This document shows, piece by piece, positions 1-64,000 of a stretch of DNA of 64,000 bases. The notes below the pieces were generated by a model. That model did no database searches and had not been told where the DNA came from. It worked only from the letters and a program-made list of their open reading frames with translations. Within the stretch, counting starts at the first letter, position 1. Each line of letters starts with the position of its first letter. The position numbers and the translations under genes were made by a program. Source of the DNA: Balanoglossus misakiensis (taxonomy: Eukaryota > Animalia > Hemichordata); NCBI GenBank assembly GCA_040954595.2, contig CM082576.2:18027028-18091027 (forward strand), given 5' to 3'.

Positions 1-831
1 GTCATGAAATATCCAGCCATCAAAGACAGGCTTTAATTGATATAGGTCTCCAAATGCAACTATACTGACACCACCAAAGAGTTGATTATTTGCCATGATT
101 TGTTTCAGTCTAAGGTTGATGTAGTTGAACATACCATTGCCAACCATGGAGATTTCATCAATGAAAATGACTTTCAGATTTCTATATTTTGCTTGCAAAG
201 TATTTAGTCTTTCTGATGTTAATGGTCTATAGTGAAATCCTTGACTTGCAGGAATTTGTAGTGCTGAGTGAATTGTACTTCCCTTAATATTGTATGCCGC
301 CTTGTCTGTTGGTGCCATGAGTAAAATGAATACATTGTCAGGATTTTGACCGGGAAGACTTGAAAGATGTTTCAATAGTACTTGATAGAGTGATTTCAGA
401 ACAAGAGATTTACCAACACCTGCTCCGCCTGTTACAAATACATGCAAAGGATCTGTTTTTGTTTTAATCCAATGAATTACATGATAGAATATTTCTTTTT
501 GCTTCTTGTTAAGAGTCTGTAAAAGGGGGTAAAGTTCAGTGTCAGGCATTCGTGGGTGTAGAAGTTCATTAATATTAGAATTGTTTACAGCAATACCAAT
601 GTCTTGACCTATGTCATAATGTGAATGACTGTCATCCTGTGGGGCAAATATGTTCATTGTGTTACTTTGTCTACATCCTTCTGCAGAGTCTTGTCTTTCC
701 TGATGTTCTGTATTTGGAGCAATGTTGTCAAACATATCCACAGCTGTACTCTGTACTGCTTCAATTGCTTGATCTAATGCCTCAGCAGTTTTATTGTATT
801 CTTTTTGTTTAGTATCTACTTGCTGTTTGAC
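1..831 (-). pseudogene. PIF1-family (SF1B) helicase domain of the Helentron RepHel, partial
   Basis: Manual translation gives Walker A HVFVTGGAGVGKS (~406-444) and Walker B VIFIDEISMV (~143-172). In frame with ORF 832..1050 after a single stop codon. Confidence 0.9.
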
Positions 832-3664
832 TTATAAATAGCGCTCGTAGTATGTATTACAACCAGCCATTAGTTGATTTTCATATCGCCAATGATAAAA
901 CAACATTACTAACTCTCTGTAATGATTTTCTGTGTCTCTTTCTTTATGGAAACGAACATATCGGATGACTTTACTTTTTGTGCGTTTCTTGTAGATAAGG
1001 CTGCCCACACGATAAGTTGTTTGACCCTCCTCGTCCTCATTGTTGTACAAATCATCGTTGTCTTTTTATCTAGCTCATCATCTGTTTCCTTTTTAAATGT
1101 ATACCAAGCTGCAAAATCTGCCAAGCACAAATTCTCAAGGGCCTTTGGACGACGCTCATATTTTTTCAAGATGTTGTCACTTTCTATATCAGTAGCATTT
1201 GCTGGCATATTTTGAATTTCGTCCAGTGGTTTCAGTAGGATAACTCGATCATTAGGAGGTGATGTATTAACAAATATGACATCTCGTGAAGCTCTTCTTA
1301 ATTTCATTTGCATTGTAAGATAGACAGCTTCTTGAGCACTAACTTCAACATGATTTAGGAATTTCTTTCCTATGTGTCTGACACTTTCCCTGATGTCTTG
1401 ATTTCCTTCTCTCACTTCATCTACAGCTCTAGCTAGCAAGTTACTCATTCCTCGTTGAGCTTTACTGATGTAAGATGCTATGTACATAGCACAGGCATAT
1501 GGATCTATAATAAATTGAATGTCCATATTTGCTCTCCATGCTTTCAGTAGAATTGCATTGTAATTATTGATTCTGATTTCATTTGGGGATCTCTTGAGGA
1601 AGATTTTCTCTGATGTTAGAGATGACTGTAGTGCATTAATGTAGGTCTGTTCATCTACTTGTATTTTATCTAAGAATTCATCAAATGAGATCTTTTCTCC
1701 ACATTGTAAATCAGCAAGTACACTTTTAATATGTTTATAGTGTTCTGTAAGTCTCTGTTCTGTTGTTTCATCAATATCCATGGGTAATGGTTCCAATATC
1801 ATTGTTCTTGGCATAGGTGGAAGAGGAAAGCCAAATCTACAAACACACTGACCTTTCAGTTTACATGTTTTTTTCCATGTCTATGCATTTGATAATTTAT
1901 CAATTCTGCAAGGTTTTCATCACTGGTTTCATTGCTGCATGTAATATACTGATCTATGAAATTGGTAATTTCATCATTATCATTTTCACCATATACTGGT
2001 GCATCTTTGATCCATACAAGCATGTGTACATGTGGTGACCCTCTTTGTTGAAATTCAACTCTGTAAAAGTAGTCCTGTATTTCACCAAGTGGATGATGTG
2101 AGCTCAGAAGAAAATCATGCATTAATTGCTGAAAGCAATGATCAAAGTGTCGAGCACAAGTAACAGGGTCTGATTTGATCAGTTCCGACTTTGTGTTCCA
2201 TGACATATTTAATATATCATTGTCTGTGTACTCCTTTTCATGAACTGTCTTGCCAAGAATTTTCAGCAGATGTATCCATTTGGACTCAGCTGATGAAAAA
2301 GACATGAAGTATGTTGGAATACCAAGCTGGCGTATCATAGCAAAAATGTCTCGCTTAGCACTTTCCCAATATGGTGGTGAACCTCTCAATGTTCTTAAAA
2401 CCCTGAATCCTTCATCAAGTCTAACTATCTTGTCTACAATTTGAGGAGATTGCATTTCACTAGCTGTTACTTTACGGCCTTTCAGATTACATTTGCGTAA
2501 GCATAATGTTGCCTTGTCTTTAATTTGCTGAATTTGCAACTTTTTCAGTTTAAAGAAAATGTTGGGGACAGATTTAGCAACTCTTCGATCTTTATGCCGC
2601 AGTTCCCATTTGCATAAAGTACTGTATGATACAGGGATCACATGTTCATTTTGTCTTGGCTGACCACAATAGATTGTTGGAAATGAAAGTTCTTCAAAAT
2701 ACTTATCTTGAAATATACCTACAGGTTTGTTACCTTCACCTGGGGCATAGCAAAACGCTCCTTGTGAATCAGTGTTTTCAACATATGGACGAGAAAGCAT
2801 TGTATCTAATGTTCCACCAGCATGATCCTCTAATTTTGTTTCTTCTGTCCAATCATCATTATCATTATCATCATTATCATCCTCATCATTTTCATTACAG
2901 ATTACCGGTTCACATAATTCAGAAGCAAGATTTGTACCATTATTGTCCAAAAATTCTTCCCAGTTATCATCAGACTCATTTTGATCACAAACATTCCAAT
3001 TTGTACCAATTGTTACCTTTTCTGCTTTATACGAAGGACTGTTTTCAACTAACCACTTTGCTGCTATTAAAACTTTCTGAGGTCTAACATTTTCAATTTG
3101 GTAGGCATGATTGTAGCTGATTTTCCTCTTGAATTTGACTGGTATTGTTTGTGATTCATTGATAGTTCTCGGTAATGTCGGAATAGTACTAGAGACATCT
3201 GCTATGACATTGACAATATTGCCTTTGAGACTAATTTGTCTACTCCGTGGCAATTCTCTTATTTGCATGAAAGGAATACGCAAGGCCACAAGTCTTTCTT
3301 CAAGTGGATGTAATTGTAACTCTGGTGGGATTACTGGAAATGACATTTTGTTTGCTACAGCACAGGGTGGCAGCTTTGAGTCTTTTAAATACGAGTAGCA
3401 AGTTCTACATAATGGTGACATTTCATCAGGTGTGGCATTTGCATTTACATGGGTTGATGAAAACAATGAAAATTTACTTTGGATATTATTGTAGTTTACA
3501 ACACTTTCTCTGTACCACAGCTGTTCACAGCACACACATACAAATGTTGGACCATTCTGAACTGATTTATGAAATACATCAATAAGCTCTTTAATTGATT
3601 TGGCACCACCGCAATTTCTGTTAATTTTCTTAGCTCTTGCATCTGCTTCCCTTTCATATTGTCT
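832..3664 (-). pseudogene. Helentron Rep (HUH endonuclease) region, split by frameshifts into ORFs 1856-3535, 909-1814 and 832-1050
   Basis: Motifs CxxC...PPELQLHPLEERLVALRIPF, LRGSPPYW...IRQLGIPTYFMSFS, VEFQQRGSPHVH (HUH), NYNAILLKAWRANMDIQF, YIASYISK (catalytic Tyr), EVSAQEAVY. Frameshifts fall near A-runs (~1870, ~1065). Confidence 0.9.
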
Positions 3665-4735
3665 CTACACTTCATCAGACCGTCTTAATTTCATTGATTC
3701 AACATTTCTCTGTTGTTCACGTTGTCTGTACATTTCATCAGACCGTCTTAATTTCATTGATTCAACATTTCTCTGTTGTTCACGTTGTCTGTAAACTTCA
3801 TCGGACCGTCTCAATTTCATTGATTGAACATTTCTCTGTTGTTCACTTTGTATGTACCCTTGATCGGACCGTCTTAATATCATTGATTGAACATTTCTTT
3901 GTTGTTCACGTTGTCTGTACCCTTCATCGGACCAACTTAATTTCATTGATTGAACATTTTTCTGTCGTTCCCTTTGTCTGAGGACTTCATCGGTCCGTCT
4001 TAATTTCATTGATTGAACATTTTTCTGTCGTTCCCTTTGTCTGAACACTTCATCGGTCCGTCTTAATTTCATTGATTGAACATTTTTCTGTCTTTCCCTT
4101 TGTCTGTACACTTCATCAGACCGTCTTAATTTCATTGATTCAACATTTCTCTGTTGTTCACGTTGCCTGTACACTTCATCAGACCGTCTTAATTTCATTG
4201 ATTCAACATTTCTCTGTTGTTCACGTTGTCTGTACATTTCATCAGACCGTCTTAATTTCATTGATTCAACATTTCTCTGTTGTTCACGTTGCCTGTACAC
4301 TTCATCAGACCGTCTTAATTTCATTGATTCAACATTTCTCTGTTGTTCACTTTGTATGTACCCTTGATCGGACCGTCTTAATATCATTGATTGAACATTT
4401 CTTTGTTGTTCACGTTGTCTGTACCCTTCATCGGACCAACTTAATTTCATTGATTGAACATTTTTCTGTCGTTCCCTTTGTCTGAGGACTTCATCGGTCC
4501 GTCTTAATTTCATTGATTGAACATTTTTCTGTCGTTCCCTTTGTCTGAACACTTCATTGGTCCGTCTTAATTTCATTGATTGAACATTTTTCTGTCTTTC
4601 CCTTTGTCTGTACACTTCATCAGACCGTCTTAATTTCATTGATTCAACATTTCTCTGTTGTTCACGTTGCCTGTACACTTCATCAGACCGTCTTAATTTC
4701 ATTGATTCTACATTTCTCTGCTGTTCATTTTGCCT
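3660..4735 (-). repeat. Coding 63-bp minisatellite (~17 x 21-aa unit QREQQRNVESMKLRRSDEVYR) within the Helentron ORF
   Basis: ORF 3665..4897 shows the repeated 21-aa unit. A variant unit (SDQGYIQSE) recurs at 504-bp spacing (~3844 and ~4348), i.e. an 8-unit higher-order duplication. Confidence 0.95.
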
Positions 4736-4893
4736 CCACCAACTATTAGATCTCTTGATTCTTTCATATGATAAGTCTCTTTGTTTTTCATTCTCCTTAA
4801 AGTCAACATTTTTTCTTTTTTCTTGCTTTCTCTTCTTGTCCCTCTCTTTTTCCCTTTCCCTATAACTTGCAAAGTCTATATTATGTGTTGTGA

Positions 4894-5418
4894 TCATATC
4901 ATGTGTTTTGCCCGATTCATGATCAGAGTCCTCAAGTGTCGTGTAAGATGTGTATCTGTTATCTCAAGGAAGTCATAGTGACCACTATCAAATTGTCCTT
5001 GTTCACGGATTGCATGATATAACAGGTGTATTGTCACTGAGGAATCACCCTCTGTGAGAAATGGTTCATTGAGAATATCTAAATGAACTGCAATCTTCAC
5101 ATTGTATGCTGAAGCAGCTGCAGTTATTTCAATATGGCCACCAAAAGTTGCAAAACCTGGATCAGATTTAGACATGTACTGCCTGTAGTCATCTTGATTA
5201 TTTACACTAAATCTCTGATATTCAGCAATAATGAAATCTTTATATTCATCCCAATGATCACTTATATAGTTTACAGTTTGTAATCTAACAGCATTATGAT
5301 GAATCTGAGTTGCAAATAGGCCTTGACTTATAGCCCTAAATAGACAATTGCCATCACCCTCAATAACAACCATTCTATAAGAATTTGATGGACATTGTCT
5401 TTTATGTTGGAGATGCAA
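4894..5418 (-). CDS. OTU-family cysteine protease (deubiquitinase-like) domain, N-terminal part of the Helentron protein
   Basis: VIEGDGNCLFRAIS (catalytic Cys loop), FGGHIEITAAA and SGHYD (catalytic His). Overlaps the repeat ORF by a frameshift. Confidence 0.88.
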   Translation of the reverse strand: MHLQHKRQCPSNSYRMVVIEGDGNCLFRAISQGLFATQIHHNAVRLQTVNYISDHWDEYKDFIIAEYQRFSVNNQDDYRQYMSKSDPGFATFGGHIEITAAASAYNVKIAVHLDILNEPFLTEGDSSVTIHLLYHAIREQGQFDSGHYDFLEITDTHLTRHLRTLIMNRAKHMI

Positions 5419-5999
5419 CTTTCTCTTTTTATTTTTGCCTTTGTGCTTAATTTCTTTACTCTCATTGTATTGATGTATTCAACTTGTTACAGATGTGATA
5501 AGATTCCTTCAGATTATTCAAGTACAGTATCAAAAGGATATGATCTGGAGTAAATGCTGTTGTGTTTCACTCAAGAACTCCTGTACAAATGGTCTCTGTA
5601 TTTCTCTAGGATGGATTATTTGATAAAACACCAAGAATAAATAAAATATATCTCTGTATGTTGTGAATATATATCTTGTGGCAGTCACACTAAGATAAAA
5701 GCAAGTACTCAAATCTTCCAATTTTCAAATATTTAATTGATTGTTATGATAGCAAGTGTGATTATTATAATAGTGAGCGTTCCATGACCCTTCCAACGGC
5801 CGAATGTGCAAATATGAGCCTTTCAACGGCCAAATATGCAAGTATGAGCCTTCAAACAGCAAAATATGAGCCTTCTAATAACCACTGCATTAGTCACTAC
5901 TATCGTGGCGTACTCCAGAATCACGAGAGAAATGTCCAAAAGAGCAAGATCGGTTTCCCCAACAACGCTGGACCAATCAATCAGAAAGTCATACGCGTC

Positions 6000-8900
6000 G
6001 CCGCAGCGGTGCAAATAAGAGATCCCTGCATCGCAGCGGTGCGAATAAGATTTCCCTCCCAAACAACGATCTGACCATTCTTTATTCACTCCTCGGCGAC
6101 AAAAACGTTTTATTACGGCCTAAATAATGACTTTTTCGCTCCTTGGTTGGTCATGCGGACGGAAAGACACGGTTTTAGCGAGTTTATCTTTCTCTCTGCT
6201 GAGCACTCCGTATTCAGACTTGCCCAAGTGAACCGCGACAAAAAAGGCCAAGTTTCCCTGCATGTTACTTATACCCGACAGATGAAAAAAGCAGCGTAGA
6301 TATTGAAATGAATTGGATTTATGAAAACGATAAAAATTACAATTATAATGTCGTTAAAAGTTCTCACAAAAAAAAGAAATAGAAAAAAAGTGGTCTCGAA
6401 CCAACATCAGTTGACACCCTCAGGTAAAAAGGTTAGCCTTCCTGAACCTTTGGCCATCACGATGTTTACTCGAAAAAGTCGGAAATTTTCCGCATTATAT
6501 TGCAGCATAACTCCAATGATCTTATTTGCACCGCAGCGGTGCAAATAAGAGTTCCCCGCACCGCAGCTGTGCGAATAAGAGTTCCCTGGCCCCGCAATGA
6601 TCTGACCGTTCTTTATTCACTCTTCGGCGACAAAAACGTTTTATTACGGCCTAAATAACGACTTTTTCGCTCCTTGGTTGGTCATGCGGACGGAAAGACA
6701 CGGTTTTAGCGAGTTTATCTTTCACTCTGCTGAGCACTCAGTATTCAGACTTACCCAAGTGAACCGCGACAAAAAATGGCCAAGTTTCCCTGCATGTTAC
6801 TTATACCCGATAGATGAAAAAAGCAGCGTAGATATTGAAATGAATTGGATTTATGAAATTGTTAAAATTTCAATTATAATGTCGTTAAAAGTTCTCACAA
6901 AAAATAGAAATAGTAAAAAAGTGGTCTCGAACCAACATCAGTTGACATCCTCAGGTAAAACCTTTCCTGAACCTTTCGCCATCACAATGTGTACTCGAAA
7001 AAGTCGGAAATTTTCCGCACTATATTGCAGCATAACTCCAATGATCTTATTTGCACCGCAGTTGTGCAAATACGAGTTCCCTGCACCGTAGCGGTGCGAA
7101 TAAGAGTTCCCTGGCCCCGCAATGATCTGACCGTTCTTTATTTACTCCTCGGCGACATAAAACGTTTTATTACGGCTTAAATAACGACTTTTTCGCTCCT
7201 TGGTTGGTCATTCGGACGGAAAGACAAGGTTTTAGCGAGTTTATCTTTCTCTCTGCTGAGCACTCCGTTATTCAGACTTGCCCAAGTGAACCGCGACAAA
7301 AAATGGCCAAGTTTCTCTGCATGTTTGTTATACCAGACAGATAAAAAAAGCAGCGTAGATATTGAAATGAATTGGATTTATGAAATTGTTAAAAATTACA
7401 ATTATAATGTCGTTAAAAGTTCTCACAAAAAAAAGAAATAGAAAAAAAGTGGTCTCGAACCAACATCAGTTGACACCCTCAGGTAAAAAGGTTAGCCTTC
7501 CTGAACCTTTGGCCATCACGATGTTTACTCGAAAAAGTCGGAAATTTTCCGCATTATATTGCAGCATAACTCCAATGATCTTATTTGCACCGCAGCGGTG
7601 CAAATAAGAGTTCCCCGCACCGCAGCTGTGCGAATAAGAGTTCCCTGGCCCCGCAATGATCTGACCGTTCTTTATTCACTCTTCGGCGACAAAAACGTTT
7701 TATTACGGCCTAAATAACGACTTTTTCGCTCCTTGGTTGGTCATGCGGACGGAAAGACACGGTTTTAGCGAGTTTATCTTTCACTCTGCTGAGCACTCAG
7801 TATTCAGACTTACCCAAGTGAACCGCGACAAAAAATGGCCAAGTTTCCCTGCATGTTACTTATACCCGATAGATGAAAAAAGCAGCGTAGATATTGAAAT
7901 GAATTGGATTTATGAAATTGTTAAAATTTCAATTATAATGTCGTTAAAAGTTCTCACAAAAAATAGAAATAGTAAAAAAGTGGTCTCGAACCAACATCAG
8001 TTGACATCCTCAGGTAAAACCTTTCCTGAACCTTTCGCCATCACAATGTGTACTCGAAAAAGTCGGAAATTTTCCGCACTATATTGCAGCATAACTCCAA
8101 TGATCTTATTTGCACCGCAGTTGTGCAAATACGAGTTCCCTGCACCGTAGCGGTGCGAATAAGAGTTCCCTGGCCCCGCAATGATCTGACCGTTCTTTAT
8201 TTACTCCTCGGCGACATAAAACGTTTTATTACGGCTTAAATAACGACTTTTTCGCTCCTTGGTTGGTCATTCGGACGGAAAGACAAGGTTTTAGCGAGTT
8301 TATCTTTCTCTCTGCTGAGCACTCCGTTATTCAGACTTGCCCAAGTGAACCGCGACAAAAAATGGCCAAGTTTCTCTGCATGTTTGTTATACCAGACAGA
8401 TAAAAAAAGCAGCGTAGATATTGAAATGAATTGGATTTATGAAATTGTTAAAAATTACAATTATAATGTCGTTAAAAGTTCTCACAAAAAAATAGAAATA
8501 GAAAAAAGTGGTCTCGAACCAACATCAGTCGACACCTTCGGGTAAAAGGCTAGCCTTCCTGAACCTTTCGCCATCATGATGTGTACTCGAAAAAGTAGGA
8601 AATTTTCCGCACTATATTGCAGCATAACTCCAATGATCTTATTTGCACCGCAGTGGACAAAAACGTTTTATTACGGCCTAAATAACGACTTTTTCGCTCC
8701 TTGGTTGGTCATGCGGACGGAAAGACACGGTTTTAGCGAGTTTATCTTTCTCTCTGCTGAGCACTCAGTATTCAGACTTGCCCAAGTGAACCGCGACAAA
8801 AAAGGCCAAGTTTCCCTGCATGTTACTTATACCCGACAGATGAAAAAAGCAGCGTAGATATTGAAATGAATTGGATTTATGAAAACGATAAAAATTACAA

Positions 8901-11900
8901 TTATAATGTCGTTAAAAGTTCTCACAAAAAAAAGAAATAGAAAAAAAGTGGTCTCGAACCAACATCAGTTGACACCCTCAGGTAAAAAGGTTAGCCTTCC
9001 TGAACCTTTGGCCATCACGATGTTTACTCGAAAAAGTCGGAAATTTTCCGCATTATATTGCAGCATAACTCCAATGATCTTATTTGCACCGCAGCGGTGC
9101 AAATAAGAGTTCCCCGCACCGCAGCTGTGCGAATAAGAGTTCCCTGGCCCCGCAATGATCTGACCGTTCTTTATTCACTCTTCGGCGACAAAAACGTTAT
9201 ATTACGGCCTAAATAACGACTTTTTCGCTCCTTGGTTGGTCATGCGGACGGAAAGACACGGTTTTAGCGAGTTTATCTTTCACTCTGCTGAGCACTCAGT
9301 ATTCAGACTTACCCAAGTGAACCGCGACAAAAAATGGCCAAGTTTCCCTGCATGTTACTTATACCCGATAGATGAAAAAAGCAGCGTAGATATTGAAATG
9401 AATTGGATTTATGAAATTGTTAAAAATTACAATTATAATGTCGTTAAAAGTTCTCACAAAAAATAGAAATAGAAAAAAAGTGGTCTCGAACCAACATCAG
9501 TCGACACCTTCGGGTAAAAGGCTAGCCTTCCTGAACCTTTCGCCATCATGATGTGTACTCGAAAAAGTAGGAAATTTTCCGCACTATATTGCAGCATAAC
9601 TCCAATGATCTTATTTGCACCGCAGTGGACAAAAACGTTTTATTACGGCCTAAATAACGACTTTTTCGCTCCTTGGTTGGTCATGCGGACGGAAAGACAC
9701 GGTTTTAGCGAGTTTATCTTTCTCTCTGCTGAGCACTCCGTATTCAGACTTGCCCAAGTGAACCGCGACAAAAAAGGCCAAGTTTCCCTGAATGTTACTT
9801 ATACCCGACAGATGAAAAAAGCAGCGTAGATATTGAAATGAATTGGATTCATGAAAACGATAAAAATTACAATTATAATGTCGTTAAAAGTTCTCACAAA
9901 AAAAAGAAATAGAAAAAAAGTGGTCTCGAACCAACATCAGTTGACACCCTCAGGTAAAAAGGTTAGCCTTCCTGAACCTTTGGCCATCACGATGTTTACT
10001 CGAAAAAGTCGGAAATTTTCCGCATTATATTGCAGCATAACTCCAATGATCTTATTTGCACCGCAGCGGTGCAAATAAGAGTTCCCCGCACCGCAGCTGT
10101 GCGAATAAGAGTTCCCTGGCCCCGCAATGATCTGACCGTTCTTTATTCACTCTTCGGCGACAAAAACGTTTTATTACGGCCTAAATAACGACTTTTTCGC
10201 TCCTTGGTTGGTCATGCGGACGGAAAGACACGGTTTTAGCGAGTTTATCTTTCACTCTGCTGAGCACTCAGTATTCAGACTTACCCAAGTGAACCGCGAC
10301 AAAAAATGGCCAAGTTTCCCTGCATGTTACTTATACCCGATAGATGAAAAAAGCAGCGTAGATATTGAAATGAATTGGATTTATGAAATTGTTAAAATTT
10401 CAATTATAATGTCGTTAAAAGTTCTCACAAAAAATAGAAATAGTAAAAAAGTGGTCTCGAACCAACATCAGTTGACATCCTCAGGTAAAACCTTTCCTGA
10501 ACCTTTCGCCATCACAATGTGTACTCGAAAAAGTCGGAAATTTTCCGCACTATATTGCAGCATAACTCCAATGATCTTATTTGCACCGCAGCTGTGCAAA
10601 TACGAGTTCCCTGCACCGTAGCGGTGCGAATAAGAGTTCCCTGGCCCCGCAATGATCTGACCGTTCTTTATTTACTCCTCGGCGACATAAAACGTTTTAT
10701 TACGGCCTAAATAACGACTTTTTCGCTCCTTGGTTGGTCATGCGGACGGAAAGACACGGTTTTAGCGAGTTTATCTTTCACTCTGCTGAGCACTCAGTAT
10801 TCAGACTTACCCAAGTGAACCGCGACAAAAAATGGCCAAGTTTCCCTGCATGTTACTTATACCCGATAGATGAAAAAAGCAGCGTAGATATTGAAATGAA
10901 TTGGATTTATGAAATTGTTAAAAATTACAATTATAATGTCGTTAAAAGTTCTCACAAAAAATAGAAATAGAAAAAAAGTGGTCTCGAACCAACATCAGTC
11001 GACACCTTCGGGTAAAAGGCTAGCCTTCCTGAACCTTTCGCCATCATGATGTGTACTCGAAAAAGTAGGAAATTTTCCGCACTATATTGCAGCATAACTC
11101 CAATGATCTTATTTGCACCGCAGTGGACAAAAACGTTTTATTACGGCCTAAATAACGACTTTTTCGCTCCTTGGTTGGTCATGCGGACGGAAAGACACGG
11201 TTTTAGCGAGTTTATCTTTCTCTCTGCTGAGCACTCCGTATTCAGACTTGCCCAAGTGAACCGCGACAAAAAAGGCCAAGTTTCCCTGAATGTTACTTAT
11301 ACCCGACAGATGAAAAAAGCAGCGTAGATATTGAAATGAATTGGATTCATGAAAACGATAAAAATTACAATTATAATGTCGTTAAAAGTTCTCACAAAAA
11401 AAAGAAATAGAAAAAAAGTGGTCTCGAACCAACATCAGTTGACACCCTCAGGTAAAAAGGTTAGCCTTCCTGAACCTTTGGCCATCACGATGTTTACTCG
11501 AAAAAGTCGGAAATTTTCCGCATTATATTGCAGCATAACTCCAATGATCTTATTTGCACCGCAGCGGTGCAAATAAGAGTTCCCCGCACCGCAGCTGTGC
11601 GAATAAGAGTTCCCTGGCCCCGCAATGATCTGACCGTTCTTTATTCACTCTTCGGCGACAAAAACGTTTTATTACGGCCTAAATAACGACTTTTTCGCTC
11701 CTTGGTTGGTCATGCGGACGGAAAGACACGGTTTTAGCGAGTTTATCTTTCACTCTGCTGAGCACTCAGTATTCAGACTTACCCAAGTGAACCGCGACAA
11801 AAAATGGCCAAGTTTCCCTGCATGTTACTTATACCCGATAGATGAAAAAAGCAGCGTAGATATTGAAATGAATTGGATTTATGAAATTGTTAAAATTTCA

Positions 11901-13473
11901 ATTATAATGTCGTTAAAAGTTCTCACAAAAAATAGAAATAGTAAAAAAGTGGTCTCGAACCAACATCAGTTGACATCCTCAGGTAAAACCTTTCCTGAAC
12001 CTTTCGCCATCACAATGTGTACTCGAAAAAGTCGGAAATTTTCCGCACTATATTGCAGCATAACTCCAATGATCTTATTTGCACCGCAGCTGTGCAAATA
12101 CGAGTTCCCTGCACCGTAGCGGTGCGAATAAGAGTTCCCTGGCCCCGCAATGATCTGACCGTTCTTTATTTACTCCTCGGCGACATAAAACGTTTTATTA
12201 CGGCTTAAATAACGACTTTTTCGCTCCTTGGTTGGTCATTCGGACGGAAAGACAGGGTTTTAGCGAGTTTATCTTTCTCTCTGCTGAGCACTCCGTTATT
12301 CAGACTTGCCCAAGTGAACCGCGACAAAAAATGGCCAAGTTTCTCTGCATGTTTGTTATACCAGACAGATAAAAAAAGCAGCGTAGATATTGAAATGAAT
12401 TGGATTTATGAAATTGTTAAAAATTACAATTATAATGTCGTTAAAAGTTCTCACAAAAAAATAGAAATAGAAAAAAAGTGGTCTCGAACCAACATCAGTC
12501 GACACCTTCGGGTAAAAGGCTAGCCTTCCTGAACCTTTCGCCATCATGATGTGTACTCGAAAAAGTAGGAAATTTTCCGCACTATATTGCAGCATAACTC
12601 CAATGATCTTATTTGCACCGCAGTGGACAAAAACGTTTTATTACGGCCTAAATAACGACTTTTTCGCTCCTTGGTTGGTCATGCAGACGGAAAGGCGCGG
12701 TTTAGCGATTTTATCTTTCTCTCTGCAGAGCACTCCGTTATTCAGACTTGCCCAAGTGAACCTCGACAAAAAAATGGCCAAGTTTCTCTGCATGTTTGTT
12801 ATACCAGACAGATAAAAAACGCAGCGTAGATATAGAAATGAATTGGATTTATGAAAATGATAAAAATTACAATGAAAATGTCGTTAAAAGTTCTCACAAA
12901 AAAGAAATAAAAATAAAGTGGTCTCGAACCAACATCAGTCGACACCTTCGGGTAAAAGGCTAGCCTTCCTGAACCTTTCGCCATCATGATGTGTACTCGA
13001 AAAAGTAGGACATTTTCTGCACTATATTGCAGCATAACTCCAATGATCTTATTTGCACCGCAGTGGACAAAAACGTTTTATTACGGCCTAAATAACGACT
13101 TTTTCGCTCCTTGGTTGGTCATGCGGACGGAAAGACACGGTTTAGCGAGTTTATCTTTCTCTCTGCTGAGCACTCCGTATTCAGACTTGTCCAAGTGAAC
13201 CGCGACAAAAAATGGCCAAGTTTCTCTGCATGTTTGTTATACCAGACAGATAAAAAACGCAGCGTAGATATTACAATGAATTGGATTAATGAAAATGGAA
13301 AAAATTACAATGAAAACGTCGTTAAAAGTTCTCACAAAAAAAGAAATAGAAAAATAAAATGGTCTCGAACCAACATCAGTCGACACCTTCGGGTAAAAGG
13401 CTAGCGTTCCTGAACCTTTCGCCATCATAATGTGTACTCGAAAAAGTAGTAAATTTTCCGCACTATACTGCAG
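6000..13473. repeat. Tandem array of ~530-bp and ~441-bp units (left part, ~15 units)
   Basis: The anchor aaaacgttttattacggc recurs at ~6102, 6632, 7160, 7691, 8219, 8660, 9191, 9632, 10163, 10690, 11130, 11661, 12188, 12630 and 13070. Identical short ORFs repeat with it. Confidence 0.97.
6383..6463 (-). promoter_or_regulatory. tRNA-like Pol III internal promoter (A box, B box) plus oligo-T run; one per array unit (first copy given)
   Basis: Minus strand reads GA-TGGCCAAAGGTT ... GTT-GGTTCGAGACC-AC-TTTTTTT. A-box T at 6456, B-box G at 6402 (54 nt apart). No acceptor stem. Confidence 0.45.
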
Positions 13474-13734
13474 TGTAGTAAATACCGGTTACTAACCTGG
13501 TAGGTACTACGGGTTGTCTTATTCCGGGCCACAGAGTTTTGCTTGGTACTGGTCGTCAGTCCTGGTAGCGTGTTGCTCTGCTGCTGGTCCGGGTCGTTCT
13601 CGTTCTGATAGTTGAGAAACGTGGGTAAAAACCAGTAGCACAGGTGCAGGGCATTCCGTAGTGCAATTACGTCAGAGGCGTCCCACCTGTACAGCAGGGC
13701 GCCACCAACGGCCAGAAGCCCACAAATTACTACA
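13474..13734 (-). repeat. 3' LTR (261 bp)
   Basis: Identical by eye to 40627-40887; TG...CA ends. Confidence 0.97.
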
Positions 13735-13755
13735 CTCTTCCCACTTTTCTTTTTT
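13735..13755 (-). other. Polypurine tract
   Basis: Minus strand AAAAAAGAAAAGTGGGAAGAG directly precedes the 3' LTR. Confidence 0.85.
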
Positions 13756-13856
13756 GGCAGGATGGTCAACCTAGGGATCTCAAAAGGCTAGAGAAGTTAA
13801 CGTATTTTTCCCACCCCTGCAATCTGCCAACCTCATGGTCTTGGCGAGATTGATCC

Positions 13857-16631
13857 CTAGTGATATAGACGTCTGGTGTTACGGACAGTTGCTTCAAGAA
13901 GGTGCACTAGATCAGTCCCCCTTGAGTTAGCAACAGCCACGGCCACATCCCCTATAAGAGCTGGAGTACTGGTTACATCACGAGGGCCCCCAAGATACGG
14001 CGAATCTGTTTCGATTAACAGACGCTCGATGGGCACCTCCTTCAAAGCTCGAATCTGGCAACGGTCAAATTTGGTGGTCGTGATGGAGAAACCGAAGTAA
14101 CAATTCTTGAAGCGCTTCGACCACCTTTGAACAGTGTTGACCGTACCAGTAAAATTGTGGATATGTATTTTCTGCCGTGGCGAACACCATTCCTGTACTA
14201 ATTGCAATGCTTGGCAATGCACATCTGACCCATACTGGTCCCCATATGGCCCTCTAATGTGCAGGACTAAGGGTTTCTCAGGCACACACATGGCAAGTGC
14301 TCGAGAGAGAACCCTGTCTTGGGCGCTCCAGTATTTACTTGGCTCTGTGCGGTCGAGACCCACCTCCCCAAGGGCGGCTACCTGTGTGCTCGTGACAAGC
14401 CGCTTGAGGGCTTTAAAGGTCCTTTCGTCGGCTCTTGGAGCTTTCCTTGGATGGATCCCGATGGCGATACTCCAACCTTTGGGCCGGTTCAAATCCATGG
14501 GGTAGTACTCCGGATCGCAAAAGACCTCGACGCCCCCAATGATGTTGACAGGAAAATTCGCCCTTGGGCCATTATGCCAGTTAACCAAAGCTACTGATGT
14601 TGCAGGGCAGTCCCTACCGCGAAATCGAGCCAGTGTTCGGTCAAGATGAAAGTGGGAATCCATGGCTTCCAATAGACTGTCTGATTGTAGATAATCCTGT
14701 GCTGTCCCCTGTAACTCTTGCTCAATAGGTTGGTCAGCTTGGGATTCTATTGTAATTGAGTCCAGTATCACGTATTCAACCGGGAGCTCAATTTCTGATG
14801 GTGGGATCGGGACTGAGTCCTGTATCACGTGATCAACAGGTTGCTCAGCCTGTGGGATCCTTTCAGTACAGTCTAATGAAATTTCTTTCTCTACTTGATC
14901 ACCCCATGAGATTCCCTGGGACGTGGAGTCCTGTATCACGGATTCAACAGGTTGTTCCATTTCTCCCATACCTATAATCATTGCCAAGTCTTGGTGTGCG
15001 TCCTCCACATGGATCGGACTATTTCCTGAGGCTACAGGTGAATATGTGATCTCCCTCGCATGAGTTGGAGATTGGAACTCACCTTCATTTTCGGAAACCA
15101 TTTCCTGGTCGACACAGGAGCCAGTCTCCCCCCTAGGGGTAGGTGACCGCGGCTCGCCGTGATCTGCCTCAGGATTCTCTGTTACCATTTCCTGGTCTGC
15201 ACTTGGCGAGCAGGAGACAGTCTCCCCCGTAAGGGTAGGTGACTGAGGATTTCCGTGCTCTGCCTCGGGGCCTTCCAGTTCCGGCATCGGATGACATGGT
15301 GAATGCGAGGTGATCTCTGCCACTGGGGTGGGAGACCGGGACTCACCATGCTCCCTTGGGGGTACCACGGGTTGGAAGGCTTCCCGCTGCTCCTCAGTCA
15401 GGTGCGAAAGGAGGATGACGAGAATCCTCCAATGCAGCAGGACGGCTGGTGAATTCGGTGGGTGCAGCGAGAATCGTCGTGGTACGGCCCATCCGCTGGT
15501 CTGGCACAGTCGCTTCATCATCAGACAGTTGGCTTCGGTGAGCGCAGAGGATGCTGGGACTTCTTCCAAGTGATGTTGCAGGAAGTACTCCAGCAGCTTG
15601 GTGACAGTTCCTCTGGGGCCCAAAACCCAGCCCGCCAGCTTCAGCAGGGCATGAGTAACATCAGCTGTCTGCATGATAAGGGGGTTTTCCTGTAGACGGG
15701 GGTCGATATGGTAGAAGAAGCAGTGCCGTTTGAGACGTTTGGAGGTCTGCCCACATCCTGGAATAGGGCAGGTACATGAGCGGCTGTTGGTAGATTTTCT
15801 GCTTCTTCTACCCCTACAGGAATTGGTCGCCGCAGTCGTGGTGGTCTTCGACTTCGGCACCCCCTTCGGCTCCTGTGCCATCCATACAACGGAGCGTCGC
15901 CGCCGCTTCCCGTCACGCTGTATGGTCACCTCCAAACGAGATTCCTCACCCCGCTCTCGCTTCTTTGGTTTCGTGGCCGCCATCTTCTGCGTTCCTCTCC
16001 GTGGCTGGCTTGATGTCTTTCGTGGTGGCTCACGGGGGGTACTTTTCCGTGGCTCTGCCAGGGGTCGCCGCGCAGCTACTGCTGAGTACAATTCACGGGG
16101 CGCTGCAGAAGATGGTTGTGTCGATGTTCTTCGGGGTGAGGATGCCCGCGATGTTGAGGCGATGGAGGTGACTGGGTCCCTGCCTTGCATGGTGTCTTCT
16201 ACTACAACCGTCTCCCCCGACTTCTTCAGCAGGTGCTTGACAGTCGGGAGATCGGGCTGCGTCTGTAGGCGAACATCACGGCAGGGTCCAGACGTGACGG
16301 TACTGCTGGGACGGGACTTCCGTTGCGGGATCCTGTTCTTATGCGGATCCCGATGGAGAAGATGCTTGTACAGCCATTCCTCGGAGAAGATCACATCGGC
16401 TTCGCGGCGTGTAGTCTCCACCCAATGCCAATGGCCTCTCCGAGATGCTAGTTGATACTGGCGTAACAGCATCCTCTCCTTTTCAGGGAGCGTGACCTTG
16501 GCCAGCCCGATGCCGTAGGTGAGGTCGAGTGGTGGAAGCAGAATCCGTTTCCGGTCTGCCTCCACCACTTCTTGCCAGGTCATATGCTGCTTCTTAGGGC
16601 GAGGTCCCCCGCGATACCGCTGGGAGTCCAT
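13857..16631 (-). CDS. ORF3 (~924 aa): basic/disordered N-terminus, C2H2-like zinc finger, acidic repeat linker, C-terminal TatD-family metallo-nuclease
   Basis: TatD motifs DSHFHLD, IGIHP, ALGEVGLD, PLVLHIR, HIHNFTG, YFGFS, LLIETDSPY (13857-~14665). Zinc finger CPIPGC...HCFFYH at ~15706-15777. First ATG at 16631, just after the pol stop. Confidence 0.9.
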   Translation of the reverse strand: MDSQRYRGGPRPKKQHMTWQEVVEADRKRILLPPLDLTYGIGLAKVTLPEKERMLLRQYQLASRRGHWHWVETTRREADVIFSEEWLYKHLLHRDPHKNRIPQRKSRPSSTVTSGPCRDVRLQTQPDLPTVKHLLKKSGETVVVEDTMQGRDPVTSIASTSRASSPRRTSTQPSSAAPRELYSAVAARRPLAEPRKSTPREPPRKTSSQPRRGTQKMAATKPKKRERGEESRLEVTIQRDGKRRRRSVVWMAQEPKGVPKSKTTTTAATNSCRGRRSRKSTNSRSCTCPIPGCGQTSKRLKRHCFFYHIDPRLQENPLIMQTADVTHALLKLAGWVLGPRGTVTKLLEYFLQHHLEEVPASSALTEANCLMMKRLCQTSGWAVPRRFSLHPPNSPAVLLHWRILVILLSHLTEEQREAFQPVVPPREHGESRSPTPVAEITSHSPCHPMPELEGPEAEHGNPQSPTLTGETVSCSPSADQEMVTENPEADHGEPRSPTPRGETGSCVDQEMVSENEGEFQSPTHAREITYSPVASGNSPIHVEDAHQDLAMIIGMGEMEQPVESVIQDSTSQGISWGDQVEKEISLDCTERIPQAEQPVDHVIQDSVPIPPSEIELPVEYVILDSITIESQADQPIEQELQGTAQDYLQSDSLLEAMDSHFHLDRTLARFRGRDCPATSVALVNWHNGPRANFPVNIIGGVEVFCDPEYYPMDLNRPKGWSIAIGIHPRKAPRADERTFKALKRLVTSTQVAALGEVGLDRTEPSKYWSAQDRVLSRALAMCVPEKPLVLHIRGPYGDQYGSDVHCQALQLVQEWCSPRQKIHIHNFTGTVNTVQRWSKRFKNCYFGFSITTTKFDRCQIRALKEVPIERLLIETDSPYLGGPRDVTSTPALIGDVAVAVANSRGTDLVHLLEATVRNTRRLYH

Positions 16632-16666
16632 GATCTGTACAAGAAAGAATAAGAGACATGATGAGG

Positions 16667-19600
16667 TTACACTGAAACTGCGCTTATTTCGCTTGGTTTG
16701 CAGTTGGGACAAGAAAACAGTGCTTTTTTCTTAATTTCGGTTGGTGTAACATTCACACACGCTCCATGAAACCATTCATAGCAATAATCACACTGGATCA
16801 TAAGTTTCCCATCATCAGGTTTCCTGCAAAGGCAATATACTTCACCCATTCCTGCGCTGTCCTTAAGTAAGGTCTTCCTAAAGGTTACTATCCAGCGAGG
16901 AAGCTCTTTATCCTGGCAAAGCTTTAGCCGATCGTGATGGGCGGTCCAAACCTCTCTTCGCAATTTGATGCGGAAGAGATAGGGTGTGATTTTGGTGATG
17001 ATGACCCCTGGTCCTTTCCAAGGTGGGCATAGTTTCCGGCATTTGCCTTTAGTGGTTCCGGTATCCAACAGATATACTGGATCCCCTACCTTGAAGGACT
17101 GCTTGTTCACTCGGAGGTCGTAATCACGTTTCATTCTTTCTTGTGTGGTCTTCAGTATTTCCCGCGCTGTCTCATGAGAATTCGTTATGGCCTCCTTCAA
17201 TTCATACACATACCCCTCATGAGATTGGTCAGTGTTTGTCCTGGGAGGCCGGAATACAAGATCAGCGGGCTGGTTTATTTCCCTACCTAACATCATCCGG
17301 TTGGGCGTAAAACCAGTGCTGCGGTTGACTGAAGAGCGGAGAGCTCCGGCGATCTGTGAGAGAAATTTATCCCATTCTTTCTGTGACTTGATGTAGCATC
17401 TGATTGCGTTCATCAAAGTGCGATTCTGCCGTTCCGCCTGGCCATTAGCAGATGGTCTGTAAGAAGTGGTTCTTGTTTTATGGATATGAAGAATCTCACA
17501 AATCGCTGAAAATAACTGACTTTCAAAGTTTCTTCCCTGGTCAGTGTGAATTTCAAATGGATACCCGAACCTGGTAAAGAATTCAGCTACTGCGGCGTGT
17601 GCTGTTTCCTCAGCATTTTGTGTTGGCAGCGGTATACATTCTACCCACTTGGTGAATTGATCTACCATTACCAGGATATACTCATTACCCCGAGGTGTCT
17701 TGGGTAACGGCCCTAGGAAATCCAAGTGAACTCGTTCCATCGCTGCCCCCGCATGAAATAGGGTCAGCTGATGTCGGTGGTGTCTGTGTGCTTTCTTGTT
17801 GTGATTGCAAATTGCACACATTGTGACATACTTGCGAATGTCGTGGGACATCCTATACCAATGGTATTTGGTCCTGATTCTGGCTTGAGTGCGCTGTATT
17901 CCCTGGTGCCCACAAGATGGAATATCATGATTCAACCGTATAACTTCATCTTTCATGGTATTAGGGATGACTAGTTGTATGGTGTTTTCATCTGTGGCCG
18001 ACTTTCTCCACAGTACTCCCTCCTCAATGAAGTATAGGTCACGGTTGATCCAATAATTCTTTGCTGCAGGGCTGGAGAGTCTCAGCTCTCCTTCCTCAGG
18101 AACTTTCCCAGTTTCAAGCCATGTGATGAGAATCCCCAGTGTTTTATCAGTCTGCTGTGCCTGTTGGTATTCTTTGTGAGAATATCCTAGGATGGCTGTT
18201 CCCAGTTTAGTGGAATCCTCTCTGGATAGTATGCAGACTTGTACAGGATCCGGAAAGTGGGAAATTTCGAGGTTCGAATGAGGCACGTCGATTAGTTCAT
18301 CCTGGACTGTGTCACTGGTGATTCCGCAGCAAGTTAATAGACCCAAGTTACCTCCAGGGTCCCATGGCCAGGTCTCTTCATCTTGAATTGCTGGTTGTAT
18401 TCGTGGGTTCATGATACCGGTACATTGGTTCACCACATATGGCCCTTCGGTTTGGTGGAGTTGGCTGTTCCCGTGTTCGTTTCTGGGTTCAGCCATGGTC
18501 AGGGGAATTACATCATCCACCTCCTTGATGAACGGGCTCCAGTTTCGATGTGCTCTGCTGCAATAGTTGCATCCCCCGCAAGGTAAGGATTCCAATTTTG
18601 TTCCATGCTCAAAATTGGTGCAGGCACTTTGCTCGGGTAATCTTGACAGGGAGTCGGCGTTGATGTGTTGTTTTCCTGGTCGGTGTTGCACAGTAAAGTT
18701 GTACTGGCTTAGTTCTTCTAGCCAGCGAGCTAATTGGCCTTGTGGTTCTTTGAATCGTATTAGCCATAGCAAACTGTGATGATCTGTCCGTACCAGAAAT
18801 TTGTTACCAAGCAAGTAGTATCGAAACTGCCGGGTGAACCTTACGACTGCCAGCAATTCTTTTCTTGTGGTGCAGTACCGTCTCTGTTCAGGTGTCAGGG
18901 CATAACTTCCATAAGAAATTGTTCTCTCCTTGCCGTTCTGTATCTGGGATAACTCAGCTCCGATGGCAAAGTCTGAGGCATCCGTGTCTAGAATGAAGTT
19001 ATCCTTTGTATTGGGCAAGGTCAGAACAGGGGCAGCGGTGAGTGCTTTCTTGATGTCCTCAAAAGCTTGATGTTGCTCATACCCCCAGGCGAATGGTTTC
19101 TTCCCGGTTACACTGTACAGAGGTACCGCTAACTTGGCATAATCCTTGATGAAGGCGCGATGGTAGTTCGCAAATCCTGCAAATTTTTCCACGTCCTTCG
19201 TGTTGATAGGGATTGGCCATTCTTGGATCATCCGAATAGATTGATCTTCAAGAGATATTCTGTTTCTACCAACTTTCCTACCCAGGAAACTTACTTCCTG
19301 TTGGAATAACTCACACTTTCTTGGCTTGAGTTTCAGTTGGTACTTCCGTAGTCGTTTGAAGACTTCCCGGAGATTTTTAAGGTGTTCTTCGAAGCTTGAT
19401 CCGAGCACCATTATATCATCCAGAAATGCCAGTACGATGTCCCAAGTTAGGCCCCTTAGTACTAGGTTCATCACTCTGGAGAAAGTAGCAGGTGCGTTGC
19501 ACAGACCAAACGGCATTCGGGTAAATTCGTACAAACCGTATTTGGTGGTGAAAGCCGTTTTCTTGCACTCGGGTGGATTAATACTTATCTGCCAGTATGC

Positions 19601-21058
19601 CGAGTTGGCGTCCAACTTGGAGAACCATAGACATCCTGATAGAGTGTCCATACACTCCTCCACCAATGGCAGCGGAAAAACGTCCTTTACGGTGATGTTG
19701 TTTAGGGCTCGATAATCCACACACCAACGCACGCTTGCATCTCGTTTTCGCACTAGAACTGGTGCCGAAGCCCATTCGGAGATTGATGGTCTTATAACTC
19801 CGGCATTCAGCATTTTCTTTAAGTGGGCTTCTTCTTCCCCTGCAAAACACATTGGAGTGCGCCGTAGACGTTGCTTTATTGGTGGATTGTCTTTTGTGTC
19901 GACGCTATGTGTGATTGCAGTGAAATTTCCCAGATCAAATTCGTCCTTGGCGAAAACATGACTGCAGGATCTTTCAAACAGATTTCCTAAATGTGAAGGT
20001 AGCCCGCCTACCGGCTGAGGGCGTACTTCAGTCCTCTGTTGGATGTCAGGTGATGGGACGGTGATCACCTCCACTTCTGTAGCTGATGCGATAGGATCCT
20101 TGCTCTTCAGAGTTATATAATTCTCCGTCGGGTTGACTAAACAAACCTTAGGTGATTGTTCCCCCGAGTGAAGTGTCCTGGGCATCATTACTTTCAATCC
20201 CTGGGTTGGTTCTACCAAATAGTCGGTTAGATCCGTATCGAGTAAACAGGATATTCTGACCACACTATTCGGTGGGATGATTGTCCGTCGCTTCAAAGTT
20301 ACCTTTGCCACTTTTGGTGAATGATCCCTCTGTCCAAGGGTCATAGGTATGTGTTCCTCCCCCAAATGGAGCCAGTTGTTACTCATGTTGATGGTTGCTC
20401 CATTTGCTTGTAGGAAATCAACTCCCAGTAGCATTTCGTCGCCTATTGGGGCTACGTATATATCGGCATTGAAGACGGCACGTCCCAGCTGGATGTCAAC
20501 GGGTCCGACCAGGTTGGCTTTCATGGTTAACTGTCTTCCAGCTGTTTGCATGGTAACTTCCCGCAATATTGGAGGTTTTACTCGCAGACTGTTGTACAGT
20601 TGGTCAGAGATAATAGTGACTTCTGCGGCGGTATCGATGATAGCGGTAGCGGACTGGTCTCCAATTTTTGCTGGGATGCTATACATTGAACTGGACACAA
20701 GTTGGTTAATGACAACCATAGGCATGTCATTAGCTTCGGATGTTGCCATACTGGTCTTTGACGATTTTGTCTCTTCCACTGTTGAGTTGGTCACATCTGC
20801 GCAATGTGTACCATCATCAGTTGGAGTTGGTATAGTCGTTGTATACACATCTGCACAATGTGTATTGACATCAAGTGTTACCGATTCAGCTGATGGCGAT
20901 GGCACGTCAATATTACAGTTGCGATCGCCCTCCGTGGAAGCGTTGAGGCCGTAGGTTATGGGTTGTTGGGTCAAACTTTGGCCTCTGGGCTTGACCCTTT
21001 GGTGTTTAATGGACTGGCCGGCGCTGTTTCCTTCTTTTCCGATGTTCCATGGGGACAT
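16667..21058 (-). CDS. pol: Pol polyprotein: aspartic protease, RT, RNase H, integrase, C-terminal PHD finger
   Basis: IIDTAAEVT (PR); VRWCVDYRALN, MPFGLCNAP, AFLDD (RT); LDTDAS, TDHHSL (RH); H-x6-H...CAIC, DFLGP, TDQGRNF, NGQAERQN (IN); YCLC...CDYCYEWFHGAC...CPNC (PHD). 1463 uninterrupted codons. Confidence 0.97.
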   Translation of the reverse strand: MSPWNIGKEGNSAGQSIKHQRVKPRGQSLTQQPITYGLNASTEGDRNCNIDVPSPSAESVTLDVNTHCADVYTTTIPTPTDDGTHCADVTNSTVEETKSSKTSMATSEANDMPMVVINQLVSSSMYSIPAKIGDQSATAIIDTAAEVTIISDQLYNSLRVKPPILREVTMQTAGRQLTMKANLVGPVDIQLGRAVFNADIYVAPIGDEMLLGVDFLQANGATINMSNNWLHLGEEHIPMTLGQRDHSPKVAKVTLKRRTIIPPNSVVRISCLLDTDLTDYLVEPTQGLKVMMPRTLHSGEQSPKVCLVNPTENYITLKSKDPIASATEVEVITVPSPDIQQRTEVRPQPVGGLPSHLGNLFERSCSHVFAKDEFDLGNFTAITHSVDTKDNPPIKQRLRRTPMCFAGEEEAHLKKMLNAGVIRPSISEWASAPVLVRKRDASVRWCVDYRALNNITVKDVFPLPLVEECMDTLSGCLWFSKLDANSAYWQISINPPECKKTAFTTKYGLYEFTRMPFGLCNAPATFSRVMNLVLRGLTWDIVLAFLDDIMVLGSSFEEHLKNLREVFKRLRKYQLKLKPRKCELFQQEVSFLGRKVGRNRISLEDQSIRMIQEWPIPINTKDVEKFAGFANYHRAFIKDYAKLAVPLYSVTGKKPFAWGYEQHQAFEDIKKALTAAPVLTLPNTKDNFILDTDASDFAIGAELSQIQNGKERTISYGSYALTPEQRRYCTTRKELLAVVRFTRQFRYYLLGNKFLVRTDHHSLLWLIRFKEPQGQLARWLEELSQYNFTVQHRPGKQHINADSLSRLPEQSACTNFEHGTKLESLPCGGCNYCSRAHRNWSPFIKEVDDVIPLTMAEPRNEHGNSQLHQTEGPYVVNQCTGIMNPRIQPAIQDEETWPWDPGGNLGLLTCCGITSDTVQDELIDVPHSNLEISHFPDPVQVCILSREDSTKLGTAILGYSHKEYQQAQQTDKTLGILITWLETGKVPEEGELRLSSPAAKNYWINRDLYFIEEGVLWRKSATDENTIQLVIPNTMKDEVIRLNHDIPSCGHQGIQRTQARIRTKYHWYRMSHDIRKYVTMCAICNHNKKAHRHHRHQLTLFHAGAAMERVHLDFLGPLPKTPRGNEYILVMVDQFTKWVECIPLPTQNAEETAHAAVAEFFTRFGYPFEIHTDQGRNFESQLFSAICEILHIHKTRTTSYRPSANGQAERQNRTLMNAIRCYIKSQKEWDKFLSQIAGALRSSVNRSTGFTPNRMMLGREINQPADLVFRPPRTNTDQSHEGYVYELKEAITNSHETAREILKTTQERMKRDYDLRVNKQSFKVGDPVYLLDTGTTKGKCRKLCPPWKGPGVIITKITPYLFRIKLRREVWTAHHDRLKLCQDKELPRWIVTFRKTLLKDSAGMGEVYCLCRKPDDGKLMIQCDYCYEWFHGACVNVTPTEIKKKALFSCPNCKPSEISAVSV

Positions 21059-22130
21059 TCCCTCTTAAAATGGCCTATCTCGCCGCACCCATAGCAACCA
21101 CGGCTTCTCGGAGATGGGGATCGGTACCTTGATGTCTGCTGCGTTGTCACCACTTTGGTTAATTCGGCCAGTTGGGTGGTGACAGTCTGCAAAGTTGCGC
21201 TGATTGCCGACATCTGCGTCTCCAGCCTCGACATCCTCCCCTGCATCTCAGTTCCTCCGTCTTTGCTTCTCGGGCGGATGGGAGCTCTTTCAGGAGAGGG
21301 TGATTGTTTTCGCTCGTACCTGGAGACAGATCGTGCTTCGATGTTGGCTTTCGGGTATTCCGGATCAGGACTTACAAATCGTACTTCCCGCCTCTGCGAT
21401 CGGATGCCATAGATTGCTTGATGATTATACTGGAATCTTTTGACAGTATCGATCGCTGCTTCGATGGAAGTTGGACGCTGATTTGCTGCCCATTGGCCTG
21501 CTTCTCGATCACAACATCCTTGGCAAAAGCGCATCACAGCTTGAAGCTCTATGGTGGCATCGCTGCTTTCTTGAAATGCCTGCATCGCAAGTGAATAAAC
21601 CCTGTCCGCCCATTCTTCTAATTTCTCCTCGGTGTTTTGTCGAATCTGGGCGAACTGAAGCTGACTGGATTCTGGAATCTCTTTCAAGCCGAATCGTTTC
21701 TCCAGTTTTTTGAGCAGCTCGTGATAGCTGACGTCTGCGTTTTTCTGGAGGATCCTGGTATAAACTTCACTTGCTTTCCCCTCTAAACACCAGCACAGAT
21801 AATTTTTGCATTCATTGAATGACATGTCCTGCATCTCGGCAAATTTCGTGAATTTTACCTGATATGCCTGCCAGTTTCCGGAGCCATCGTAGATTAGCGT
21901 CCTGGGAACTGACATTGGGATGTGACGATGACTTGATCTGTCCATCCGGTTATCATGCTGGTAGTAGGGTTGAGTTCTGGGAGGAGCGAATTCTGTTGGA
22001 TAATGGCCATCATAATAATCCGGTGATGCACCCGCTCGTGGTCTGGACACATTCACCCGTGATGGACGATAATTCTGCTCATCTTCAGGCCAGGTCGCAT
22101 ATCGCTGTTCATCGCGAACACTTCGTGGAT
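20971..22130 (-). CDS. gag: Gag, C-terminal part (capsid-like region and CCHC zinc knuckle)
   Basis: YDGSGNWQAY...LEGKASE...LEKRFG...QIRQ..EKLEEWA and CYGCGEIGHFKREC. The first residues of the listed ORF (MHKPGLSSCA) come from the CACTA end. Confidence 0.93.
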
Positions 22131-22998
22131 ATGCACAGGATGAAAGCCCAGGTTTATGCAATGCTTAAAGTTGGTATAAATATGATTAAAGCTGTTCTTG
22201 CAATCATCTTTATGCAGCATAAAGATATTCATTTATACATCTTTATGCAACTCTATAAATTGGTATAATGGCTTACCACAAATAATCACCTTTATGCACT
22301 CTCATAAGGGTGAATAATTCATGTACACCTTGCATCACATTTATGCATTCTAATAAAGGTGAATAAAAGGATGAATTTCTATACACCTAGCGTCACGTTT
22401 ATACAGCTTTATGTCAGAATGATCAGAATATTTGCTTTGGCTTCTGATTCTCATTTCTCCTTTTGGAATATTCACTTTATCCACAGTGAGTTTACGAATG
22501 TTGGGGGAATAAGTGTCATTAACAATGAAAGACTTATACCTCCTTTGTCCAGTACACTTATTGTTTCATGTATAACTAAAGGGTAGAATATATGTTAGTG
22601 ATAGTTCTTTTCTGTGGCCAGCTTTGTCTTCAGCCAATCTTTTCATTCCTGCACACGTACCAGTACACTCCACCACCGTCAAATAGATCACACATACACA
22701 AGCTATATATACATGCAGTGGGACATTGTCATGAATTCTATGATTTTTTATTACTATAAGTACTAGTAACTACTATTTACAATATAATGAAAAATTTATT
22801 AAACTAGAAAGTAAAAAAACTGAAAGAATAACCTTTACGAACTAAAATACGAACTTAAATAAAAATCACAAACACAAGTAAAAACAATTCTAAAGTAATT
22901 TCAAATGTCATTAAAAATGAAAAGTCAAGTAGAAATATTTAGTTAAAAATAGAAAAACAAAATAAATAAACACATTATAAAATGAAGTACAATATCAA

Positions 22999-25900
22999 TC
23001 AGTGGGGACTAGTACATCCCTCCTCCAGAGAACCTGTGGTTCCAGAAGAAGACGCAGAATCATCTGGACTTAACCCAGACGCAACCCTGACTGCCCAATC
23101 CTCTGGGTAGTCAGGCCGCTCCCTGGAAGAGGGGGGTCCATCTGACCTGGGAAGGCGAAGCTGGCGCTGCTTTGCCGATAGATGTCCATTAACTGTTTTT
23201 TGCTTTTACGCAACTTTTTCCTTTCCCAGGTCAGAGGACGTCTTATGTATTGCTTGATCTTCCCCTCATCATCAAAATCGCTCTCTTCCGAGGAGATATA
23301 CTCAGCTGTTAGTACGCGTTTAATTTTCTCCTTGTCCTCTTCAGGCCAGTCAACCGATGTCAGGGAGGACTGAAGCTGTTTGAGTTTCTGAAAATGAACA
23401 ACATAGGATTTGTCAATAAAAAATCAACGTAGAGCTCATATTTAACAAGATCCTATTGCCATCATTGGATTTGTAATTGTTTATATATAAAAAATCTCTA
23501 ACAAAAAAGACAAGAATATTACTCAACGAACCCAATTGTTACATTAACAGATGGAACTTTCGCAGTCACCTAACTGGTACATACAACAGTATTAGACATA
23601 AATTTGAAGCTACTCACCTCTCTTTTACGCCCCTGTCGACGGCATGTTTGTTTGTGGGCCTCTGTCTTTCCTTGGCTGTTCAACCGATGTTTGTTCTTTT
23701 GCCCCCGAAAAAATGTTCTGATTGCTTCTGTAATAGGAATTAACAGAAAATTAGCAAGCAGCCTAAGTTGTTTTTACTTTTGTATGTGTCATGTTAGCAT
23801 CTCCTTAAAGCTTCAACTTTAGAAGGAATGTGAGCATATTATAAGTAAATATGTCCAGCTCAAGTAAGTAGAGGACTTTCCTTTGATCCAACCATGGCGG
23901 TACTAAGAGTGCCTCCATGATCCAACGCAAAGGGTTGTGATTTTGCAATATTAATTAAAAGTATCAGATATTTAATGTTATATCATAATCAAAATCCATT
24001 TACCTTTGGCCTCGAGTGTGTTGATGTCATCACATCTTAACTCCTGCAGCAAGATTTCACATGATTGCTGGTTCTCCACAGCATCAAATCTATAAAAAAG
24101 AGAGAAATTTCATGAACCATTTAATTATTTTTTGTCAAGTTATCCTAGGCTAAACAGATGAAGTATGTGGCTTCTAGAATTCTGGCCCCAACATGTTCCA
24201 GCCTTGGTCGATGCGGCCTCTCTTTTCAATGACCCACATCAATGTGGCCCCTAAACCCAAGTTTCAGTGTCCTATCACTATATAGTGTTGTGTCATTTCA
24301 GCCCCCTGACGGATGCAGGTATAATTATATAGATTTATTGTATCTTAAATAAGTAAACTTAATTCTTGTGTCAAAAAAACTATTGTATGGGGCATGCAAA
24401 GTCATCAGCACAATTCAAAGATAAAAACATAATCCACTGGCTTCTGTGATGGAAAAATGATCAATTTAATTTAACAGGAACATTTTATTACTAACATATC
24501 ATTGTGTAGTTGTGAATAGAAAGAATGGCATTACACGTATAAGTTATCAAATTCACGCTGAATGGGAAGGCAATTTTGGACCGTGAGAAATTTCATTCTT
24601 ACAACTTGGAATGTATATCTTTAAATTGATGAAGACCTTTACAACTGAAAACTTGAATAACATACATGTAGGGATAAACTGTGTTTACGCCATCTTGAAA
24701 ATTTGCAGTGCATTATGGGTCAATTGAGTTCCGGTTGAGGGGGAGTAGCGTCTACAACCTTACCTATCCAATTTTCCAGCGGTTTAGTCAGATTTTCTTC
24801 AAGTAACGTTAGTAGTAGTAGTTACTTGAAGAAAATCTGACCAAACCGCAGGAAAAAATGGATAGGTTGTAGGCGCTACTCCCCCTCAACCGGAACTCAA
24901 GTGACCCATAATGCACTGCAAATTTTCAAGATGGCGTAAACACAGTTTATCCCTATACAAAAGGTCCACCTGTACTTCACAACATTAAAAATAGAGAAGA
25001 AATGTAAATACCTCTCAGTGACATTAAGACCAGGAAAGTCATCCCTCTGCCTCAGTAAGTTGTACTTTGCACGGACTGTTCTCTGGGGTGAAAATATAAA
25101 GTACTATGTTAGTAAAATTGTTAAATCATTTTTATTTAAAACATTCTGACAGTTCATTTGTTTGCTTCAATCACCCTATCAATCAACATTTATGGCATAG
25201 ATTAGCCTGGTCACCATACCCAGTGTGTTGTAGATAGACTCACACACATCGAAAACACGCTGGGTATGGTGACCAGGCTAGGCATAGATAGGCCTAAGTG
25301 CATATTTCTTGAAATGTATCTTTTGCACAGCACTGGCCACTATCAAAATTTGCATTGTAAAGGTTACTAAAACAAGCATTTATGCAACATGTGGTTCCGC
25401 ACAAAAAGGTCAAAATGTTATGCATATTTTAGAAATTAACCACAAAAATACTGAAAAAGTAGCCCAAGTGTCACACTGGGTAAAATTAAACACCTGACAT
25501 TGTATGTGTCCACCTGACACCTGGCCCCAAACAGATAGGTTGGAGGTGTTAATCCTTAGTTACACAAGCTCAGGTCTGGCCTGAAAAAAGCGTCTCAAAT
25601 CTGAAGCATTTCATTCACACATATTTATTCCCTGTGTGACCACCATATAATTAAAGCTTGTACCCCATTATAACCAATGGTCACAACAAGAGACACTGAC
25701 GCACAGATTGTTAAACAATGCTATTGTAATGCTATTGTTTGGTAGCTTTGTCAGGAATGTGTAGCATTAATGACATATGCAAATTCAAACTGTGATACTA
25801 GTATTGACCTCTGACATTTATCAGGTGACGACTGAGTATTTCAGTGTTCAATTTATAAGTTCTCCTAAAATCTTTCAAACATAAGAGCCCTTCCACACCG

Positions 25901-26549
25901 AGTCGCAAAATGTACGCGATGTTAAAAAGAAATGTACGCGACGGCCGTGTCAGGCTACCCCTATTTGACGACCTCAGGAAGCTTAATTATGCGTACCAAC
26001 AAGCGTCACGCTTTATGTGCTTGCGAAGCTTCAGTCCCCCGGTCCGTAGCTGGAAATAGCAGGTGCGTGTCTCGGTAAAGACCTACACACACAGGCACGC
26101 GAAAAGATCGCTTCGTGATCGGTCGCGAAATACGCGAGAGCCAAAAATTTCCTGTCACGAAAATAACCTGTTTTACAGTACCTTATTATTATACCACGTA
26201 CTGATCACCTTCCATTGAGACCCACCATAAAGCTACAACCACAGACCTCCATGCTAATACCGAGGTCTGCTCCGATCGGCTTATGGCCCCGTAGGACAAC
26301 TTCAGGTTGCCCGTGTGTCCCATTGCATTAATGTTAAACAACGGACGATTAACTATGGTGCGAGAGTTGTATTTAAAAAGAAAGAATCATACTCACAGAC
26401 ACGATGTTGCTAACATGTATCTTGGATTTTCTGCGGGCTGCTGATGTTGCGTGAAGCGCTGAGAGTTTTTCTTCTATTACCTTTAGGGACATCTGCATTG
26501 CCGGTACTTGTTGAGCCGCGGAGCAACCACAAAACGTATTTTCATTCAT
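22999..26549 (-). CDS. Spliced second gene of the CACTA element (5 exons; acidic SSEESD / RPLTWE type, resembling C14orf93-like proteins); frameshift in the last exon
   Basis: GT-AG exons ~26549-26397, ~25082-25012, ~24089-24005, ~23727-23618 and 23387-22999 join in phase: MQMSLKVIEEKL...RTVRAKY...AIRTFFRGQK...EYISSEESD...RRPLTWERKKL; GPPSSR...DWAV follows in a shifted frame. Confidence 0.65.
24669..24955. mobile_element. ~287-bp near-perfect palindromic (foldback) MITE in an intron
   Basis: tagggataaactgtgtttacgccatcttgaaaatttgcag... mirrors ...ctgcaaattttcaagatggcgtaaacacagtttatcccta. Confidence 0.85.
25203..25280. mobile_element. 78-bp MITE with 21-bp TIRs and a 9-bp TSD
   Basis: TAGCCTGGTCACCATACCCAG...CTGGGTATGGTGACCAGGCTA, flanked by GGCATAGAT on both sides (25194-25202, 25281-25289). 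Confidence 0.85.
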
Positions 26550-28170
26550 AGTTGAAGACGATGCAAAGAACTTCTGAGTTTGTTGTAATAAACGACATGG
26601 TATTTATACTGCTGAGGAAAGGTTGACTTTTCAAAATTCCCGCAAAAGTCAAAGGCAGCAACTTTGATTGGTTGTAAGAATATCCCCGAACTAATAACCA
26701 ATCAACGTTAAATTCACAATCACGTGTCTCAAGGATTCCGTGCCTGTACAATAAACTTGATAAACATCCGGTGTTTTTAATGTCAACATGCGTCGATCAG
26801 ACGCTACAGGACGCTTCTGAAAGACGCTACGAACATCATACTGTGCTTCACTGACTGTGCTTCGAGGTTTCTCACTCCTGAGTCCAATGATCGAAACGCA
26901 AACGTGGCTCAAGGTACGTATCCTTGTTAAATTGTTGATATTTGTCTGGAGGAGTGGGCATCATTATCTTTGGACCCGGGCCGGGCGCAGTAGGCGTACG
27001 ATCGCGTGAGACGCACGCGGAGCCGCGACTGATGTAGCCGATGTAAAACAAAACTAAACCCCTGTCCGTTTACCTTTTAGCTTTAAATTTGATAAGTTCT
27101 TGCCGCGGATCAAAGACTAGATATCGCAAAGCTTTGATTAGGTGGTTGTCGGTAAATATTTATTGATAGTAAGTGGCAAAATCGCCATCCGAACATATGT
27201 TTAACAATCGCATTCTGCCCTTTCCGCTTCGTTAGGGGTGGACCACTTGATTTCAGAGGGTGAAGACAAAATTGTCGAAAGTTTTTTTTTTTTAGCCGGG
27301 AAAAAAAATGTTCGTGCGGGCTAAGTAAAAAACAAACAAGTATGATTCCGACAAAGCTTTGAAAAACCTGGTTGAACAATACCAAAAAATTAAATGCTCA
27401 ACAGTCGCCATTTGGGAAATAATTCCTCCAGCTCCCATGAATCAAATGGTCTACCCCTTACAAACCTTTCTACTATATACTGCGGTTGCATCAGTCGGGG
27501 TTTCGAGTTCCAACTAAGCATGATTTTGATAGCCTCGGTCATGTGTGAGGCTTGTATGACACACATGATTAATTATAATATAATTTAAGGCAGCTAGTAA
27601 GTATATATGTCCAAAGATAGAGTCTAAATGTAGATACAGTGTATATGTACTCTGGAATGATCAACGTGTTAGGGTGTGTAAACTATGTGCATACGAGAGA
27701 CAATGCTGCATGGTTGAGTCAGACTGGAGTAGCAATGGCAGAATGCTCAGCTGCTTTTACTTGTACTTGCTGATGTAGCTTTACAGGAAAGCAATATATA
27801 TACTAGCACGTGGATATTGTGGTCTCAAATATGTGTCAACCAAGCAATTTTCCTCTTCAAATTTTACATAAGGATCATGATAATTAGAAAGAGTTGGCAA
27901 CAATAAGTAGAACATGTCTAACATTTTCTGAAGTTGTGTTTTGATAATTCAGTTGAATATCATACCAGTTGGTCGCATACTGAAATTAAATGTACAATGA
28001 CTTTTAACATTAACGTTTTTATTACTTCTGTTTCAACAGCAACTGCAATATTACAGCAAACCAGTTTCCTGTATCTGTCACCTGCACTTGGATTTTGACA
28101 GTAGCTTTATGTTTGCTTTTGAATGCCTCATATTCACCCTTGAGTGATTTACTCCCAAGACATTCATGAA

Positions 28171-31100
28171 ATGGTAAGTTTCAATGCTTATATGTATCGT
28201 TGTTACACAATATAGTTCAAAGCATATAATAAATGTTGCTATACGGTGCTTGAAAGATAGAATTTATGCATACTTGCCAAATTTCATTGTAAAACCAGAA
28301 GCGATGCAAAATAGGGTTTCATGCGTAGGTAGTGATTTTCCAAGAAGTCCAGTTATCAATTTGGTTCTACAAAGTTTGAAAATTTATGGCTGTGATTGTA
28401 AAGAAATTGGTATCAAGTCCAATTTGCACAATGTTTTGAAAAATTAATGACAACTTTTCTTTTATTTATAGGATTTTCAAACACCAAAGAGAGGTCGTGT
28501 GTGTCCAGTGTGTCATGAGACCTTCAGTACAAGAAACTTTTTGAGACATAAAAGAACATATTTCAATTATCAATCCTGTTCCTGGGAGGTACATATACAT
28601 GAAAAAAGATCATCAAAATCCAGACGGAAAATTACAATGATTCATACAAAGAACCCACTGGATACTGAAAGCTCTGATGATAATGGTAATTTAACTGCAA
28701 CATTTATTTAGTTCTGACATTGCCCAATTTCAGTTGCCTACTTTTTCTGCCAGTGGTCTCCTAACATTGTATGCCAGCACCATTTTGTCACATGGTGCGT
28801 AGATGTAGAATATGTTGCTGTGTAGTTTTTTTGTTTTAGTGTGATTTCAAAAACATGCAAATATAGTGTACACCCTCTTCGGGGGGGGGGGGGTCACTGT
28901 AAAGTGTATAGTTCGCTTGCATCTATCGGTGTGACCATATGTGTGTTGGAGTTGAACTGGTCCAAGCAGAATTCTTGCTGGCATCTAGTTTTCTTATCAA
29001 CTATTTAAAAAAATATTGTTAGTGTCATGCTCTGGTTATTTTGTGATGTTTTTTCATTTCTGAAATGTGTTGTGTAACAACAACATGTACGTGTTTGTTC
29101 TTTCCAGGATGTGGTATCCCAGATGCTGAACCTTTTATGATGTCACCAGGCTCTCCTTTGGAATCAGCTTTTAGGTGTCATCTGATAAAGAAGGCACAGG
29201 CCAGTACTCCTAATATATCCACTGCATCAAGTGAGAATGTCACTGAAGACGGAGGGTTGTTGAATAAGGATGACTCGGACTGGGATTTGCAGGTAATTAC
29301 TCAATCCATCCCATGAATTTAGACTATGTACACTGTCAACACAGTTGGTGTTATGGTACTGTTACTGGTTTGGTGGCAAGCAAGACATTACATACTTTAA
29401 AACAGGAATTTTTTACGAATGATACATTTTTGCAAACTACGCAACAGTCAAAATAAACGCGACAACAAACTGTCGTGTAAAATGTTTTTCTGAGATAATC
29501 ATGCAGTGAATTATGAGAACATAACAGTTGTCTCTTGATATCGCCGGAAAATTTCACGTTTTTACAGTATTACAAAGAGAATGCCATAAGGCAAAATAGT
29601 ATTGTTTAACAATGACATATTTTACCTGGCAATTTGAAGCAACTTACAAGATTTTATTTGGTATATCAAGCCACATTGAAAAATGTCTCTTTGACTTTGT
29701 AAGAATATCTGACTGGTTGGTTGTCTATGCCAAACCATGATGACATTGTAAACTTGGTGATTAAAATTAAATCTGCCAAACCATGATGACATTGTAAACT
29801 TGGTGATTAAAATTAAATCTATTATATATCTTTCCCTTTTTCATAGTGGTCTGGCTCTGATAGTGACATCTCAGGAGAGGAGTCAGCGTTCAGCGATACT
29901 GAAGATGGTATAAGTGGTAGGGCAAGTCAAGTCCAGGAAGCTGCAATTTCATCTAGTGATAGTGAAGACGATGATGGTGGGGTAATTTGGGAAGAGGAAA
30001 ACGAAGAAGAATTTCTACAAGATTTGGGTCAACCTTTATTGGTTCAAAGACACAGGTCCAAAATAGCTAAAGTAAATGAGTTGGTTTCATGGATTCTTTA
30101 TTTTCTGTTGTATTGGCAAGCCAGCTGTCATGTCAGTGATAATTGTTTGTCATGGCTTTTACAGTTTCTGTCAACTGTTTTTAACATCATTGGGGTAACT
30201 GTGCATAATGAATATATAACTGAACTTGCTGTGTGTTTACCAGCATCTCTGTATATGCTTCGTCAGTGTGTGAACCTTGACAGGGATGATTTCCTTAAGA
30301 AAGCTGTTTGTCCAAATCCTAGATGTGCTACATTGCATGATATTGATAACCTTGCTGTTAGACAGAATGGCAGATTCTTTGCCAAATGTTGTGACAAGAA
30401 GAGATTTAAGAATGGGAAACAAGTAAAGTGTGGACAGCCACTTGCAAAGCATGTGATTTTAAATGGGACTGTTAGATTCTATCCAATGAAAGTGTTCTCA
30501 TATGTCAGTCTTATTGACTCAATAGAAAGTATCTTGCTTCGTGCAGACATACCTGCTAAACTAGAAGAATGGAGAGAGAAACATACAGAACAAACAGACT
30601 GTGAAGGTAACAAAATATATACAGATATTTATGATGGCAACATATGGAAAGAATTTCAAACTTATGATGGTGAAGATTTTCTAGCAAAAGAATGGAATTT
30701 AGCATTATCAATGAATGTTGATTGGTTTCAACCCTTCAAAAACAGAAATGATTACTCTGTTGGTGTGATATATTTTGTGATACTAAATATGCCACGGGTA
30801 ATCCGCTTTAAGTTTGAAAACGTTATAGTTGCTGGAATCCTACCTCCTCTTGATAAAGAACCATTCAGTTTGAATTCTTTTCTCCAGCCTTTTGTCAGTG
30901 AATTACAGAAACTTTGGAAAGGTTTGAATTTAGGAACCAGTTCATCAAGTGTCCCTGTCAAAGTAAGAGCAGCTCTACTTTCTGTTGTGTCAGATATACC
31001 TGCTGCCAGAAAAATAGGTGGTTTCAAGTCTCATGCAGCCAGTGTTGGTTGTTCAAAGTGTTATAAAGTATTTCCTGGTGGCTTTGGAGAAAAGAAGGAC

Positions 31101-32540
31101 TACTCTGGCTTTGACAGGGATAACTGGCCAAAGAGAACAAAGGCAAAGCATAATAAATATGCCCATGATGTAAATAATTGTAAAACTGTCAAAGAATCTA
31201 ACAGGCTTTCTCAGAAGTATGGGACATATTACTCTGTTCTTGTTGAGCTACCATACTTTGATTGTGTTAAGATGATTTCAATTGATCCAATGCATAACTT
31301 ATTTCTTGGGATTGGTAAAAAGATGTTCAAGGTATATCTAGATATGTTCTTATCACCCAAAAAACTTAGTGTTCTTCAAAATAGAATACAGTCCATGACA
31401 GTAGCATGTGACATTGGTAGGATACCCAATAAAATTGCTTCAAATTATGGGAAATTTTCTGCTGATGAATGGAAGTATTGGATTACTGTTTTTTCCATGT
31501 ACTGCTTGAATGGGCTTATTCCTGAGAATCACTTATTATGTTGGGAACGGTTTGTTTTAGCCTGTAAAATATTATGCAAGCCATACCTGTGTGAAGCTGA
31601 TATCAGAAAAGCTGACATCTTGTTATTGAACTTTTGCATTAAGTGTGAGACGCTGTATAGTAAGAAAATGATTACTCCAAACATGCACCTTGTGTGTCAT
31701 CTGAGAGAGTGTTTATTTGACTATGGACCCATTAGTGCATTTTGGTGCTTCCCTTTTGAGAGATATAATGGGTATTTTGGGGATATTCCCACTAATAACA
31801 GGTCAGTAGAAATACAGTTTATGAGGAAAATTACAGTACTGAGGTTTGTACAAAACAAAGAAATGAAGAATGGTCTTTCTGGGATATTCTCAAATCTGAT
31901 TGAAAGACCAGGATCAAAACAAGATGTATGCAAGGCGAGCAATTTCTTTCTTCTGAGTGCTCCTGATGCAAAATTAATGGAAAACATTAACTGGGGATGT
32001 AATGAATCTGTATATGTCCCAAATGCGTATGTTGAAGGAGCCCTTTCTGTTGAGGATACAAACCTAATTAAAGCTGTATACGAGTATATGTATCCAAATA
32101 AAGTTGCAAGCTGTATTAGTAAACTTGTAAAAAAATATGCATATGTATATATCTTTGGAGAGAGATTTGGGTCTAAAATGGCATGCAGAATGTTAAGAAG
32201 TGCAAGAGTTATGGCTAAATGGGCAGGTAACACTGGGGACTTTGATATTTCTCCATGTAATCTTCGACCTTGTCAGGTTGATTGGTATTTTAGTCACTCT
32301 GTTGAGATAGATGGCAAGAGACTTGTACACAACTTTGCAATGGTAAGATGGTATAAGCCACATGAAAACAAGGACAAATTTGGTAATTGTGTTGAAGTCT
32401 GGCAACAGAAGACATTTGAACCATATGGGAAGTGTAGCTTTTTGCCAATACATCGTATTTCTTGCCGCTTTGCCTGTACTGATTTGAAAGATAATAGCCA
32501 AGTTGTCAGTGCAATCAACCGCAGAGTTGTTGCATATTAA
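28171..32540 (+). CDS. CACTA/EnSpm-type transposase, spliced (exons ~28171-28173, 28472-28685, 29108-29292, 29847-32540)
   Basis: DIYDGNIW, LSMNVDWFQPF, DIPAARKIGGF, CSKC, IDPMHNLFLG, PNMHLVCHL, GPISAFWCFPFERYNG. Upstream exons have canonical GT/AG sites and stay in phase, encoding CPVC...H and an acidic tract. Confidence 0.9.
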
Positions 32541-35500
32541 TATAAGAGAGAAAGAAACCTATGTCATGCTCCCCTGTAATTTTCAGTGTTAAGTATGATG
32601 CATCTTGTATATTTTTCATAGTTGTACATTTTACTTGAATATTCATATCTGAAATAAATTTATTACTTTCATGAATGAATTACTTGTCTCCAGTAACTTT
32701 GTTACCCACATAAACTAGTGTGTATGTGTGTGTGTTTTGCTTAAGGGTCAAATTAAGAAGTACATGTATACAGTTTCATGAAACAAAGCAGACATAAGCT
32801 TTTTCTGCTATGCATGGTAAAGGCCTCAGCCCCAGGGGACAAAATGATTCTGCCCACAGACTGAACAGTTTATTGGAAAACAACAATGTGTTAATAATCT
32901 ATCATTATTTGACCTGGCTGTGTAACGCAGCTATGGGGGTGGTGCTCTGCTGGTTTCCCCACCAGTAGCTGTGATCCATATATCATAACGAAATTGGGTC
33001 ATTTTAATACTGCGACCAATCTTTAATAGGGAGGACGTTTAAACGGCAAAGGGAAACAAAACGAGCGTAATTCAGGCGATTTTCCAAGGAGTTTTCAAGA
33101 TTCAAATACAAGCAGCAAACTTTGACCTTCACTCTGATCTGATTCATTGTCTTTGTGCAAAGACTCTAATTAGCATATCAATGGAAGTCATTCACTGCTT
33201 GGGAATCTTGAGTACACAATGGAAAAATCATAAAGATTGAAGGCCGTGTCAGACATGCTGGTTAAAACCGCGTTTTATGATGTGGTTGGCAGTTGTATCA
33301 CTACTAAGCTAATATCGCATTTACAGAACTAAAATTGAACTGATCACACACATCGATAGCGCCAAACAAGGGGTGTATAATGATTGCATAAAATGAGTTA
33401 AATTGTCGATTTCGCCCGTGCAGTGTGAACAAATTGCGCGTAGTGCAGTCAGTAGATTCGCAATCCAGTTGCTGTCATGTAGGGCATAATTGAGAAGACG
33501 GTGCGGCCGGCACTGTTCGCTAGCACATGTCATTAGCTCGACTACAGTCTGAGTTCGGTTCGGAGAGCATCTACTTCTCGACTGGATATTAAAGAAATTT
33601 TGGCAGTCAATTATATGCTGCAGGGTGCTTTTACATTCAGATGTACAGCGCAACATGGGTTACAATTTCGTGTTCAAACACCGGTAGCAAGAGGTCAGAA
33701 TTTGACTCTGGCAGCTCTTCAATTACATTCGCATTCACTCAATAACAATTTCTGGGTGAGACGTAAGTCTCTCCCCAGTCCGTGCCCCTTCAAGATTTTG
33801 AGAGGGTGTACATACAAGTTACATGGAAGTATCAGACTCTCTCACATCCCCTCTCGCCGCCTATAACTATACGCAGGGTTGTGGGAGAGTCTGTCCGCGG
33901 AAGCGGTCGTGGGGGTGGTGGTTACCGTTAGGCCGTAAACGAAAACATGAAAACTGTTTGAGATTCAATGTTTCTGGTCTTTTATACTGATGTGATCAGA
34001 AATAAGAAGAGAAACCATACTTGTCGCTTCAGTTTGGAGTATATTATTTGAAATGATGAAAAACGCGCAGGGACGAACGCACGTCTTTGGAAACTTAGGC
34101 AGTGATCTAAGAGAAATAGTATAGAGAGGCGTGCAGTTTCTCAGACACGCAGTTTTATCTGAATTGCGTGTAGTGCGGCACAGCGCTGTAGAAGTCATAA
34201 AACTGCCGCAACATCGAAGTAAGCCGCTTCGTGGGAGCTACATCGCGGGCAATAATGTCAGTTGAAGTCGGTTTGGACTTATGACTTCGCTGAATATTTT
34301 AAGCGCCGAACCACGATAGATTTCTTGCCTGTCATAACTCATCGGTGCCGATACCAACTAGGCCAAATCTGATTTTTTCTCTTCTAAAGACTTCGTAACA
34401 CATGCCGAGCTATGTTTTCGCCCCAAGTGTCGCGCTCTGTTCATTGTCAGTATCGGGTACGTTTCAGTGATTCATTGAGTTTCAAGAACTTTGAATTCAC
34501 TGATAATAAATTACCGGACTCATCTACATGTAAATGTCTACAGTTCGAGTCAACTGCTCGCTTATGTTGACATCAGTAGTTTCGTCTACCGTGACAGCCT
34601 TATTTATTGAGTACAAATTCAAGTCTACATTTCTTTAATCGATTTATTCTCGAGGACCGATGTCAGGATTCATAGATTTTTTATCGACTTGTCGCCGCAA
34701 TACTCGTTCACACAGGTTCCCGAGAACCGACTACGGCCCCCAGACTCCGGTTCTCCGGGAAACTGTCTTTCATTGATAAACCGAGTTGCGTCAGTACCGG
34801 TAATTCACTGGCTCAAAATTCGTGGTATGGGGAATTATTCGCTTGTTGGCTATTAAAAAATAAAAGTCTCTGAAAGCCGGTGAGATCGTGTCTGTCTGTA
34901 CTACTTCGGCAATGAAACTCGGCAATATTCTGCTTGTTAAGGTCTAGGGCCTACCAGTTCACGTTTCATAGCGTCTTGATGTGCTGCACTCTCTGCCTGC
35001 GCACTTTGATGGTGTCTTGTCTCAGTCACTTGCACGACGTCTTGTTTTATACGATCGTTTATTGAATTTCTGGCAGAATTTACAGTTCATAACGTCACCA
35101 GGACGGTAATACAACCAACGTTCACGGTCAGTTTACCACTAGAACGAAACATAAGTTTTCGGCGGTTACGGGGCCTTCCCGTGTTTTTCACTAAGTGTGC
35201 GAAACGATTTATCATAACTCCCTGAATCGGCAAGATTTCTGTTGCGTCAAGAGAAAAGGTTCTGCTACATTTTTACTTAATTCTAACATTTCGCGTGCAT
35301 GATTAAGAGAACGCGCAGCAATCGATGCGTCCTTTGATGCTGTATGTGCCGCGGTCGGTGCAAAGATTTCTACGCTACAATCAAATTATCATTCTCTGTC
35401 GAACAATGAAAATCCAAACTCAAATGGCCAGCGCTGATGACTGATATAATTCGATGTCATTTTAATTGTGACATTTTATAATTGGCGATACGACTAAATA

Positions 35501-38500
35501 TTATGTTGCACAAGACCTTGTATTCCATTGCCGCGAGCAGAGACATACATATAGCATCAGTTGCTGTCGTAAGCGTTCGTGGACTCGGAGGAATATCCTG
35601 TTTAACCTAATAATATTAATCAACACAATTAGTGTAATTCTGATCAGAGCGGTCATAGGCTATCACCTATCACGCTCAAGTCGAAACGGAGCTCGCGAAT
35701 GTAGGCAGGAAAACACAGACTAGTCTCGAACGCGTAATTACGGCCATTTCCGAATTCAAGTCAACGAAATTCAGGTGTTGTAACTAATACTGTAACGCTC
35801 TACAGTCATTGGAAATGAACTTCTAGTAGAATTAACAGGATTTCTATTTGCACTCGAAGCGAAAGTTTCCCTTGCTCGGTTGAAACGAAAGTCTGCAACC
35901 TTGATCCTTCGATTGTAAGAAGCATCAGATTATTGGCACGATCGTCGTCCAGTCGATTACATCGTGCTGTGTGTGCACGGTGTGTTGTCGACTGAATTCC
36001 CCGTTAACAGGGCAGGGGAGAAACAGGAATCACTAGAGCCATGCTAGTAATTGGAACACAGAGAACAGCTCTCCGTAATATTATATTTTAATATGACGGG
36101 GTTCGCTAGATACTCAGTTTCATTTGAGTAAACGCAAATCGGCACGCCATTTGCCGATTTAGGCCTATATATCACCGCGACGAGTCGAGTCTCTTTTTCT
36201 AATAATAGCTGTGTTTCACGTGATCGCTGACTGGACCACCGGCTCCGTCGAATGTTAATATTTCAACAGGCTGAGCATAATTGAGCGTACTATCTGTTGT
36301 AATTTTGGTTGGAGCGGCAATGAACGAAATGCGATTTCGCTGACAAAATACTGGCCCCAGTATTTAGAAATAACGATTAGAACGCTTCTACGCGAAAAAT
36401 TTCGAGATATTCTCGTCGGAAAAACACGCTTTCGGGGATGGGCTTAATTTCAATTGGATTTTGTTTCTACAATTGGTCAGTAGGCCTATTATGCCAGAGT
36501 TATAGCCATGTTTCAAGACATTCTTTGCTGGTCTATCGATGCTGTCCTGATCAGCAACACAGGCACGCACCACAGGCCAATACTTTTTATTTGTTCGAAC
36601 TACTATAGTTCATGAACGTTTGGGGGGGGGGGGGGGTTATGTAGTTGGAAGGCATCCAGTGCAGCGCTCATTGCCAGCCCACACAAATTAAGAGCGCCGC
36701 ATCCGAAACGTAGGCTGTTGTTTCGTATGGGCTGTGCTAGGCCTAGTAGGGATGTAATTTATATCATCAGCCTTCCTTTTACATGTAGGTACATTGATAA
36801 TCACTGCAGTGGCAACGCGCGTTCAGCGCGTCCACACTTGATTTTATCGGGCTTTACATTACGATTACAGGGATCAGCATCGCATACGTACAAATAAAGA
36901 TACATGTAACCGATGTTCTTGGTGAGACAATAGTTGGACGTCATTTTAGACATGCCTGTGTTGTGCATGTGTAATTCTGAGAAGCTCGTTCTCCACAGAC
37001 ATCATTTCGACTCATACAGGGGTCTCGGTGTTAAAAACCTCGAATGTTTGTCTGGAGGGCAAGAACATAAACACACGTTTGACATGTTAATCGGTGCAAC
37101 AGTGGTGGGAACGTTTTCCGTGTGTTTGCACATCAATGTTTATACAAACGCTAAGTTTTACCATTAACCTATGTGCTGTGCAGATCAAAGGACGCCCGCA
37201 CCTTGCAACAAGATACACACACGGTCCTTCTTCACCGCCCCCAGGCAATTTAGACCAACCGAGTCTAAAACCTGGGAAATGTGTTAAAAACGTGCGATAG
37301 ATGCGTTTACGGAATAAACATTACGAAGAGAAGTGCATGTGACTAATGCAAACTAGACGGTTTTTAGATACAACTTTCTTTTACACATGTATGTTTTCTA
37401 TTTATTATTGTTCCGAAGATTCAAGGGGCATACGTTTTCAAGTCCCTTCTCGCTCTCTTCGCTGGAAGAAACATTTTAAACCCAATGCATTACGGGTTAT
37501 TGTGCATTCCTAAAACATACTATAAGTATTGAGTATACTAAGAGTTTTGATGACTACTCTTGTCTGATTTGTAAATATACAGCTCTCCCCAGGCCCAAAC
37601 AGCGTCGGGGGCCCCGACGCTATCACTAATGGCCCAGCTTTCCCCCGACGCATTTATGTCTGCCCGCTATGCCGAACGTGTCACTGTCAACTCCCGTATT
37701 TTTGCCTTATGTCCGCTTTTGTTTTCACCATAACTTGCTGCTTCCTTTCAATTCTTGATGAATAGTGAACACAACTGAGTCATTTCACATCTTTCAGGGC
37801 GTCAATCATGGCTTTAATCACCCTAGAAGCAATATTTGCTGGTTTTGTATCTCTGTATACTTTTCTAGTTTTTATTTTGTCTGTTGTTGGAACCATAGAC
37901 GCATGTTGGAACCGTAATTGGCCAGTTTTGCGCTGTTGGTCACACGTTATTCATGAAAGGATGAGCTTGAAAACAATGTCATTCATGAGGTCACTTCCAC
38001 TATTAGACGCATGTATGCATTATAAGGTCAATAAGCATATAAACATTGTATCATATTGTTCTAACAAATGTTACAGCGCTTAGCGCCATAAATAGGGTTC
38101 CAACCACTGCGTGGTCGGATTTTTTTCATCTAGGAGGCTGAGTGGCATTGCGCGAGTGTCCCGAGATATATGGAGCGCCGCACACGCGACTGTACCTTGT
38201 TGCCTACCGTACTTTGAAATCATATGCCAATGTGTTGTTTATTCGCATAAAAATCATGTCAATGTAATGAAGAGATATTTATTTGTGATTTTTATAACAA
38301 CGGCGTTTTACAAACGCTACAGAGAAGGTTCAAATGATCATTATCGCAACCTGTACTGCGCCTCCACCTGCCACAATCACACACTGATATGCTAATAACC
38401 GATCGTCTGACATATATGACATATACCATAGTCATGACATGATGTTCAAAGCCAGTGGGACCTAGTCGGCCCAATGACATTCGTTCTGGCATGCACTTCA

Positions 38501-38934
38501 AATGTCGATGACATATAGCAAAGCAAAACGGTTAAATTAGGCTATTGTTTCAATTGTATGACTGTCAAAGATCGAATGAGGTGGTGGTATTTTAATAAGA
38601 AAAAGTAGCTAGGCCACCAGTACCGCAAAGTAGCCGACCAGGTTGCCGATGGCTGGCGCTTCCTGAAAACTGTGGCCGTCTTTATAACGTGCATAAATGT
38701 GTATATATTCGTTGAGTCATTTAACCATCTTTATACTTTGCATAAAGGTGCATATAATCGGTAAGCCATTATACTCATTTACGCAACCAATTAAAGGAGA
38801 TAGCAAGATAAACACTGTTGACCAACTTCACACCTCTTTAAGCGGTTGCATAAAGGGGCTTGTAAAAGAAGACCAACTTTATGCAGTATTATGCAATTGC
38901 ATAAAATGAGTTAAAATGCCTATTTCGTGCTGTG

Positions 38935-39448
38935 ATGGTCTACCATACGCAGGAGCATCTGGCCTGTACGCAGGATGGAATGAACTATCATACCCCCGAG
39001 AGTCGGTATGATGTTGACTTACCCTATCCTGCGTATAGTCTGGTTCGTCAAATCGCCTCGATCGAATAGGTGCTTTGGGTTGTTGATGTCGTGAAGGTCG
39101 TTGAACATGTCTGCTTTCGCGTTCTTTCGTGACCTTGTCAATCCTTTCCATCCATTCCTTCATGCTATCTTCATCACTATCCTTCCCGCTGTCTTCCTCA
39201 TCTTCCCAGAACGGGGCGAGATGGGTAGTTGTGTTCATGGATGGTTTGGCTGAAGCACCTGGTGGGTCGAAGTCGGCCATCTCCGTGAATTCTTCGGATG
39301 GTTTGAACCTAGGAATACTGCATACCATCTCATATGTTACATAGCCATGTCGTTCACGTAATCGCAGAATCGCCTTGGCTATTTTCCGTCCCACTCCAGG
39401 TAGACATTGAAGAGTTCCTAGAGTACTGGTGTTGACGTTGATTTTCAT
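38935..39448 (-). CDS. gag: Gag, N-terminal part with a ComEA-like helix-hairpin-helix domain
   Basis: MKINVNTSTLGTLQCLPGVGRKIAKAILRLRERHG matches the ComEA/HHH_3 pattern. Joins 22130 in frame after CACTA removal (AYGRP-YPRSVRDE; 557 aa total). Confidence 0.88.
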
Positions 39449-40613
39449 GATGGCGCGTTAGAAATTATTGAGATGGAAGTTGCAGATACCGTTGTCGGAA
39501 AATATTACCCACACAAGGACAGAGTAATATTTAACAAAGTGATATTACTCGTAATAATTACTGAGCAATACCCAAATTGATCAGTTTGTCACAAGAATAA
39601 TCAATGACAATGACCAATCAATTATATCACAACAATAATAGAACCCGCAATTATACAGAGTAATATAATGTGATAATAAGTACGACTGATATCAATAATA
39701 CAGTAATTGGAATGGCTCACAATAATAAAACTCGCAATAATACTGAGTAATACAATGCGACACCAAATATTATTGATATAGCGAATAATTGAACAGTTTC
39801 AACACTTACCAATTGCTGAGGAATTACAGTTCTGTACTGATACTGTGTGGTACAACTAGTAAAAATGCGAAACAAAGCGGAATTTGTTAAAGCGAAACTT
39901 TTCAGAAGTAAAACAACAAATAAAAGACAAGTCCGAAAGCTGGAACTTGTCCGCACAAAAAGTACGTAAAATTATGACGAAAGGTGCGGTGTACAGAACT
40001 GCCACAAAAAATGGCTTCTTTGACGAAATGGCTTCCTCGTCAATGCAATGGTGGCACCAATACTAGCAGAAAGTTACTTTCCAAGCTATCCGTACACACA
40101 CAACGGCAGTATAACGGGCTAGGAAGTATAACTGCAAATCTTACCTTGCCGTGTTCGGAAGTTCGCCGTACACACAAAAAATACGGTAAGACAAAGTACA
40201 CGTAAAACAACACAGAAATAAGTTGTGAAACTTTTCCTTGAAACGTGCACAGAAAAAAAAACGGCACAGTGTAGCGGAAAATTCCTCTCACTGAATTTCT
40301 TGAACTTGGCCCCAGCTGTCCGAACTTCAATAAATATTACAAGCTTTACCGGAACAACTGGAGATTCGTTCCCAGTTTTCTCTCGACTTCCACTAGTTCT
40401 CTGTCTCCCACCAGAAAAACTAATGAAGACGGTTTCTTGGTGCAAGTGTTGAAAACTGAAAGCACTTGGGCGTCCGCACTACTCCTATAAGTTTCAAGCG
40501 GAAAGCCGCGACGCAACTTTAACGATAGCGAGTACTCCGACTACTTATCCTCAAAAATTGGCAAAAAGTTACCAACGGAGTTTTTTCACCTTTTCTCCAC
40601 TAGGGTTGAAAAG

Positions 40614-40624
40614 TCGCAGCGCCA
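40614..40624 (-). other. Primer-binding site (TGGCGCTGCGA, tRNA-Ser-like)
   Basis: TGG start 2 nt inside the 5' LTR boundary. The tRNA identity is inferred. Confidence 0.6.
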
Positions 40625-40626
40625 AT

Positions 40627-40887
40627 TGTAGTAAATACCGGTTACTAACCTGGTAGGTACTACGGGTTGTCTTATTCCGGGCCACAGAGTTTTGCTTGGT
40701 ACTGGTCGTCAGTCCTGGTAGCGTGTTGCTCTGCTGCTGGTCCGGGTCGTTCTCGTTCTGATAGTTGAGAAACGTGGGTAAAAACCAGTAGCACAGGTGC
40801 AGGGCATTCCGTAGTGCAATTACGTCAGAGGCGTCCCACCTGTACAGCAGGGCGCCACCAACGGCCAGAAGCCCACAAATTACTACA
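40627..40887 (-). repeat. 5' LTR (261 bp)
   Basis: Direct repeat of 13474-13734. Confidence 0.97.
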
Positions 40888-42410
40888 GCAGCATAACTCC
40901 AATGATCTTATTTGCACCGCAGCGGTGCAAATAAGAGTTCCCTGCACCGCAGCGGTGCGAATAAGAGTTCCCTCCCCAACAACGATCTGACCGTTCTTTA
41001 TTCACTCCTCGGCGACAAAAACGTTTTATTACGGCCTAAATAATGACTTTTTCGCTCCTTGGTTGGTCATGCGGACGGAAAGACACGGTTTTAGCGAGTT
41101 TATCTTTCACTCTGCTGAGCACTCCGTATTCAGACTTACGCAAGTGAACCGCGACAAAAAATGGCCCAGTTTCCCTGCATGTTACTTATACCCGATAGAT
41201 GAAAAAAGCAGCGTAGATATTGAAATGAATTGGATTTATGAAATTGTTAAAATTACAATTATAATGTCGTTAAAAGTTCTCACAAAAAATAGAAATAGTA
41301 AAAAAGTGGTCTCGAACCAACATCAGTTGACATCCTCAGGTAAAAGCTTTCCTGAAACTTTCGCCATCACGATGTGTACTCGAAAAAGTCGGAAATTTTC
41401 CGCACTATATTGCAGCATAACTCCAATGATCTTATTTGCACCGCAGCTGTGCAAATACGAGTTCCCTGCACCGTAGCGGTGCGAATAAGAGTTCCCTGGC
41501 CCCGCAACGATCTGACCGTTCTTTATTTACTCCTCGGCGACATAAAACGTTTTATTACGGCTTAAATAACGACTTTTTCGCTCCTTGGTTGGTCATTCGG
41601 ACGGAAAGACAGGGTTTTAGCGAGTTTATCTTCTCTCTGCTGAGCACTCCGTTATTCAGACTTGCCCAAGTGAACCGCGACAAAAAATGGCCAAGTTTCT
41701 CTGCATGTTTGTTATACCAGACAGATAAAAAACGCAGCGTAGATATTGAAATTAATTGGATTTATGAAAATGATAAAAATTACAATTAAAATGTCGTTAA
41801 AAGTTCTCACAAAAAAGAAATAGAAAAATAAAGTGGTCTCGAACCAACATCAGTCGACACCTTCGGGTAAAAGGCTAGCCTTCCTGAACCTTTCGCCATC
41901 ATGATGTGTACTCGAAAAAGTCGGACATTTTTCGCTCTATATTGCAGCATAACTCCAATGATCTTATTTGCACCGCAGCAAATAAGAGTTCCCTGCATCG
42001 CAGCGGTGCGAATAAGATTTCCCTCCCCAACAACGATCTGACCGTTCTGTATTCACTCCTCGGCGACAAAAACGTTTTATTACGGCCTAAATAACGACTT
42101 TTTCGCTCCTTGGTTGGTCTTGCGGACGGAAAGACACGGTTTAGCGAGTTTATCTTTCTCTCTGATGAGCACTACGTATTCAGACTTGCCCAAGTGAACC
42201 GCGACAAAAAAATGGCCAAGTTTCACTGCATGTTTGTTATACCAGACAGATAAAAAACGCAGCGTAGATATTGAAATGAATTGGATTTATGAAAATGGAA
42301 AAAAATTACAATGAAAACGTCGTTAAAAGTTCTCACAAAAAAGAAATAGAAAAATAAAGTGGTCTCGAACCAACATCAGTCGACTCCTTCGGGTAAAAGG
42401 CTAGCCTTCC
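40888..42410. repeat. Continuation of the ~530-bp tandem array (~3 units)
   Basis: Resumes exactly at gcagcataactccaatg after the LTR and ends abruptly at the LINE 3' end. Confidence 0.96.
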
Positions 42411-45274
42411 TTTTTTTAATCTTTTATTAAAAAGGACAGGCCCACTGGCTTGACCTGTTAAAAATAATTTGTACATTACAAGAAGCTTGTAATTACAGTC
42501 ATAGATTCATTTTAAATAATGCCATAAATTCTCAACACGTTACACTACTAATGCCAATCATTACAATATTGATGAAAAATCATACACCGAAATGAATGCA
42601 TGTGTAGTCAAGTCATTCAACATAAACAATCTTTAAATTCACAATATTGCATTACAGCATTCCATCATTTATGTAAGTCCTACTCCAATCTGTCATATAA
42701 TTGTGACATACAATTTAATTACAGGAACAATTACCAGTAAAAAAAGATGGTATGTAACACCAGAGGGCGCCAGGTTCAACTGAAGGTGACAACATAGACA
42801 AAACGATTGTTTAAAAATTGAAGGTAAAGTCAAAATTTTTTACCGTTACAAGTACATTGTTTTGTGCAAAGATGCTTTCAAATAGCGCAACATCATCACT
42901 TACTTTGCACCTGTTATATTCAAAAGTGATTTTCTGTTTTAATTTGTAGTTAAAGAACATGATCAAGTCGATTTTCCGAGTACAACGCTTGTATGCTAAT
43001 CTTCTACTATGAATTGTATAACGTGAAAGTGTCAATAAAATATTGATCAGCGTGTACTCGTACTTGTCATCCTTGACAGTATAACCAAATAACTTCATTA
43101 GAATTATATCTGTTGGGTTTAAACTTATTTACATTACAGGCACTGTTGATATACTCAAAAACAAGTTGCCACAGGGATTGAATTGTCTGGCGGCACACAA
43201 ACAAATTATACACGTCTTCGGGAAAAAATGTGCAGAAGTCACAAGTCGGACTGAGGATTTTGCCTGATTTATAAAGACGAAGATTACTAAAACAGCGTTG
43301 TGACAAATGAGATAATCCAGATCACCCAGGTAGTTATCCTTGAAATTTGTGTAAACAATTGGCCAAACCTTACTAAAATCAAAGTTTGGCAGGTGATACA
43401 GCCAATACTGAACACCCGTGGGCACTGTTTTTCTCAGATGCCGAGCTATTGTAGTAATGTGTCTAACCTTAAGAGAATGGAAAGGAACACGTTGATTATG
43501 AGCATTAACAATAAAGAGAGACGAGTTTTTGTCCACTTTGTTATAATCATTGTAATTACTCTGCAGAATTTCATGCCACTTTTGAGGAATTGAATTGAGG
43601 ATTATCTGGTACTGCTTCTCAACAGTATTGCTTGTGGGAGTGTCAGGATGGGCCAATGAAACCATGTCACCAATTGCATCAACAGGTAGGAACCCAGGAA
43701 TGACCTCGTATAACAAATCCCTGATTTTGGCAATGCCAGCTGAACTGAAAAGCTTTACAATCGCCAGGGGGCGCCCTTCAATGAATGGGTTATGAAAAAT
43801 AGGTTCATTGATAATTTCATCGTAGGAAACTGGTTGTGCACGAAGATACTTGAAAAGATGTGACCAAGACTGAAACAATTCCTTGTAGAATGTAGAACAC
43901 TGACGTAAGTTGGTAGGATAAAGTAACATTTTAAAAGTGTCAACACCACAATTGAGATCGAGATACTTACATTTTGTATTTAAGTTGTAGGTGAAAAACA
44001 GCTTGAATTTGTGAACATAATCTTTATCCAGCATTTTACACAACCACTTGAGACGAAGTGCATGCACTTTGTCTAGAATATTTGTGACTTTTAGTCCCCC
44101 ATCGTGAATGTCGGAAGTGATGACATCATATTTCACCCTGTGATGACCTTTGCTCCAGAAGAAATTACAGATGTGCTCATTCAAAATTTGTATGTGTTGC
44201 TGAGGCAAAGAAACAACAGATGCCCGGTACCACAGAGTAGACGTAACAAGGGAGTTGATAATAAGGGTTTTCCCTTTGTAGGACAATTTACGAAATGACC
44301 AAGATATCAGAATTCTGCAGATTTTAGGAATGCGCTGAGCCCAATTGAAATCATTAGCAACTGATTTGTCATGATTCAACATGACACCAAGAATGACCAT
44401 GCCATCCAGTTGAAGCTTAACAGGTAAGGGGCAGTCAGTACGCCCTCTTTTGTTTCCTATCCACATCAAAGCACTTTTGTTCAGATTAACCTTTGATCCA
44501 GAAGCTTTACCATAATCACAAAAGACCTGATACGCTTCGCGGATAGAATGGTCATCGCTAACGGTTAGAGTGGTGTCATCAGCATGTTGGTAAACTAAGG
44601 AAGATACAGTACTGCCAGGAATTTGAATACCATGTATGTTGTGGTTATGCTGAATAGCGGCATTTAGAGGCTCAGCTGACAGCACGTACAACATTGCTGA
44701 CAGCGGGCACCCTTGTCTGACACTTCGTTTAATTAACACCGAGTCAGACAAAAACCCGTTAATTTTTACATTACTCATAACCTGGTTATACAGTATGGAA
44801 ATCCATTTAACAAAATTATCACCGAACCTGTGATGTTTATTGACAAACTCTAACACTGAAGAATACTCGGAAAGTACAGACCATAATATGTGTACTACAA
44901 TATCGAAGGGCATGATGGGTAATGCATACGTCATTGTTTAGGCAATATATATCACATCTCCCCTTTTTTTTTGAGCTGAACACACAATAAATGTTCAAAG
45001 AATGTTTGCTTGTGAGTGAGAATGTCTTTCAATAATACTGTTCAGGTTTCATATAAACTGTCACCATTCATAGCATTGTAAGCATTTTCTAAACAAAACA
45101 ACTGAAGTCTCTTGGTGTGAAACAAAACACAAACATTTTTTTTAACACTGTGTGGGAAGTCAGAGGTTCAAGCACTTGACTTCCAGTTGGAGAGGATCTT
45201 TACCATCCACTCTTACCAGAAACATATTCAGAACACTGGAACAACATTTTTTTTTTTTGTCAGCACAATCACTG

Positions 45275-46215
45275 TCATTCTGTAACATAGTCATTTCGAT
45301 AACGTTCTGGCATCCTGATCACACGTCCACTTGATGTTCGCTTTTCAGATGGATGCTTTGTTGTTTCGGGAGCATCTTCCAGTGGCAAGGCTGTTTGTGC
45401 ATCGTCAATCGGCATGTTTTCATCGTCTGGTGGTTCCTGGTCATGTGCTGATATCATACTGGATTTGGGCCACGGTGCTTTCAATAGATGTCTCCTGTTT
45501 CGCCGGTACTGTTGGCCTTCGGGAGTGGTGACGATGTATGATCGTGGGGATCCATGTTTTCCGGTAACAGTTGCTGGTTTCCACACCTTGTCACATCTTA
45601 TTCCTACAGTCTCGTCTTCTTTGATTTGTGGCAGTGTTTTGGTGTGTTGGTCATAGTATTTCTTCTGCTTCTCTTGTCGGATCAACAACTCAGATCTTGC
45701 TTCAGTGGCCACTTGTGGACTCAGCATTCTTGGTGAGACAGGTATCTTAGACTTCAACATTCTGCTCATCAATAGTTGTGCTGGTGAGGTGGTCATACCT
45801 GACACCGGTGTGTTTCGGTACTCCAGGAGCGCTATGTATGGATCTTTGTTGTCATCCATTGCCTTTTTGAGCAATTTCTTGACGGTTTAAATGGCTCTCT
45901 CACTCATGCCATTCGACTGGGCATAGGTTGGGCTTGATGTGGTGATTTTGAACCCCCATTCCGTGGCAAACTGTCGGAAACGCTGGCTCGCAAATGGAAC
46001 ATTGTCGGCTAGAACTTCATCAGGAATACCGTGTCGTGCGAAGACTGACTTCATTTGGGTTATCACGGCTTCTGCTGTCTTTGCTTTGAGCAAACCTATT
46101 TCTGGGTACTTCGAGAAATAATCCACCATCAGGAGGTAGTCACTGCCATTCAAATGGAAGATATCAGCCCCAATCTTTTGCCACACGCGCTCAGGAACAG
46201 GGTGAGGTATCAACG
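45275..46215 (-). pseudogene. Integrase core and C-terminus of the Mag element (HHCC domain missing, frameshifted)
   Basis: WQKIGADIF, VDYFSKY, ADNVPF, SNGMSERAI, then a frameshift into ALLEYRNTP...PRSYIV...YRRNRRHL. Confidence 0.88.
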
Positions 46216-48623
46216 ATGACCCTTCCATATACGTATTGGTGGAAACGCTCACAAGAGAATACAATCGCAAGCATCTCTTTTTCGATTTGTGCATAATTCT
46301 TCTCCGCCAGAGTTAAAGAGCGTGATGCATATGCTACGGGATGGTCACCTTGGAACAGGCACGATCCGAGGCCACTCTGGGATGCATCTGTCTGTATGCG
46401 TACAGGCTTGTTGACGTCAAAGAACTTCAACACCGGTCCACTGGTCAGGCATTCTTTGATCCGATCCAGTGCATGGTCTTGTTCATGTCCCCACATCCAC
46501 AAGACCTTGCCGGAGAGTAGCTCACGAAGTGGTGCCGTTATCTCAGACATGTTTGGAATAAACTGAGATAAATAGTTGACCATTCCAAGCAGGCGTCTCA
46601 GGTCTTCCTTGCATTCAGGCTTTGGCAACTCCATTATTGCTCTCACCTTGTCGCTGTCCGGTTTCAACCCATCAGCTGTCACAAGGTTTCCTACGTATTT
46701 CACTTCGTTTACATGTAGCTTGATTTTGTCCTTGTTTAACTTGACGTTGTTTTCTCTGGCTCTGTCCATCACTCTTCTAAGTGTTTTGTCTGCGTCTGTT
46801 TTGTCTTCGCCTGCAATTATTAAATCATCGACGATTACTTGAACTCCACTGATGTCATTGAACACCTGTTCATTTCGTTTCTGAAATACTTCACTGGCTG
46901 AACATATCCCAAATGGGAGCCGCTTGAAACGGTACCGGCCGAATGGTGTGTTGAAAGTGCATAGGTATGAGCTCTCTTCGTCAAGCTTGATGTGCCAGTA
47001 ACCATCTTTCATGTCAACAATGGAGAAAACTTTCATCCCATTGAGCTTGGCTGAAATGTCCTCTGGGGTGAGGATGGGGTATTGCTCTCTCTTTATCGCC
47101 TTGTTGAGATCTTTCGGGTCCAAACACACTCTCAGAGATCCATCTTTCTTTTCGATGATCACCAGGCTGTTGACCCAATCCGTTGGTTTGTCAACTTTGG
47201 CTATCACGCCACTGTCTTCCATTGATTTCAACTTCTTTTGCAGCCTGCTTCGTATGCTGAACGGGACCTTTCTGACCGGGTGGACTACTGGTTTTATTTC
47301 ATCATTTAGTTCAATGTGATATTCCCCTGGTAGTTCTCCTAAGCCGGTGAAAAGATCGCCATAGCTCTCCAACAGTGACTCTTTTGTGAGGTATTTGTTG
47401 TCACTCACTGTATCGATTCGTTGTATGAGGTTTAGCTTCAAACATGACTTCAGACCCAATAATGGTGGTGAACTTACATCAGCAATGTAAAAATCCAGCA
47501 TTTCTGTGTGGTCTTTTACGGTGCACTTTAGCGTTGCCATTCCATGGGGTACCACTTTCGCATCTCCATTAACAGATAGCACAGTTGTAGTTGGCACTAG
47601 CTTTGGTTTCATTTTGTCTGGAATCTGCCTGTATGTTTTCAGTGGGAGGACATTCGCACTGGCTCCAGAGTCCAGCTTTACTTTTACCTTCAATCCGCTC
47701 AGCATCAGTGTAGCATACCATGCGACATCACTGTGACGAGCTTGGAAATCATGCACCTCAACCGTTGTCAGCTCTCCCACAAACAATTGGTCCGAGTCGT
47801 TGTCATCATTATCAGAGTGCTCTTCTACTGTGTGTACTCGATCACGTGGCTTGTTTTTGCAAACGTTTGCGAAATGACCGGTCTCATTACACTTGTAGCA
47901 TTCCTTGCCAAAGGCTGGGCATGAGCGGGGTCCATGCACTGCTCCACATCTCTTGCATTTGAATGTTCTGCCCCTGTCTTTGTTTTGAGACTCAGCGACC
48001 TTTTTGGCGGGCTTCCATGGCTTCCTGTTTTGAACAACATGGACTGTTTGTTCTTTTGCCGCCATCGCTTGAATCTGAGATTTGCTAGTTTCTGCAGCAC
48101 GACACATATCGATGGCCTTCGACAATGTTGTTGGTGCCTCTCTCAGCAATCTCTCTCTCAGTTGTACGTCTCGGATGCCTAGTACAATACGATCTAGAAT
48201 GTTCAAATCTTCCTGATTACCTTTGTTGAATTCGCACGTTCTCGCTCTTTTCCTCAGCTCCGTGACGAATTGATCAATGGACTCGCCCTCGCTCTGGACA
48301 CAGTCCCAAAATCTGTATCGCTCAAACAGCGTGTTTTTCCGCGGGTTGCAATGAGCCTTAAACTTCGCAATATTAGCCTCGAAACTGTCTTTGTCCGTCT
48401 CTGGTTCGAACTTGAACGTGTCGTACAATTCGACAGCGTCGTCACCCACGCAGTGAAGAAGTAACGCAATTTTCGTACCTTCATCAGCAGTTGCTTCTGC
48501 CCCCGAGGCTCTTAGGTAGATGAGAAATTTCCGTTCAAATCTACGCCAATTCTCGGACAAATTTCCTTCCAGGGACAGGTGTTCTGGCTCCTTGAGCTGT
48601 AACATCTGTTGTGCGGCCGCCAT
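46191..48623 (-). CDS. Single-ORF Gag-Pol (Gag with two zinc knuckles, PR, RT, partial RNase H), truncated by a deletion
   Basis: LEGNLSENW, CKRCGAVH..CPAFGKECYKCNETGHFANVC, LDSGASAN, LRVCLDPKDLN, RLPFGI, IVDD, TDASQSGLG. Similarity breaks after FHQYVYGR. Confidence 0.92.
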   Translation of the reverse strand: MAAAQQMLQLKEPEHLSLEGNLSENWRRFERKFLIYLRASGAEATADEGTKIALLLHCVGDDAVELYDTFKFEPETDKDSFEANIAKFKAHCNPRKNTLFERYRFWDCVQSEGESIDQFVTELRKRARTCEFNKGNQEDLNILDRIVLGIRDVQLRERLLREAPTTLSKAIDMCRAAETSKSQIQAMAAKEQTVHVVQNRKPWKPAKKVAESQNKDRGRTFKCKRCGAVHGPRSCPAFGKECYKCNETGHFANVCKNKPRDRVHTVEEHSDNDDNDSDQLFVGELTTVEVHDFQARHSDVAWYATLMLSGLKVKVKLDSGASANVLPLKTYRQIPDKMKPKLVPTTTVLSVNGDAKVVPHGMATLKCTVKDHTEMLDFYIADVSSPPLLGLKSCLKLNLIQRIDTVSDNKYLTKESLLESYGDLFTGLGELPGEYHIELNDEIKPVVHPVRKVPFSIRSRLQKKLKSMEDSGVIAKVDKPTDWVNSLVIIEKKDGSLRVCLDPKDLNKAIKREQYPILTPEDISAKLNGMKVFSIVDMKDGYWHIKLDEESSYLCTFNTPFGRYRFKRLPFGICSASEVFQKRNEQVFNDISGVQVIVDDLIIAGEDKTDADKTLRRVMDRARENNVKLNKDKIKLHVNEVKYVGNLVTADGLKPDSDKVRAIMELPKPECKEDLRRLLGMVNYLSQFIPNMSEITAPLRELLSGKVLWMWGHEQDHALDRIKECLTSGPVLKFFDVNKPVRIQTDASQSGLGSCLFQGDHPVAYASRSLTLAEKNYAQIEKEMLAIVFSCERFHQYVYGRVIVDTSPCS

Positions 48624-50009
48624 CGTGACGAAATTGTAGAGGCTCGTGTGGGTGTTTTTTTTTTTATGGCGATCCCACTTCTGCCACCATGTGATGTTTA
48701 TTGACAAACTCTAACACTGAAGAATACTCGGAAAGTACAGACCATAATATGTGTACTACAATATCGAAGGGCATGATGGGTAATGCATACGTCATTGTTT
48801 AGGCAATATATATCACAGAACCTGAACGCCCTCAGTGTGTTAAGCAGATACTTGTGATCAACACGATCAAAGGCTTTCATCTGATCAAATTTCAGAATGG
48901 CACCTGGACAGTTACTGGATTCAACATGATGAATGAGATCTCTCATACAGAAAACATTGTCCACAATGTCACGACCTGGGACACAGCAAGTTTGATCCGG
49001 GCTGACAATTGAGGGCATAATTCTATCGAGCCTTATGGCGAGTGTTTTAGCAATAATTTTGTAATCACAGTTGAGGAGGGTTATAGGGCGCCAATTTTTA
49101 ATGTAACGGGGGTCACTGTCTGCTTTAGGGATTAAAGTAATAAGCCCAGTTTTCCACTCATCGGGGAGAATGTTATTGGAGAAAATACAGTTGAAAATGT
49201 CAAGCAAATCATCTTTGATATCTTCCCAAAAGTGAAGATAAAACTCGTACGGTAAACCATCAGCGCCTGGGCTTTTATTATGAATACATTTAGAGAGGGC
49301 AAAAGTCACCTCTTCTACCGAAAACTCTGAATCGGCGGCAGCGCACTCCTCATCAGAAACAGTATTTGTGATGTAACCAAGGGAAGTATTTTGAAGTGCA
49401 AGATCACAAGGCTCATTGTTATAAAGCTTAGAGTAAAATGTATGAGCTTCTGAGATTATATCAGTAATGTCAGCGAGAATTTCATTGTTGTCAGTAATTA
49501 CTGATTTGATGCATTTTCTTTCCTGCTTAGACTTTTCTGGGTCGGCAATTCAATACTATTGACATGACTATGAGTGGGCCACAGCAGAAACTAGAAGAAA
49601 CTAAACAGTACCTCCCCATGTGGTTGTCTAGGAAACGGTCTAATAAAAGAGAATAGTTATACTCACTGTTTAGCCCATTATAATCTGTGTACACTCAATT
49701 TTACCACAATCCATCATCACATTTGTTAATTGTTTATTAAAACCTTCCAAATATGTTGCCCATTATTATACCATTTACATTTGTAAACCAATCATCATAC
49801 CCTTCATACAAGCAATTGCTGATTGCTGTTAACCCTTGTGTACACAAGCCATCAACACGAAATAGACATGAATTTCACATAACACAGTTTGTCAGTGCTG
49901 AAAATGAAGTTATCATGACCATTACCTATGCTAATTAAAAGTGTACGTGGCAACTTGACCTTAGCAGGCGCTGCCTTATTATGCTCACTGTCAGAGTATA
50001 AATAAATGT

Positions 50010-51117
50010 ACAGACGCAAATTAGACAACAGTCCCTTATCGGTAAACTGGCCTTTCTGGCAGGTTGCGTCAGGCCAGGCATGTCTTTATCTCACGGTTAT
50101 TAGACAAGTTGCGCACGCTGCGACGTCAACATCATCGTTTCCATATCAATGCCGAGTTCAAAAAAGATATTCTGTGGTGGACCTCATACCTAGAGCATTT
50201 CAATGGTATATCAATGTTACCCACTGGGGATTGGGGGTTCCCAGACCAATTTCTCACCACAGATGCATGCTTACTAGGGGCCGGTGGCACCTTTCTGGAT
50301 GAGTATTTCCATTGCCAATTTCCCCAAACCATTCGTGAAAAAGAATACCACATCAGCATTCTAGAATTCTTGACTGTAATGGTTGCATGTAAACTGTGGG
50401 CCACTCAACTAATGGGCAGACAATTTATCATTCAGTGTGATAACGAAGCCACTGTTCACGTCCTTAACTCCGGTCGTACTAGAGATGTTGAAATGCGCAA
50501 GGGAAATATGGTTCGTTGCTTCCCAATATCAGTTTCAAATCAAGGCAGTACATGTCAGCGGCCCTTCTAATCGTATTGCAGACATCAGACATACTCAGCC
50601 GTTGGGACACCGATGATCGTAGCCATGTCAAATTCATAGAATTGACAGGGGCTAAACAATTGACAGAAAAGTACGTCGACAGCACATTATTCAATTTCAC
50701 TCATGACTGGTATTTTCTCCATTTTTCACAGGAGCAGAAGCCTTCAACAAAGGATTAAGAATATTCCACCGAAAGTGGACCTCTACCATTTCTGCTGCTT
50801 ATGCACATGGGACAATTTCAAATTTTCACTCGCAGTGGAAGACTTACTTCCTGTTTTGCATTTTCATTGGTTTGAAGCCAGTTCCTGCCTCCACAACCAG
50901 TTTAGCTTTGTTCGTTCAGTGTTTATCGGCAACAATTAGAAATGTTGGTACCTTGAAAATCTACCTTAATGCAGTTCGCCTGCTACATGAGTTGAATGGT
51001 TTTGACGGGCAAGTGGTTCACCATCTGTCTTTATGTTTAACTTTGCAGGGCATCGCACACACCTACCATCAAGTTCCCAAACGCAAATTAGCCATCACGC
51101 TTTCTATTTTGCCGTGA
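50010..51117 (+). pseudogene. DIRS/Ngaro-like tyrosine-recombinase retrotransposon fragment (RT-RNase H end plus YR N-terminus), degraded
   Basis: SLIGKLAF..CVRPG, DILWW...FNG, TDAC..GAG, ISILEF, QCDNEATV..LNSG, HVSGPSNRIAD; then WKTYFLFC...TLKIYLNAVRLLH...LTLQGI...KLAIT. Several frameshifts. Confidence 0.8.
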
Positions 51118-51483
51118 TTTTAAAGACTGGTGTTTTCGTCTGTACAATCCATTCTTGTACAATATTCTCTTTAAATTTCACAAGCTCAGAATAAAATCGT
51201 GATATTTGTTTTCAAAGCCAACATTACACAATAGTTGAAACCCATGTTGAAATATAAAGGAACTATTACCCACTATTCAAAACATAGTGATGAAATGCTC
51301 GAGACTCAGATCTGGAAAGCCTTTAGTCTGAAATTTAGCAGTGACTTTCTGGTGACATTGAATGTGATGTACATAATAATTAAACTTTCTGGCCACGTAA
51401 CCTCCCGCGTTGATCAGTTAAGCTTTTGACTCCTTAGGTTCATTGCAATAAGATGCGATATAATTTCGTGACCACGAGATAAT

Positions 51484-51796
51484 TATCTCGTGCGCACGAC
51501 TTAGTATCTCGTGCTCACGACTTAGTATCTCGTGCGCACGACTTAGTATCTCGGGCTCACGACTTAGTATCTCGTGCTCACGACTTAGCATCTCGTGCGC
51601 ACGACTTAGTATCTCGCGCTCACGACTTAGTATCTTGCTCTCACGACTTAGTATCTCGTGCGCACGACTTAGTATCTCGTGCTCACGACTTAGTATCTCG
51701 TGCGCACGACTTAGTATCTCGCGCTCACGACTTAGTATCTCGTGCTCACGACTTAGCATCTCGTGCCCACGACTTAGTATCTCGTGCTCACGAGAT
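51484..51796. repeat. 21-bp minisatellite (~15 units; tatctcgtgc(g/t)cacgacttag) with an internal palindrome
   Basis: Direct tandem repetition; it generates the spurious REHEILS ORFs. Confidence 0.95.
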
Positions 51797-53963
51797 AAAA
51801 AAAAAATTTTGCTTTACGAAATGTCCCTAACGGGCTTTCATACATATCACATAAGTCATTTATATTTTCATTTTCTATGGTGTTGATTTGAAACCCAGTC
51901 AGTATCTCATATTCTGTTCCACATAGAAACAAACTTTCAGCCTCATTTACCATAAAGCTCCTACCCTAGGAGATAGGTGCCGTTAATCAGAATTTTTGGT
52001 AAGGAAGGTTTGAGAAGTCAATTATATGTAAAAAAAAATGGTGCTGATTCCATAAAAGTCAGTCTTATTGACCCCACTCAAGACAAAATTGCCATTTTGG
52101 CCATTTTTAACCCAAAAGGGTCATTTTTAGAAAAAATAAAAAAAAACAATGTTTTCGTCACATTCTGAGATCTGATGACCTATTATATGTTTATTATTAT
52201 GTAAAATTTGGTGAATAATACGAAAAAAGCAGTCAGATTGACCCAAAACAACACAAAATTGCCTTTTGGACCATTTTTGACCAAAAAACGTCATTTTTAG
52301 AAAAAATAAAAAACACATGGTTTTCTTCATAATGATTTATCTGGTGATATAGGGAAAGTCAATGAAGTCAATTAGGTCAATATATATCTAAATCTTGAAA
52401 ATCAGCTGAAACGTATTCTGGCGAATTGGTTACACGATTAACACCTGTTAAATAAACTGAGATGTTACCTTACTATTTTTTTACTCCATTAGCTTTAACT
52501 TGGACCTACTTTTTCAGTATATGCTTGAATTTGGAATCATTTTGCATTCTCTTTTGTATATATTCACAGTGCTACAACATATTTTGTATGCTAGAACCTT
52601 AATATATATGTCGGAGTATGATAGGCTGTCAAACATTCATTGTGCGGCCATATTGGATTTATGCAAAATATAAAGTGCAAATGCAAATATTTTTTTCAAA
52701 ATTGTTCCAAATGTCATAGAGGTAGATTTGAATAAAACATACTAAAATTGCTTGTGTATTACCCGTTAACTGCCCAAATATGTTTTTTTAAGAATACTGT
52801 TCACCATATTGAATTTATGCAAATTATGAAAACTGCCCATGTCAAATATTATTCCAAAATGTTTCTTCATGAACATGACATATTTTTAAACTTTAAAATC
52901 ATGGAAAAAATCATGTTTATTTTTTTGATATTTGGCCCAAAAAATGTCAATATTACATTTATGCAAATTAGACATATTTCCACAAGGTGGATTTGGGTGC
53001 ATTTTTGATATGTTGTTCTAGACACCTCTCCGAAATATATTCTGAAGACAAAATTCTGTTGCAATTTGTGGTGGGTTAGGTGCCCAAATCTCGTACATAG
53101 ACTAGACTATAAGTGCATAGCCTTGCAGGTCTTGCTTTTTACAGCAGATTGTTGATACATTGGACATGGCCTGAGTAACATCACCATAAAAGTGTTTGTG
53201 TTGAGTGGGGTCACACTGAGTTTCGGGTGCCTGTTGCATTTGATAATCAGTACCAGCACTGAAAGACTCATATAATGCCATCTTATTACATGCCTTGATT
53301 TTGCACAAATTATTGCACTACATTAAAAAACATCCCACATATTTCTTCAGATTTAAGAATTAATTTTGTCTGCTACTATTTCATCCATGTGCCCGAGCAA
53401 TCTCAATCCAAATTCAGTTCTGTTTTATTTATTTTTTTCATCGATCATTGTACGAACTGACAAAACTTCTGCAAAATTACTTACTATAAGATATACCTGT
53501 TTAATAACAAGATGGTGAAAAAAAGAATCCTTTAGCTTTTAAGATTTTTTTCATTAGTAAAATCTTTGCAAACTTATAAGGTTGACAATCTCTTGACATA
53601 AAAATAAAGTAAAAAGAAAACTTTCGCCAAAACACACAGCATGACTGAACTATTGAGTAAATGTAGTATAACATGTCATTAATTAAATTAACTTTATTTA
53701 ATTGTAATTGTATTTAATTTTCCTTACGTGTACTTTATTTTGAGTTTGGCAGCTAGTGGAAAATATATAATTTGGATACTGTTGATCGTAAAACTCATCC
53801 AAATTGACCTTACTGCCTGATGGAGTACATGGTGTACTTTTTGAAATATCTGTAATGGGAGCTATCAGTCAATCAATCAATCGAAAACATTTATATGGCG
53901 CCAATATCCAGAGTACGGTTCAGTGGCGCCCGATGGTTGTTCACACACTGTAGGCTTTTTTAA

Positions 53964-54375
53964 GGATGTACGTTCAGTAAAATTGAAAGTATTGTCATTT
54001 TTTTAATTGTGGATTTTTTTATTCTCCTTTGTTTGTATAATGAAAATCCGTAATAAAATATAGGGGTCACCGCGCTTGTTTTTGAAATACAGAGCCATGA
54101 ATTTGGTCGATAATAGAAGAAATCTGCTGACTCAGCAATTTTCACCAATGGTTTGTCTATGGGCAATTTTTTTAACGCAATTTATCTCAAAATAGAGCGC
54201 GGTGACCCCTATATTTTATTTGACCAATGAATTTATATTTGCTGGACTGAGCTATGTGTAAGATTTCGTGAAAATGACAATAGTAGAAGTTTGTTTTCTG
54301 GCGATTATCAATGTAATCCTATGGGAAAAAGACCGGGCGCGCAGTGTTTCCGGTTTATGTTCTGCGCGTACATCC
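53964..54375. mobile_element. Kolobok-like non-autonomous element
   Basis: TTAA|GGATGTACG...CGTACATCC|TTAA, with an internal inverted repeat aaaatataggggtcaccgcgc / gcgcggtgacccctatatttt. Confidence 0.7.
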
Positions 54376-56721
54376 TTAAACAAGTAAGTCTGCAGTTTCC
54401 CCTTAAAAGCATCTAGATAGGGAGCTAGAGGCATATGCCTGCTTGGTTCGCTTCGGTTAATGTATTTTCGACGGACATAAGTGCAGATTTCTGCAGCACA
54501 AAATAATAAGTCTAGTACTTCTCTGATTGGGTGGTATCTTCACAGAGGACGTTGGTGTGGAAGGACGGGTCCAGCAGAAGGTTTTCTTCAAGCAGCTCCA
54601 TGCCTGACTTCTTTTGCTCCAATGCACAGACGATGATACTGACAAGATTTTTGAGTGACCTTATATTATGAAGAAAAGCAATCAGTTATATCGGTACGTT
54701 AAGAGATTGTAACCGGGGCGTTTGTTCAGATTCAGTATTTTGTTCATGAAATGAGTGGAAACACTTTGATCAGAATCACTCTCCACTCAGTATGCTTAGG
54801 ACCTGAGTTAAGAATAACATTGACATTGACCGAGATATTTTCGTGAATAGCCTTACTCATATTGATGGTTGCATTAATTACTTTTGCATCTTATTTTAAG
54901 TTATGTGTTCTCATCCGAGGAAGTTTGCAGTTCTGTAAATTCGTCTTCAGACTCAACTGCTTCACATTTTTAATCTGAGAGGAATGTTCTTCATCACTAT
55001 CCGAATCAACATCGTCTATTGAGCGCCTGGCTATGAAACCATCGCCACATCTGCATAAATAGTTAAATCTCCAGGCAAAACAGCTGTCTCATTAACATCC
55101 GTCGTGTTTACTCTGACATTCATGATAAACATGCAGCACTATAGACATTTGTGTTGCAAGATTTGAATGAAATTCATCTCCGCATGTGAAGGAAGGACAG
55201 ACCGAAATTTGTACGCCCCACTGGAACATGGCCATGGGGACAAACAAAACTATTGCAATTACCTCACAACCATCAACTGCTGCCATGGGCGGTATTTCGA
55301 ATTCCGTTCCAGGAAAAAACAACAACAACACAGGTTTGAAGTCATAGCGAACTAAAGTATATACGTTTATTAAACTAACACTAATTTTAATCAAATAATT
55401 CCGATCATATCCATCCATATTCCAAATATATTCAATCAATTGTCACATTTATGTGGCACATTGTACAGACAAACACAACACAATACAGCACAGGTATTAC
55501 AGTTAGTCCAAAAAGATATCCTCCAGTAGTTGAATGTACGCATGTGCACATAATAACTACCTAGATCTATAGTGAATATGTCCTCAAGACATTGGAAACC
55601 TGCGATAATTAATACACCTGTGCCACATTTGTTCAAAAATAAATGTAGTTACAATTCAATTCAAATACGGTTTAAATGCAGACTTTATTTATTTAGCTTA
55701 ATCTTAATTATTAAATGTAATAAAGCGACAGTGTTGCGCTTACTGTAAGAAAAACCTAACTAGCAATCATAAATAATATTTTGCATTTGGTCATTGAGTC
55801 AATAACATGGATAAAGCTCAAAGCCAGAACAGTATTCTATGTGTCATTTTGCAACTTCGGAGCAGGGTCTAGGTTTCTTACAAAACGCGAAATCCCGAGG
55901 ACCAACACAATATGCACAGCCAGATATGCAGCGATAAAGCATAGGACTAGAACCATGAAAGTGTTGCCATTGTTACCAAGTTCGTCACCTGTCAAGAAAA
56001 AATATTGATAGCAAAAAAGCTTAAAGTGCAGAATATGAGGCCTTGGGCTATAGGCGTGGGCAGGATTCATTCGGGTTACTTGTGACGTGGGCAGGATCCA
56101 TTCAGGTTACTTATGAAATACAGTATTATATATTTCAGGCCCTCCATAGACATTATGTGTAGAGCATCCAAACCCCAAGTAAAGCACGTGTTAAACACAT
56201 AGTGTGACATCCAGCCTACTAAGTACAGCCGAAAATGCTTTATAGTGGAGCATAGTTCTGTATAGTTTTACGTCTGATTCTTTCAAGCGTGACATCCAAT
56301 ATACACATTTTCGCCACTAGGGGCGCCCCGCGTCCGCCATTGCCGTTTGGAAAGTTGTCGCAGGTAAGCGATTTTCTTCTCTTTATACCTAGTCGGAAAC
56401 CTTTTCGCATTTAAGACTATGATCAACGAACAACTATTATAACAAAGCGCCACCGTGTAAAGTTTCGATACACTAGTTGCGGTAGTTTTTTCAGAGATCT
56501 TCGCCAAAATTTGATTTACAGTGTGCATGTGGTATACTTTCCTATACTGTACACAGTAAGTAAACACTGGAACGCAGTCGTACCTCGTATTACATTTCCG
56601 TTTGTACACTCGCACGGTGCATTTCTAAATCACTTCGACAAAATTTGGAAACCGTGTGAATTCCTACATGCATTGGCCGGTGTCCATAAGTGCTCGGCGT
56701 GATCCGTTATGTGGATTTCAT

Positions 56722-56842
56722 CACAGGTGCTCGTGGACGTGTGCTGTCACAGGGGAGAGCGAATGGGAGCGAAGGAAATCGCTCCTAGCAGATCCCCCCA
56801 TTCGCTCTCCCCTGTGACAGCACAAGTCCACGAGCACCTGTG
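56722..56842. mobile_element. 121-bp hairpin MITE
   Basis: CACAGGTGCTCGTGGAC...GTCCACGAGCACCTGTG; flanks GATTTCAT / GATTTGAT (8-bp TSD with 1 mismatch). Confidence 0.75.
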
Positions 56843-57007
56843 GATTTGATAGTGAGGCAACAGTGTGTTCCTTGACGTCCTGTTATTTACAAATTACACA
56901 ACGTCGAAGAACGTAAATTTGGTACACAGTTACCCATTCCACATCATGCCTGTGATGAGTACCATATGATAGTAAGTGATGCTTTATGTTTTTTCTTTCT
57001 TTTCCAG

Positions 57008-57559
57008 GCAAGCCATTCTGTGGATAGTGGCAGAGCAGCCAATCCCTGAACTATGCAAAAAGTCTGCAATGTGTGCCAAAAGACATTTAAGACTTGTACT
57101 GGACTATGCAAACATTTCAGAGTACATACAAATACCTTCCCATACTGGTGTTCTTTTTGTGGTAAAGGTTTTCATGAGAGGGTGAGGCTTGATGAACATA
57201 AATCTTCACATACAAAGAGAGGTTTTGTGCGCCGCAAGTTTGTGGATTTTCTGCTAATCTTATCTTGGTATGAAATGGCATGAAGCTAAACACTAAGATG
57301 AAATTCACCTATGTCATATTTGTGGGGGAAAAAATATCCTTCGAAGTTGGGCATGCAACAGCATCACAGATCATTCCATATTGCCAAATTTACATGCAAT
57401 AAATATGGAAAGACCTTTGGTGTTAAGAGTGTGTACAAGACTAAGTCTCACCTGCTTGTCCACTCTAATGATAGCTCTCATTTGTACATGCAAGTACAAG
57501 TACATTTAAGATGCTCAGTTCTGTATCAGCTGCCTTGTGTTACCATGACAAAGTATTGA
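57008..57559 (+). pseudogene. Degraded C2H2 zinc-finger array exon inside the long-TIR element
   Basis: CNVCQKTFKTCTGLCKHFRVH, CSFCGKGFHERVRLDEHKSSH and further broken fingers. Splice acceptor ttttccag at ~57007. Confidence 0.75.
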
Positions 57560-57962
57560 TGGGTCTTTCATCTTTATAGGGATATTGTAAACTGGCTTTT
57601 GTAGGCTTCAGCCTAATAGCTCTGACTTGGGATTCATTCAGCATAGTAATCAATAAACACCATTTGGACTTGTTTTTATTCATATTTTTATTGCATAAGG
57701 ATGTTTATAATCATGACGCAGTAGTCATTAAAGTTTTGTGTTTATCAAAATCTGCTTTGTTCTTCTTTCATGATTGTCATGTTTTTATTATAAAGCTGCT
57801 TTCGGAAGCATAAGAAAAGTGTTTTGCCAATGGTAAAGTGAAATTACATAAAAGCCCAAGAATCAGCCACTTTTGGTGATTTTTTTCAGTATTTGTGTTT
57901 ATTTTTTGTGTCAATTACAAATTCTCATTTGGTTCCTGATAGCATGTTCAAATTAAGCAATG

Positions 57963-58091
57963 AAACACCCCCAGCCATGGTATACCACGAGATTTTGACC
58001 AGTAAATGACATATATGCACGAGCAATAGGGAGTGCGTATATGGAGTTGAACTGGTCAAAATCGAGTGGTATACCATGGCCGGGGGTGTTT
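57963..58091. repeat. Palindromic MITE-like element
   Basis: aaacacccccagccatggtataccac.gattttgaccagt ... actggtcaaaatcgagtggtataccatggccgggggtgtttt. Confidence 0.7.
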
Positions 58092-60533
58092 TATTGCTAT
58101 TATATTATGCCAGTATATTGAAACTTTGCATAAAACATTTTAAAAAGGCATTTTCTTTGACTATGATATATGACTGTGGTATATTGCTAATATATCACGG
58201 TCACGTTTCGTGTCTCGACCAATCAAATAGCGTGATTTACACCATCAATATACTGGTATAATATAATACCCAATATTGAACTTTGCAATTTAATGTCTAT
58301 ACATGGAAACTGCAGTTATTGCTGACATTCTTGTCAACAATAACAATGCAGTATACAAGTTTACAAGCTGAATACTGTTTGAATAAACATGTTTTTGAGG
58401 GGAGAACAAGAATTTTCAATTGATACAAAAACAGTGAAAAAGGTCCTGAAAAGTGGCTGTTACTGGGCTTTAAAGAGACAGTTTACTTGACAAAACACCA
58501 TGATGGGTGTGAACTGACTGTGTGGTCCCAGTATTCAATGACCTAAGATATATTCAGTCAAACATTGTTTATTATATACAGTCTGCACAAATGGTAAACC
58601 AATGTTCAGAAATGTTCTTTCTACTTGGGTGTGATATGCTGGCTTATAAGCATGTGCGTGCCAACTTGACTCTTCCCACAGGAATACACTAAAAGTTGCT
58701 AAAAAAAACCTACTTGTCATTTTCTTAAAATTTTGCACACACATTAACCAGGACAATTACATTCACTGTTCAAATAAAACTACATGGTCAGCACACTTAA
58801 TTTGGAGATAAACTGGATGTTTTCAAAGATAGAAAAACCACTGGTTAAAAGAATTCTGATTATTTTTCTTATCAGAACTGAGAAATAAAAATCTTGTTCA
58901 TCAGATGTTTTGGTCAGGCTTCAGAAACAATGAGAGATTGTAATTTTTTCCCAAAAGGGTGAATTGTGTGCAGCAAAACAAACATTTCCAAACAACAAAT
59001 GGTGTCTACAAGCTATAGATAATACAACTATCCAAACGCCCATCTAGAAAAACCAATTCTCTCTCAAAGAAAAAAATTCCAATGAACTATTAATTTTTTT
59101 TCCTGGCCTTGTCAGTTAAATTCACTGCCTCATATTTCAATAACTTGCACACTGACCTCTGAATTTTATTACAAATTTTGATAATACTAAAGTAGTACAG
59201 AGAAGTTAAACATTTGCAAGTGAAAGATGACAATTCTTTCAATTTTCCAAATCCATACATCTTTAAGTTTATGTTGCATTACTGTTCATCCTGTATACTG
59301 CCAGTGTTCGTTCATTAACTTCGATGTAGCATGCTGGTCTGACAAACCAATGGGTTTGTGTTTGGCAGTCCTCCTATTTTCAATGTCAAACAGATGATCC
59401 TAAAATAGAAACAATTGAGAGAAAGATCAACAGCCAGTGACAGCAAACTATGCATAAAAAGGCTTTAAGGTATATTTTTGTAATTTTGCATTTGTGGAGA
59501 AAGGCTGAAAACCTTTGCTTTTTTCTTCCTTTCGTCCTCTGTTGTCTAAAAGTATTTAATATACAAATGTACATCTTGTCTGTACTCTGTAATGCTACAT
59601 AATTGATGTGCAAAGGGAAATCATGTGGGCGGCTTGTGATGTGAGACATTCAGTGAACTGCATTTTCCTGTGCATCGTACACCGGCCAATGCATGTAGGA
59701 ATTCACACGGTTTCCAAATTTTGTCGAAGTGATTTAGAAATGCACCGTGCGAGTGTACAAACGGAAATGTAATACGAGGAACGACTGCGTTCCAGTGTTT
59801 ACTTACTGTGTACAGTATAGGAAAGTATACCACATGCACACTGTAAATCAAATTTTGGCGAAGATCTCTGAAAAAACTACCGCAACTAGTGTATCGAAAC
59901 TTTACACGGTGGCGCTTTGTTATAATAGTTCTTCGTTGATCATAGTCTTAAATGCGAAAAGGTTTCCGACTAGGTATAAAGAGAAGAAAAACGTAATACG
60001 AGGTACGACTGCGTTCCAGTGTTTACTGTGTACAGTATAGGAAAGTATACCGCATGCACACGGTAAATCAAATTTTGGCGAAGATCTCTGAAAAAACTAC
60101 TGCGACTAGTGTATCGAAACTTTACACGGTGGCGCTTTGTTATAATAGTTGTTCGTTGATCATAGTCTTAAATGCGAAAAGGTTTCTGACTAGGTATAAA
60201 GAGCAGAAAATCGCTTACCTGCGACAACTTTCCAAACGGCAATGGCGGACGCGGGGCGCCCCTAGTGGCGAAAATGTGTATATTGGATGTCACGCTTGAA
60301 AGAATCAGACGTAAAACTATACAGAACTATGCTCCACTATAAAGCATTTTCGGCTGTACTTAGTAGGCTGGATGTCACACTATGTGTTTAACACGTGCTT
60401 TACTTGGGGTTTGGATGCTCTACACATAATGTCTATGGAGGGCCTGTATTTGCGAGCATAACCATCTATATATTCAATAAAATCACTAGGCAAATATATT
60501 TTACCATTGACTGGTACATGGCCAATCAAAAAC

Positions 60534-60582
60534 CACACACGCACACACACACACACACACACACAAACATACACACACACAC
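60534..60582. repeat. (CA)n microsatellite, imperfect
   Basis: Visible CA run. Confidence 0.9.
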
Positions 60583-61905
60583 AACATCAGCAGCACAGCG
60601 TGGCCTAGCACAGACAACCATAAATGCAGCCAGAAGACAAAACCGTGAAAGAAAGATGCACTGACCTCTGGCAAAATAAAGAAGTGATATCATGCAGGTG
60701 TTTCAAAAATATTAAGGCCGCCCAGTCTCATTTTATATTATTTGATTGTGTTTTGTTTCTACAATTGTGATTGTGAAGCACAGTGGGCCTATACTTACAG
60801 CGGGGCACTTTCGAATCGCCATCGACAACACTAATGCTTGGGAAATGTTGGCACAGTGGACCTTTACATGCAGTATGAGGAGAGAAGATGCTGGCGTCGA
60901 TTGTATCTGTTGATATGGAGACAGAATCAGTGTGGGCACCCTCAACGTCTGGTTCAGTCCCATGCACTACAGTTGTAGCCGTAGGGTTTTCAAGATGAAA
61001 CCAGACACGCTCTCAGTGCCCTTGTAATCAGGGATGTCTGTCAGAACTTCGTTATCTGTCGTTTCGTATCGCTGCATTACGGTTAACTCTAACGGGGATT
61101 CTGTTTCAGTCATTCTAGTTTCAGATTTAGCATCAGCGCCAGTATCTTCTGTGACATCTGTTGACATTTTTGAATAACTGGTGTCAGTAACATCAGAGCT
61201 AACATGGTCTGTATACCCAGGTGTATTCGACACTGGTTCACCTGTAATGTAAAACCCACAAGATATAACTGGTTTAGGATAAGTGGTATTCAAAGAAGCG
61301 TTGGGTCACAAAAGGGCGCCATGTTTACTTCGGCTTGTATTAGTGATTCATTGAAGTCTGTTAGGTCCATATCTGACAAGAAACTGCCACGCTGAATATT
61401 GCAATTTCTGGTAACATCATTCATTCAAACTGCAATAAATCGATGGTGCAGATCGGATACACCTCTTAGTAAAACGGGATTCCCGTTTATTTTTGGAGGA
61501 CGTTTACACTTATTTTGTCTGCCGTTAATGTGGATAATGTAACGTTCTCGCGACGAAGGTTTTATTAGACACGCAAGAGAGAACCAATACAAGAAGTGGC
61601 GATGCAGTTCTTTTCTGAGATGGCGACATTTCAGTACTTGCATGTCGCAACCGTTCGTGACTCAAGTTACATCTATTTAGAGTTCAACATATTAACAAAC
61701 ATGGTACAATTATTACGCCACAACTTTGCAATACAATGAAACTGCACACAACACCACATTTAGATTGTGCAAAAACAGACCTACACTAGCCCACAAATAT
61801 AAATAATCTCAATTCAGCGCGGACTTTTTCATCAACAGTTCCAGTTTTACCTAGTGTGAACATGGTATCAGTCTACAGTTTGGTTCAATGTGGTTCAACC
61901 ACATG

Positions 61906-62083
61906 CAGTAAAAACCTGTCGAAATGGAACATGCCATATCTGGAAAACTGTCTATAATGAACACATTTTCCTGTCCCCTTGACATAGAACCACGTGTTAA
62001 AAGAACCTTTACAAACCGGAAACATCTGTAAACTGAACAATTTCTTCTGTCCCTTTGGTGTTCGGATTAGACGGGTTTTACTG
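61906..62083. mobile_element. Short Tc1/pogo-like MITE remnant
   Basis: CAGTAAAAACCTGTC...GACGGGTTTTACTG|TA ends. Confidence 0.45.
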
Positions 62084-62279
62084 TACATGTGTTTTGGTCA
62101 TAGAGAATTGTCACTCAACCTTAGAAAATACCATAATTATGATCTTTCATATTCAAATCTATATCAGTCTATTACTGAAATAACACACCATCGTAATCAA
62201 AACCATTATTACAATAGTGATTGCAAGTATCAGATTTGTGATGTCATTTTTATGCCAACATTAAACGTCTTTATTCCAG

Positions 62280-63498
62280 AATGATTCAACAGCATTGCAT
62301 GCAGCGTCCTTCAAAGGTAAATTGGATGCTGTCAGGGTGTTGATTAGCCATGGTGCAGATGTCAATGCGAAGGATGAGGTACGTGAACTGACTTATCACT
62401 TTATTATGGATAACATGGCCACACAATTGGATAATAAAAAAAAATGCCTTTGAAAAAGACCTAATTACAACACTCTTATTTTCATCCAAAATTACTTTGC
62501 ATGATCCAAATTCAATGGGAAGAAACAAGCTAACCCTGAACAAGAAGAGGGAAAGGCCAAAAAGTATTACCCATACTGATTTAGTTTTACTAACCATGAT
62601 ACCCTTGGGATCCAGCCATAGGAAGGACAGTGGGACACATTGCACTCTAAATTTAACAATCTTTACAATTTAGCCAAAGATGTTGAACCATAGTGTATTT
62701 GACACATTTGTTCCGAATGAATAAATATGTTCCAGAAAGTAAATTTTGATGGATTTTTTTGTGTTTCACCAAAGTTAACAAATTTTTATTTTTTTTCAAG
62801 CCATCTCTGAAATTTTGCTGGCAATCTTTTTTTAAATCTTCCAGATCCCCTCCATCCTTAGTTAAGCTATGGAGTCTAAAAAATAAAATGTTAAAAACTA
62901 TATGACTAGTCAAAGCGTTTTCCTCGCTGTTAGAATCAATTGAGATTCTTCACCGTCATTATTATTATCCTTTCAAATCAGTCAGTATGCCATTCTTGGT
63001 TGTTTTTTGCAATATGGCTGATACTTTTGATATTTGTTTATTTATTTGTAGGTTTGTTTGTTTGTTTAAAGAAACCTCATATTACATTTCAATTTTGGTG
63101 ACATTGTTCCCATGCTTCTCCTTCATTACTTACAGGATGGAGTCACCCCTTTGAATGATGCAGCAGGGTTTGGTGGTGAAGGCTGTGTCAGATTGTTATT
63201 GGAACACAAAGCTGATGTTACCATACAAACCCAGGTAAATACCAACTTGACTTCTGCAGGTTAATCTATCAGTATGGAATGATTTATTCATTTATTTTTT
63301 GTTTGTTTGTTTGTTTGTTTTTTTGTTTAAGGAAAATTACACATTACGTTTAATTTTTGTGACATTGTTCTCATGCTCCTCCTTCAATACTTACAGTGGG
63401 GAGACACCCCTTTGCACTCTGCAGCAAGGAGGGATGTTGGTGAAGGCCGTGTCAGATTGTTATTGGAACACAAAGCTGATGTAACCATACAAAACAAG
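62280..63498 (+). CDS. Ankyrin-repeat protein exons (62280-62378, 63136-63234, 63397-63498); partial gene
   Basis: Phase-0 AG/GT exons of 99, 99 and 102 bp: NDSTALHAASFKGKLDAVRVLISHGADVNAKDE; DGVTPLNDAAGFGGEGCVRLLLEHKADVTIQTQ; WGDTPLHSAARRDVGEGRVRLLLEHKADVTIQNK. Confidence 0.88.
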
Positions 63499-64000
63499 GT
63501 AAATACCAACCTGACTTCTGCAGGTAAATTCTAAAAGTATGAGCTTTCTCAATAGTGCCATTTCCTCTGTAGTTTTCTTAGTAAATTGTGTCTGGGATAC
63601 AATGTATATATTTGTCCATTGCCCTTTGAATCAAAACTACTCCCTCCATTGGTCAGGTGTTGTACAGACAGACTGATGACAGTCCATGCCAATCCTATCA
63701 CAGAAAGTATCAGATAGGGTGTTTGTCTGTCGGCCTCCAGCATCTGCCAACTCCTGTCTGGTACCTAATACAATTCATCATAAGGAGGTGCCATATAATT
63801 TATCATTGTCCTTTGAATCAAAACTACTTCCTCTCGGCCAGGTGTTGTCCAGACACAGGCAAGTATTGATTCATTATGGTGATGTGATTGTCTCTCCTAT
63901 ATCTGAGACATTTGATCTCCACTGTGAGCAATTTGGAGTTATGAGAAAGGGGGATTGTCTCCAGCATCTGCCAAAAACTGTCTTGTTGAACATAAGGATG

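Follow-up and report, generated by a model that had tools for sequence, protein, structure and literature searches.

A Ty3/Gypsy retrotransposon of Balanoglossus misakiensis with an HhH-bearing Gag, a PHD finger at the integrase C-terminus and a TatD-family third ORF

The chromodomain of chromoviruses has a targeting role and, to our knowledge, chromodomains are the only natural reader domains found on integrases; the env of errantiviruses comes from spliced RNA. In chromoviruses the chromodomain lies at the integrase C-terminus (PMC6338049, available sections). An ING2 PHD finger fused to the LEDGF integrase-binding domain moved HIV-1 integration to start sites (PMC8149907, available sections). 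The bdelloid rotifer LTR retrotransposons Juno and Vesta carry as ORF3 a DEDDy 3'-5' exonuclease with intact catalytic residues and an inferred function (PMC5408684, available text); in the same portion of that paper TatD is absent, and PHD is named in a reference only, by a title on the PHD-containing ORF1 of CR1/Jockey LINEs. Class II TatD nucleases require an HxH motif and a Glu/Glu/Asp set for activity; TATDN1 and TATDN3 are 3'-exonucleases and AP endonucleases, and TATDN2, which has a long disordered N-terminus, degrades R-loop RNA (PMC10085689 and PMC10711561, available sections).

The element presented in Table 1 lies in the window, a stretch of 64,000 nucleotides from contig CM082576.2. 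As far as the available text describes Juno and Vesta, it resembles them in being of Gypsy type and in having a third ORF that encodes, instead of an env, an exonuclease whose catalytic residues are intact, the function being predicted in both cases. It differs in that the nuclease is neither a DEDDy exonuclease nor a GDSL esterase but a TatD TIM barrel joined to a zinc finger and a domain X, and in that an HhH-Gag and a PHD-integrase accompany it across molluscs, hemichordates and an echinoderm. As in chromoviruses, a histone-reader-type module ends the integrase, but this module is a PHD finger of the H3K4me3-reader kind and is expected to recognise an active mark. As in errantiviruses and env-carrying Ty3/Gypsy elements, a third ORF follows pol and is preceded by a splice-acceptor-like site; unlike the membrane glycoprotein of those elements, however, ORF3 lacks a membrane segment (hydropathy over 19 residues peaks at 1.38) and gave no match to an env family, TatD being the only Pfam family found. 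The available text of the errantivirus paper PMC13524379 does not contain PHD, TatD or helix-hairpin-helix. A retrotransposon-borne PHD finger is shared with CR1/Jockey LINEs, although these are non-LTR elements in which ORF1, not an integrase, bears the PHD.

Table 1. Features of the element, its insertion site and the transposon nested in it (positions in the window).
Feature	Position	Strand	Basis or remark
Target-site duplication GCAG, left copy	13470..13473	.	sequence and satellite-unit comparison
Ty3/Gypsy element, span 27,414 bp	13474..40887	-	10,610 bp without nested element
3' LTR, 261 bp	13474..13734	-	261/261 identical to 5' LTR
Polypurine tract adjoining 3' LTR	13735..13755	-	sequence
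ORF3, 924 aa from ATG: N-terminal and basic region, zinc finger and domain X, acidic linker, TatD	13857..16631	-	ORF, Pfam, alignment
TatD domain, class II	13860..14681	-	Pfam E 6e-36, PDB alignments, structure model
C-x4-C-x9-H-x4-H zinc finger fused to helical domain X	15357..15794	-	alignment, model pLDDT 91
Splice-acceptor-like site: pyrimidine tract and CAG, 3 nt before ORF3 ATG	16635..16652	-	sequence pattern
pol, 1465 aa stop to stop: protease, RT, RNase H, integrase, PHD	16667..21064	-	Pfam
PHD finger, integrase C-terminus	16700..16834	-	Pfam E 2e-8
gag, 3' piece: capsid-like PNMA/Retrotrans_gag region and CCHC knuckle	20971..22133	-	Pfam
Nested EnSpm/CACTA-like DNA transposon, 16.8 kb	22134..38934	.	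3-bp ATG duplication, Transposase_21
Transposase ORF of nested element	29847..32540	+	Pfam
gag, 5' piece, HhH at its start (about 39266-39448)	38935..39448	-	HHH_3, PDB matches
PBS-like stretch, TGG start, 2 nt from 5' LTR	40614..40624	-	sequence
5' LTR, 261 bp	40627..40887	-	261/261 identical to 3' LTR
Target-site duplication GCAG, right copy	40888..40891	.	sequence and satellite-unit comparison

Both LTRs read TG...CA at their ends and, with the short target duplication and the protease-RT-RNase H-integrase order, place the element in Ty3/Gypsy; its Gag has the expected capsid-like domain and CCHC knuckle, though the gene is interrupted in this copy. An earlier note on this DNA had described LTRs identical by eye, a target-site duplication, a polypurine tract and a size of about 10.6 kb once the insertion was removed, and each of these was confirmed. 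A single GCAG at an uninterrupted site was found in 15 other units of the surrounding tandem satellite array, within which the element is inserted, and the 11-nt PBS-like stretch was found again in two other loci (L076 and L040). Of the three open ORFs that had been reported, ORF3 and pol are open, while gag is present as two pieces flanking the nested transposon. Recent activity, also proposed earlier, is supported by the identical LTRs and by gag-junction reads, which revealed copies without the interruption in DNA runs of one sample. The element is likely a recent insertion from an old Ty3/Gypsy lineage found in marine invertebrates, possibly one of the MolGy clades; our RT tree included no named reference sequence, and those clades are defined on RT/RNase H only (PMC6238403). 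As a tRNA-Gly had been called in the satellite at a distance of 42 bp from the insertion, Ty3-like Pol III targeting was considered; it was rejected because an Rfam search of the array gave no match at E 0.5 and the call was confined to one of about 18 units.

The transposon that splits gag had been called a CACTA element at 22131-38934. Transposase_21 (Pfam E 5e-15) and the 3-bp target duplication assign it to EnSpm/CACTA; its termini are CACAG...CTGTG, with no literal CACTA or CACTG end, and its start is three nucleotides further in.

Pfam searches identified HHH_3 at the start of gag (E 3e-8, 34 bits against a cut-off of 27), in agreement with the ComEA-like HhH noted before, and PNMA, Retrotrans_gag and zf-CCHC in the second gag piece; the HhH matched EEPD1 and ComEA in the PDB, and TIGR00426 scored under its cut-off on it. 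The HhH-Gag was present in 15/15 core loci and 4/4 sister loci and in 0/17 others, as scored by a profile built from 12 of these loci, and a single 2111-aa protein combines HhH, Gag, Pol and PHD. The Gag HhH likely binds DNA, and would do so without sequence preference. Pol overlaps the end of gag by 94 nt in a different frame and lacks 18 residues, in frame, between protease and RT compared with all 14 relatives with a pattern match (23 tried).

That Pol ends in a PHD finger, as had been claimed, was confirmed by Pfam. No chromodomain was matched in pol by Pfam at E 0.1; the PHD occupies the integrase C-terminus in its place. Its best PDB matches were PHF2, PHF8, CXXC1 and Spp1, and its C4HC3 ligands are intact. 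The aromatic cage of PHF2 is formed by Y7, Y14, M20 and W29 (PMC9898751). Across 77 PHDs the equivalents of Y7 (76/77), M20 (77/77) and W29 (77/77) are kept, while the fourth position, Y14, is aromatic in only 18/77 and is Asp in this copy. With whole ligands and three of four cage positions, the domain has the residue pattern of H3K4me3 readers of the PHF2/PHF8/CXXC1 type, and judged from its residues it probably binds H3K4me2/3. Reading of H3K4-methylated histones would likely steer integration, and we propose tentatively, with slightly less than even confidence, that the PHD biases insertion sites. The only known insertion site, that of this copy inside a satellite array, is unexpected for an H3K4me3-guided integrase and counts against this best explanation. 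It speaks for an alternative that we consider possible but unlikely, in which PHD and HhH are general chromatin or DNA tethers that would raise integration efficiency with no choice of chromatin state; the mostly missing fourth cage residue and the resemblance of the HhH to the non-specific binders ComEA and EEPD1 point the same way. Against general tethering stand the near invariance of three cage residues across 77 PHDs and the identity of the top PDB matches, all four of which are named above.

With respect to expression of ORF3, an acceptor-like site ahead of the ATG was found in 11/14 loci compared with 34/519 pol ATGs, in an ATG-anchored test devised after the result of a stricter rule and leaving out four broken loci; the stricter rule gave 4/17 loci against 7/53 pol windows. 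No splice donor pattern was observed after the PBS in five loci, and the leader of this element has two donor-like sites, at 40144 and 39809. ORF3 would probably be made from its own spliced message.

The TatD domain and zinc finger that had been reported in ORF3 both stood. The metal site (H660, H662, E756, H791, H825, E874 and D876 in ORF3 numbering) has the class II arrangement of HxH followed by Glu, His, His and Glu-x-Asp, and the model (pLDDT 95) is a TIM barrel whose best Foldseek matches all belonged to the TatD family (TM 0.69-0.77). The same residues and fold occur in YcfH, YjjV, TATDN2 and TATDN3, and a Cys-Asp-Pro motif presumably recalls TATDN2. All four zinc-finger ligands were invariant in 51 aligned rows, and behind the finger lies the conserved, helical domain X, which had been missed. 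Domain X had no Pfam family and Atlas scores below 0.9 with no common family; Foldseek matched nothing in PDB or BFVD at E 0.001, and the best VIA Z was 3.7. These results do not establish a new fold.

TatD ligands were intact in this element and in 16 loci at 27-61% identity, except where one locus (L077) was frameshifted. Mean identity was about 37% for TatD and 75% for integrase, and the distances of the two correlated (rho 0.63, n=16; 0.45 without L035; p 2e-4). pN was lower than pS in 120/120 pairs, and dN/dS is not given because synonymous sites were saturated; by these comparisons TatD is under purifying selection. In a tree without eukaryotic cellular TatD, the element TatDs formed their own branch relative to 15 prokaryote-like TatDs. 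With the ORF3 alignment, searches of viral contigs recovered 11 loci of ordinary TatD-like type (24-32% identity); with the pol alignment they recovered none.

ORF3 is a predicted active two-metal 3'-5' exonuclease, and very probably has been kept as an active nuclease, to judge from its residues. Its likely task would be to trim single-stranded intermediates, RNA or DNA, that arise in the element's cycle; we give slightly less than even odds to action on these intermediates as opposed to action against host defence, and an element with an RNase H of its own has no evident need of a further nuclease. That RNase H is among the points in favour of a counter-defence protein, destroying or masking the cDNA, RNA:DNA hybrids or small-RNA guides used in host sensing and silencing, as are the encoding of ORF3 as a distinct gene preceded by an acceptor-like site of its own, its basic patches and its lack of a membrane segment, the faster evolution of TatD than of integrase and a dedicated domain X of no named family. 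We regard this role as rather doubtful: faster divergence than that of integrase cores is usual for enzymes, no host target is directly evidenced, and catalytic residues alone leave the substrate unspecified. Retention of TatD as a binding scaffold and not an enzyme would be in keeping with family members that lack catalytic residues (P0008, P0023 and P0121); it is improbable, however, as all metal ligands are present in the element-linked copies read, bar the frameshifted one.

To place these modules in a wider family, relatives were fetched by pol alone, giving 143 loci, of which 132 had an integrase match and 21 a PHD. A TatD ORF on the same strand was found in 17/17 PHD-bearing loci with at least 2.5 kb downstream and in 1/43 PHD-less loci (at 4 kb downstream, 10/10 versus 0/20), so that sisters lacking ORF3, which the earlier note had named as a refutation, were not found among eligible PHD-bearing relatives. 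One locus, L035, has TatD without PHD. The same module order was thereby recovered in 17 loci from six assemblies (10 from one record), most of them on collapsed repeat contigs that lack a complete LTR pair with target duplication. Domain searches (HHH_3, PHD and TatD_DNase) backed all three modules, and an Acanthaster planci gene model unites integrase, PHD, domain X and TatD; the named relatives are molluscs, hemichordates and this one starfish. In the reverse test, 16 of 23 element-type TatD matches in five records had integrase or PHD upstream, two had another element part and five lay on contigs too short to tell. The three modules are almost certainly a stable lineage trait, and the lineage would inherit these captures together. 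A one-time capture of ORF3 as a passenger of this copy or family, or a chimeric assembly, might be thought of from the broken state of this copy and from the fact that no contig examined spans the whole stretch, but is refuted by the linkage counts across loci and assemblies, the correlated distances, pN below pS and the reverse test, and is opposed by the starfish gene model and by the perfect LTRs and target duplication. In the RT tree, which comes from a quick search with SH-aLRT as its only support measure, the modules seem to have been gained in the order HhH, TatD, PHD; this order is tentative and rests on few sister rows.

Taken as a whole, an old Gypsy lineage with a PHD that reads H3K4, a non-specific HhH and a spliced-message exonuclease ORF3 that trims intermediates is the reading we narrowly favour. 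The combination of PHD-integrase, HhH-Gag and TatD ORF3 was not described in the literature searched, with Repbase, Dfam and GyDB outside its scope, and within that scope the earlier remark that no described lineage of this kind was known holds. A more speculative proposal, and one we think unlikely, is an undescribed phylum-crossing clade forming the active-chromatin counterpart of chromoviruses, in which the PHD would read H3K4me3 to find promoters and an env-style spliced, TATDN2-like nuclease, aimed by a new zinc-finger fold, would clear R-loops or single-stranded intermediates there. An H3K4me3-type PHD on an integrase would, if true, be a natural version of engineered HIV-1 retargeting, and the clade includes a built-in comparison in its sister elements without PHD. 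Among the non-env third genes of LTR elements, the TatD ORF3 represents a second class of nuclease, and it includes a domain that is well folded and belongs to no named family. ORFs of these elements were also found filed as host or bacterial genes (TATDN3, YcfH-like, BPTF and 'TatD family hydrolase [Sedimenticola sp.]'), and such misfiled ORFs can fake mollusc gene-family expansions and contaminate bacterial bins.

The element, a minus-strand Ty3/Gypsy retrotransposon, belongs to a Gypsy clade in which three captured modules are inherited together: an HhH ahead of gag, a PHD finger behind the integrase and a TatD-bearing ORF3. The earlier note's observation holds and its interpretation gains support, the functions of these modules being proposed from sequence. 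Related loci were fetched by pol alignment alone in two scans, the best 80 matches of each yielding 64 and 79 loci. Among the 143 loci listed, 132 contained an integrase and 21 a PHD behind it. Domain X, the conserved helical domain behind the ORF3 zinc finger, and TatD were found on the same strand in 17/17 listed PHD loci that are followed by 2.5 kb or more of DNA (one TatD is cut by a contig end and one locus is decayed); the remaining 4 have shorter downstream stretches. Sister copies lacking ORF3, which the earlier note had named as refuting its reading, were not among these PHD relatives. By comparison, TatD was present in one of the 43 listed PHD-less loci that reach the same 2.5-kb limit, namely L035, and at 4 kb the matches listed gave 10/10 PHD loci versus 0/20 PHD-less loci. 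The 17 linked loci come from six assemblies, 10 of them from one record, and most lie in bacterial bins or metagenomes which likely hold animal-host DNA. As many are collapsed repeat contigs, full LTR pairs and target duplications were not seen at these 17 loci. When a TatD alignment was instead run against five of these records, an integrase or PHD lay upstream of 16 of the 23 element-type matches above 160 bits (12 of the 16 already found by pol), another element part lay beside 2, and for 5 the contigs were too short to allow a verdict. Integrase, PHD, domain X and TatD are combined in one Acanthaster gene model, as are HhH, Gag, Pol and PHD in a single protein of 2111 aa. Using an HhH profile built from the window element and 12 of the scored core loci, HhH was detected ahead of gag in 15/15 core loci (12 in frame and stop-free), 4/4 sister loci and 0/17 others. 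Dozens of Gypsy contigs (loci L012-L075) turned up in bacterial bins with labels such as Sedimenticola, Thiodiazotropha and SUP05; they likely stem from animal-host DNA, and their ORF3s carry names of bacterial TatD hydrolases.

An RT tree of 85 rows, built by a quick search with SH-aLRT as its only support, placed the window element together with all PHD-bearing rows in one 17-row group (99), nested in a 26-row group (96) with the sister loci L030, L035, L040 and L081. All four sister loci have HhH, none shows a PHD, and L035 also has TatD. The simplest order of gains on these few rows would be HhH, then TatD, then PHD; since L035 combines HhH and TatD with no PHD, it may mark the stage before PHD gain. 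TatD and integrase distances were correlated (rho 0.63, n 16; 0.45 without L035; p 2e-4), which fits inheritance of TatD along with the element. In a tree built without cellular eukaryotic TatD, the element TatDs formed one branch against 15 prokaryote-like TatDs. In the subgroup made up of L035, L182, L184 and L191, ORF3 is shorter (about 500-590 aa) and domain X is weak.

The window copy itself is described in the table. Its LTRs, judged identical by eye in the earlier note, proved so at every position; GCAG is duplicated at both ends, and a PBS-like stretch and polypurine tract lie where expected for an LTR element. The insertion occupies one satellite unit, and the empty site with a single GCAG is present in 15 other units of the surrounding array. 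Pfam matched all the proposed accessory domains: HHH_3 (E 3e-8) where gag begins, PHD (E 2e-8) after protease, RT, RNase H and integrase in pol, and TatD in ORF3 (E 6e-36). A second gag piece carries capsid-like and CCHC domains. The claim of three open ORFs held for pol and ORF3 but not for gag, which is split here by a 16,801-bp DNA transposon; this insertion, previously called CACTA, does encode Transposase_21 but has CACAG...CTGTG ends, with an ATG duplication. Because gag is interrupted and pol has an 18-residue in-frame gap relative to 14/14 relatives matching the pattern (23 tried), the window copy is likely defective. Copies without the nested insertion exist as DNA, as read at the gag joint in both DNA runs of one sample mapped across the insertion: the joint skipping it had depth 345 in X1 versus about 100-120 inside the nested element, and 1617 in X2 versus about 240-550, depths which do not give a copy number. 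One X1 contig holds the right end of the nested transposon beside 177 letters not fitting the window, so in that run the transposon likely sits at another site.

Features of the window and of the element within it
Feature	Position	Strand	Remarks
Broken Helitron	909-5478	minus	Helitron_like_N, DUF6570, OTU protease domain
Coding tandem repeat	3527-4897		63 bp, 18 copies, within Helitron
Satellite array	about 5970-13473 and 40888-42410		units about 440 and 530 bp; adjoins Helitron
Gypsy element LTRs	13474-13734 and 40627-40887	minus	261/261 identical, TG...CA ends
Nested transposon	22134-38934
High-depth repeats in nested transposon	about 24400-26200		DNA runs
Stretch skipped by a joint in nested transposon	26148-29476		DNA runs
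Region with two LINE-like RT pieces	43129-49549	minus	on both sides of second Gypsy-type element
Second Gypsy-type element, broken	45275-48710	minus	34% RT identity to nearest locus
RNase H-like fragment	50046-50570		Pfam E 2e-5
Stretch between inverted repeats	56136-60446		4.3 kb; repeats 424 nt, 99%

Gag-Pol of this family works by ordinary reverse transcription and integration. The best solved-structure matches of the PHD were PHF2, PHF8, CXXC1, Spp1, DIDO and BPTF. The PHD pattern fitted 77 of 96 Pol matches, and in these the PHF2 cage positions (PMC9898751) were kept as Y7 in 76, M20 in 77, W29 in 77 and Y14 in 18. The PHD would likely bind methylated H3K4 and tether the integration complex; according to a review (PMC8149907), an ING2 PHD fused to the LEDGF integrase-binding domain did the like for HIV-1, redirecting its integration to start sites. 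The HhH, best matched by EEPD1 and ComEA, would likely hold cDNA or chromatin with no sequence preference. The sole mapped insertion of the element, in a satellite array, counts against PHD targeting and favours PHD and HhH tethering without targeting, a tentative alternative compatible with the other readings.

The TatD residues HxH, Glu756, His791, His825, Glu874 and Asp876 (ORF3 numbering) are kept in the window and 16 loci, apart from the frameshifted stretch of L077, at 27-61% identity. The predicted TatD model (pLDDT 95) is matched by TatD structures. HxH marks class II TatD (PMC10085689). Both E. coli TatD and TATDN2, which degrades R-loop RNA, use the corresponding Glu, Glu and Asp for catalysis (PMC10711561). 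ORF3 has basic patches and, as computed on its sequence, no membrane segment. We favour ORF3 as a nuclear 3'-5' exonuclease, likely acting on single-stranded RNA or DNA intermediates and aimed by the zinc finger and domain X. That ORF3 is instead a counter-defence protein seems unlikely, and a TatD serving as a scaffold more improbable still. ORF3 as a mere passenger, or the arrangement as an artefact, is barely credible; pN was below pS in 120/120 TatD pairs, at saturated synonymous sites. The exonuclease would likely be made from a spliced message: a pyrimidine tract and YAG lay right ahead of the ORF3 ATG in 11/14 elements versus 34/519 pol ATGs, four broken loci being left out, while an earlier, stricter rule gave 4/17 versus 7/53.

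Searching 1.84 billion representatives with ORF3 returned 206 proteins with E values no higher than 1e-30. Both domain X and TatD were present in 109 of 152 matches examined, and domain X in 85 of the 88 representatives whose TatD is preceded by 200 residues or more. Domain X has no family in Pfam; with the zinc finger it has a predicted fold (pLDDT 91). Named relatives include the hemichordates Ptychodera flava and Glandiceps talaboti, the molluscs Ostrea, Saccostrea, Crassostrea, Mytilus, Dreissena, Mactra, Mizuhopecten, Haliotis and Elysia, and Acanthaster planci; Ptychodera comes nearest, at 53% across the N-terminal half, which may point to a hemichordate host. Three long TatD relatives, P0008 (clustered with Ostrea edulis LOC130052597), P0023 and P0121, have lost metal ligands and are possibly domesticated genes; P0008 has the zinc-finger/domain X unit twice.

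Among described elements, bdelloid Juno and Vesta come nearest, with a DEDDy exonuclease as their ORF3 (PMC5408684), and chromoviruses offer an analogue of the integrase tail. No TatD, HhH-Gag or PHD-integrase was found for LTR elements in the portions of literature covered, which lie outside subscription journals, Repbase, Dfam and GyDB. Searched by term, PMC13524379, PMC6431247, PMC6238403, PMC8220671 and PMC10294476 yielded no PHD or TatD; PMC3286476 names PHD for a neighbouring gene only, and PMC6962438 places a TATDN2-named gene in a squid Hox cluster. The lineage may already have an RT-based name among MolGy1-16.

One satellite unit in the window was called tRNA-Gly by ARAGORN, with no Rfam support. 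The RNase H-like fragment presumably resembles tyrosine-recombinase retrotransposons.

Follow-up and report, generated by a model that had tools for sequence, protein, structure and literature searches.

Does a TatD nuclease that an LTR retrotransposon encodes behind pol and ahead of its polypurine tract belong to the element, and what could it do there? We addressed this question in a 64,000-nt stretch of Balanoglossus misakiensis DNA (the window), in which a first-pass annotation had placed an apparently intact TatD nuclease in the env position of an LTR element. The five motifs behind that reading were all present, in order and inside the LTRs, in one open, intron-free frame of the minus strand: DSHFH (H693 and H695; window positions 14654 and 14648), GEVGLD (E789; 14366), LHIR (H824; 14261), HIHNFTG (H858; 14159) and ETDSPY (E907 and D909; 14012 and 14006), residue numbers being those of the stop-to-stop translation P0001. 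The stop codon at 13857-13859 lies 101 nt ahead of the polypurine tract, in agreement with the roughly 100 bp annotated. The frame extends far upstream of the motifs, with 957 codons from stop to stop and 924 aa from the ATG at 16631, so that TatD makes up the C-terminal 270 residues of a long third ORF (ORF3), after about 650 others. Thus, the intact domain and its env position stood, but the idea of a stand-alone TatD gene was rejected.

The surrounding element is a Ty3/Gypsy LTR retrotransposon, as LTRs, a target-site duplication, a primer-binding-site-like sequence, a polypurine tract and the pol domain order were all present. The two LTRs (3' LTR, 13474..13734; 5' LTR, 40627..40887; both minus strand) measure 261 nt each, have TG...CA ends and are 100% identical to each other, and they are flanked by a 4-bp duplication, GCAG (left copy 13470..13473, right copy 40888-40891), which sits in an array of 440- and 530-bp satellite units. 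A candidate primer-binding-site-like sequence (TGGCGCTG...; 40613..40624, minus strand) was found 2 nt past the 5' LTR, and the polypurine tract was read from the sequence at 13735..13755 (minus strand). The pol frame (16667..21064, minus strand) is open, overlaps gag in another frame and, according to Pfam profiles, encodes protease, RT, RNase H and integrase in that order, with a C-terminal PHD finger last. The 5' part of gag (38920..39448, minus strand; ATG at 39448) begins with a helix-hairpin-helix motif (HHH_3), and the 3' part (20971..22150, minus strand; insertion boundary approximate) contains a capsid-like domain and a CCHC knuckle. Because a DNA transposon of about 16.7 kb (22150..38920, plus strand; ends approximate), with a Transposase_21 ORF at 29847-32540, interrupts gag, the 5' LTR lies 27 kb away. 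The element is a young insertion, and with its gag split by the DNA transposon this copy is non-autonomous. Besides ORF3, a further unusual module in this lineage is the HHH_3 motif that opens gag both here (39448-39330, minus strand) and in the related locus L089 described below.

From its N terminus, ORF3 consists of a poorly conserved basic arm (15780..16631; net charge +36, with clusters such as KRRRR), a domain combining a conserved C-x4-C...H...H zinc-finger-like motif with a helical region (15375..15779; residues 318-452; without a Pfam match), an acidic linker (14667..15374; net charge -39, modelled with low confidence and predicted to be disordered) and the TatD domain (13857..14666), all on the minus strand. 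TatD_DNase (PF01026) was the sole Pfam match within ORF3, scoring 124.5 bits against a gathering score of 27 (E 6e-36). In a model built from a 71-sequence alignment, pLDDT was mostly >90 over the TatD domain, and the predicted fold matched E. coli YcfH with a Z score of 29.5 and an rmsd of 2.4 across 245 residues, so that the TatD identity annotated earlier was confirmed by both profile and fold. The HxH motif assigns the domain to group II as defined in the available part of PMC10085689; by its sequence it is a group II nuclease domain with all seven catalytic positions present and predicted activity. The zinc-finger/helical domain reached pLDDT values mostly >85 in the alignment-based model and folded poorly from the single sequence (pLDDT 42), and in fold searches with the two-domain model the matches were all taken up by the TatD barrel. 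We rejected an env gene, as ORF3 showed neither a signal peptide nor a transmembrane anchor: its N terminus is basic, its highest 19-residue hydropathy (1.38) falls in the helical domain, and TatD is all that Pfam recognizes. Bacterial contamination was also rejected as a reading of the TatD feature.

We then asked how widely this protein occurs. Successive protein searches returned 41, 35 and 6 long relatives (the third search starting from a divergent member), and those named came from oysters, a pearl oyster, scallops, Dreissena, Mya and two Lytechinus urchins. An exhaustive search gave 188 clusters at 50% identity (E<=1e-30), and near-identical clusters reached 125 members, which fits mobile elements. 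Among 228 near-full TatD domains, 194 were family-type and 34 bacterial-type. All seven catalytic positions were kept in 159 of the 194 family domains, the misses including N-terminally truncated rows, and the domains keeping them are otherwise 25-47% identical. In 117 proteins, TatD is preceded by 250 residues or more, and the zinc-finger/helical profile matched 113 of them, a figure that is partly circular because the profile was built from about 70 of those proteins. A phylogeny against host TATDN1/2/3 and bacterial TatDs had been proposed at the outset; a tree made by a quick method from 92 of these domains, all of them family or bacterial rows, split the 58 family rows from the 34 bacterial rows with a support of 100 and thus gave the separation from bacterial TatDs only.

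The linkage to pol was followed in genomic loci. A pattern scan of prokaryote genomes yielded 13 loci, four of which were family members in Sedimenticola bins (L087, L089, L092 and L094), with nine others. On independent contigs, L089 combines HhH-gag and pol-PHD with an ORF3 of 931 aa that includes TatD, L087 and L094 have a PHD finger followed by ORF3-TatD, and L092 is too short to tell. One protein, P0265, has integrase, PHD and TatD fused in one frame, and pol matches were found in 2 of 338 proteins, namely P0265 and P0035 (protease region). The linkage thus rests on four loci, the window included, and one fused ORF, the other family proteins being without context. Identity to the window was 74% for RT (L089 only), 58-61% for integrase, 36-41% for TatD and 27-30% for the middle domain. 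Since the pol-linked rows are scattered over the tree, the link between pol and ORF3 is old. The best 80 loci of a metagenome scan were bacterial-type TatDs, 24-33% identical, and the viral contigs scanned gave six bacterial-type loci and no family members.

Several side observations were made in these loci. The four Sedimenticola loci are animal-type retrotransposon contigs inside bacterial MAGs, where the family proteins are annotated as bacterial TatD hydrolases; these contigs are likely host DNA. L087 contains a 7.76-kb repeat unit (1-7761) in which a polypurine tract, the start of an LTR, an integrase-PHD interrupted by one stop and ORF3-TatD were recognized but no RT or RNase H match; it is possibly a non-autonomous derivative that retained TatD, and it also has an NXPE4-like ORF at 322-900. 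In P0072 and P0073, a NADAR domain is fused behind TatD.

Copies within one sample were also compared. High-depth contigs matched the window identically across TatD. Contig depth was about 360 for the window-identical contigs and 43-53 for the diverged ones, which fits several copies and does not give a copy number, both runs being of the same sample. For one low-depth sister contig, the changes listed comprise 13 that are synonymous and 8 that are non-synonymous (pN/pS 0.17, p 9e-5), and this contig carries an in-frame deletion beside E907; a second minor sister contig has a stop, has lost H693 and gave a pN/pS of 0.6. The first-pass annotation had named a dN/dS near 1 with frequent stops in sister copies as evidence against its reading. 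A synonymous excess was seen in the one sister, and both sisters are now decayed; we read this pattern as selection in active lineages with decay of old insertions. Within 16920-20044, 30 listed sites distinguish pol in the window from the majority contigs of this sample; 19 of them are non-synonymous, with a cluster near 18300-18520. With pol differing yet the TatD region identical, the window copy is possibly a recombinant or a member of a different subfamily.

To place the TatD domain among its cellular relatives, we compared it with TATDN2 and YcfH. The window segment FPVNIIGGVEVFCDP has a spacing identical to human TATDN2 FPKEFQGC-SDFCDP, and FCDP occurs a single time in the available text of the PMC10085689 supplement, in the TATDN2 row. 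Among the rows visible in Fig. S1B of that paper, the KIHxHxF and FPN..GF segments of ORF3 matched the TATDN2 row only, and FPN..GF in TATDN2 and ORF3 is without the gap of the other rows; the alignment was taken from PDF text in which some letters are displaced. Regular expressions for the FCDP run, KIHxHxF and FPN..GF matched 150, 109 and 110 of the 194 family domains, respectively, and 0 of the 34 bacterial ones. Two catalytic glutamates and the aspartate lie at positions matching TATDN2, and C738 aligns by spacing with the catalytic-site Cys538 of TATDN2 as described in the available part of PMC10711561, standing 51 residues before E789 as against 55 in TATDN2; a cysteine occupies this position in 148 of 194 family domains. 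The position of Cys656, another catalytic-site residue of TATDN2, is Asn859 in the window copy and a cysteine in 164 of 194 relatives, and it is not diagnostic because 32 of the 34 bacterial domains also have the cysteine. ORF3 is further predicted to share with TATDN2 a long disordered N terminus ahead of a C-terminal group II TatD domain.

In a profile search against solved structures, the best match was YcfH (1.8e-41), with TATDN1 and TATDN3 at about 1e-18, and TATDN2 was absent among the matches both of this search and of the protein searches. ORF3 has in common with group II enzymes such as YcfH (PDB 1YIX, 6L25) the HxH motif, all metal ligands and the barrel, whereas YcfH is only about 26% identical, single-domain and without the three TATDN2-type motifs; against TIGR00010 the ORF3 domain scored 103 bits, under the cut-off of 206. 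TATDN2 itself is a cellular gene, while ORF3 is element-borne, has the extra zinc-finger/helical domain and carries Asn at the Cys656 position. Taken together, the motifs and their spacing argue that the ORF3 TatD domain probably descends from TATDN2.

We also considered how ORF3 might be expressed. A YAG stands 1-3 nt ahead of the first ATG of ORF3 in all four linked loci (the window, L087, L089 and L094); under a stricter pyrimidine-tract rule, 3 of these 4 sites passed compared with 24 of 627 ATGs, the acceptor rule having been chosen after the sites had been seen. In the window, the splice-acceptor-like site, read from a pyrimidine tract and CAG at 16635..16660 (minus strand), ends 3 nt ahead of the ORF3 ATG. 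A donor-like site is present near the LTR 3' end in the window (CAG/GTTAGT at 40650) and in L089, and the window has a second donor-like site in the leader (40145, minus strand). These signals suggest an env-style spliced message for ORF3. The env ORF3s of errantiviruses and retroviruses share with it the position between pol and the polypurine tract and the acceptor-like site just before the start, but env encodes a fusogen, whereas ORF3 has an enzyme domain and is without a membrane segment.

What, then, could the protein do? In the available parts of the literature, TATDN2 degrades R-loop and hairpin RNA, with little DNase and very weak AP activity, requires E593/E705 and binds by means of its disordered arm (PMC10711561); it is expressed in germ cells (PMC12709183), and a putative TATDN2 is named in the Hox cluster, in a legend only, of the giant squid paper (PMC6962438). 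Because TATDN2 is reported to act on RNA and R-loops and to have little DNase activity, the likely substrate shifts away from the cDNA. Sequence alone does not reveal the substrate, however, since ssDNA and AP sites are also cleaved by group II TatDs (PMC10085689, in part). The reading that we favour, at somewhat short of an even chance, is that ORF3 is expressed on its own and would work for the element in the nucleus as an RNA/R-loop nuclease. In this scheme, TatD would have been captured anciently from the host TATDN2 line; splicing from the donor in the 5' LTR or the leader to the acceptor ahead of the ORF3 ATG would produce its own mRNA; the product, with a basic arm and no membrane segment, would be nuclear; and the zinc-finger/helical domain may target a metal-dependent 3'-5' nuclease activity. 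R-loop or hairpin RNA would then be removed at loci and transcripts of the element itself, so that the element might stay transcribed and RNA-guided silencing or replication damage might be limited in germ cells. The RNA substrate and the benefit are the least certain parts of this explanation. The fullest version, an ancient and so far undescribed Gypsy lineage across molluscs and echinoderms with a spliced, TATDN2-derived R-loop/RNA nuclease that is aimed by its zinc-finger/helical domain, itself without a known family, and counters germ-line RNA silencing, is put forward tentatively as less likely than not.

The age of the gene bears on one competing account, in which a host or bacterial TatD mRNA was recently and passively captured and has no role. 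The intron-less frame and the decay of the two minor sister contigs would fit such an event; against it stand the same layout in other elements at 36-41% TatD identity, the family-specific zinc-finger/helical domain, the fully supported split of family from bacterial rows and the synonymous excess in the diverged sister contig. This account is thus largely refuted and very improbable. With its family breadth, pol linkage and kept catalytic residues, ORF3 is very likely an old, selected accessory gene and not recent cargo. The barrel could instead serve chiefly to bind nucleic acid or to act as a decoy for host TATDN2, catalysis being of lesser importance, since TatD diverges faster than RT or integrase; the retention of seven catalytic positions in most family domains despite their divergence makes this improbable.

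A DNA-directed helper whose 3'-5' exonuclease or AP-endonuclease activity would trim cDNA ends or flaps, or process integration gaps or damaged cDNA, is close to the reading of the first-pass annotation and a more serious competitor, though still an unlikely one. The available part of PMC10085689 ascribes ssDNA exonuclease and AP-endonuclease activity to E. coli YcfH and TatD as well as to human TATDN1/3, YcfH was the best solved-structure match, and the element has other DNA or chromatin modules, with HhH in gag and PHD on the integrase; moreover, L087 retains integrase-PHD and ORF3 without RT, and P0265 fuses integrase to ORF3. The motifs, however, favour TATDN2 with its little DNase and very weak AP activity (PMC10711561, in part), and because ORF3 starts at a separate ATG that follows an acceptor-like site, it is probably outside the packaged polyprotein. 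A weapon that degrades the nucleic acid of competing elements or viruses, or host small-RNA precursors at large, instead of intermediates of the element itself, seems doubtful to the same degree as the binding or decoy role. Hairpin cleavage by TATDN2 (PMC10711561, in part) and the NADAR domain of P0072 are in keeping with it; the TatD-family nuclease QatD of a bacterial anti-phage system also matched weakly, but its score of 56 bits is far under the cut-off of 230. To our knowledge, most Gypsy elements integrate without an enzyme of this kind, which further counts against the DNA-directed helper.

Few enzymatic accessory genes are known to us in animal LTR retrotransposons. The closest precedent is found in the Juno and Vesta LTR retrotransposons of bdelloid rotifers, whose ORF3s encode DEDDy 3'-5' exonucleases (PMC5408684, in part). 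As in our element, a non-envelope enzymatic ORF3 with intact catalytic residues stands in the env position and encodes a 3'-5' nuclease (here, a predicted one), and the Juno/Vesta ORF3s are typically separate spliced units; they differ in having an unrelated, RNase D-like fold, in being family-specific and confined to rotifers and in having no reported zinc-finger/helical plus TatD layout. The activity of the DEDDy ORF3 was never shown, and TatD does not occur in the text of that paper that was available. A TatD gene was likewise not mentioned in the available part of a survey of env-bearing Gypsy elements (PMC13524379), and the mollusc and annelid Gypsy surveys (PMC6238403, PMC8556966) describe no such gene in the main-text passages that mention ORFs or DNases. 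A literature search over titles and the starts of abstracts, with Repbase and subscription journals outside its scope, found no report of TatD or TATDN2 in retrotransposons. An enzymatic non-env ORF3 is thus already known, and its TatD nuclease version, with a likely TATDN2 origin, is likely new.

A nuclease gene kept across two phyla together with its catalytic residues likely has a function, and an assay would be easy. If ORF3 proves to be an R-loop or hairpin RNase, retrotransposons would manage RNA:DNA hybrids or small-RNA precursors through a captured host enzyme. If the present reading is true, hundreds of invertebrate genes annotated as 'uncharacterized' or 'TatD', some of them in bacterial or symbiont MAGs, would be retrotransposon genes.

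Other features were noted in the window. The LTR element splits a satellite that covers about 5970-13470 and 40888-42400 and shows a higher-order arrangement of 440- and 530-bp unit types; a single tRNA call within this satellite looks spurious and was set aside. A Helitron-like element at 909-5478 (minus strand) contains an ORF for an OTU protease as well as a 63-bp coding tandem array. Further RT-bearing elements lie at 43129-49549 (minus strand) and 56136-60446, together with an element that has 424-nt inverted repeats.

Follow-up and report, generated by a model that had tools for sequence, protein, structure and literature searches.

A conserved acceptor-like signal suggests a spliced subgenomic mRNA for the TatD nuclease ORF3 of a Ty3/gypsy retrotransposon clade

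In splicing of the env type, the donor usually lies in the leader or in gag, downstream of the primer-binding site (PBS). The env genes of gypsy and other insect endogenous retroviruses (ERVs) are reported to be made from spliced mRNA (PMC4276936; bioRxiv 10.1101/2023.08.03.551782). Third open reading frames (ORFs) that are enzymes rather than env have been described in the Ty3/gypsy-like Juno and Vesta elements of bdelloid rotifers, where a DEDDy exonuclease and a GDSL esterase are stated to come from spliced transcripts (PMC5408684). In foamy viruses, PMC3694450 places a donor inside the LTR, so that both genome ends carry it and the PBS follows it; the poly(A) signal likewise lies downstream of this donor, which controls polyadenylation. 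In the openly accessible literature that we searched, outside Repbase, journals by subscription and the supplements of bioRxiv preprints, we found no paper on a TatD nuclease in an LTR element. In particular, the accessible parts of PMC6238403, PMC6962438 and PMC13524379 contain no TatD retroelements, and the word 'TatD' does not occur in seven supplements of PMC13524379.

The window analysed here, a 64,000-nt stretch of the Balanoglossus misakiensis genome, contains a Ty3/gypsy LTR retrotransposon in which Pfam matches and the sequence itself identify a gag with a helix-hairpin-helix (HhH) motif, a pol with a PHD finger and an ORF3 with a TatD domain. The element lies on the minus strand, as do all features of its own described below. 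It shows TG...CA LTR ends, a PBS, a polypurine tract (PPT; 13735-13755) and a target duplication, as in the feature list of PMC12440569 (4-6 bp for the duplication), and its pol domains follow the Ty3/gypsy order protease, reverse transcriptase, RNase H and integrase. An identity as Troyka was rejected, because Troyka, as described in that source, requires CG...CG termini and a 3-bp target duplication. The element is young: its 261-bp 5' LTR (40627-40887; TGTAGT...ACTACA) and 3' LTR (13474-13734) are identical at 261 of 261 positions, and the 4-bp target duplication (CTGC) places the insertion within a satellite unit of a satellite array. The PBS (TGGCGCTGCGAC) is located at 40613-40624, and its portion TGGCGCTGCGA is also found in L162, L169 and L172. 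Between the LTR end and the gag ATG lies a leader of 1178 nt (39449-40626) that is entirely free of ATG, against about 17 expected; none of 300 shuffled leaders was ATG-free. The gag gene is split into a 5' piece with the N-terminal HhH motif (38935-39448; Pfam HHH_3, E 3.3e-8) and a 3' piece with a capsid-like PNMA/Retrotrans_gag region and a zinc knuckle (20971-22133; Pfam). The interruption is due to a nested CACAG...CTGTG DNA transposon of 16,801 bp (22134-38934), defined by its termini and a 3-bp target duplication and carrying a Transposase_21 ORF on the plus strand (29847-32540; Pfam). The pol ORF (16667-21064) is open over 1465 codons and encodes protease, reverse transcriptase, RNase H, integrase and a C-terminal PHD finger (Pfam). 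ORF3 (13857-16631) is also open and encodes 924 amino acids.

The original prediction had placed a splice acceptor just past pol and immediately ahead of ORF3, and the sequence bears this out. The minus strand reads TCTCTTATTCTTTCTTGTACAG/ATC ATG G (a slash marks the predicted exon-intron boundary here and below), with the AG at 16636-16635 and the ATG at 16631-16629, and the pol stop TAA (16669-16667) stands 32 nt ahead of the AG. The signal as a whole (16635-16669) comprises a branch-like GTAAC that overlaps the pol stop, or alternatively CTCAT, followed by a pyrimidine tract and CAG. Its tract, with 14 pyrimidines in 16 positions, is the richest among the 300 YAG sites of the element, and the site ranks second among 697 AG sites by an approximate weight matrix. 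The AG-free zone upstream of it extends over 35 nt. A comparable acceptor would occur by chance in the 36-nt gap with a probability of approximately 0.8%, and the site outscores shuffled versions of its 45 upstream nucleotides at p=0.012. The alternative of a short intron around the pol stop was rejected, as the nearest GT would leave only 36 nt.

As a check, the original prediction had called for conservation of the acceptor among family members. Twenty-four loci were fetched by their match to ORF3, and the pol-ORF3 junction together with the N-terminal domain was readable in 14 of them. Excluded from the count were L162, L165, L175 and L181, which end before the ORF3 start, and the decayed L183 and L188; L184-L187, which form a distant TatD group, were handled separately. 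All 14 relatives have a pyrimidine tract and a CAG 0-16 nt ahead of the ATG of the ORF3 N-terminal domain. Including the window, all 15 elements thus carry an acceptor, CAG in every case, that lies no more than 20 nt from the ORF3 ATG and scores 1.5 or higher by approximate matrices. A single assembly (G372) supplied 13 of the 14 relatives, some of which are closely related (L173 and L174), so that the 15 represent about five independent lineages, including the window. The junction DNA itself is freely divergent between lineages. In L176, the acceptor signal overlaps the pol stop, and in L180 the ORF3 ATG that follows the acceptor is the third in-frame methionine; in L176 and L179, the ORF3 frame is broken downstream of the start. 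In L184-L187, an acceptor lies 37-85 nt upstream of the first methionine, with scores of 4.7, 7.8, 3.3 and 1.0. A branch motif was found in only 6 of the 15 elements and is not clearly conserved; nor could a poly(A) signal or an initiator be located that the elements share.

Signals of this strength are uncommon in front of other start codons. Only 103 of 1554 control ATGs reach the score of the weakest ORF3 acceptor (1.5; Mann-Whitney p 9e-11), and only 2 of 13 other Gypsy elements do so, even when the best ATG within 180 nt after pol is chosen. Of the 13 gag ATGs, which also have non-coding DNA upstream, none reaches it. Nor do the data support a spliced gag message with an acceptor of its own, since the ATG-free stretch attains 1.5 or more in only 2 of 13 leaders. 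Twelve of the 15 ORF3 acceptors beat shuffles of their local 45 nt at p<0.05, giving a combined p of 4e-14 that ignores kinship; the remaining three are weak, with scores of 1.5-2.3 and shuffle p values of 0.065-0.11.

The position of the signal follows the ORF3 ATG and not the end of pol. The distance from AG to ATG varies only from 0 to 16 nt, whereas that from the pol stop to the AG ranges from -3 to 173 nt. The AG-to-ATG phase is 0, 1 and 2 in four, eight and three elements, respectively. Because all three phases occur, ORF3 appears to use its own ATG and not to depend on a fixed fusion, and the variability of both phase and stop-to-AG distance fits a non-coding first exon but neither a fixed in-frame fusion nor readthrough or frameshifting. 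Readthrough or frameshifting from pol into ORF3 was rejected also because the frame offsets differ between elements. On these comparisons, the site at 16635 represents a 3' splice signal conserved across the clade, which would likely serve a separate subgenomic ORF3 mRNA.

For the partner of this acceptor, the original prediction had named two donors in the leader. Both sequences are indeed present: AAG/GTAAGA (40139-40147; G of the GT at 40144) and TTG/GTAAGT (39804-39812; 39809) rank second and sixth, respectively, among 513 GT sites. They are only modestly above chance. A score as high as that of the former (6.9) is reached in 15 of 300 shuffled leaders, and two sites scoring at least 4.9 occur in 11 of 300. 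The site ranking third, AGG/GTAAGT at 39022, is located in phase 0 within the gag 5' piece. As partners of the acceptor, the two leader sites fared less well, because the relatives have no donor at the matching leader position. What recurs instead is a donor consensus inside the LTR: of the 12 TatD elements with a recognizable PBS, 9 have it at a distance of 13-62 nt ahead of that site. In the window, this candidate donor is CAG/GTTAGT (40644-40652; GT at 40649-40648; score 4.5, shuffle p 0.028), which precedes the PBS by 25 nt and scores lower than the leader site at 40144; the other eight read CCG/GTAAGT, CAG/GTAGGA, CAG/GTGAGC, TAG/GTGAGT (twice), TCG/GTGAGT, AAG/GTAGGA and CAG/GTGAGT. The remaining three elements, L168 (2.4), L172 (-0.9) and the decayed L188 (-2.4), have no strong LTR donor. 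These counts use an approximate donor matrix and a criterion (score of at least 4.2, no more than 90 nt upstream of the PBS) with a cut-off that was picked after seeing the data. By the same cut-off, a donor is present in 5 of 152 equal-sized leader windows; among 10 other Gypsy elements, one has such a donor ahead of its PBS (L196, the ORF3 status of which is not established); three of these 10 controls have LTR donor scores of 3.6, 4.0 and 5.7. A rank test that is free of any cut-off separates TatD from other Gypsy elements at p 0.005. Three loci (L189-L191; scores 2.4, 4.4 and 3.6) were placed in neither group, as they belong to the clade by pol identity but their ORF3 lies off the contig. 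Where two PBS-like matches were present (L177, L178 and L188), we chose the one that follows the PPT-defined LTR start or is of the clade's type. On balance, therefore, the donor is probably not in the leader, and the positions in the LTR suggest that the LTR donor is the main partner of the acceptor.

In the scheme that we favour, transcription would start in the 5' LTR, and a short non-coding first exon would end close to the 3' boundary of this LTR, at a donor that precedes the PBS and in the window would most likely be 40649. Leader, gag and pol would then be spliced out as one intron, and translation of ORF3 would begin at its own ATG, 3 nt past the junction. The spliced RNA, having lost the PBS and the upstream ATGs of the leader, would be translatable but not copyable, whereas the unspliced RNA would act as both genome and gag-pol message. 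Several LTRs have ATGs 8-46 nt ahead of the donor; if included in the transcript, these would precede the ORF3 start in the spliced mRNA. In the window copy, the predicted intron is 24,015 nt long, 16.8 kb of which is the nested transposon, located between the leader donors (40144 and 39809) and the acceptor. Because of this length, the window copy may yield little ORF3 mRNA. The transposon also brings in five acceptor-like sites that equal or exceed the ORF3 acceptor in score and 24 AATAAA motifs on the transcribed strand; the acceptor signal therefore reflects the programme of the family and need not act at this particular locus.

The same acceptor and subgenomic mRNA could be combined with a retrovirus-like donor downstream of the PBS, that is, 40144 or 39809. 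Of all donor-like sites ahead of gag, the former scores highest, and in the ATG-free leader of the window either donor would leave the ORF3 start as the first AUG, so that both sites remain usable in the window family. However, not only do they lack counterparts in the relatives, but the leaders of those relatives contain 5-30 upstream ATGs, one of which overlaps the PBS itself in L168, L178 and L180. We therefore regard leader donors as the main partners as unlikely; leader-donor splicing could represent a minor or family-specific isoform, with 40144 and 39809 as possible alternative donors in the window family only. A quite improbable variant is that the acceptor joins ORF3 to a coding exon, either the HhH of Gag through 39022 or Pol through 17089, which would generate a DNA-binding HhH-TatD or an integrase-TatD protein. 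Both donors are in phase with ORF3 in the window, and some insect ERVs are described as splicing env to a Gag peptide (bioRxiv 10.1101/2023.08.03.551782). Against such a fusion stand the occurrence of all three acceptor phases among relatives, the presence of an ATG no more than 16 nt downstream in every case, and gag donors that are conserved neither in place nor in phase.

Alternatively, ORF3 could be expressed with no cis-splicing at all, through trans-splicing of a spliced leader onto the acceptor, from a promoter within the element, or by ribosomes that reinitiate past the pol stop. Trans-splice sites likewise show an acceptor near the ATG, and in several elements the pol stop is close to the ORF3 ATG. 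Yet the stop-to-ATG spacing and frame vary, although readthrough, frameshifting or reinitiation would require them to be conserved; a promoter by itself leaves the CAG and pyrimidine tract of all 15 elements unexplained, and the LTR carries a conserved cis donor-like site; we therefore consider this group of routes improbable. The reading that the acceptors are due to chance, or simply follow from a T-rich spacer and the sequence around the start codon, can draw on the pyrimidine-rich non-coding spacers and on the three weak acceptors. It is nevertheless largely refuted, and retains very little probability, in view of the composition-preserving shuffles (with the stated disregard of kinship) and of the gag ATGs, which lack the signal despite the non-coding DNA ahead of them.

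As regards the ORF3 product, a helical N-terminal domain (approximately residues 15-95), a C2H2-type zinc motif with a helical domain (282-421) and a TatD nuclease domain (650-924; Pfam TatD, E 5.7e-36) are separated by disordered linkers, both basic and acidic. An AlphaFold2 model built with 50 sequences shows the three domains with confidence and disorder in between, and its TatD domain superimposes on YcfH (1yix; Z 28.8, rmsd 2.5, 245 aligned residues). The metal ligands HxH, E, H, H and D are present, in keeping with the pattern and fold of TatD group II. In an alignment of 191 proteins, they are kept, among non-gap rows, in 169 of 176 (H660), 161 of 176 (H662), 177 of 187 (E756), 175 of 185 (H791), 175 of 184 (H825) and 169 of 182 (D876), and the zinc motif and an HWR motif are kept to a similar extent. 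TatD is the sole Pfam match, and no transmembrane segment was detected: the best 19-residue hydropathy is 1.38 and the N-terminus is hydrophilic. An identity as errantivirus env, which would be a glycoprotein with a signal peptide and a transmembrane anchor, was rejected on these grounds. No fold match to the N-terminal or middle domain appeared in whole-protein lists, both of which were filled by TatD, and the middle domain alone as a query found no homologue at E 1e-3; a search of the ESM Atlas returned only unnamed matches, all below 0.9.

The ORF3 TatD domain is thus predicted to be an active two-metal nuclease of group II. A member of this group, TATDN2, reportedly resolves R-loops (PMC10711561). 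Characterised group II enzymes are described as 3' exonucleases and AP endonucleases (PMC10085689). ORF3 shares the HxH, Glu, two His and Asp ligands and the fold with the group II proteins YcfH, YjjV, TATDN2 and TATDN3, as presented in that source; it differs from the solved structures in being only about 22-26% identical, in being fused to two folded domains of no assigned family and in being borne by a retrotransposon. With confidence a little short of even, we suggest that ORF3 acts as a metal-dependent 3' exonuclease/AP endonuclease, or as an RNA-DNA hybrid nuclease, on the replication or integration intermediates of the element or against host nucleic-acid defence.

Compared with known systems, the TatD elements share with errantiviruses (Drosophila gypsy, ZAM and idefix) and retroviruses, as far as the cited reports describe them, a third ORF behind pol, an acceptor just past the pol stop and the removal of gag-pol as one intron, the splicing being a prediction in our case. 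In contrast to errantiviral env, ORF3 would be a soluble nuclease; unlike the env of insect ERVs, which is described as receiving a short peptide, an AU or a Gag peptide through splicing, it brings its own start codon behind the acceptor; and the likely donor lies inside the LTR, upstream of the PBS, as it does in foamy viruses, from which the TatD elements differ in having no conserved poly(A) signal that could be placed. Juno and Vesta, as described in PMC5408684, are similar in their Ty3/gypsy-like organization and in enzymatic ORF3s with intact catalytic residues, including a 3'-5' exonuclease. The TatD elements are distinct in having a TIM barrel and not a DEDD fold, in the multi-domain nature of the protein (500-1100 amino acids), and in forming an old clade with a PHD-tipped integrase and an HhH-tipped Gag.

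The original prediction had also regarded ORF3 as an integral gene of the element and not as passive cargo. This view gains support from the retention of the catalytic residues in >90% of aligned homologues and from the agreement between TatD and integrase sub-clades. In the integrase tree (25 rows), the 12 elements with a PHD finger and a full ORF3 form one clade with support of 100/99; L172-L174 were too short to be included, and the integrases of related elements are 55-82% identical. The TatD tree recovers the integrase sub-clades L167+L168, L170+L171, L176+(L169+L177), and L178+L180 with L179 and L182. Since the TatD domain both keeps its metal ligands and co-diverges with the integrase, ORF3 appears to be an integral gene, and these trees indicate a long co-divergence and not recent cargo. 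More tentatively, we propose that an old marine-invertebrate clade of Ty3/gypsy elements runs an accessory-nuclease programme, in which the LTR donor would remove PBS, leader, gag and pol, and TatD would clear RNA-DNA hybrids or counter host small-RNA or DNA-sensing defence; the LTR donor may also govern which LTR polyadenylates, a foamy-like arrangement that would have been reached independently.

Spliced env genes, enzymatic ORF3s and LTR donors are each already known, and what appears to be new here is a variant of env-type subgenomic splicing for a TatD ORF3 with a putative donor within the LTR. A domain annotation would thereby become a gene with a conserved route of expression, and the LTR-to-ORF3 junction offers an exact and cheap test in RNA data of any host that carries the clade. 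With TatD, a second nuclease is seen in the position of env, unrelated to the DEDDy exonuclease of rotifers, which suggests that LTR elements repeatedly gain from a nuclease of their own. Homologues of ORF3 are numerous, the named ones being from bivalves, abalone and echinoderms, with Ruditapes, Dreissena, Saccostrea, Mya and Strongylocentrotus among the genera represented, and many 'uncharacterized TatD' genes of these animals, together with some 'bacterial' TatD records, appear to be the ORF3 of one retrotransposon clade. Three of the 380 assemblies searched in a prokaryote collection (G372, G373 and G254) contain animal contigs with whole elements. No family member was found among the viral contigs searched or in 401 genomes of a second order, and at least 160 loci in metagenome and genome contigs, 24-33% identical, are apparently ordinary prokaryotic TatD genes. 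Among the protein records, P0005 starts with ...FYFQT-MEGRSD and its relative P0012 with MEGRSD; judged from the proteins only, these starts would fit a translated pyrimidine tract and CAG preceding the true start.

The Gag of the retrotransposon starts with a helix-hairpin-helix DNA-binding motif (39448-39320), and its integrase ends with a PHD finger (16840-16700) that is present in all 14 clade relatives examined but in none of the 13 other Gypsy elements. This suggests that integration is guided by chromatin. The 1178-nt leader (39449-40626) contains no ATG on the sense strand, although 17 would be expected, and in this it differs from the leaders of the relatives, which contain 5-30 ATGs.

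A distant group of Gypsy elements (L184-L187) lacks the PHD finger and has an ORF3 that combines a zinc motif with TatD; this ORF3 is shorter and has no N-domain, and an acceptor is located 37-85 nt upstream of its ATG. Because no ORF3 was found in the 1064 nt downstream of pol in L197, a close relative of this group, there is a hint that ORF3 has been gained or lost.

Contigs of animal retrotransposons are numerous in three species-representative bacterial assemblies (G372, G373 and G254; for example contig C655 of G372, our locus L167), and 237 pol matches were obtained in G372. The protein record P0029, which its source labels 'MAG: TatD family hydrolase [Sedimenticola sp.]', is 100% identical to a broken ORF3 of a Gypsy element in C655, which identifies TatD records of this kind as host contamination.

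The retrotransposon is inserted into a satellite of ~440-530-bp units (5972-13473 and 40888-42411; ~18 copies with a higher-order pattern). The tRNA-Gly(ACC) predicted by ARAGORN at 13349-13431 occurs in only one satellite unit and is probably spurious. The retrotransposon has itself been invaded by a 16.8-kb CACAG...CTGTG DNA transposon (22134-38934; 3-bp target duplication) containing a plus-strand Transposase_21 ORF (29847-32540), and this insertion is very recent, because the LTRs of the target are still identical.

Elsewhere in the window, a Helitron (909-5478), broken by stops or frameshifts, contains an OTU protease ORF and, 5' of Rep, an ORF of 63-bp (21-aa) tandem repeats. In the stretch 43129-49549, a non-LTR reverse transcriptase gene is interrupted by a second Gypsy element, which has 132-bp LTRs (44826-44956 and 48686-48817; 99% identity). 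Further along are remnants of DIRS-like RNase H and recombinase (50046-51117), a 21-bp tandem array (51421-51856) and an internally duplicated element whose inverted ends measure 424 bp (56136-60446).

Follow-up and report, generated by a model that had tools for sequence, protein, structure and literature searches.

A Ty3/Gypsy retrotransposon with a PHD finger of the H3K4me3-reader type at the integrase C-terminus and a TatD nuclease-type third open reading frame in Balanoglossus misakiensis

The window, a stretch of 64,000 nucleotides of Balanoglossus misakiensis DNA, contains a Ty3/Gypsy LTR retrotransposon with the domain order protease-reverse transcriptase (RT)-RNase H-integrase, encoded on the minus strand. 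Its two 261-bp LTRs, at 40627-40887 (5' LTR) and 13474-13734 (3' LTR), have TG...CA termini and are 100% identical to one another. A primer-binding site starting with TGGCG is located 2 nt from the 5' LTR (40607-40624), with similar starts in the related loci L002, L045 and L048, while a polypurine tract (PPT) directly adjoins the 3' LTR (13735-13755) and the element is flanked by a 4-bp target-site duplication, GCAG on the plus strand, at 13470-13473 and 40888-40891. The pol frame (16667-21064, minus strand) is stop-free over 1465 aa and codes for the protease, RT, RNase H, an integrase with H2C2, core and GPY/F-type modules and, at its end, a PHD finger, as assigned from the ORF and Pfam; the protease-RT spacer comprises 228 aa, as against 241-397 aa in 52 relatives. 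The gag gene is encoded in two pieces on the same strand. The upstream piece (38879-39457, ATG at 39448) carries a helix-hairpin-helix (HHH_3) at the Gag N-terminus, scoring 34 bits against a cut-off of 27, and the downstream piece (20971-22164) codes for a capsid-like PNMA/Retrotrans_gag region and a CCHC knuckle. They are split by a nested EnSpm/CACTA-like insertion of ~16.7 kb (22148-38900, with an approximate right-hand boundary), which contains a Transposase_21 ORF (29847-32540) and inverted TTTATGCA subterminal repeats, and from the end of which the opening codons of the downstream gag piece derive. In a relative without this interruption (P0019), the helix-hairpin-helix, gag, pol and PHD finger occur in the same order in a single protein. 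The identical LTRs together with the interrupted gag indicate that the window copy is young but broken; the EnSpm/CACTA-like insertion came while the host LTRs were still identical, and both events are therefore recent.

The window further contains Helitron-like ORFs (Helitron_like_N, DUF6570) at 909-5478, with a 63-bp tandem repeat in 17 copies at 3659-4732, a second, distant Gypsy gag-pol at 46191-48710 (RT at most 35% identical to any row of the tree described below) and RT fragments at 43129-44937 and 48698-49549. Long inverted repeats of 424 nt at 99% (56136-60446) and 92 nt at 98% (24669-24955) are likely non-autonomous DNA transposons. Contigs from the sequencing runs X1 and X2 match only the final 35-48 nt of the LTR (window 13687-13734), which suggests that related families share this LTR end.

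The C-terminus of the pol product consists of the GPY/F-type WKGPG motif of the integrase (17006-17020, minus strand), followed by ...VYCLCRKPDDGKLMIQCDYCYEWFHGACVNVTPTEIKKKALFSCPNC and a further ten residues. A sequence-only reading of this DNA had recognised here a full Cys4-His-Cys3 finger in frame after WKGPG, with a Tyr before the first Cys, a Met and a Trp, all of which is borne out, and had assigned it to the H3K4me3-reader type, proposing chromatin-guided integration. The finger (16700-16840, minus strand, within 16690-16846) extends from Val1409 (nt 16840) to Cys1455 (nt 16700), beginning 62 residues past the start of WKGPG, and is identified by its ligand pattern, Pfam, PDB matches and a predicted model. 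It matches Pfam PHD (PF00628) over profile positions 1-47 of 47 with 34.6 bits against a cut-off of 24 (E 2e-8), and 63 distinct PDB sequences at E<=0.001. The top match is PHF2 (E 9e-14), with PHF8 (2e-12), CFP1 (3e-12) and Spp1 (8e-12) next and KDM7A, PPS and DIDO thereafter; the four top-ranking proteins are H3K4me3 readers. An AlphaFold model built from a 59-row alignment has a pLDDT of ~90-96 across the finger, and its PHD part superposes on the BPTF, PPS, PHF2 and DIDO fingers at 0.9-2.2 A over 48-57 columns, the structures used including H3K4me3-bound PHDs. The finger is not a chance match, and on the predicted model its PHD fold is virtually certain.

The cage positions of the window copy are filled by Tyr1410, immediately before the first Cys, Met1422 and Trp1431. 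In PHF13 the equivalent Met and Trp are cage residues, the mutation of which abolishes H3K4me3 binding (PMC4915813). Asp1426, after the third Cys, occupies the usual H3R2-binding site, where 74 of 78 relatives have Asp or Glu and where the equivalent acid of BPTF contacts H3R2 (PMC8166343). The fourth cage position is Asp in the window copy and in 43/78 relatives, as it is in CFP1 in the PDB match alignment, and aromatic (Trp or Tyr) in 23/78. The stretch expected to line the H3 Ala1 pocket reads KKKAL in the window copy and is unusually basic, although the aromatic Phe1450 is present; position 1447 is Lys, as opposed to Ile, Leu or Met in 71/78 relatives, suggesting that the window copy may bind less well than the rest of the family.

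With the integrase tail and finger as query, 96 relatives were recovered, 78 of which have a precomputed PHD; the relatives were collected by words shared with a query that included the finger, which biases the set towards similar fingers. The complete Cys/His pattern is found in 74 of the 96, and among these, selected by a pattern that did not demand Met, Trp or Tyr/Phe, the Met and the Trp are each present in 74/74 and Tyr or Phe precedes the first Cys in 73/74. Mean column conservation is 0.65 for the finger and 0.67 for the GPY/F module, as against 0.34 for the intervening linker, across 78 rows; since the motif used to choose these rows includes the Met and Trp, the fair cage count is that of the 74-row set. 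The relatives are only ~41-56% identical in the finger region. In a FastTree phylogeny of RT-RNase H (119 rows, none of them a named reference element), one branch with an SH-like support of 99 unites 88 rows, 79 of which have the finger; the other nine are predicted proteins that end or go out of frame either ahead of the finger or inside it, and no clean losses (0) were observed. A single PHD-bearing row (P0085) is placed in the sister group, to which the finger-less elements L007, L008 and L058 belong. The named finger carriers are molluscs (Ostrea, Mytilus, Haliotis and Nucella). Of 71 related loci fetched, 27 were assigned to the PHD family, with L066, L070 and L071, where a PHD occurs without integrase or TatD and which are probably host genes, left out; 13 of the loci tested for TatD come from one assembly and represent different families, not independent hosts. 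The finger is a conserved, family-wide trait of a widespread clade. Sequence, predicted fold and conservation across the family all lend good support to its placement among PHDs of the H3K4me3-reader type, and the family's fingers are predicted, with good probability, to bind H3K4me2/3.

Several family members are entered in databases under other names. P0075, a Mytilus integrase-PHD protein related to window 16667-17400, is named 'nucleosome-remodeling factor subunit BPTF' at its source, likely a mis-annotation due to the finger. L043-L060 and L067, as well as the proteins P0062, P0086, P0127, P0138 and P0149, occur in bacterial metagenome-assembled genomes (Sedimenticola, Ca. Thiodiazotropha) and are probably animal host DNA that was binned with symbionts and labelled bacterial TatD or integrase. 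As members have been entered as host BPTF or bacterial TatD genes, their annotation can be corrected once the family is recognised.

Between pol and the 3' LTR lies a third ORF (ORF3; 13857-16730, minus strand) of 957 aa stop to stop, its first Met at 16631, 36 nt past the pol stop. The C-terminal part of its product is a TatD nuclease domain of group II (13860-14675, minus strand; Pfam E 6e-36). The HxH motif, which is the mark of the group II TatD enzymes, for which 3'-5' exonuclease and AP-endonuclease activities are described (PMC10085689), is found in ORF3 together with the Glu, His, His and Asp of the group II ligand set. All eight active-site residues checked (HxH and six more) are present in the window copy and are kept in 20/20 intact rows, a set which includes the window and leaves out L003, L006, L011 and L069 (stop in TatD or partial TatD), and the same positions are kept in 62-64 of 64 database relatives. 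TatD is encoded downstream in 22 of the 27 PHD-family loci; it is present in all 21 loci with at least 2.5 kb past the finger, and the five loci lacking it end within 1.3 kb. The domain is matched by 191 clusters (50% identity) at E<=1e-30, and every named carrier of the ORF3 TatD is a bivalve. Upstream of TatD, ORF3 codes for a conserved domain (15351-15800, minus strand) comprising a C2H2-like finger (C321, C326, H336, H341) and a helical part with an NSPAxLxHWR-type motif, which co-occurs with TatD in 63/64 database relatives and is confidently modelled (pLDDT 91). It matches no Pfam family, a PDB sequence search returned nothing below E 0.6 and Foldseek nothing at E<=0.001, the best VIA comparison being to RAG1 (Z 3.6, rmsd 4.3 over 73 residues); these fold searches establish no kinship and do not demonstrate a new fold. 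Within the element, the intact TatD ORF3 is the less expected component. The sister-group Gypsy element L007 (6156-9000) has a TatD ORF3 but lacks a PHD, its integrase ending in an ordinary basic tail; this suggests that the nuclease ORF predates the finger or can be separated from it.

The element has inserted into a satellite array (6060-13473, resuming at 40888-42411) with units of ~441 and 531 bp. On the minus strand, 18/18 units have a perfect match to the B-box consensus of RNA polymerase III (Pol III) promoters with a T run after it, as against 0.24 matches expected in the window, the copy closest to the element being at 13361-13371. The array shows no CpG depletion (observed/expected 1.24-1.32 vs 0.62 for 52-64 kb). 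The units also carry an A-box-like word and a 31-nt palindrome, and the satellite is possibly a tandem tRNA- or SINE-derived Pol III unit. The LTR starts ~42 bp upstream of a unit that ARAGORN calls as tRNA-like (13349-13431); from the unit length, the chance of landing 10-60 bp upstream of a B-box unit is estimated at ~1 in 10. A true tRNA was rejected as the identity of the unit: ARAGORN calls only 1/18 units, with an atypical anticodon, and Rfam recognises no tRNA even at E<=10. The units fold with z-scores of -2.2 to +0.4. The related loci are for the most part collapsed repeat contigs that lack flanks; no tRNA gene was found in the 29/29 scanned, and the satellite's B-box word is absent from 71/71. 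The contigs of three DNA runs from one sample, searched with both LTRs, resolved no further flank of the exact LTR. One X2 contig covers the LTR for 30 nt and the same satellite flank for 20 nt (depth 719 vs 2953 for the PPT-side contig); it falls below the 31-letter bridging rule, its depth gives no copy number, and it was not counted as evidence. Tandem satellite DNA is usually regarded as silent, and Pol III units carry H3K4me3. The single satellite site neither confirms nor refutes targeting, and is not an obvious promoter; an element that seeks promoters would be expected to land elsewhere.

We propose that the finger would stay on the mature integrase once the protease has processed the polyprotein, and would there bind the free H3 N-terminus bearing K4me2/3. 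Such a tether would keep the integration complex at chromatin that is active and open, and bias new copies towards nucleosomes next to promoters and to Pol III-type units. The product of ORF3 would be an active TatD nuclease, which likely serves to trim, repair or clear nucleic-acid intermediates arising in the cycle of the element. That an integrase can be steered by a PHD tether is shown by an engineered PHD-LEDGF fusion, which retargeted HIV-1 integration, with 50.3% occurring within 2.5 kb of start sites compared to 3.8% otherwise (PMC4176367). From the position, cage and conservation of the finger, we judge the chances to be evenly balanced that it serves as an H3K4me reader which tethers the integration complex and biases its landing sites; that the finger affects target choice is given the same even odds. 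At the one insertion site available, the undepleted CpG and the B boxes of the array speak for the tether; the satellite nature of that site and the basic Ala1-pocket stretch of the window copy speak against it. The processing or clearing of nucleic-acid intermediates is a putative role of TatD. More tentatively, a large animal Gypsy clade may mirror the chromoviruses, with an H3K4me3-reading integrase that lands by active promoters or Pol III units and an active TatD of its own which, along with the new zinc-finger domain and the HhH-tipped Gag, processes or protects DNA there.

The finger may instead read H3K4me2/3 but work after, or apart from, the choice of site, for example in the retention of chromatin contact through division or, with the ORF3 protein, in protecting the expression of a new copy. 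The conserved cage would fit such a role, as would the fact that the sole known site is nonetheless a satellite, and other authors have left room for it: both targeted insertion and selection are allowed for the Chlamydomonas element Gypsy-7a (bioRxiv 10.1101/2022.06.16.496473), and a function unrelated to integration for CopiaMBD (PMC6673714). The finger is, however, situated on the integrase C-terminus, where the targeting domain of the chromoviruses resides, and the engineered PHD tether does redirect integration (PMC4176367), so that a role confined to later steps appears rather doubtful. A second alternative is Ty3-like targeting, with the element specifically seeking out Pol III-type (B-box) units and the finger reading the active marks beside them. 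The position of the LTR just upstream of the tRNA-like unit and the perfect B box and T run of every satellite unit speak for such targeting, but only one site is available and its 18 units are copies of one sequence; the single ARAGORN call, the silence of Rfam, the folding z-scores and the lack of tRNA genes in the related loci, most of which are without flanks, further weigh against it, and Ty3-like targeting is considered unlikely.

A non-histone partner with an H3-like N-terminus, either a processed protein of the element itself or a host factor, is less probable still. H3K4me3-type PHDs can bind non-histone mimics, the PHF2 PHD binding the N-terminal mimic of VRK1 (PMC8166343), but no candidate was found here and all close structural matches have histone H3 as their usual ligand. 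That the finger is a passenger from a host gene without a current role is highly improbable: nearby Gypsy elements (the sister-group L007, L008 and L058) do persist without it, but its ligands and cage are kept among distant relatives while the linker drifts, a conservation pattern that largely refutes this reading.

The preferred reading, that of an H3K4me-reading tether on the integrase, builds on the earlier suggestion that PHD fingers of transposons guide insertion (PMC6673714; bioRxiv 10.1101/2022.06.16.496473), an idea which becomes directly testable in molluscs with existing genomes. PHD fingers in Gypsy polyproteins are already in print for Chlamydomonas. Neither a TatD-bearing LTR element nor a description of the clade was found in the openly accessible articles searched, and Repbase Reports, subscription journals, figures or supplements may describe the family. 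The main text of PMC5890265 makes no mention of a PHD for KnitGypsy-Dnmt3, and that of a survey of mollusc LTR elements (PMC6238403; MolGy1-16, C-clade, CsRN1, Cigr-1) has no mentions (0) of PHD or TatD. Troyka elements were rejected as relatives, being defined by a 3-bp duplication and CG...CG termini as opposed to the 4-bp duplication and TG...CA termini of the element, and Selgy was rejected as a lead as it is a plant lineage. A squid TatD match in the literature is the host TATDN2, and PMC6962438 and PMC9998398 proved irrelevant.

Among the known systems, Gypsy-7a_cRei of Chlamydomonas likewise encodes a Gypsy polyprotein with a PHD that is proposed to influence insertion, and its intergenic insertions are 2.6 times the expectation (bioRxiv 10.1101/2022.06.16.496473). 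It differs in being from a green alga and in that its PHD is listed, in a figure legend, between RNase H and integrase rather than after the integrase, while the accessible text of the report mentions no TatD ORF and does not state the cage type. Ginger1-9_HM of Hydra (PMC2836005) similarly has a Gypsy-integrase-like transposase with a C-terminal PHD; it is, however, a DNA transposon, the PHD occurs alongside an Ulp1 protease, and it is one of 16 families tabulated there. The host PHDs of PHF2, PHF8, KDM7A, CFP1, Spp1, DIDO/PPS and BPTF share the ligand spacing, cage and predicted fold of the window finger, with 39-52% identity over the aligned finger, but are located in chromatin enzymes and their binding has been measured, whereas the window finger is on an integrase and its binding is predicted from sequence. 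As regards ORF3, the bdelloid LTR elements Juno and Vesta also carry a captured enzyme between pol and the 3' LTR, although these enzymes are a DEDDy exonuclease and a GDSL esterase rather than a group II TatD with a zinc-finger-like domain, and TatD has no mentions (0) in the main text of that report (PMC5408684). The HxH and Glu, His, His and Asp ligands are common to ORF3 and the group II enzymes YcfH, YjjV and TATDN2/3 (PMC10085689), from which the ORF3 TatD differs in being retrotransposon-encoded and in following a long N-terminal region.

The closest parallel in design is with the chromoviruses, which, as both the sequence-only reading and the literature state, bear a chromodomain at the C-terminus of their integrase; PHDs are encoded by many retrotransposons (PMC6673714; bioRxiv 10.64898/2026.05.21.726589). 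No chromodomain was detected in the element by Pfam at E<=0.01, the PHD occupying that position instead. The predicted ligand is an active mark as opposed to the heterochromatin mark of the chromoviruses, and the window element adds the TatD ORF3 and the HhH-Gag. If the tether is real, a natural integrase that reads an active-promoter mark would represent the opposite strategy to that of the chromoviruses, which steer into silent chromatin, an active-mark tether having so far been shown only with the engineered PHD fusion (PMC4176367). By domain content the element is not a chromovirus, but we infer that it would work as a reader tether in the chromovirus style.

Follow-up and report, generated by a model that had tools for sequence, protein, structure and literature searches.

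To our knowledge, how the particles of LTR retrotransposons reach chromosomes and stay on them is known for few elements. Accessory domains of Gag are usually directed at membranes or RNA. Foamy virus Gag has a chromatin-binding site, p12 of MLV binds nucleosomes as a short, unfolded peptide, and BAF, a host-encoded dimer that bridges DNA, binds retroviral DNA via a helix-hairpin-helix (HhH) motif. In MLV, p12 is a part of Gag N-terminal to the capsid and tethers incoming complexes to chromosomes (PMC3531515, available part). According to the accessible text of PMC10945824, PNMA proteins carry an RRM-like domain at the N-terminus, and in the PNMA2 capsid the first ordered capsid residue lies outside, with N-terminal domains forming outer spikes. 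The N-terminal arm of the Ty3 capsid points outward (PMC6525542, available part). For ComEA, the accessible portions of PMC9747964 and PMC3879209 report that one lysine (K166 in Gs, K164 in Bs, K63 in Vc) is needed for DNA binding, that loss of either hairpin motif removes DNA binding by V. cholerae ComEA, that bulky residues at a hairpin glycine (equivalent to G20 below) abolish DNA uptake, and that an arginine (R31 below) is judged structural.

Here we describe a Ty3/Gypsy LTR retrotransposon of the hemichordate Balanoglossus misakiensis whose Gag almost certainly starts with a ComEA-like HhH domain. It lies on the minus strand of the window (the 64,000 nt of contig CM082576.2 analysed as one stretch), running from 40887 to 13474, and contains gag, pol and ORF3 (Table 1). 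Its assignment to Ty3/Gypsy (Metaviridae) is based on direct TG...CA LTRs with a target duplication in the 4–6 bp range (here 4 bp), on the typical pol order (protease 130-219, RT 438-596, RNase H 660-788, integrase 1033-1204; Pfam), and on a Gag with the two-lobed PNMA/Arc/Ty3 capsid fold and a CCHC knuckle (Pfam; model of the relative P0013). The -1 overlap of gag and pol is likewise shared with Ty3/Gypsy elements, whereas the N-terminal HhH of Gag, the PHD finger of integrase and the TatD domain of ORF3 set the element apart. To judge from its identical 261-nt LTRs and the 4-bp duplication, the element is young. Assignment to the Troyka elements or Kuafuorterviruses was rejected: TG...CA ends, a 4-bp duplication and an FLDD motif are found here, versus CG...CG, a 3-bp duplication and IADD/VADD/LADD in those groups (available parts of PMC12440569 and PMC11673190).

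Other repeats surround the element. It sits in a tandem array of ~530/440-bp units with 31-nt palindromes (5972-13473 and 40888-42411), upstream of a Helitron Rep with an OTU protease (909-5478, minus strand). In 43129-50570, what is left of a second LTR element (gag, protease, RT, RNase H, integrase) is interleaved with the remnants of a non-LTR RT. A further element at 56136-60446 and 51421-51856 has inverted repeats of 424 nt that are 99% complementary, along with a tandem repeat of 21 nt.

Table 1 Coordinates of the LTR element and of the transposon inserted in its gag (window positions)
Feature	Position	Strand	Evidence or remark
5' LTR	40627..40887	-	261 nt, TG...CA, 100% identical to 13474-13734
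3' LTR	13474..13734	-	261 nt, identical to 5' LTR
4-bp target-site duplication	40888..40891	.	second copy 13470-13473
Primer-binding-site-like TGG stretch	40607..40624	-	2 nt inside 5' LTR; sequence
Leader, ATG-free	39449..40626	-	1,178 nt between 5' LTR and gag start
Gag residues 1-62, ComEA-like HhH domain	39263..39448	-	Pfam HHH_3, AF2, structural search
First stretch of Gag linker, rich in P/S/R/D, ending at break	38935..39262	-	composition
CACTA/EnSpm-type DNA transposon in gag	22134..38934	.	CACAG...CTGTG ends, 3-nt duplicated target, subterminal repeats
Transposase_21 (Tnp2) ORF of insert	29847..32540	+	897 aa stop to stop; Pfam PF02992 E 5.3e-15
Remainder of gag: linker, PNMA-like capsid, coiled coil, CCHC knuckle (21049-21102)	20971..22130	-	Pfam PNMA, Retrotrans_gag, zf-CCHC
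pol, -1 frame: protease, RT (FLDD), RNase H, integrase, C-terminal PHD finger	16667..21064	-	
PHD finger, integrase C-terminus	16700-16834	-	within pol ORF
ORF3, 924 aa from first Met, TatD nuclease domain at end	13857..16631	-	
Polypurine tract	13735..13755	-	sequence; precedes 3' LTR

The HhH ORF (39448-38935, minus strand) opens with an ATG at 39448 and reads into foreign sequence at 38934, the end of a 16.8-kb insert that separates it from the downstream part of gag. That a nested transposon splits gag is in itself ordinary; the window's copy would be unable to produce full Gag from unspliced message. The initial annotation had called the insert a CACTA element. Its type holds, given a Tnp2-type transposase, a 3-bp duplication and subterminal repeats (an 8-nt motif with five copies per terminal 300 nt versus three in the 16,201 nt between), but the termini are not the CACTA/CACTG pentamer. 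Both sides read CACAG in a short imperfect inverted repeat, which we regard as a variant terminus of the CACTA/EnSpm type. Among the CAC[AT][AG] candidates in 22000-22300 and 38700-39100, 22134/38934 was the sole end pair with a duplicated target. In public contigs of the same organism, the right end at 38934 joins other flanking sequence in each of the two runs described below; this confirms the boundary and indicates that the DNA transposon is mobile and also present elsewhere. The window's own insert-gag junction (38934/38935) was absent from the listed contigs of the public runs, and the case for this particular insertion is made by the window sequence and the target duplication. The contigs also skip ~3.3 kb within the CACTA element (26148-29476), probably a further nested insertion.

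Removal of the insert joins the two parts of gag (514 + 1160 nt) in frame, as had been proposed; lengths and codon phases on both sides are correct. Copies crossing the insertion site uninterrupted, which the initial annotation had looked to as a check, were found in one contig each of two of the three public runs from the same organism (all from one sample and one study). Depth was 344.5 for one of these contigs and 1616.8 for the other, which extends 196 and 101 nt to the two sides of the site and has no other letter. The insert interior had depths of ~100-120 and 220-600; the roughly three- to fourfold higher depth of the uninterrupted contigs suggests several such copies, depth being no copy number. 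The 1,178-nt leader contains no ATG on the element strand, where 17.4 are expected (none of 2000 simulations lacked ATG; the opposite strand has 14), so that past the primer site no start codon precedes the ATG of the HhH ORF. Such a leader is not general, since the upstream ATG counts in four relative loci were 0, 1, 8 and 8. The claim that this isolated ORF is the true N-terminus of Gag is thus borne out by uninterrupted copies, natural relatives and the ATG-free leader, and neither of the outcomes named beforehand as speaking against it (a gag starting downstream of the HhH; an HhH fold that is not predicted) occurred.

The ComEA-like nature of the domain, likewise put forward from the sequence, agrees with profile and structure comparisons. 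Pfam HHH_3 matched the ORF with 33.3 bits (E 5.4e-8, cut-off 27), while the NCBIfam ComEA cut-offs were missed (29.9 vs 53.1 bits). AlphaFold2 modelled residues 1-65 with a pLDDT of 95.6. Foldseek returned nothing at E ≤ 0.001 for this model, its top match being ComEA 8dss (E 0.016, TM 0.72). In a wide structural search, 8dss was again best (Z 9.6, rmsd 1.7 Å over 61 residues), followed by Tex (8.3), a Thermus ComEA-like protein (7.8), and TEFM, GspK, KIF22 and PsbU (5.1-5.4). Residues 1-61 are accordingly predicted to adopt the same fold as ComEA's DNA-binding domain. The model of the full-length relative P0013 comprises the HhH at 1-60 (pLDDT 93-97), a low-confidence linker (mostly <50), the capsid at ~190-356, a coiled helix and then the knuckle. 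Its capsid matched PNMA2 best (E 6.8e-6), and also Arc and Ty3. A two-copy complex prediction for the HhH domain scored 0.00 with the alignment unused, which is evidence neither way.

To assess how widely Gag carries this domain, we used a query consisting of the capsid only (the downstream part of gag), which returned 75 proteins and a set therefore unbiased toward the HhH. The capsid start could be aligned in 58 of them, and the other 17 were dropped. By a profile made from 18 of the capsid-query proteins and the window domain, the HhH was present in 21 of the 30 relatives with at least 150 residues ahead of the capsid and in none of the 28 shorter ones. Of 44 proteins from this query scanned with Pfam alone, a selection made mostly by length, 20 matched HHH_3 (E ≤ 0.05). 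A further profile search, against 1.84 billion representatives, yielded 727 proteins at E ≤ 1e-30, the best 150 of which were listed. Altogether, 236 proteins were examined and the HhH was found in 110, a set biased toward it because the search profile contained the HhH; every one of these 110 carries the capsid as well, with one HhH each that is nearly always N-terminal. In this set, relatives with a long N-terminus carried it in 101 of 123 cases; some of the remaining 22 are degenerate, some are truncated gene calls, and four form a distant outgroup. Named relatives come from Mytilus, Mya, Pinctada and Lytechinus.

The domain order in these relatives is HhH, long variable linker (median 192 residues, range 37-661, n = 109), capsid, coiled coil and CCHC. 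HhH identity exceeded linker identity in all 30 nearest pairs, with means of 0.48 (HhH), 0.25 (linker) and 0.67 (capsid). Distances between HhH domains correlated with those between capsids (Spearman 0.32, n = 89; highest of 999 permutations 0.13). In a capsid tree (FastTree; rows with at least 150 upstream residues and <40 gaps), consulted solely for how the HhH is distributed, rows lacking it were scattered among those bearing it and four distant outgroup rows lacked it, which fits a single gain at the base followed by losses or truncated gene calls. Judged by these comparisons, the HhH is a lineage-wide trait of Gag. Within one diverged, frameshifted contig family, variant sites over the N-terminal part numbered 7 in the HhH and 22 in the linker, too few for a selection test.

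The pol proteins of the window and of three relative loci (L003, L009, L011) are 51-55% identical to one another, pointing to an old lineage with more than one family. Two of 11 DNA loci were long enough for three ORFs (L003, L011), and both combine an HhH-Gag, a PHD-pol and a TatD-ORF3; L009 has the HhH-Gag and PHD-pol, after which the locus ends. A scan of viral_contigs gave seven pattern matches, none of them confirmed. Several relatives (loci L008, L009, L010 and L011; proteins P0003, P0008 and P0063) are animal retrotransposons inside bacterial genome bins, titled Sedimenticola, SUP05 and Ca. Thiodiazotropha, most likely through host contamination. P0003 and loci L008-L011 are filed as a bacterial 'helix-hairpin-helix domain-containing protein' in symbiont genome bins.

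The PHD finger was present in all four pol ORFs examined, in L011 by motif. Its Tyr, Met and Trp positions are presumably those of the methyl-lysine cage type. At the gag-pol overlap, six of seven elements (the window element, L003, L004, L008, L009 and L010 being those named) have TTAAAC and four of seven have TTTAAAC (window ~21003-21010, minus strand), a likely -1 frameshift site, which would explain the conserved Leu-Asn near the end of Gag. The sole domain match in ORF3 is TatD (Pfam E 6.3e-36). Its metal-binding motifs (HxH, Glu, two His, Asp) are kept in all three ORF3s aligned (window 13857-16631, minus strand; L003 6627-9347; L011 6876-9671), as is a conserved Cys/His-rich middle domain. 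No env features were found in the window's ORF3 (highest 19-residue hydropathy 1.38); with TatD as its only match and no features of a membrane fusion glycoprotein, we rejected an Errantivirus-like, env-bearing element. Just ahead of the ORF3 ATG, a pyrimidine tract and CAG (~16632-16660, minus strand) likely form a splice acceptor for a subgenomic message. A nuclease in a third ORF instead of env is shared with the bdelloid LTR elements Juno and Vesta, whose ORF3 encodes a DEDDy exonuclease and not TatD (PMC5408684, available part); 'TatD' and 'helix' have no occurrences in that paper's searched text.

We then compared 94 non-redundant HhH domains (<80% identity, ≤15 gaps; 16 of the 110 were dropped) with ComEA (PF12836; 8dss, 8dfk, 2duy). 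Their mean identity is only 33%. Shared with ComEA are the predicted fold, the first GhG hairpin and a conserved Arg 11 residues later, and with Gram-positive ComEA also the tethering of the HhH, by a flexible linker, to a domain that oligomerises. Retention of the first hairpin shows in G18 (74/94), G20 (83/94) and G-[VIL]-G (64/94), with K/R at position 21 or 22 in 61/94 and at 22 in 47/94. Apart from its fusion to a retrotransposon capsid, the Gag domain differs from ComEA in two respects. The position of K166 is Ile23 in the aligned window domain and K/R in only 3/94, and the second GhG hairpin is gone (GxG in 0/94), so that the ComEA-type hairpin pair assumed in the initial annotation did not hold. 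K/R at 47-49 occurs in 80/94, and these basic residues may substitute for the second hairpin. The median net charge is 0, with positive values in 31/94. The most invariant residues, N6, I27, R31 (93/94), G35 and F60, look structural. By alignment, both ComEA-like domains of EEPD1 also lack the lysine at the K166 position, hence its absence from the Gag HhH is not decisive. In summary, the Gag HhH is, as modelled, ComEA-like in fold and in one hairpin, yet not a ComEA. The residue evidence is mixed and makes DNA binding plausible, not a given.

For the role of the domain, we favour, with about even confidence, weak binding to host DNA, driven by avidity, through which particles or pre-integration complexes would be docked on chromatin. 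In PNMA2 and Ty3, the closest capsids with solved structures, the N-termini point outward, and the HhH would accordingly be displayed outside the shell on its long tether, away from the cDNA made inside; this outward topology is deduced from relatives at 13% identity. Such a position would favour tethering to host DNA over coating of cDNA, both of which the initial annotation had considered. With one GhG hairpin intact and basic residues close to the second turn, affinity per copy would be low, and the many copies per particle would make it useful. The grip would be independent of sequence, leaving the PHD finger of integrase to pick the site. Docking would resemble that by p12 in MLV, an analogy of role for a pre-capsid part of Gag with no homology; the HhH differs as a predicted folded domain of a DNA-backbone-binding class. 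The chromatin-binding site of foamy virus Gag offers an analogous proposed role in chromosome tethering.

Three other readings were weighed against this one. The strongest of them, which we nevertheless hold to be unlikely, is that the HhH is partly disarmed and contacts protein or RNA, binding a host factor, a protein of the element or its own RNA in packaging. The loss of the ComEA key lysine and second GhG hairpin, the neutral charge, and the strongest conservation falling on core residues would agree with this, as would further fold neighbours such as Tex, TEFM, Spt6, GspK and PsbU; we know of no DNA binding by PsbU or GspK, which have the same fold. Set against it are the retention of the exposed first hairpin and of G20 across such divergent domains, the loss of DNA uptake by ComEA with a bulky residue at that glycine (available parts of PMC9747964/PMC3879209), and the EEPD1 domains, which do without the lysine.

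Somewhat less probable is that the HhH binds the element's own cDNA in the manner of BAF, so as to compact it or prevent autointegration, once protease has released the domain or the particle has uncoated. BAF itself is the proposed analogy, in that its HhH binds DNA without specificity during the life cycle of a retroelement; the element has a protease of its own, and the long linker could let a released or dangling HhH reach DNA after uncoating. However, the HhH is predicted to face outward during reverse transcription, the CCHC knuckle already serves the particle interior, and a conserved cleavage site was not identified. BAF was absent among the 50 fold matches listed, which is not an exclusion, and no sequence match to it was found among those listed; the BAF-like bridging of DNA by Gag that had been suggested at the outset is without direct support. 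Finally, that the ORF is an orphan gene of its own or comes from an assembly artefact, with gag starting downstream, is highly improbable: the separation of the parts in the window copy, Met codons ahead of the capsid in the downstream part, the missing window junction and a weak search of longer proteins with the N-terminal part only, in which none of 201 candidates passed, could be cited for it, and it is refuted by the uninterrupted copies and the relatives (both domains together in 110 natural proteins), along with the exact transposon ends with their target duplication and the ATG-free leader.

The combination of HhH-Gag, PHD-integrase and TatD-ORF3 was not described in the full-text literature searched, a scope outside which subscription journals and Repbase lie. 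By term search, the HhH is not mentioned in PMC12440569, PMC8321522 or PMC10294476, and 'helix' is absent from PMC6238403 and PMC8556966; the RT motif of the element had no matches in the supplements searched of the latter two (each available in part). The available part of PMC11673190 does not mention the HhH-Gag layout. A 'helix-hairpin-helix' in a paper on the Cer1 CERV element (PMC10309623, accessible text) was discarded, being by description the leucine-zipper region of another protein. The lineage thus appears large and undescribed, and supplements or Repbase entries may already list it. In the ESM Atlas, a full-length relative as query gave only leads below 0.9. One arthropod cluster there combines SAP with Retrotrans_gag (SAP in 73% and gag in 59% of 81 members); this is a lead only, and may represent a separate acquisition by Gag of a domain of DNA-binding type.

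Taken together, we tentatively propose, at somewhat less than even confidence, a Gypsy lineage of marine animals, old, widespread and undescribed, that is equipped for work on host chromatin with an HhH grip on each capsid subunit, an H3K4-methyl-reading PHD finger on integrase and a TatD nuclease as ORF3. The HhH-Gag would then tie in with the PHD-integrase and TatD ORF3 of the same elements. If the docking role is correct, this would be the first retroelement Gag to contain a folded domain of its own that binds dsDNA and so docks the particle on chromosomes. A compact N-terminal HhH in at least 94 distinct Gag sequences provides a small, testable handle on how particles meet chromosomes.
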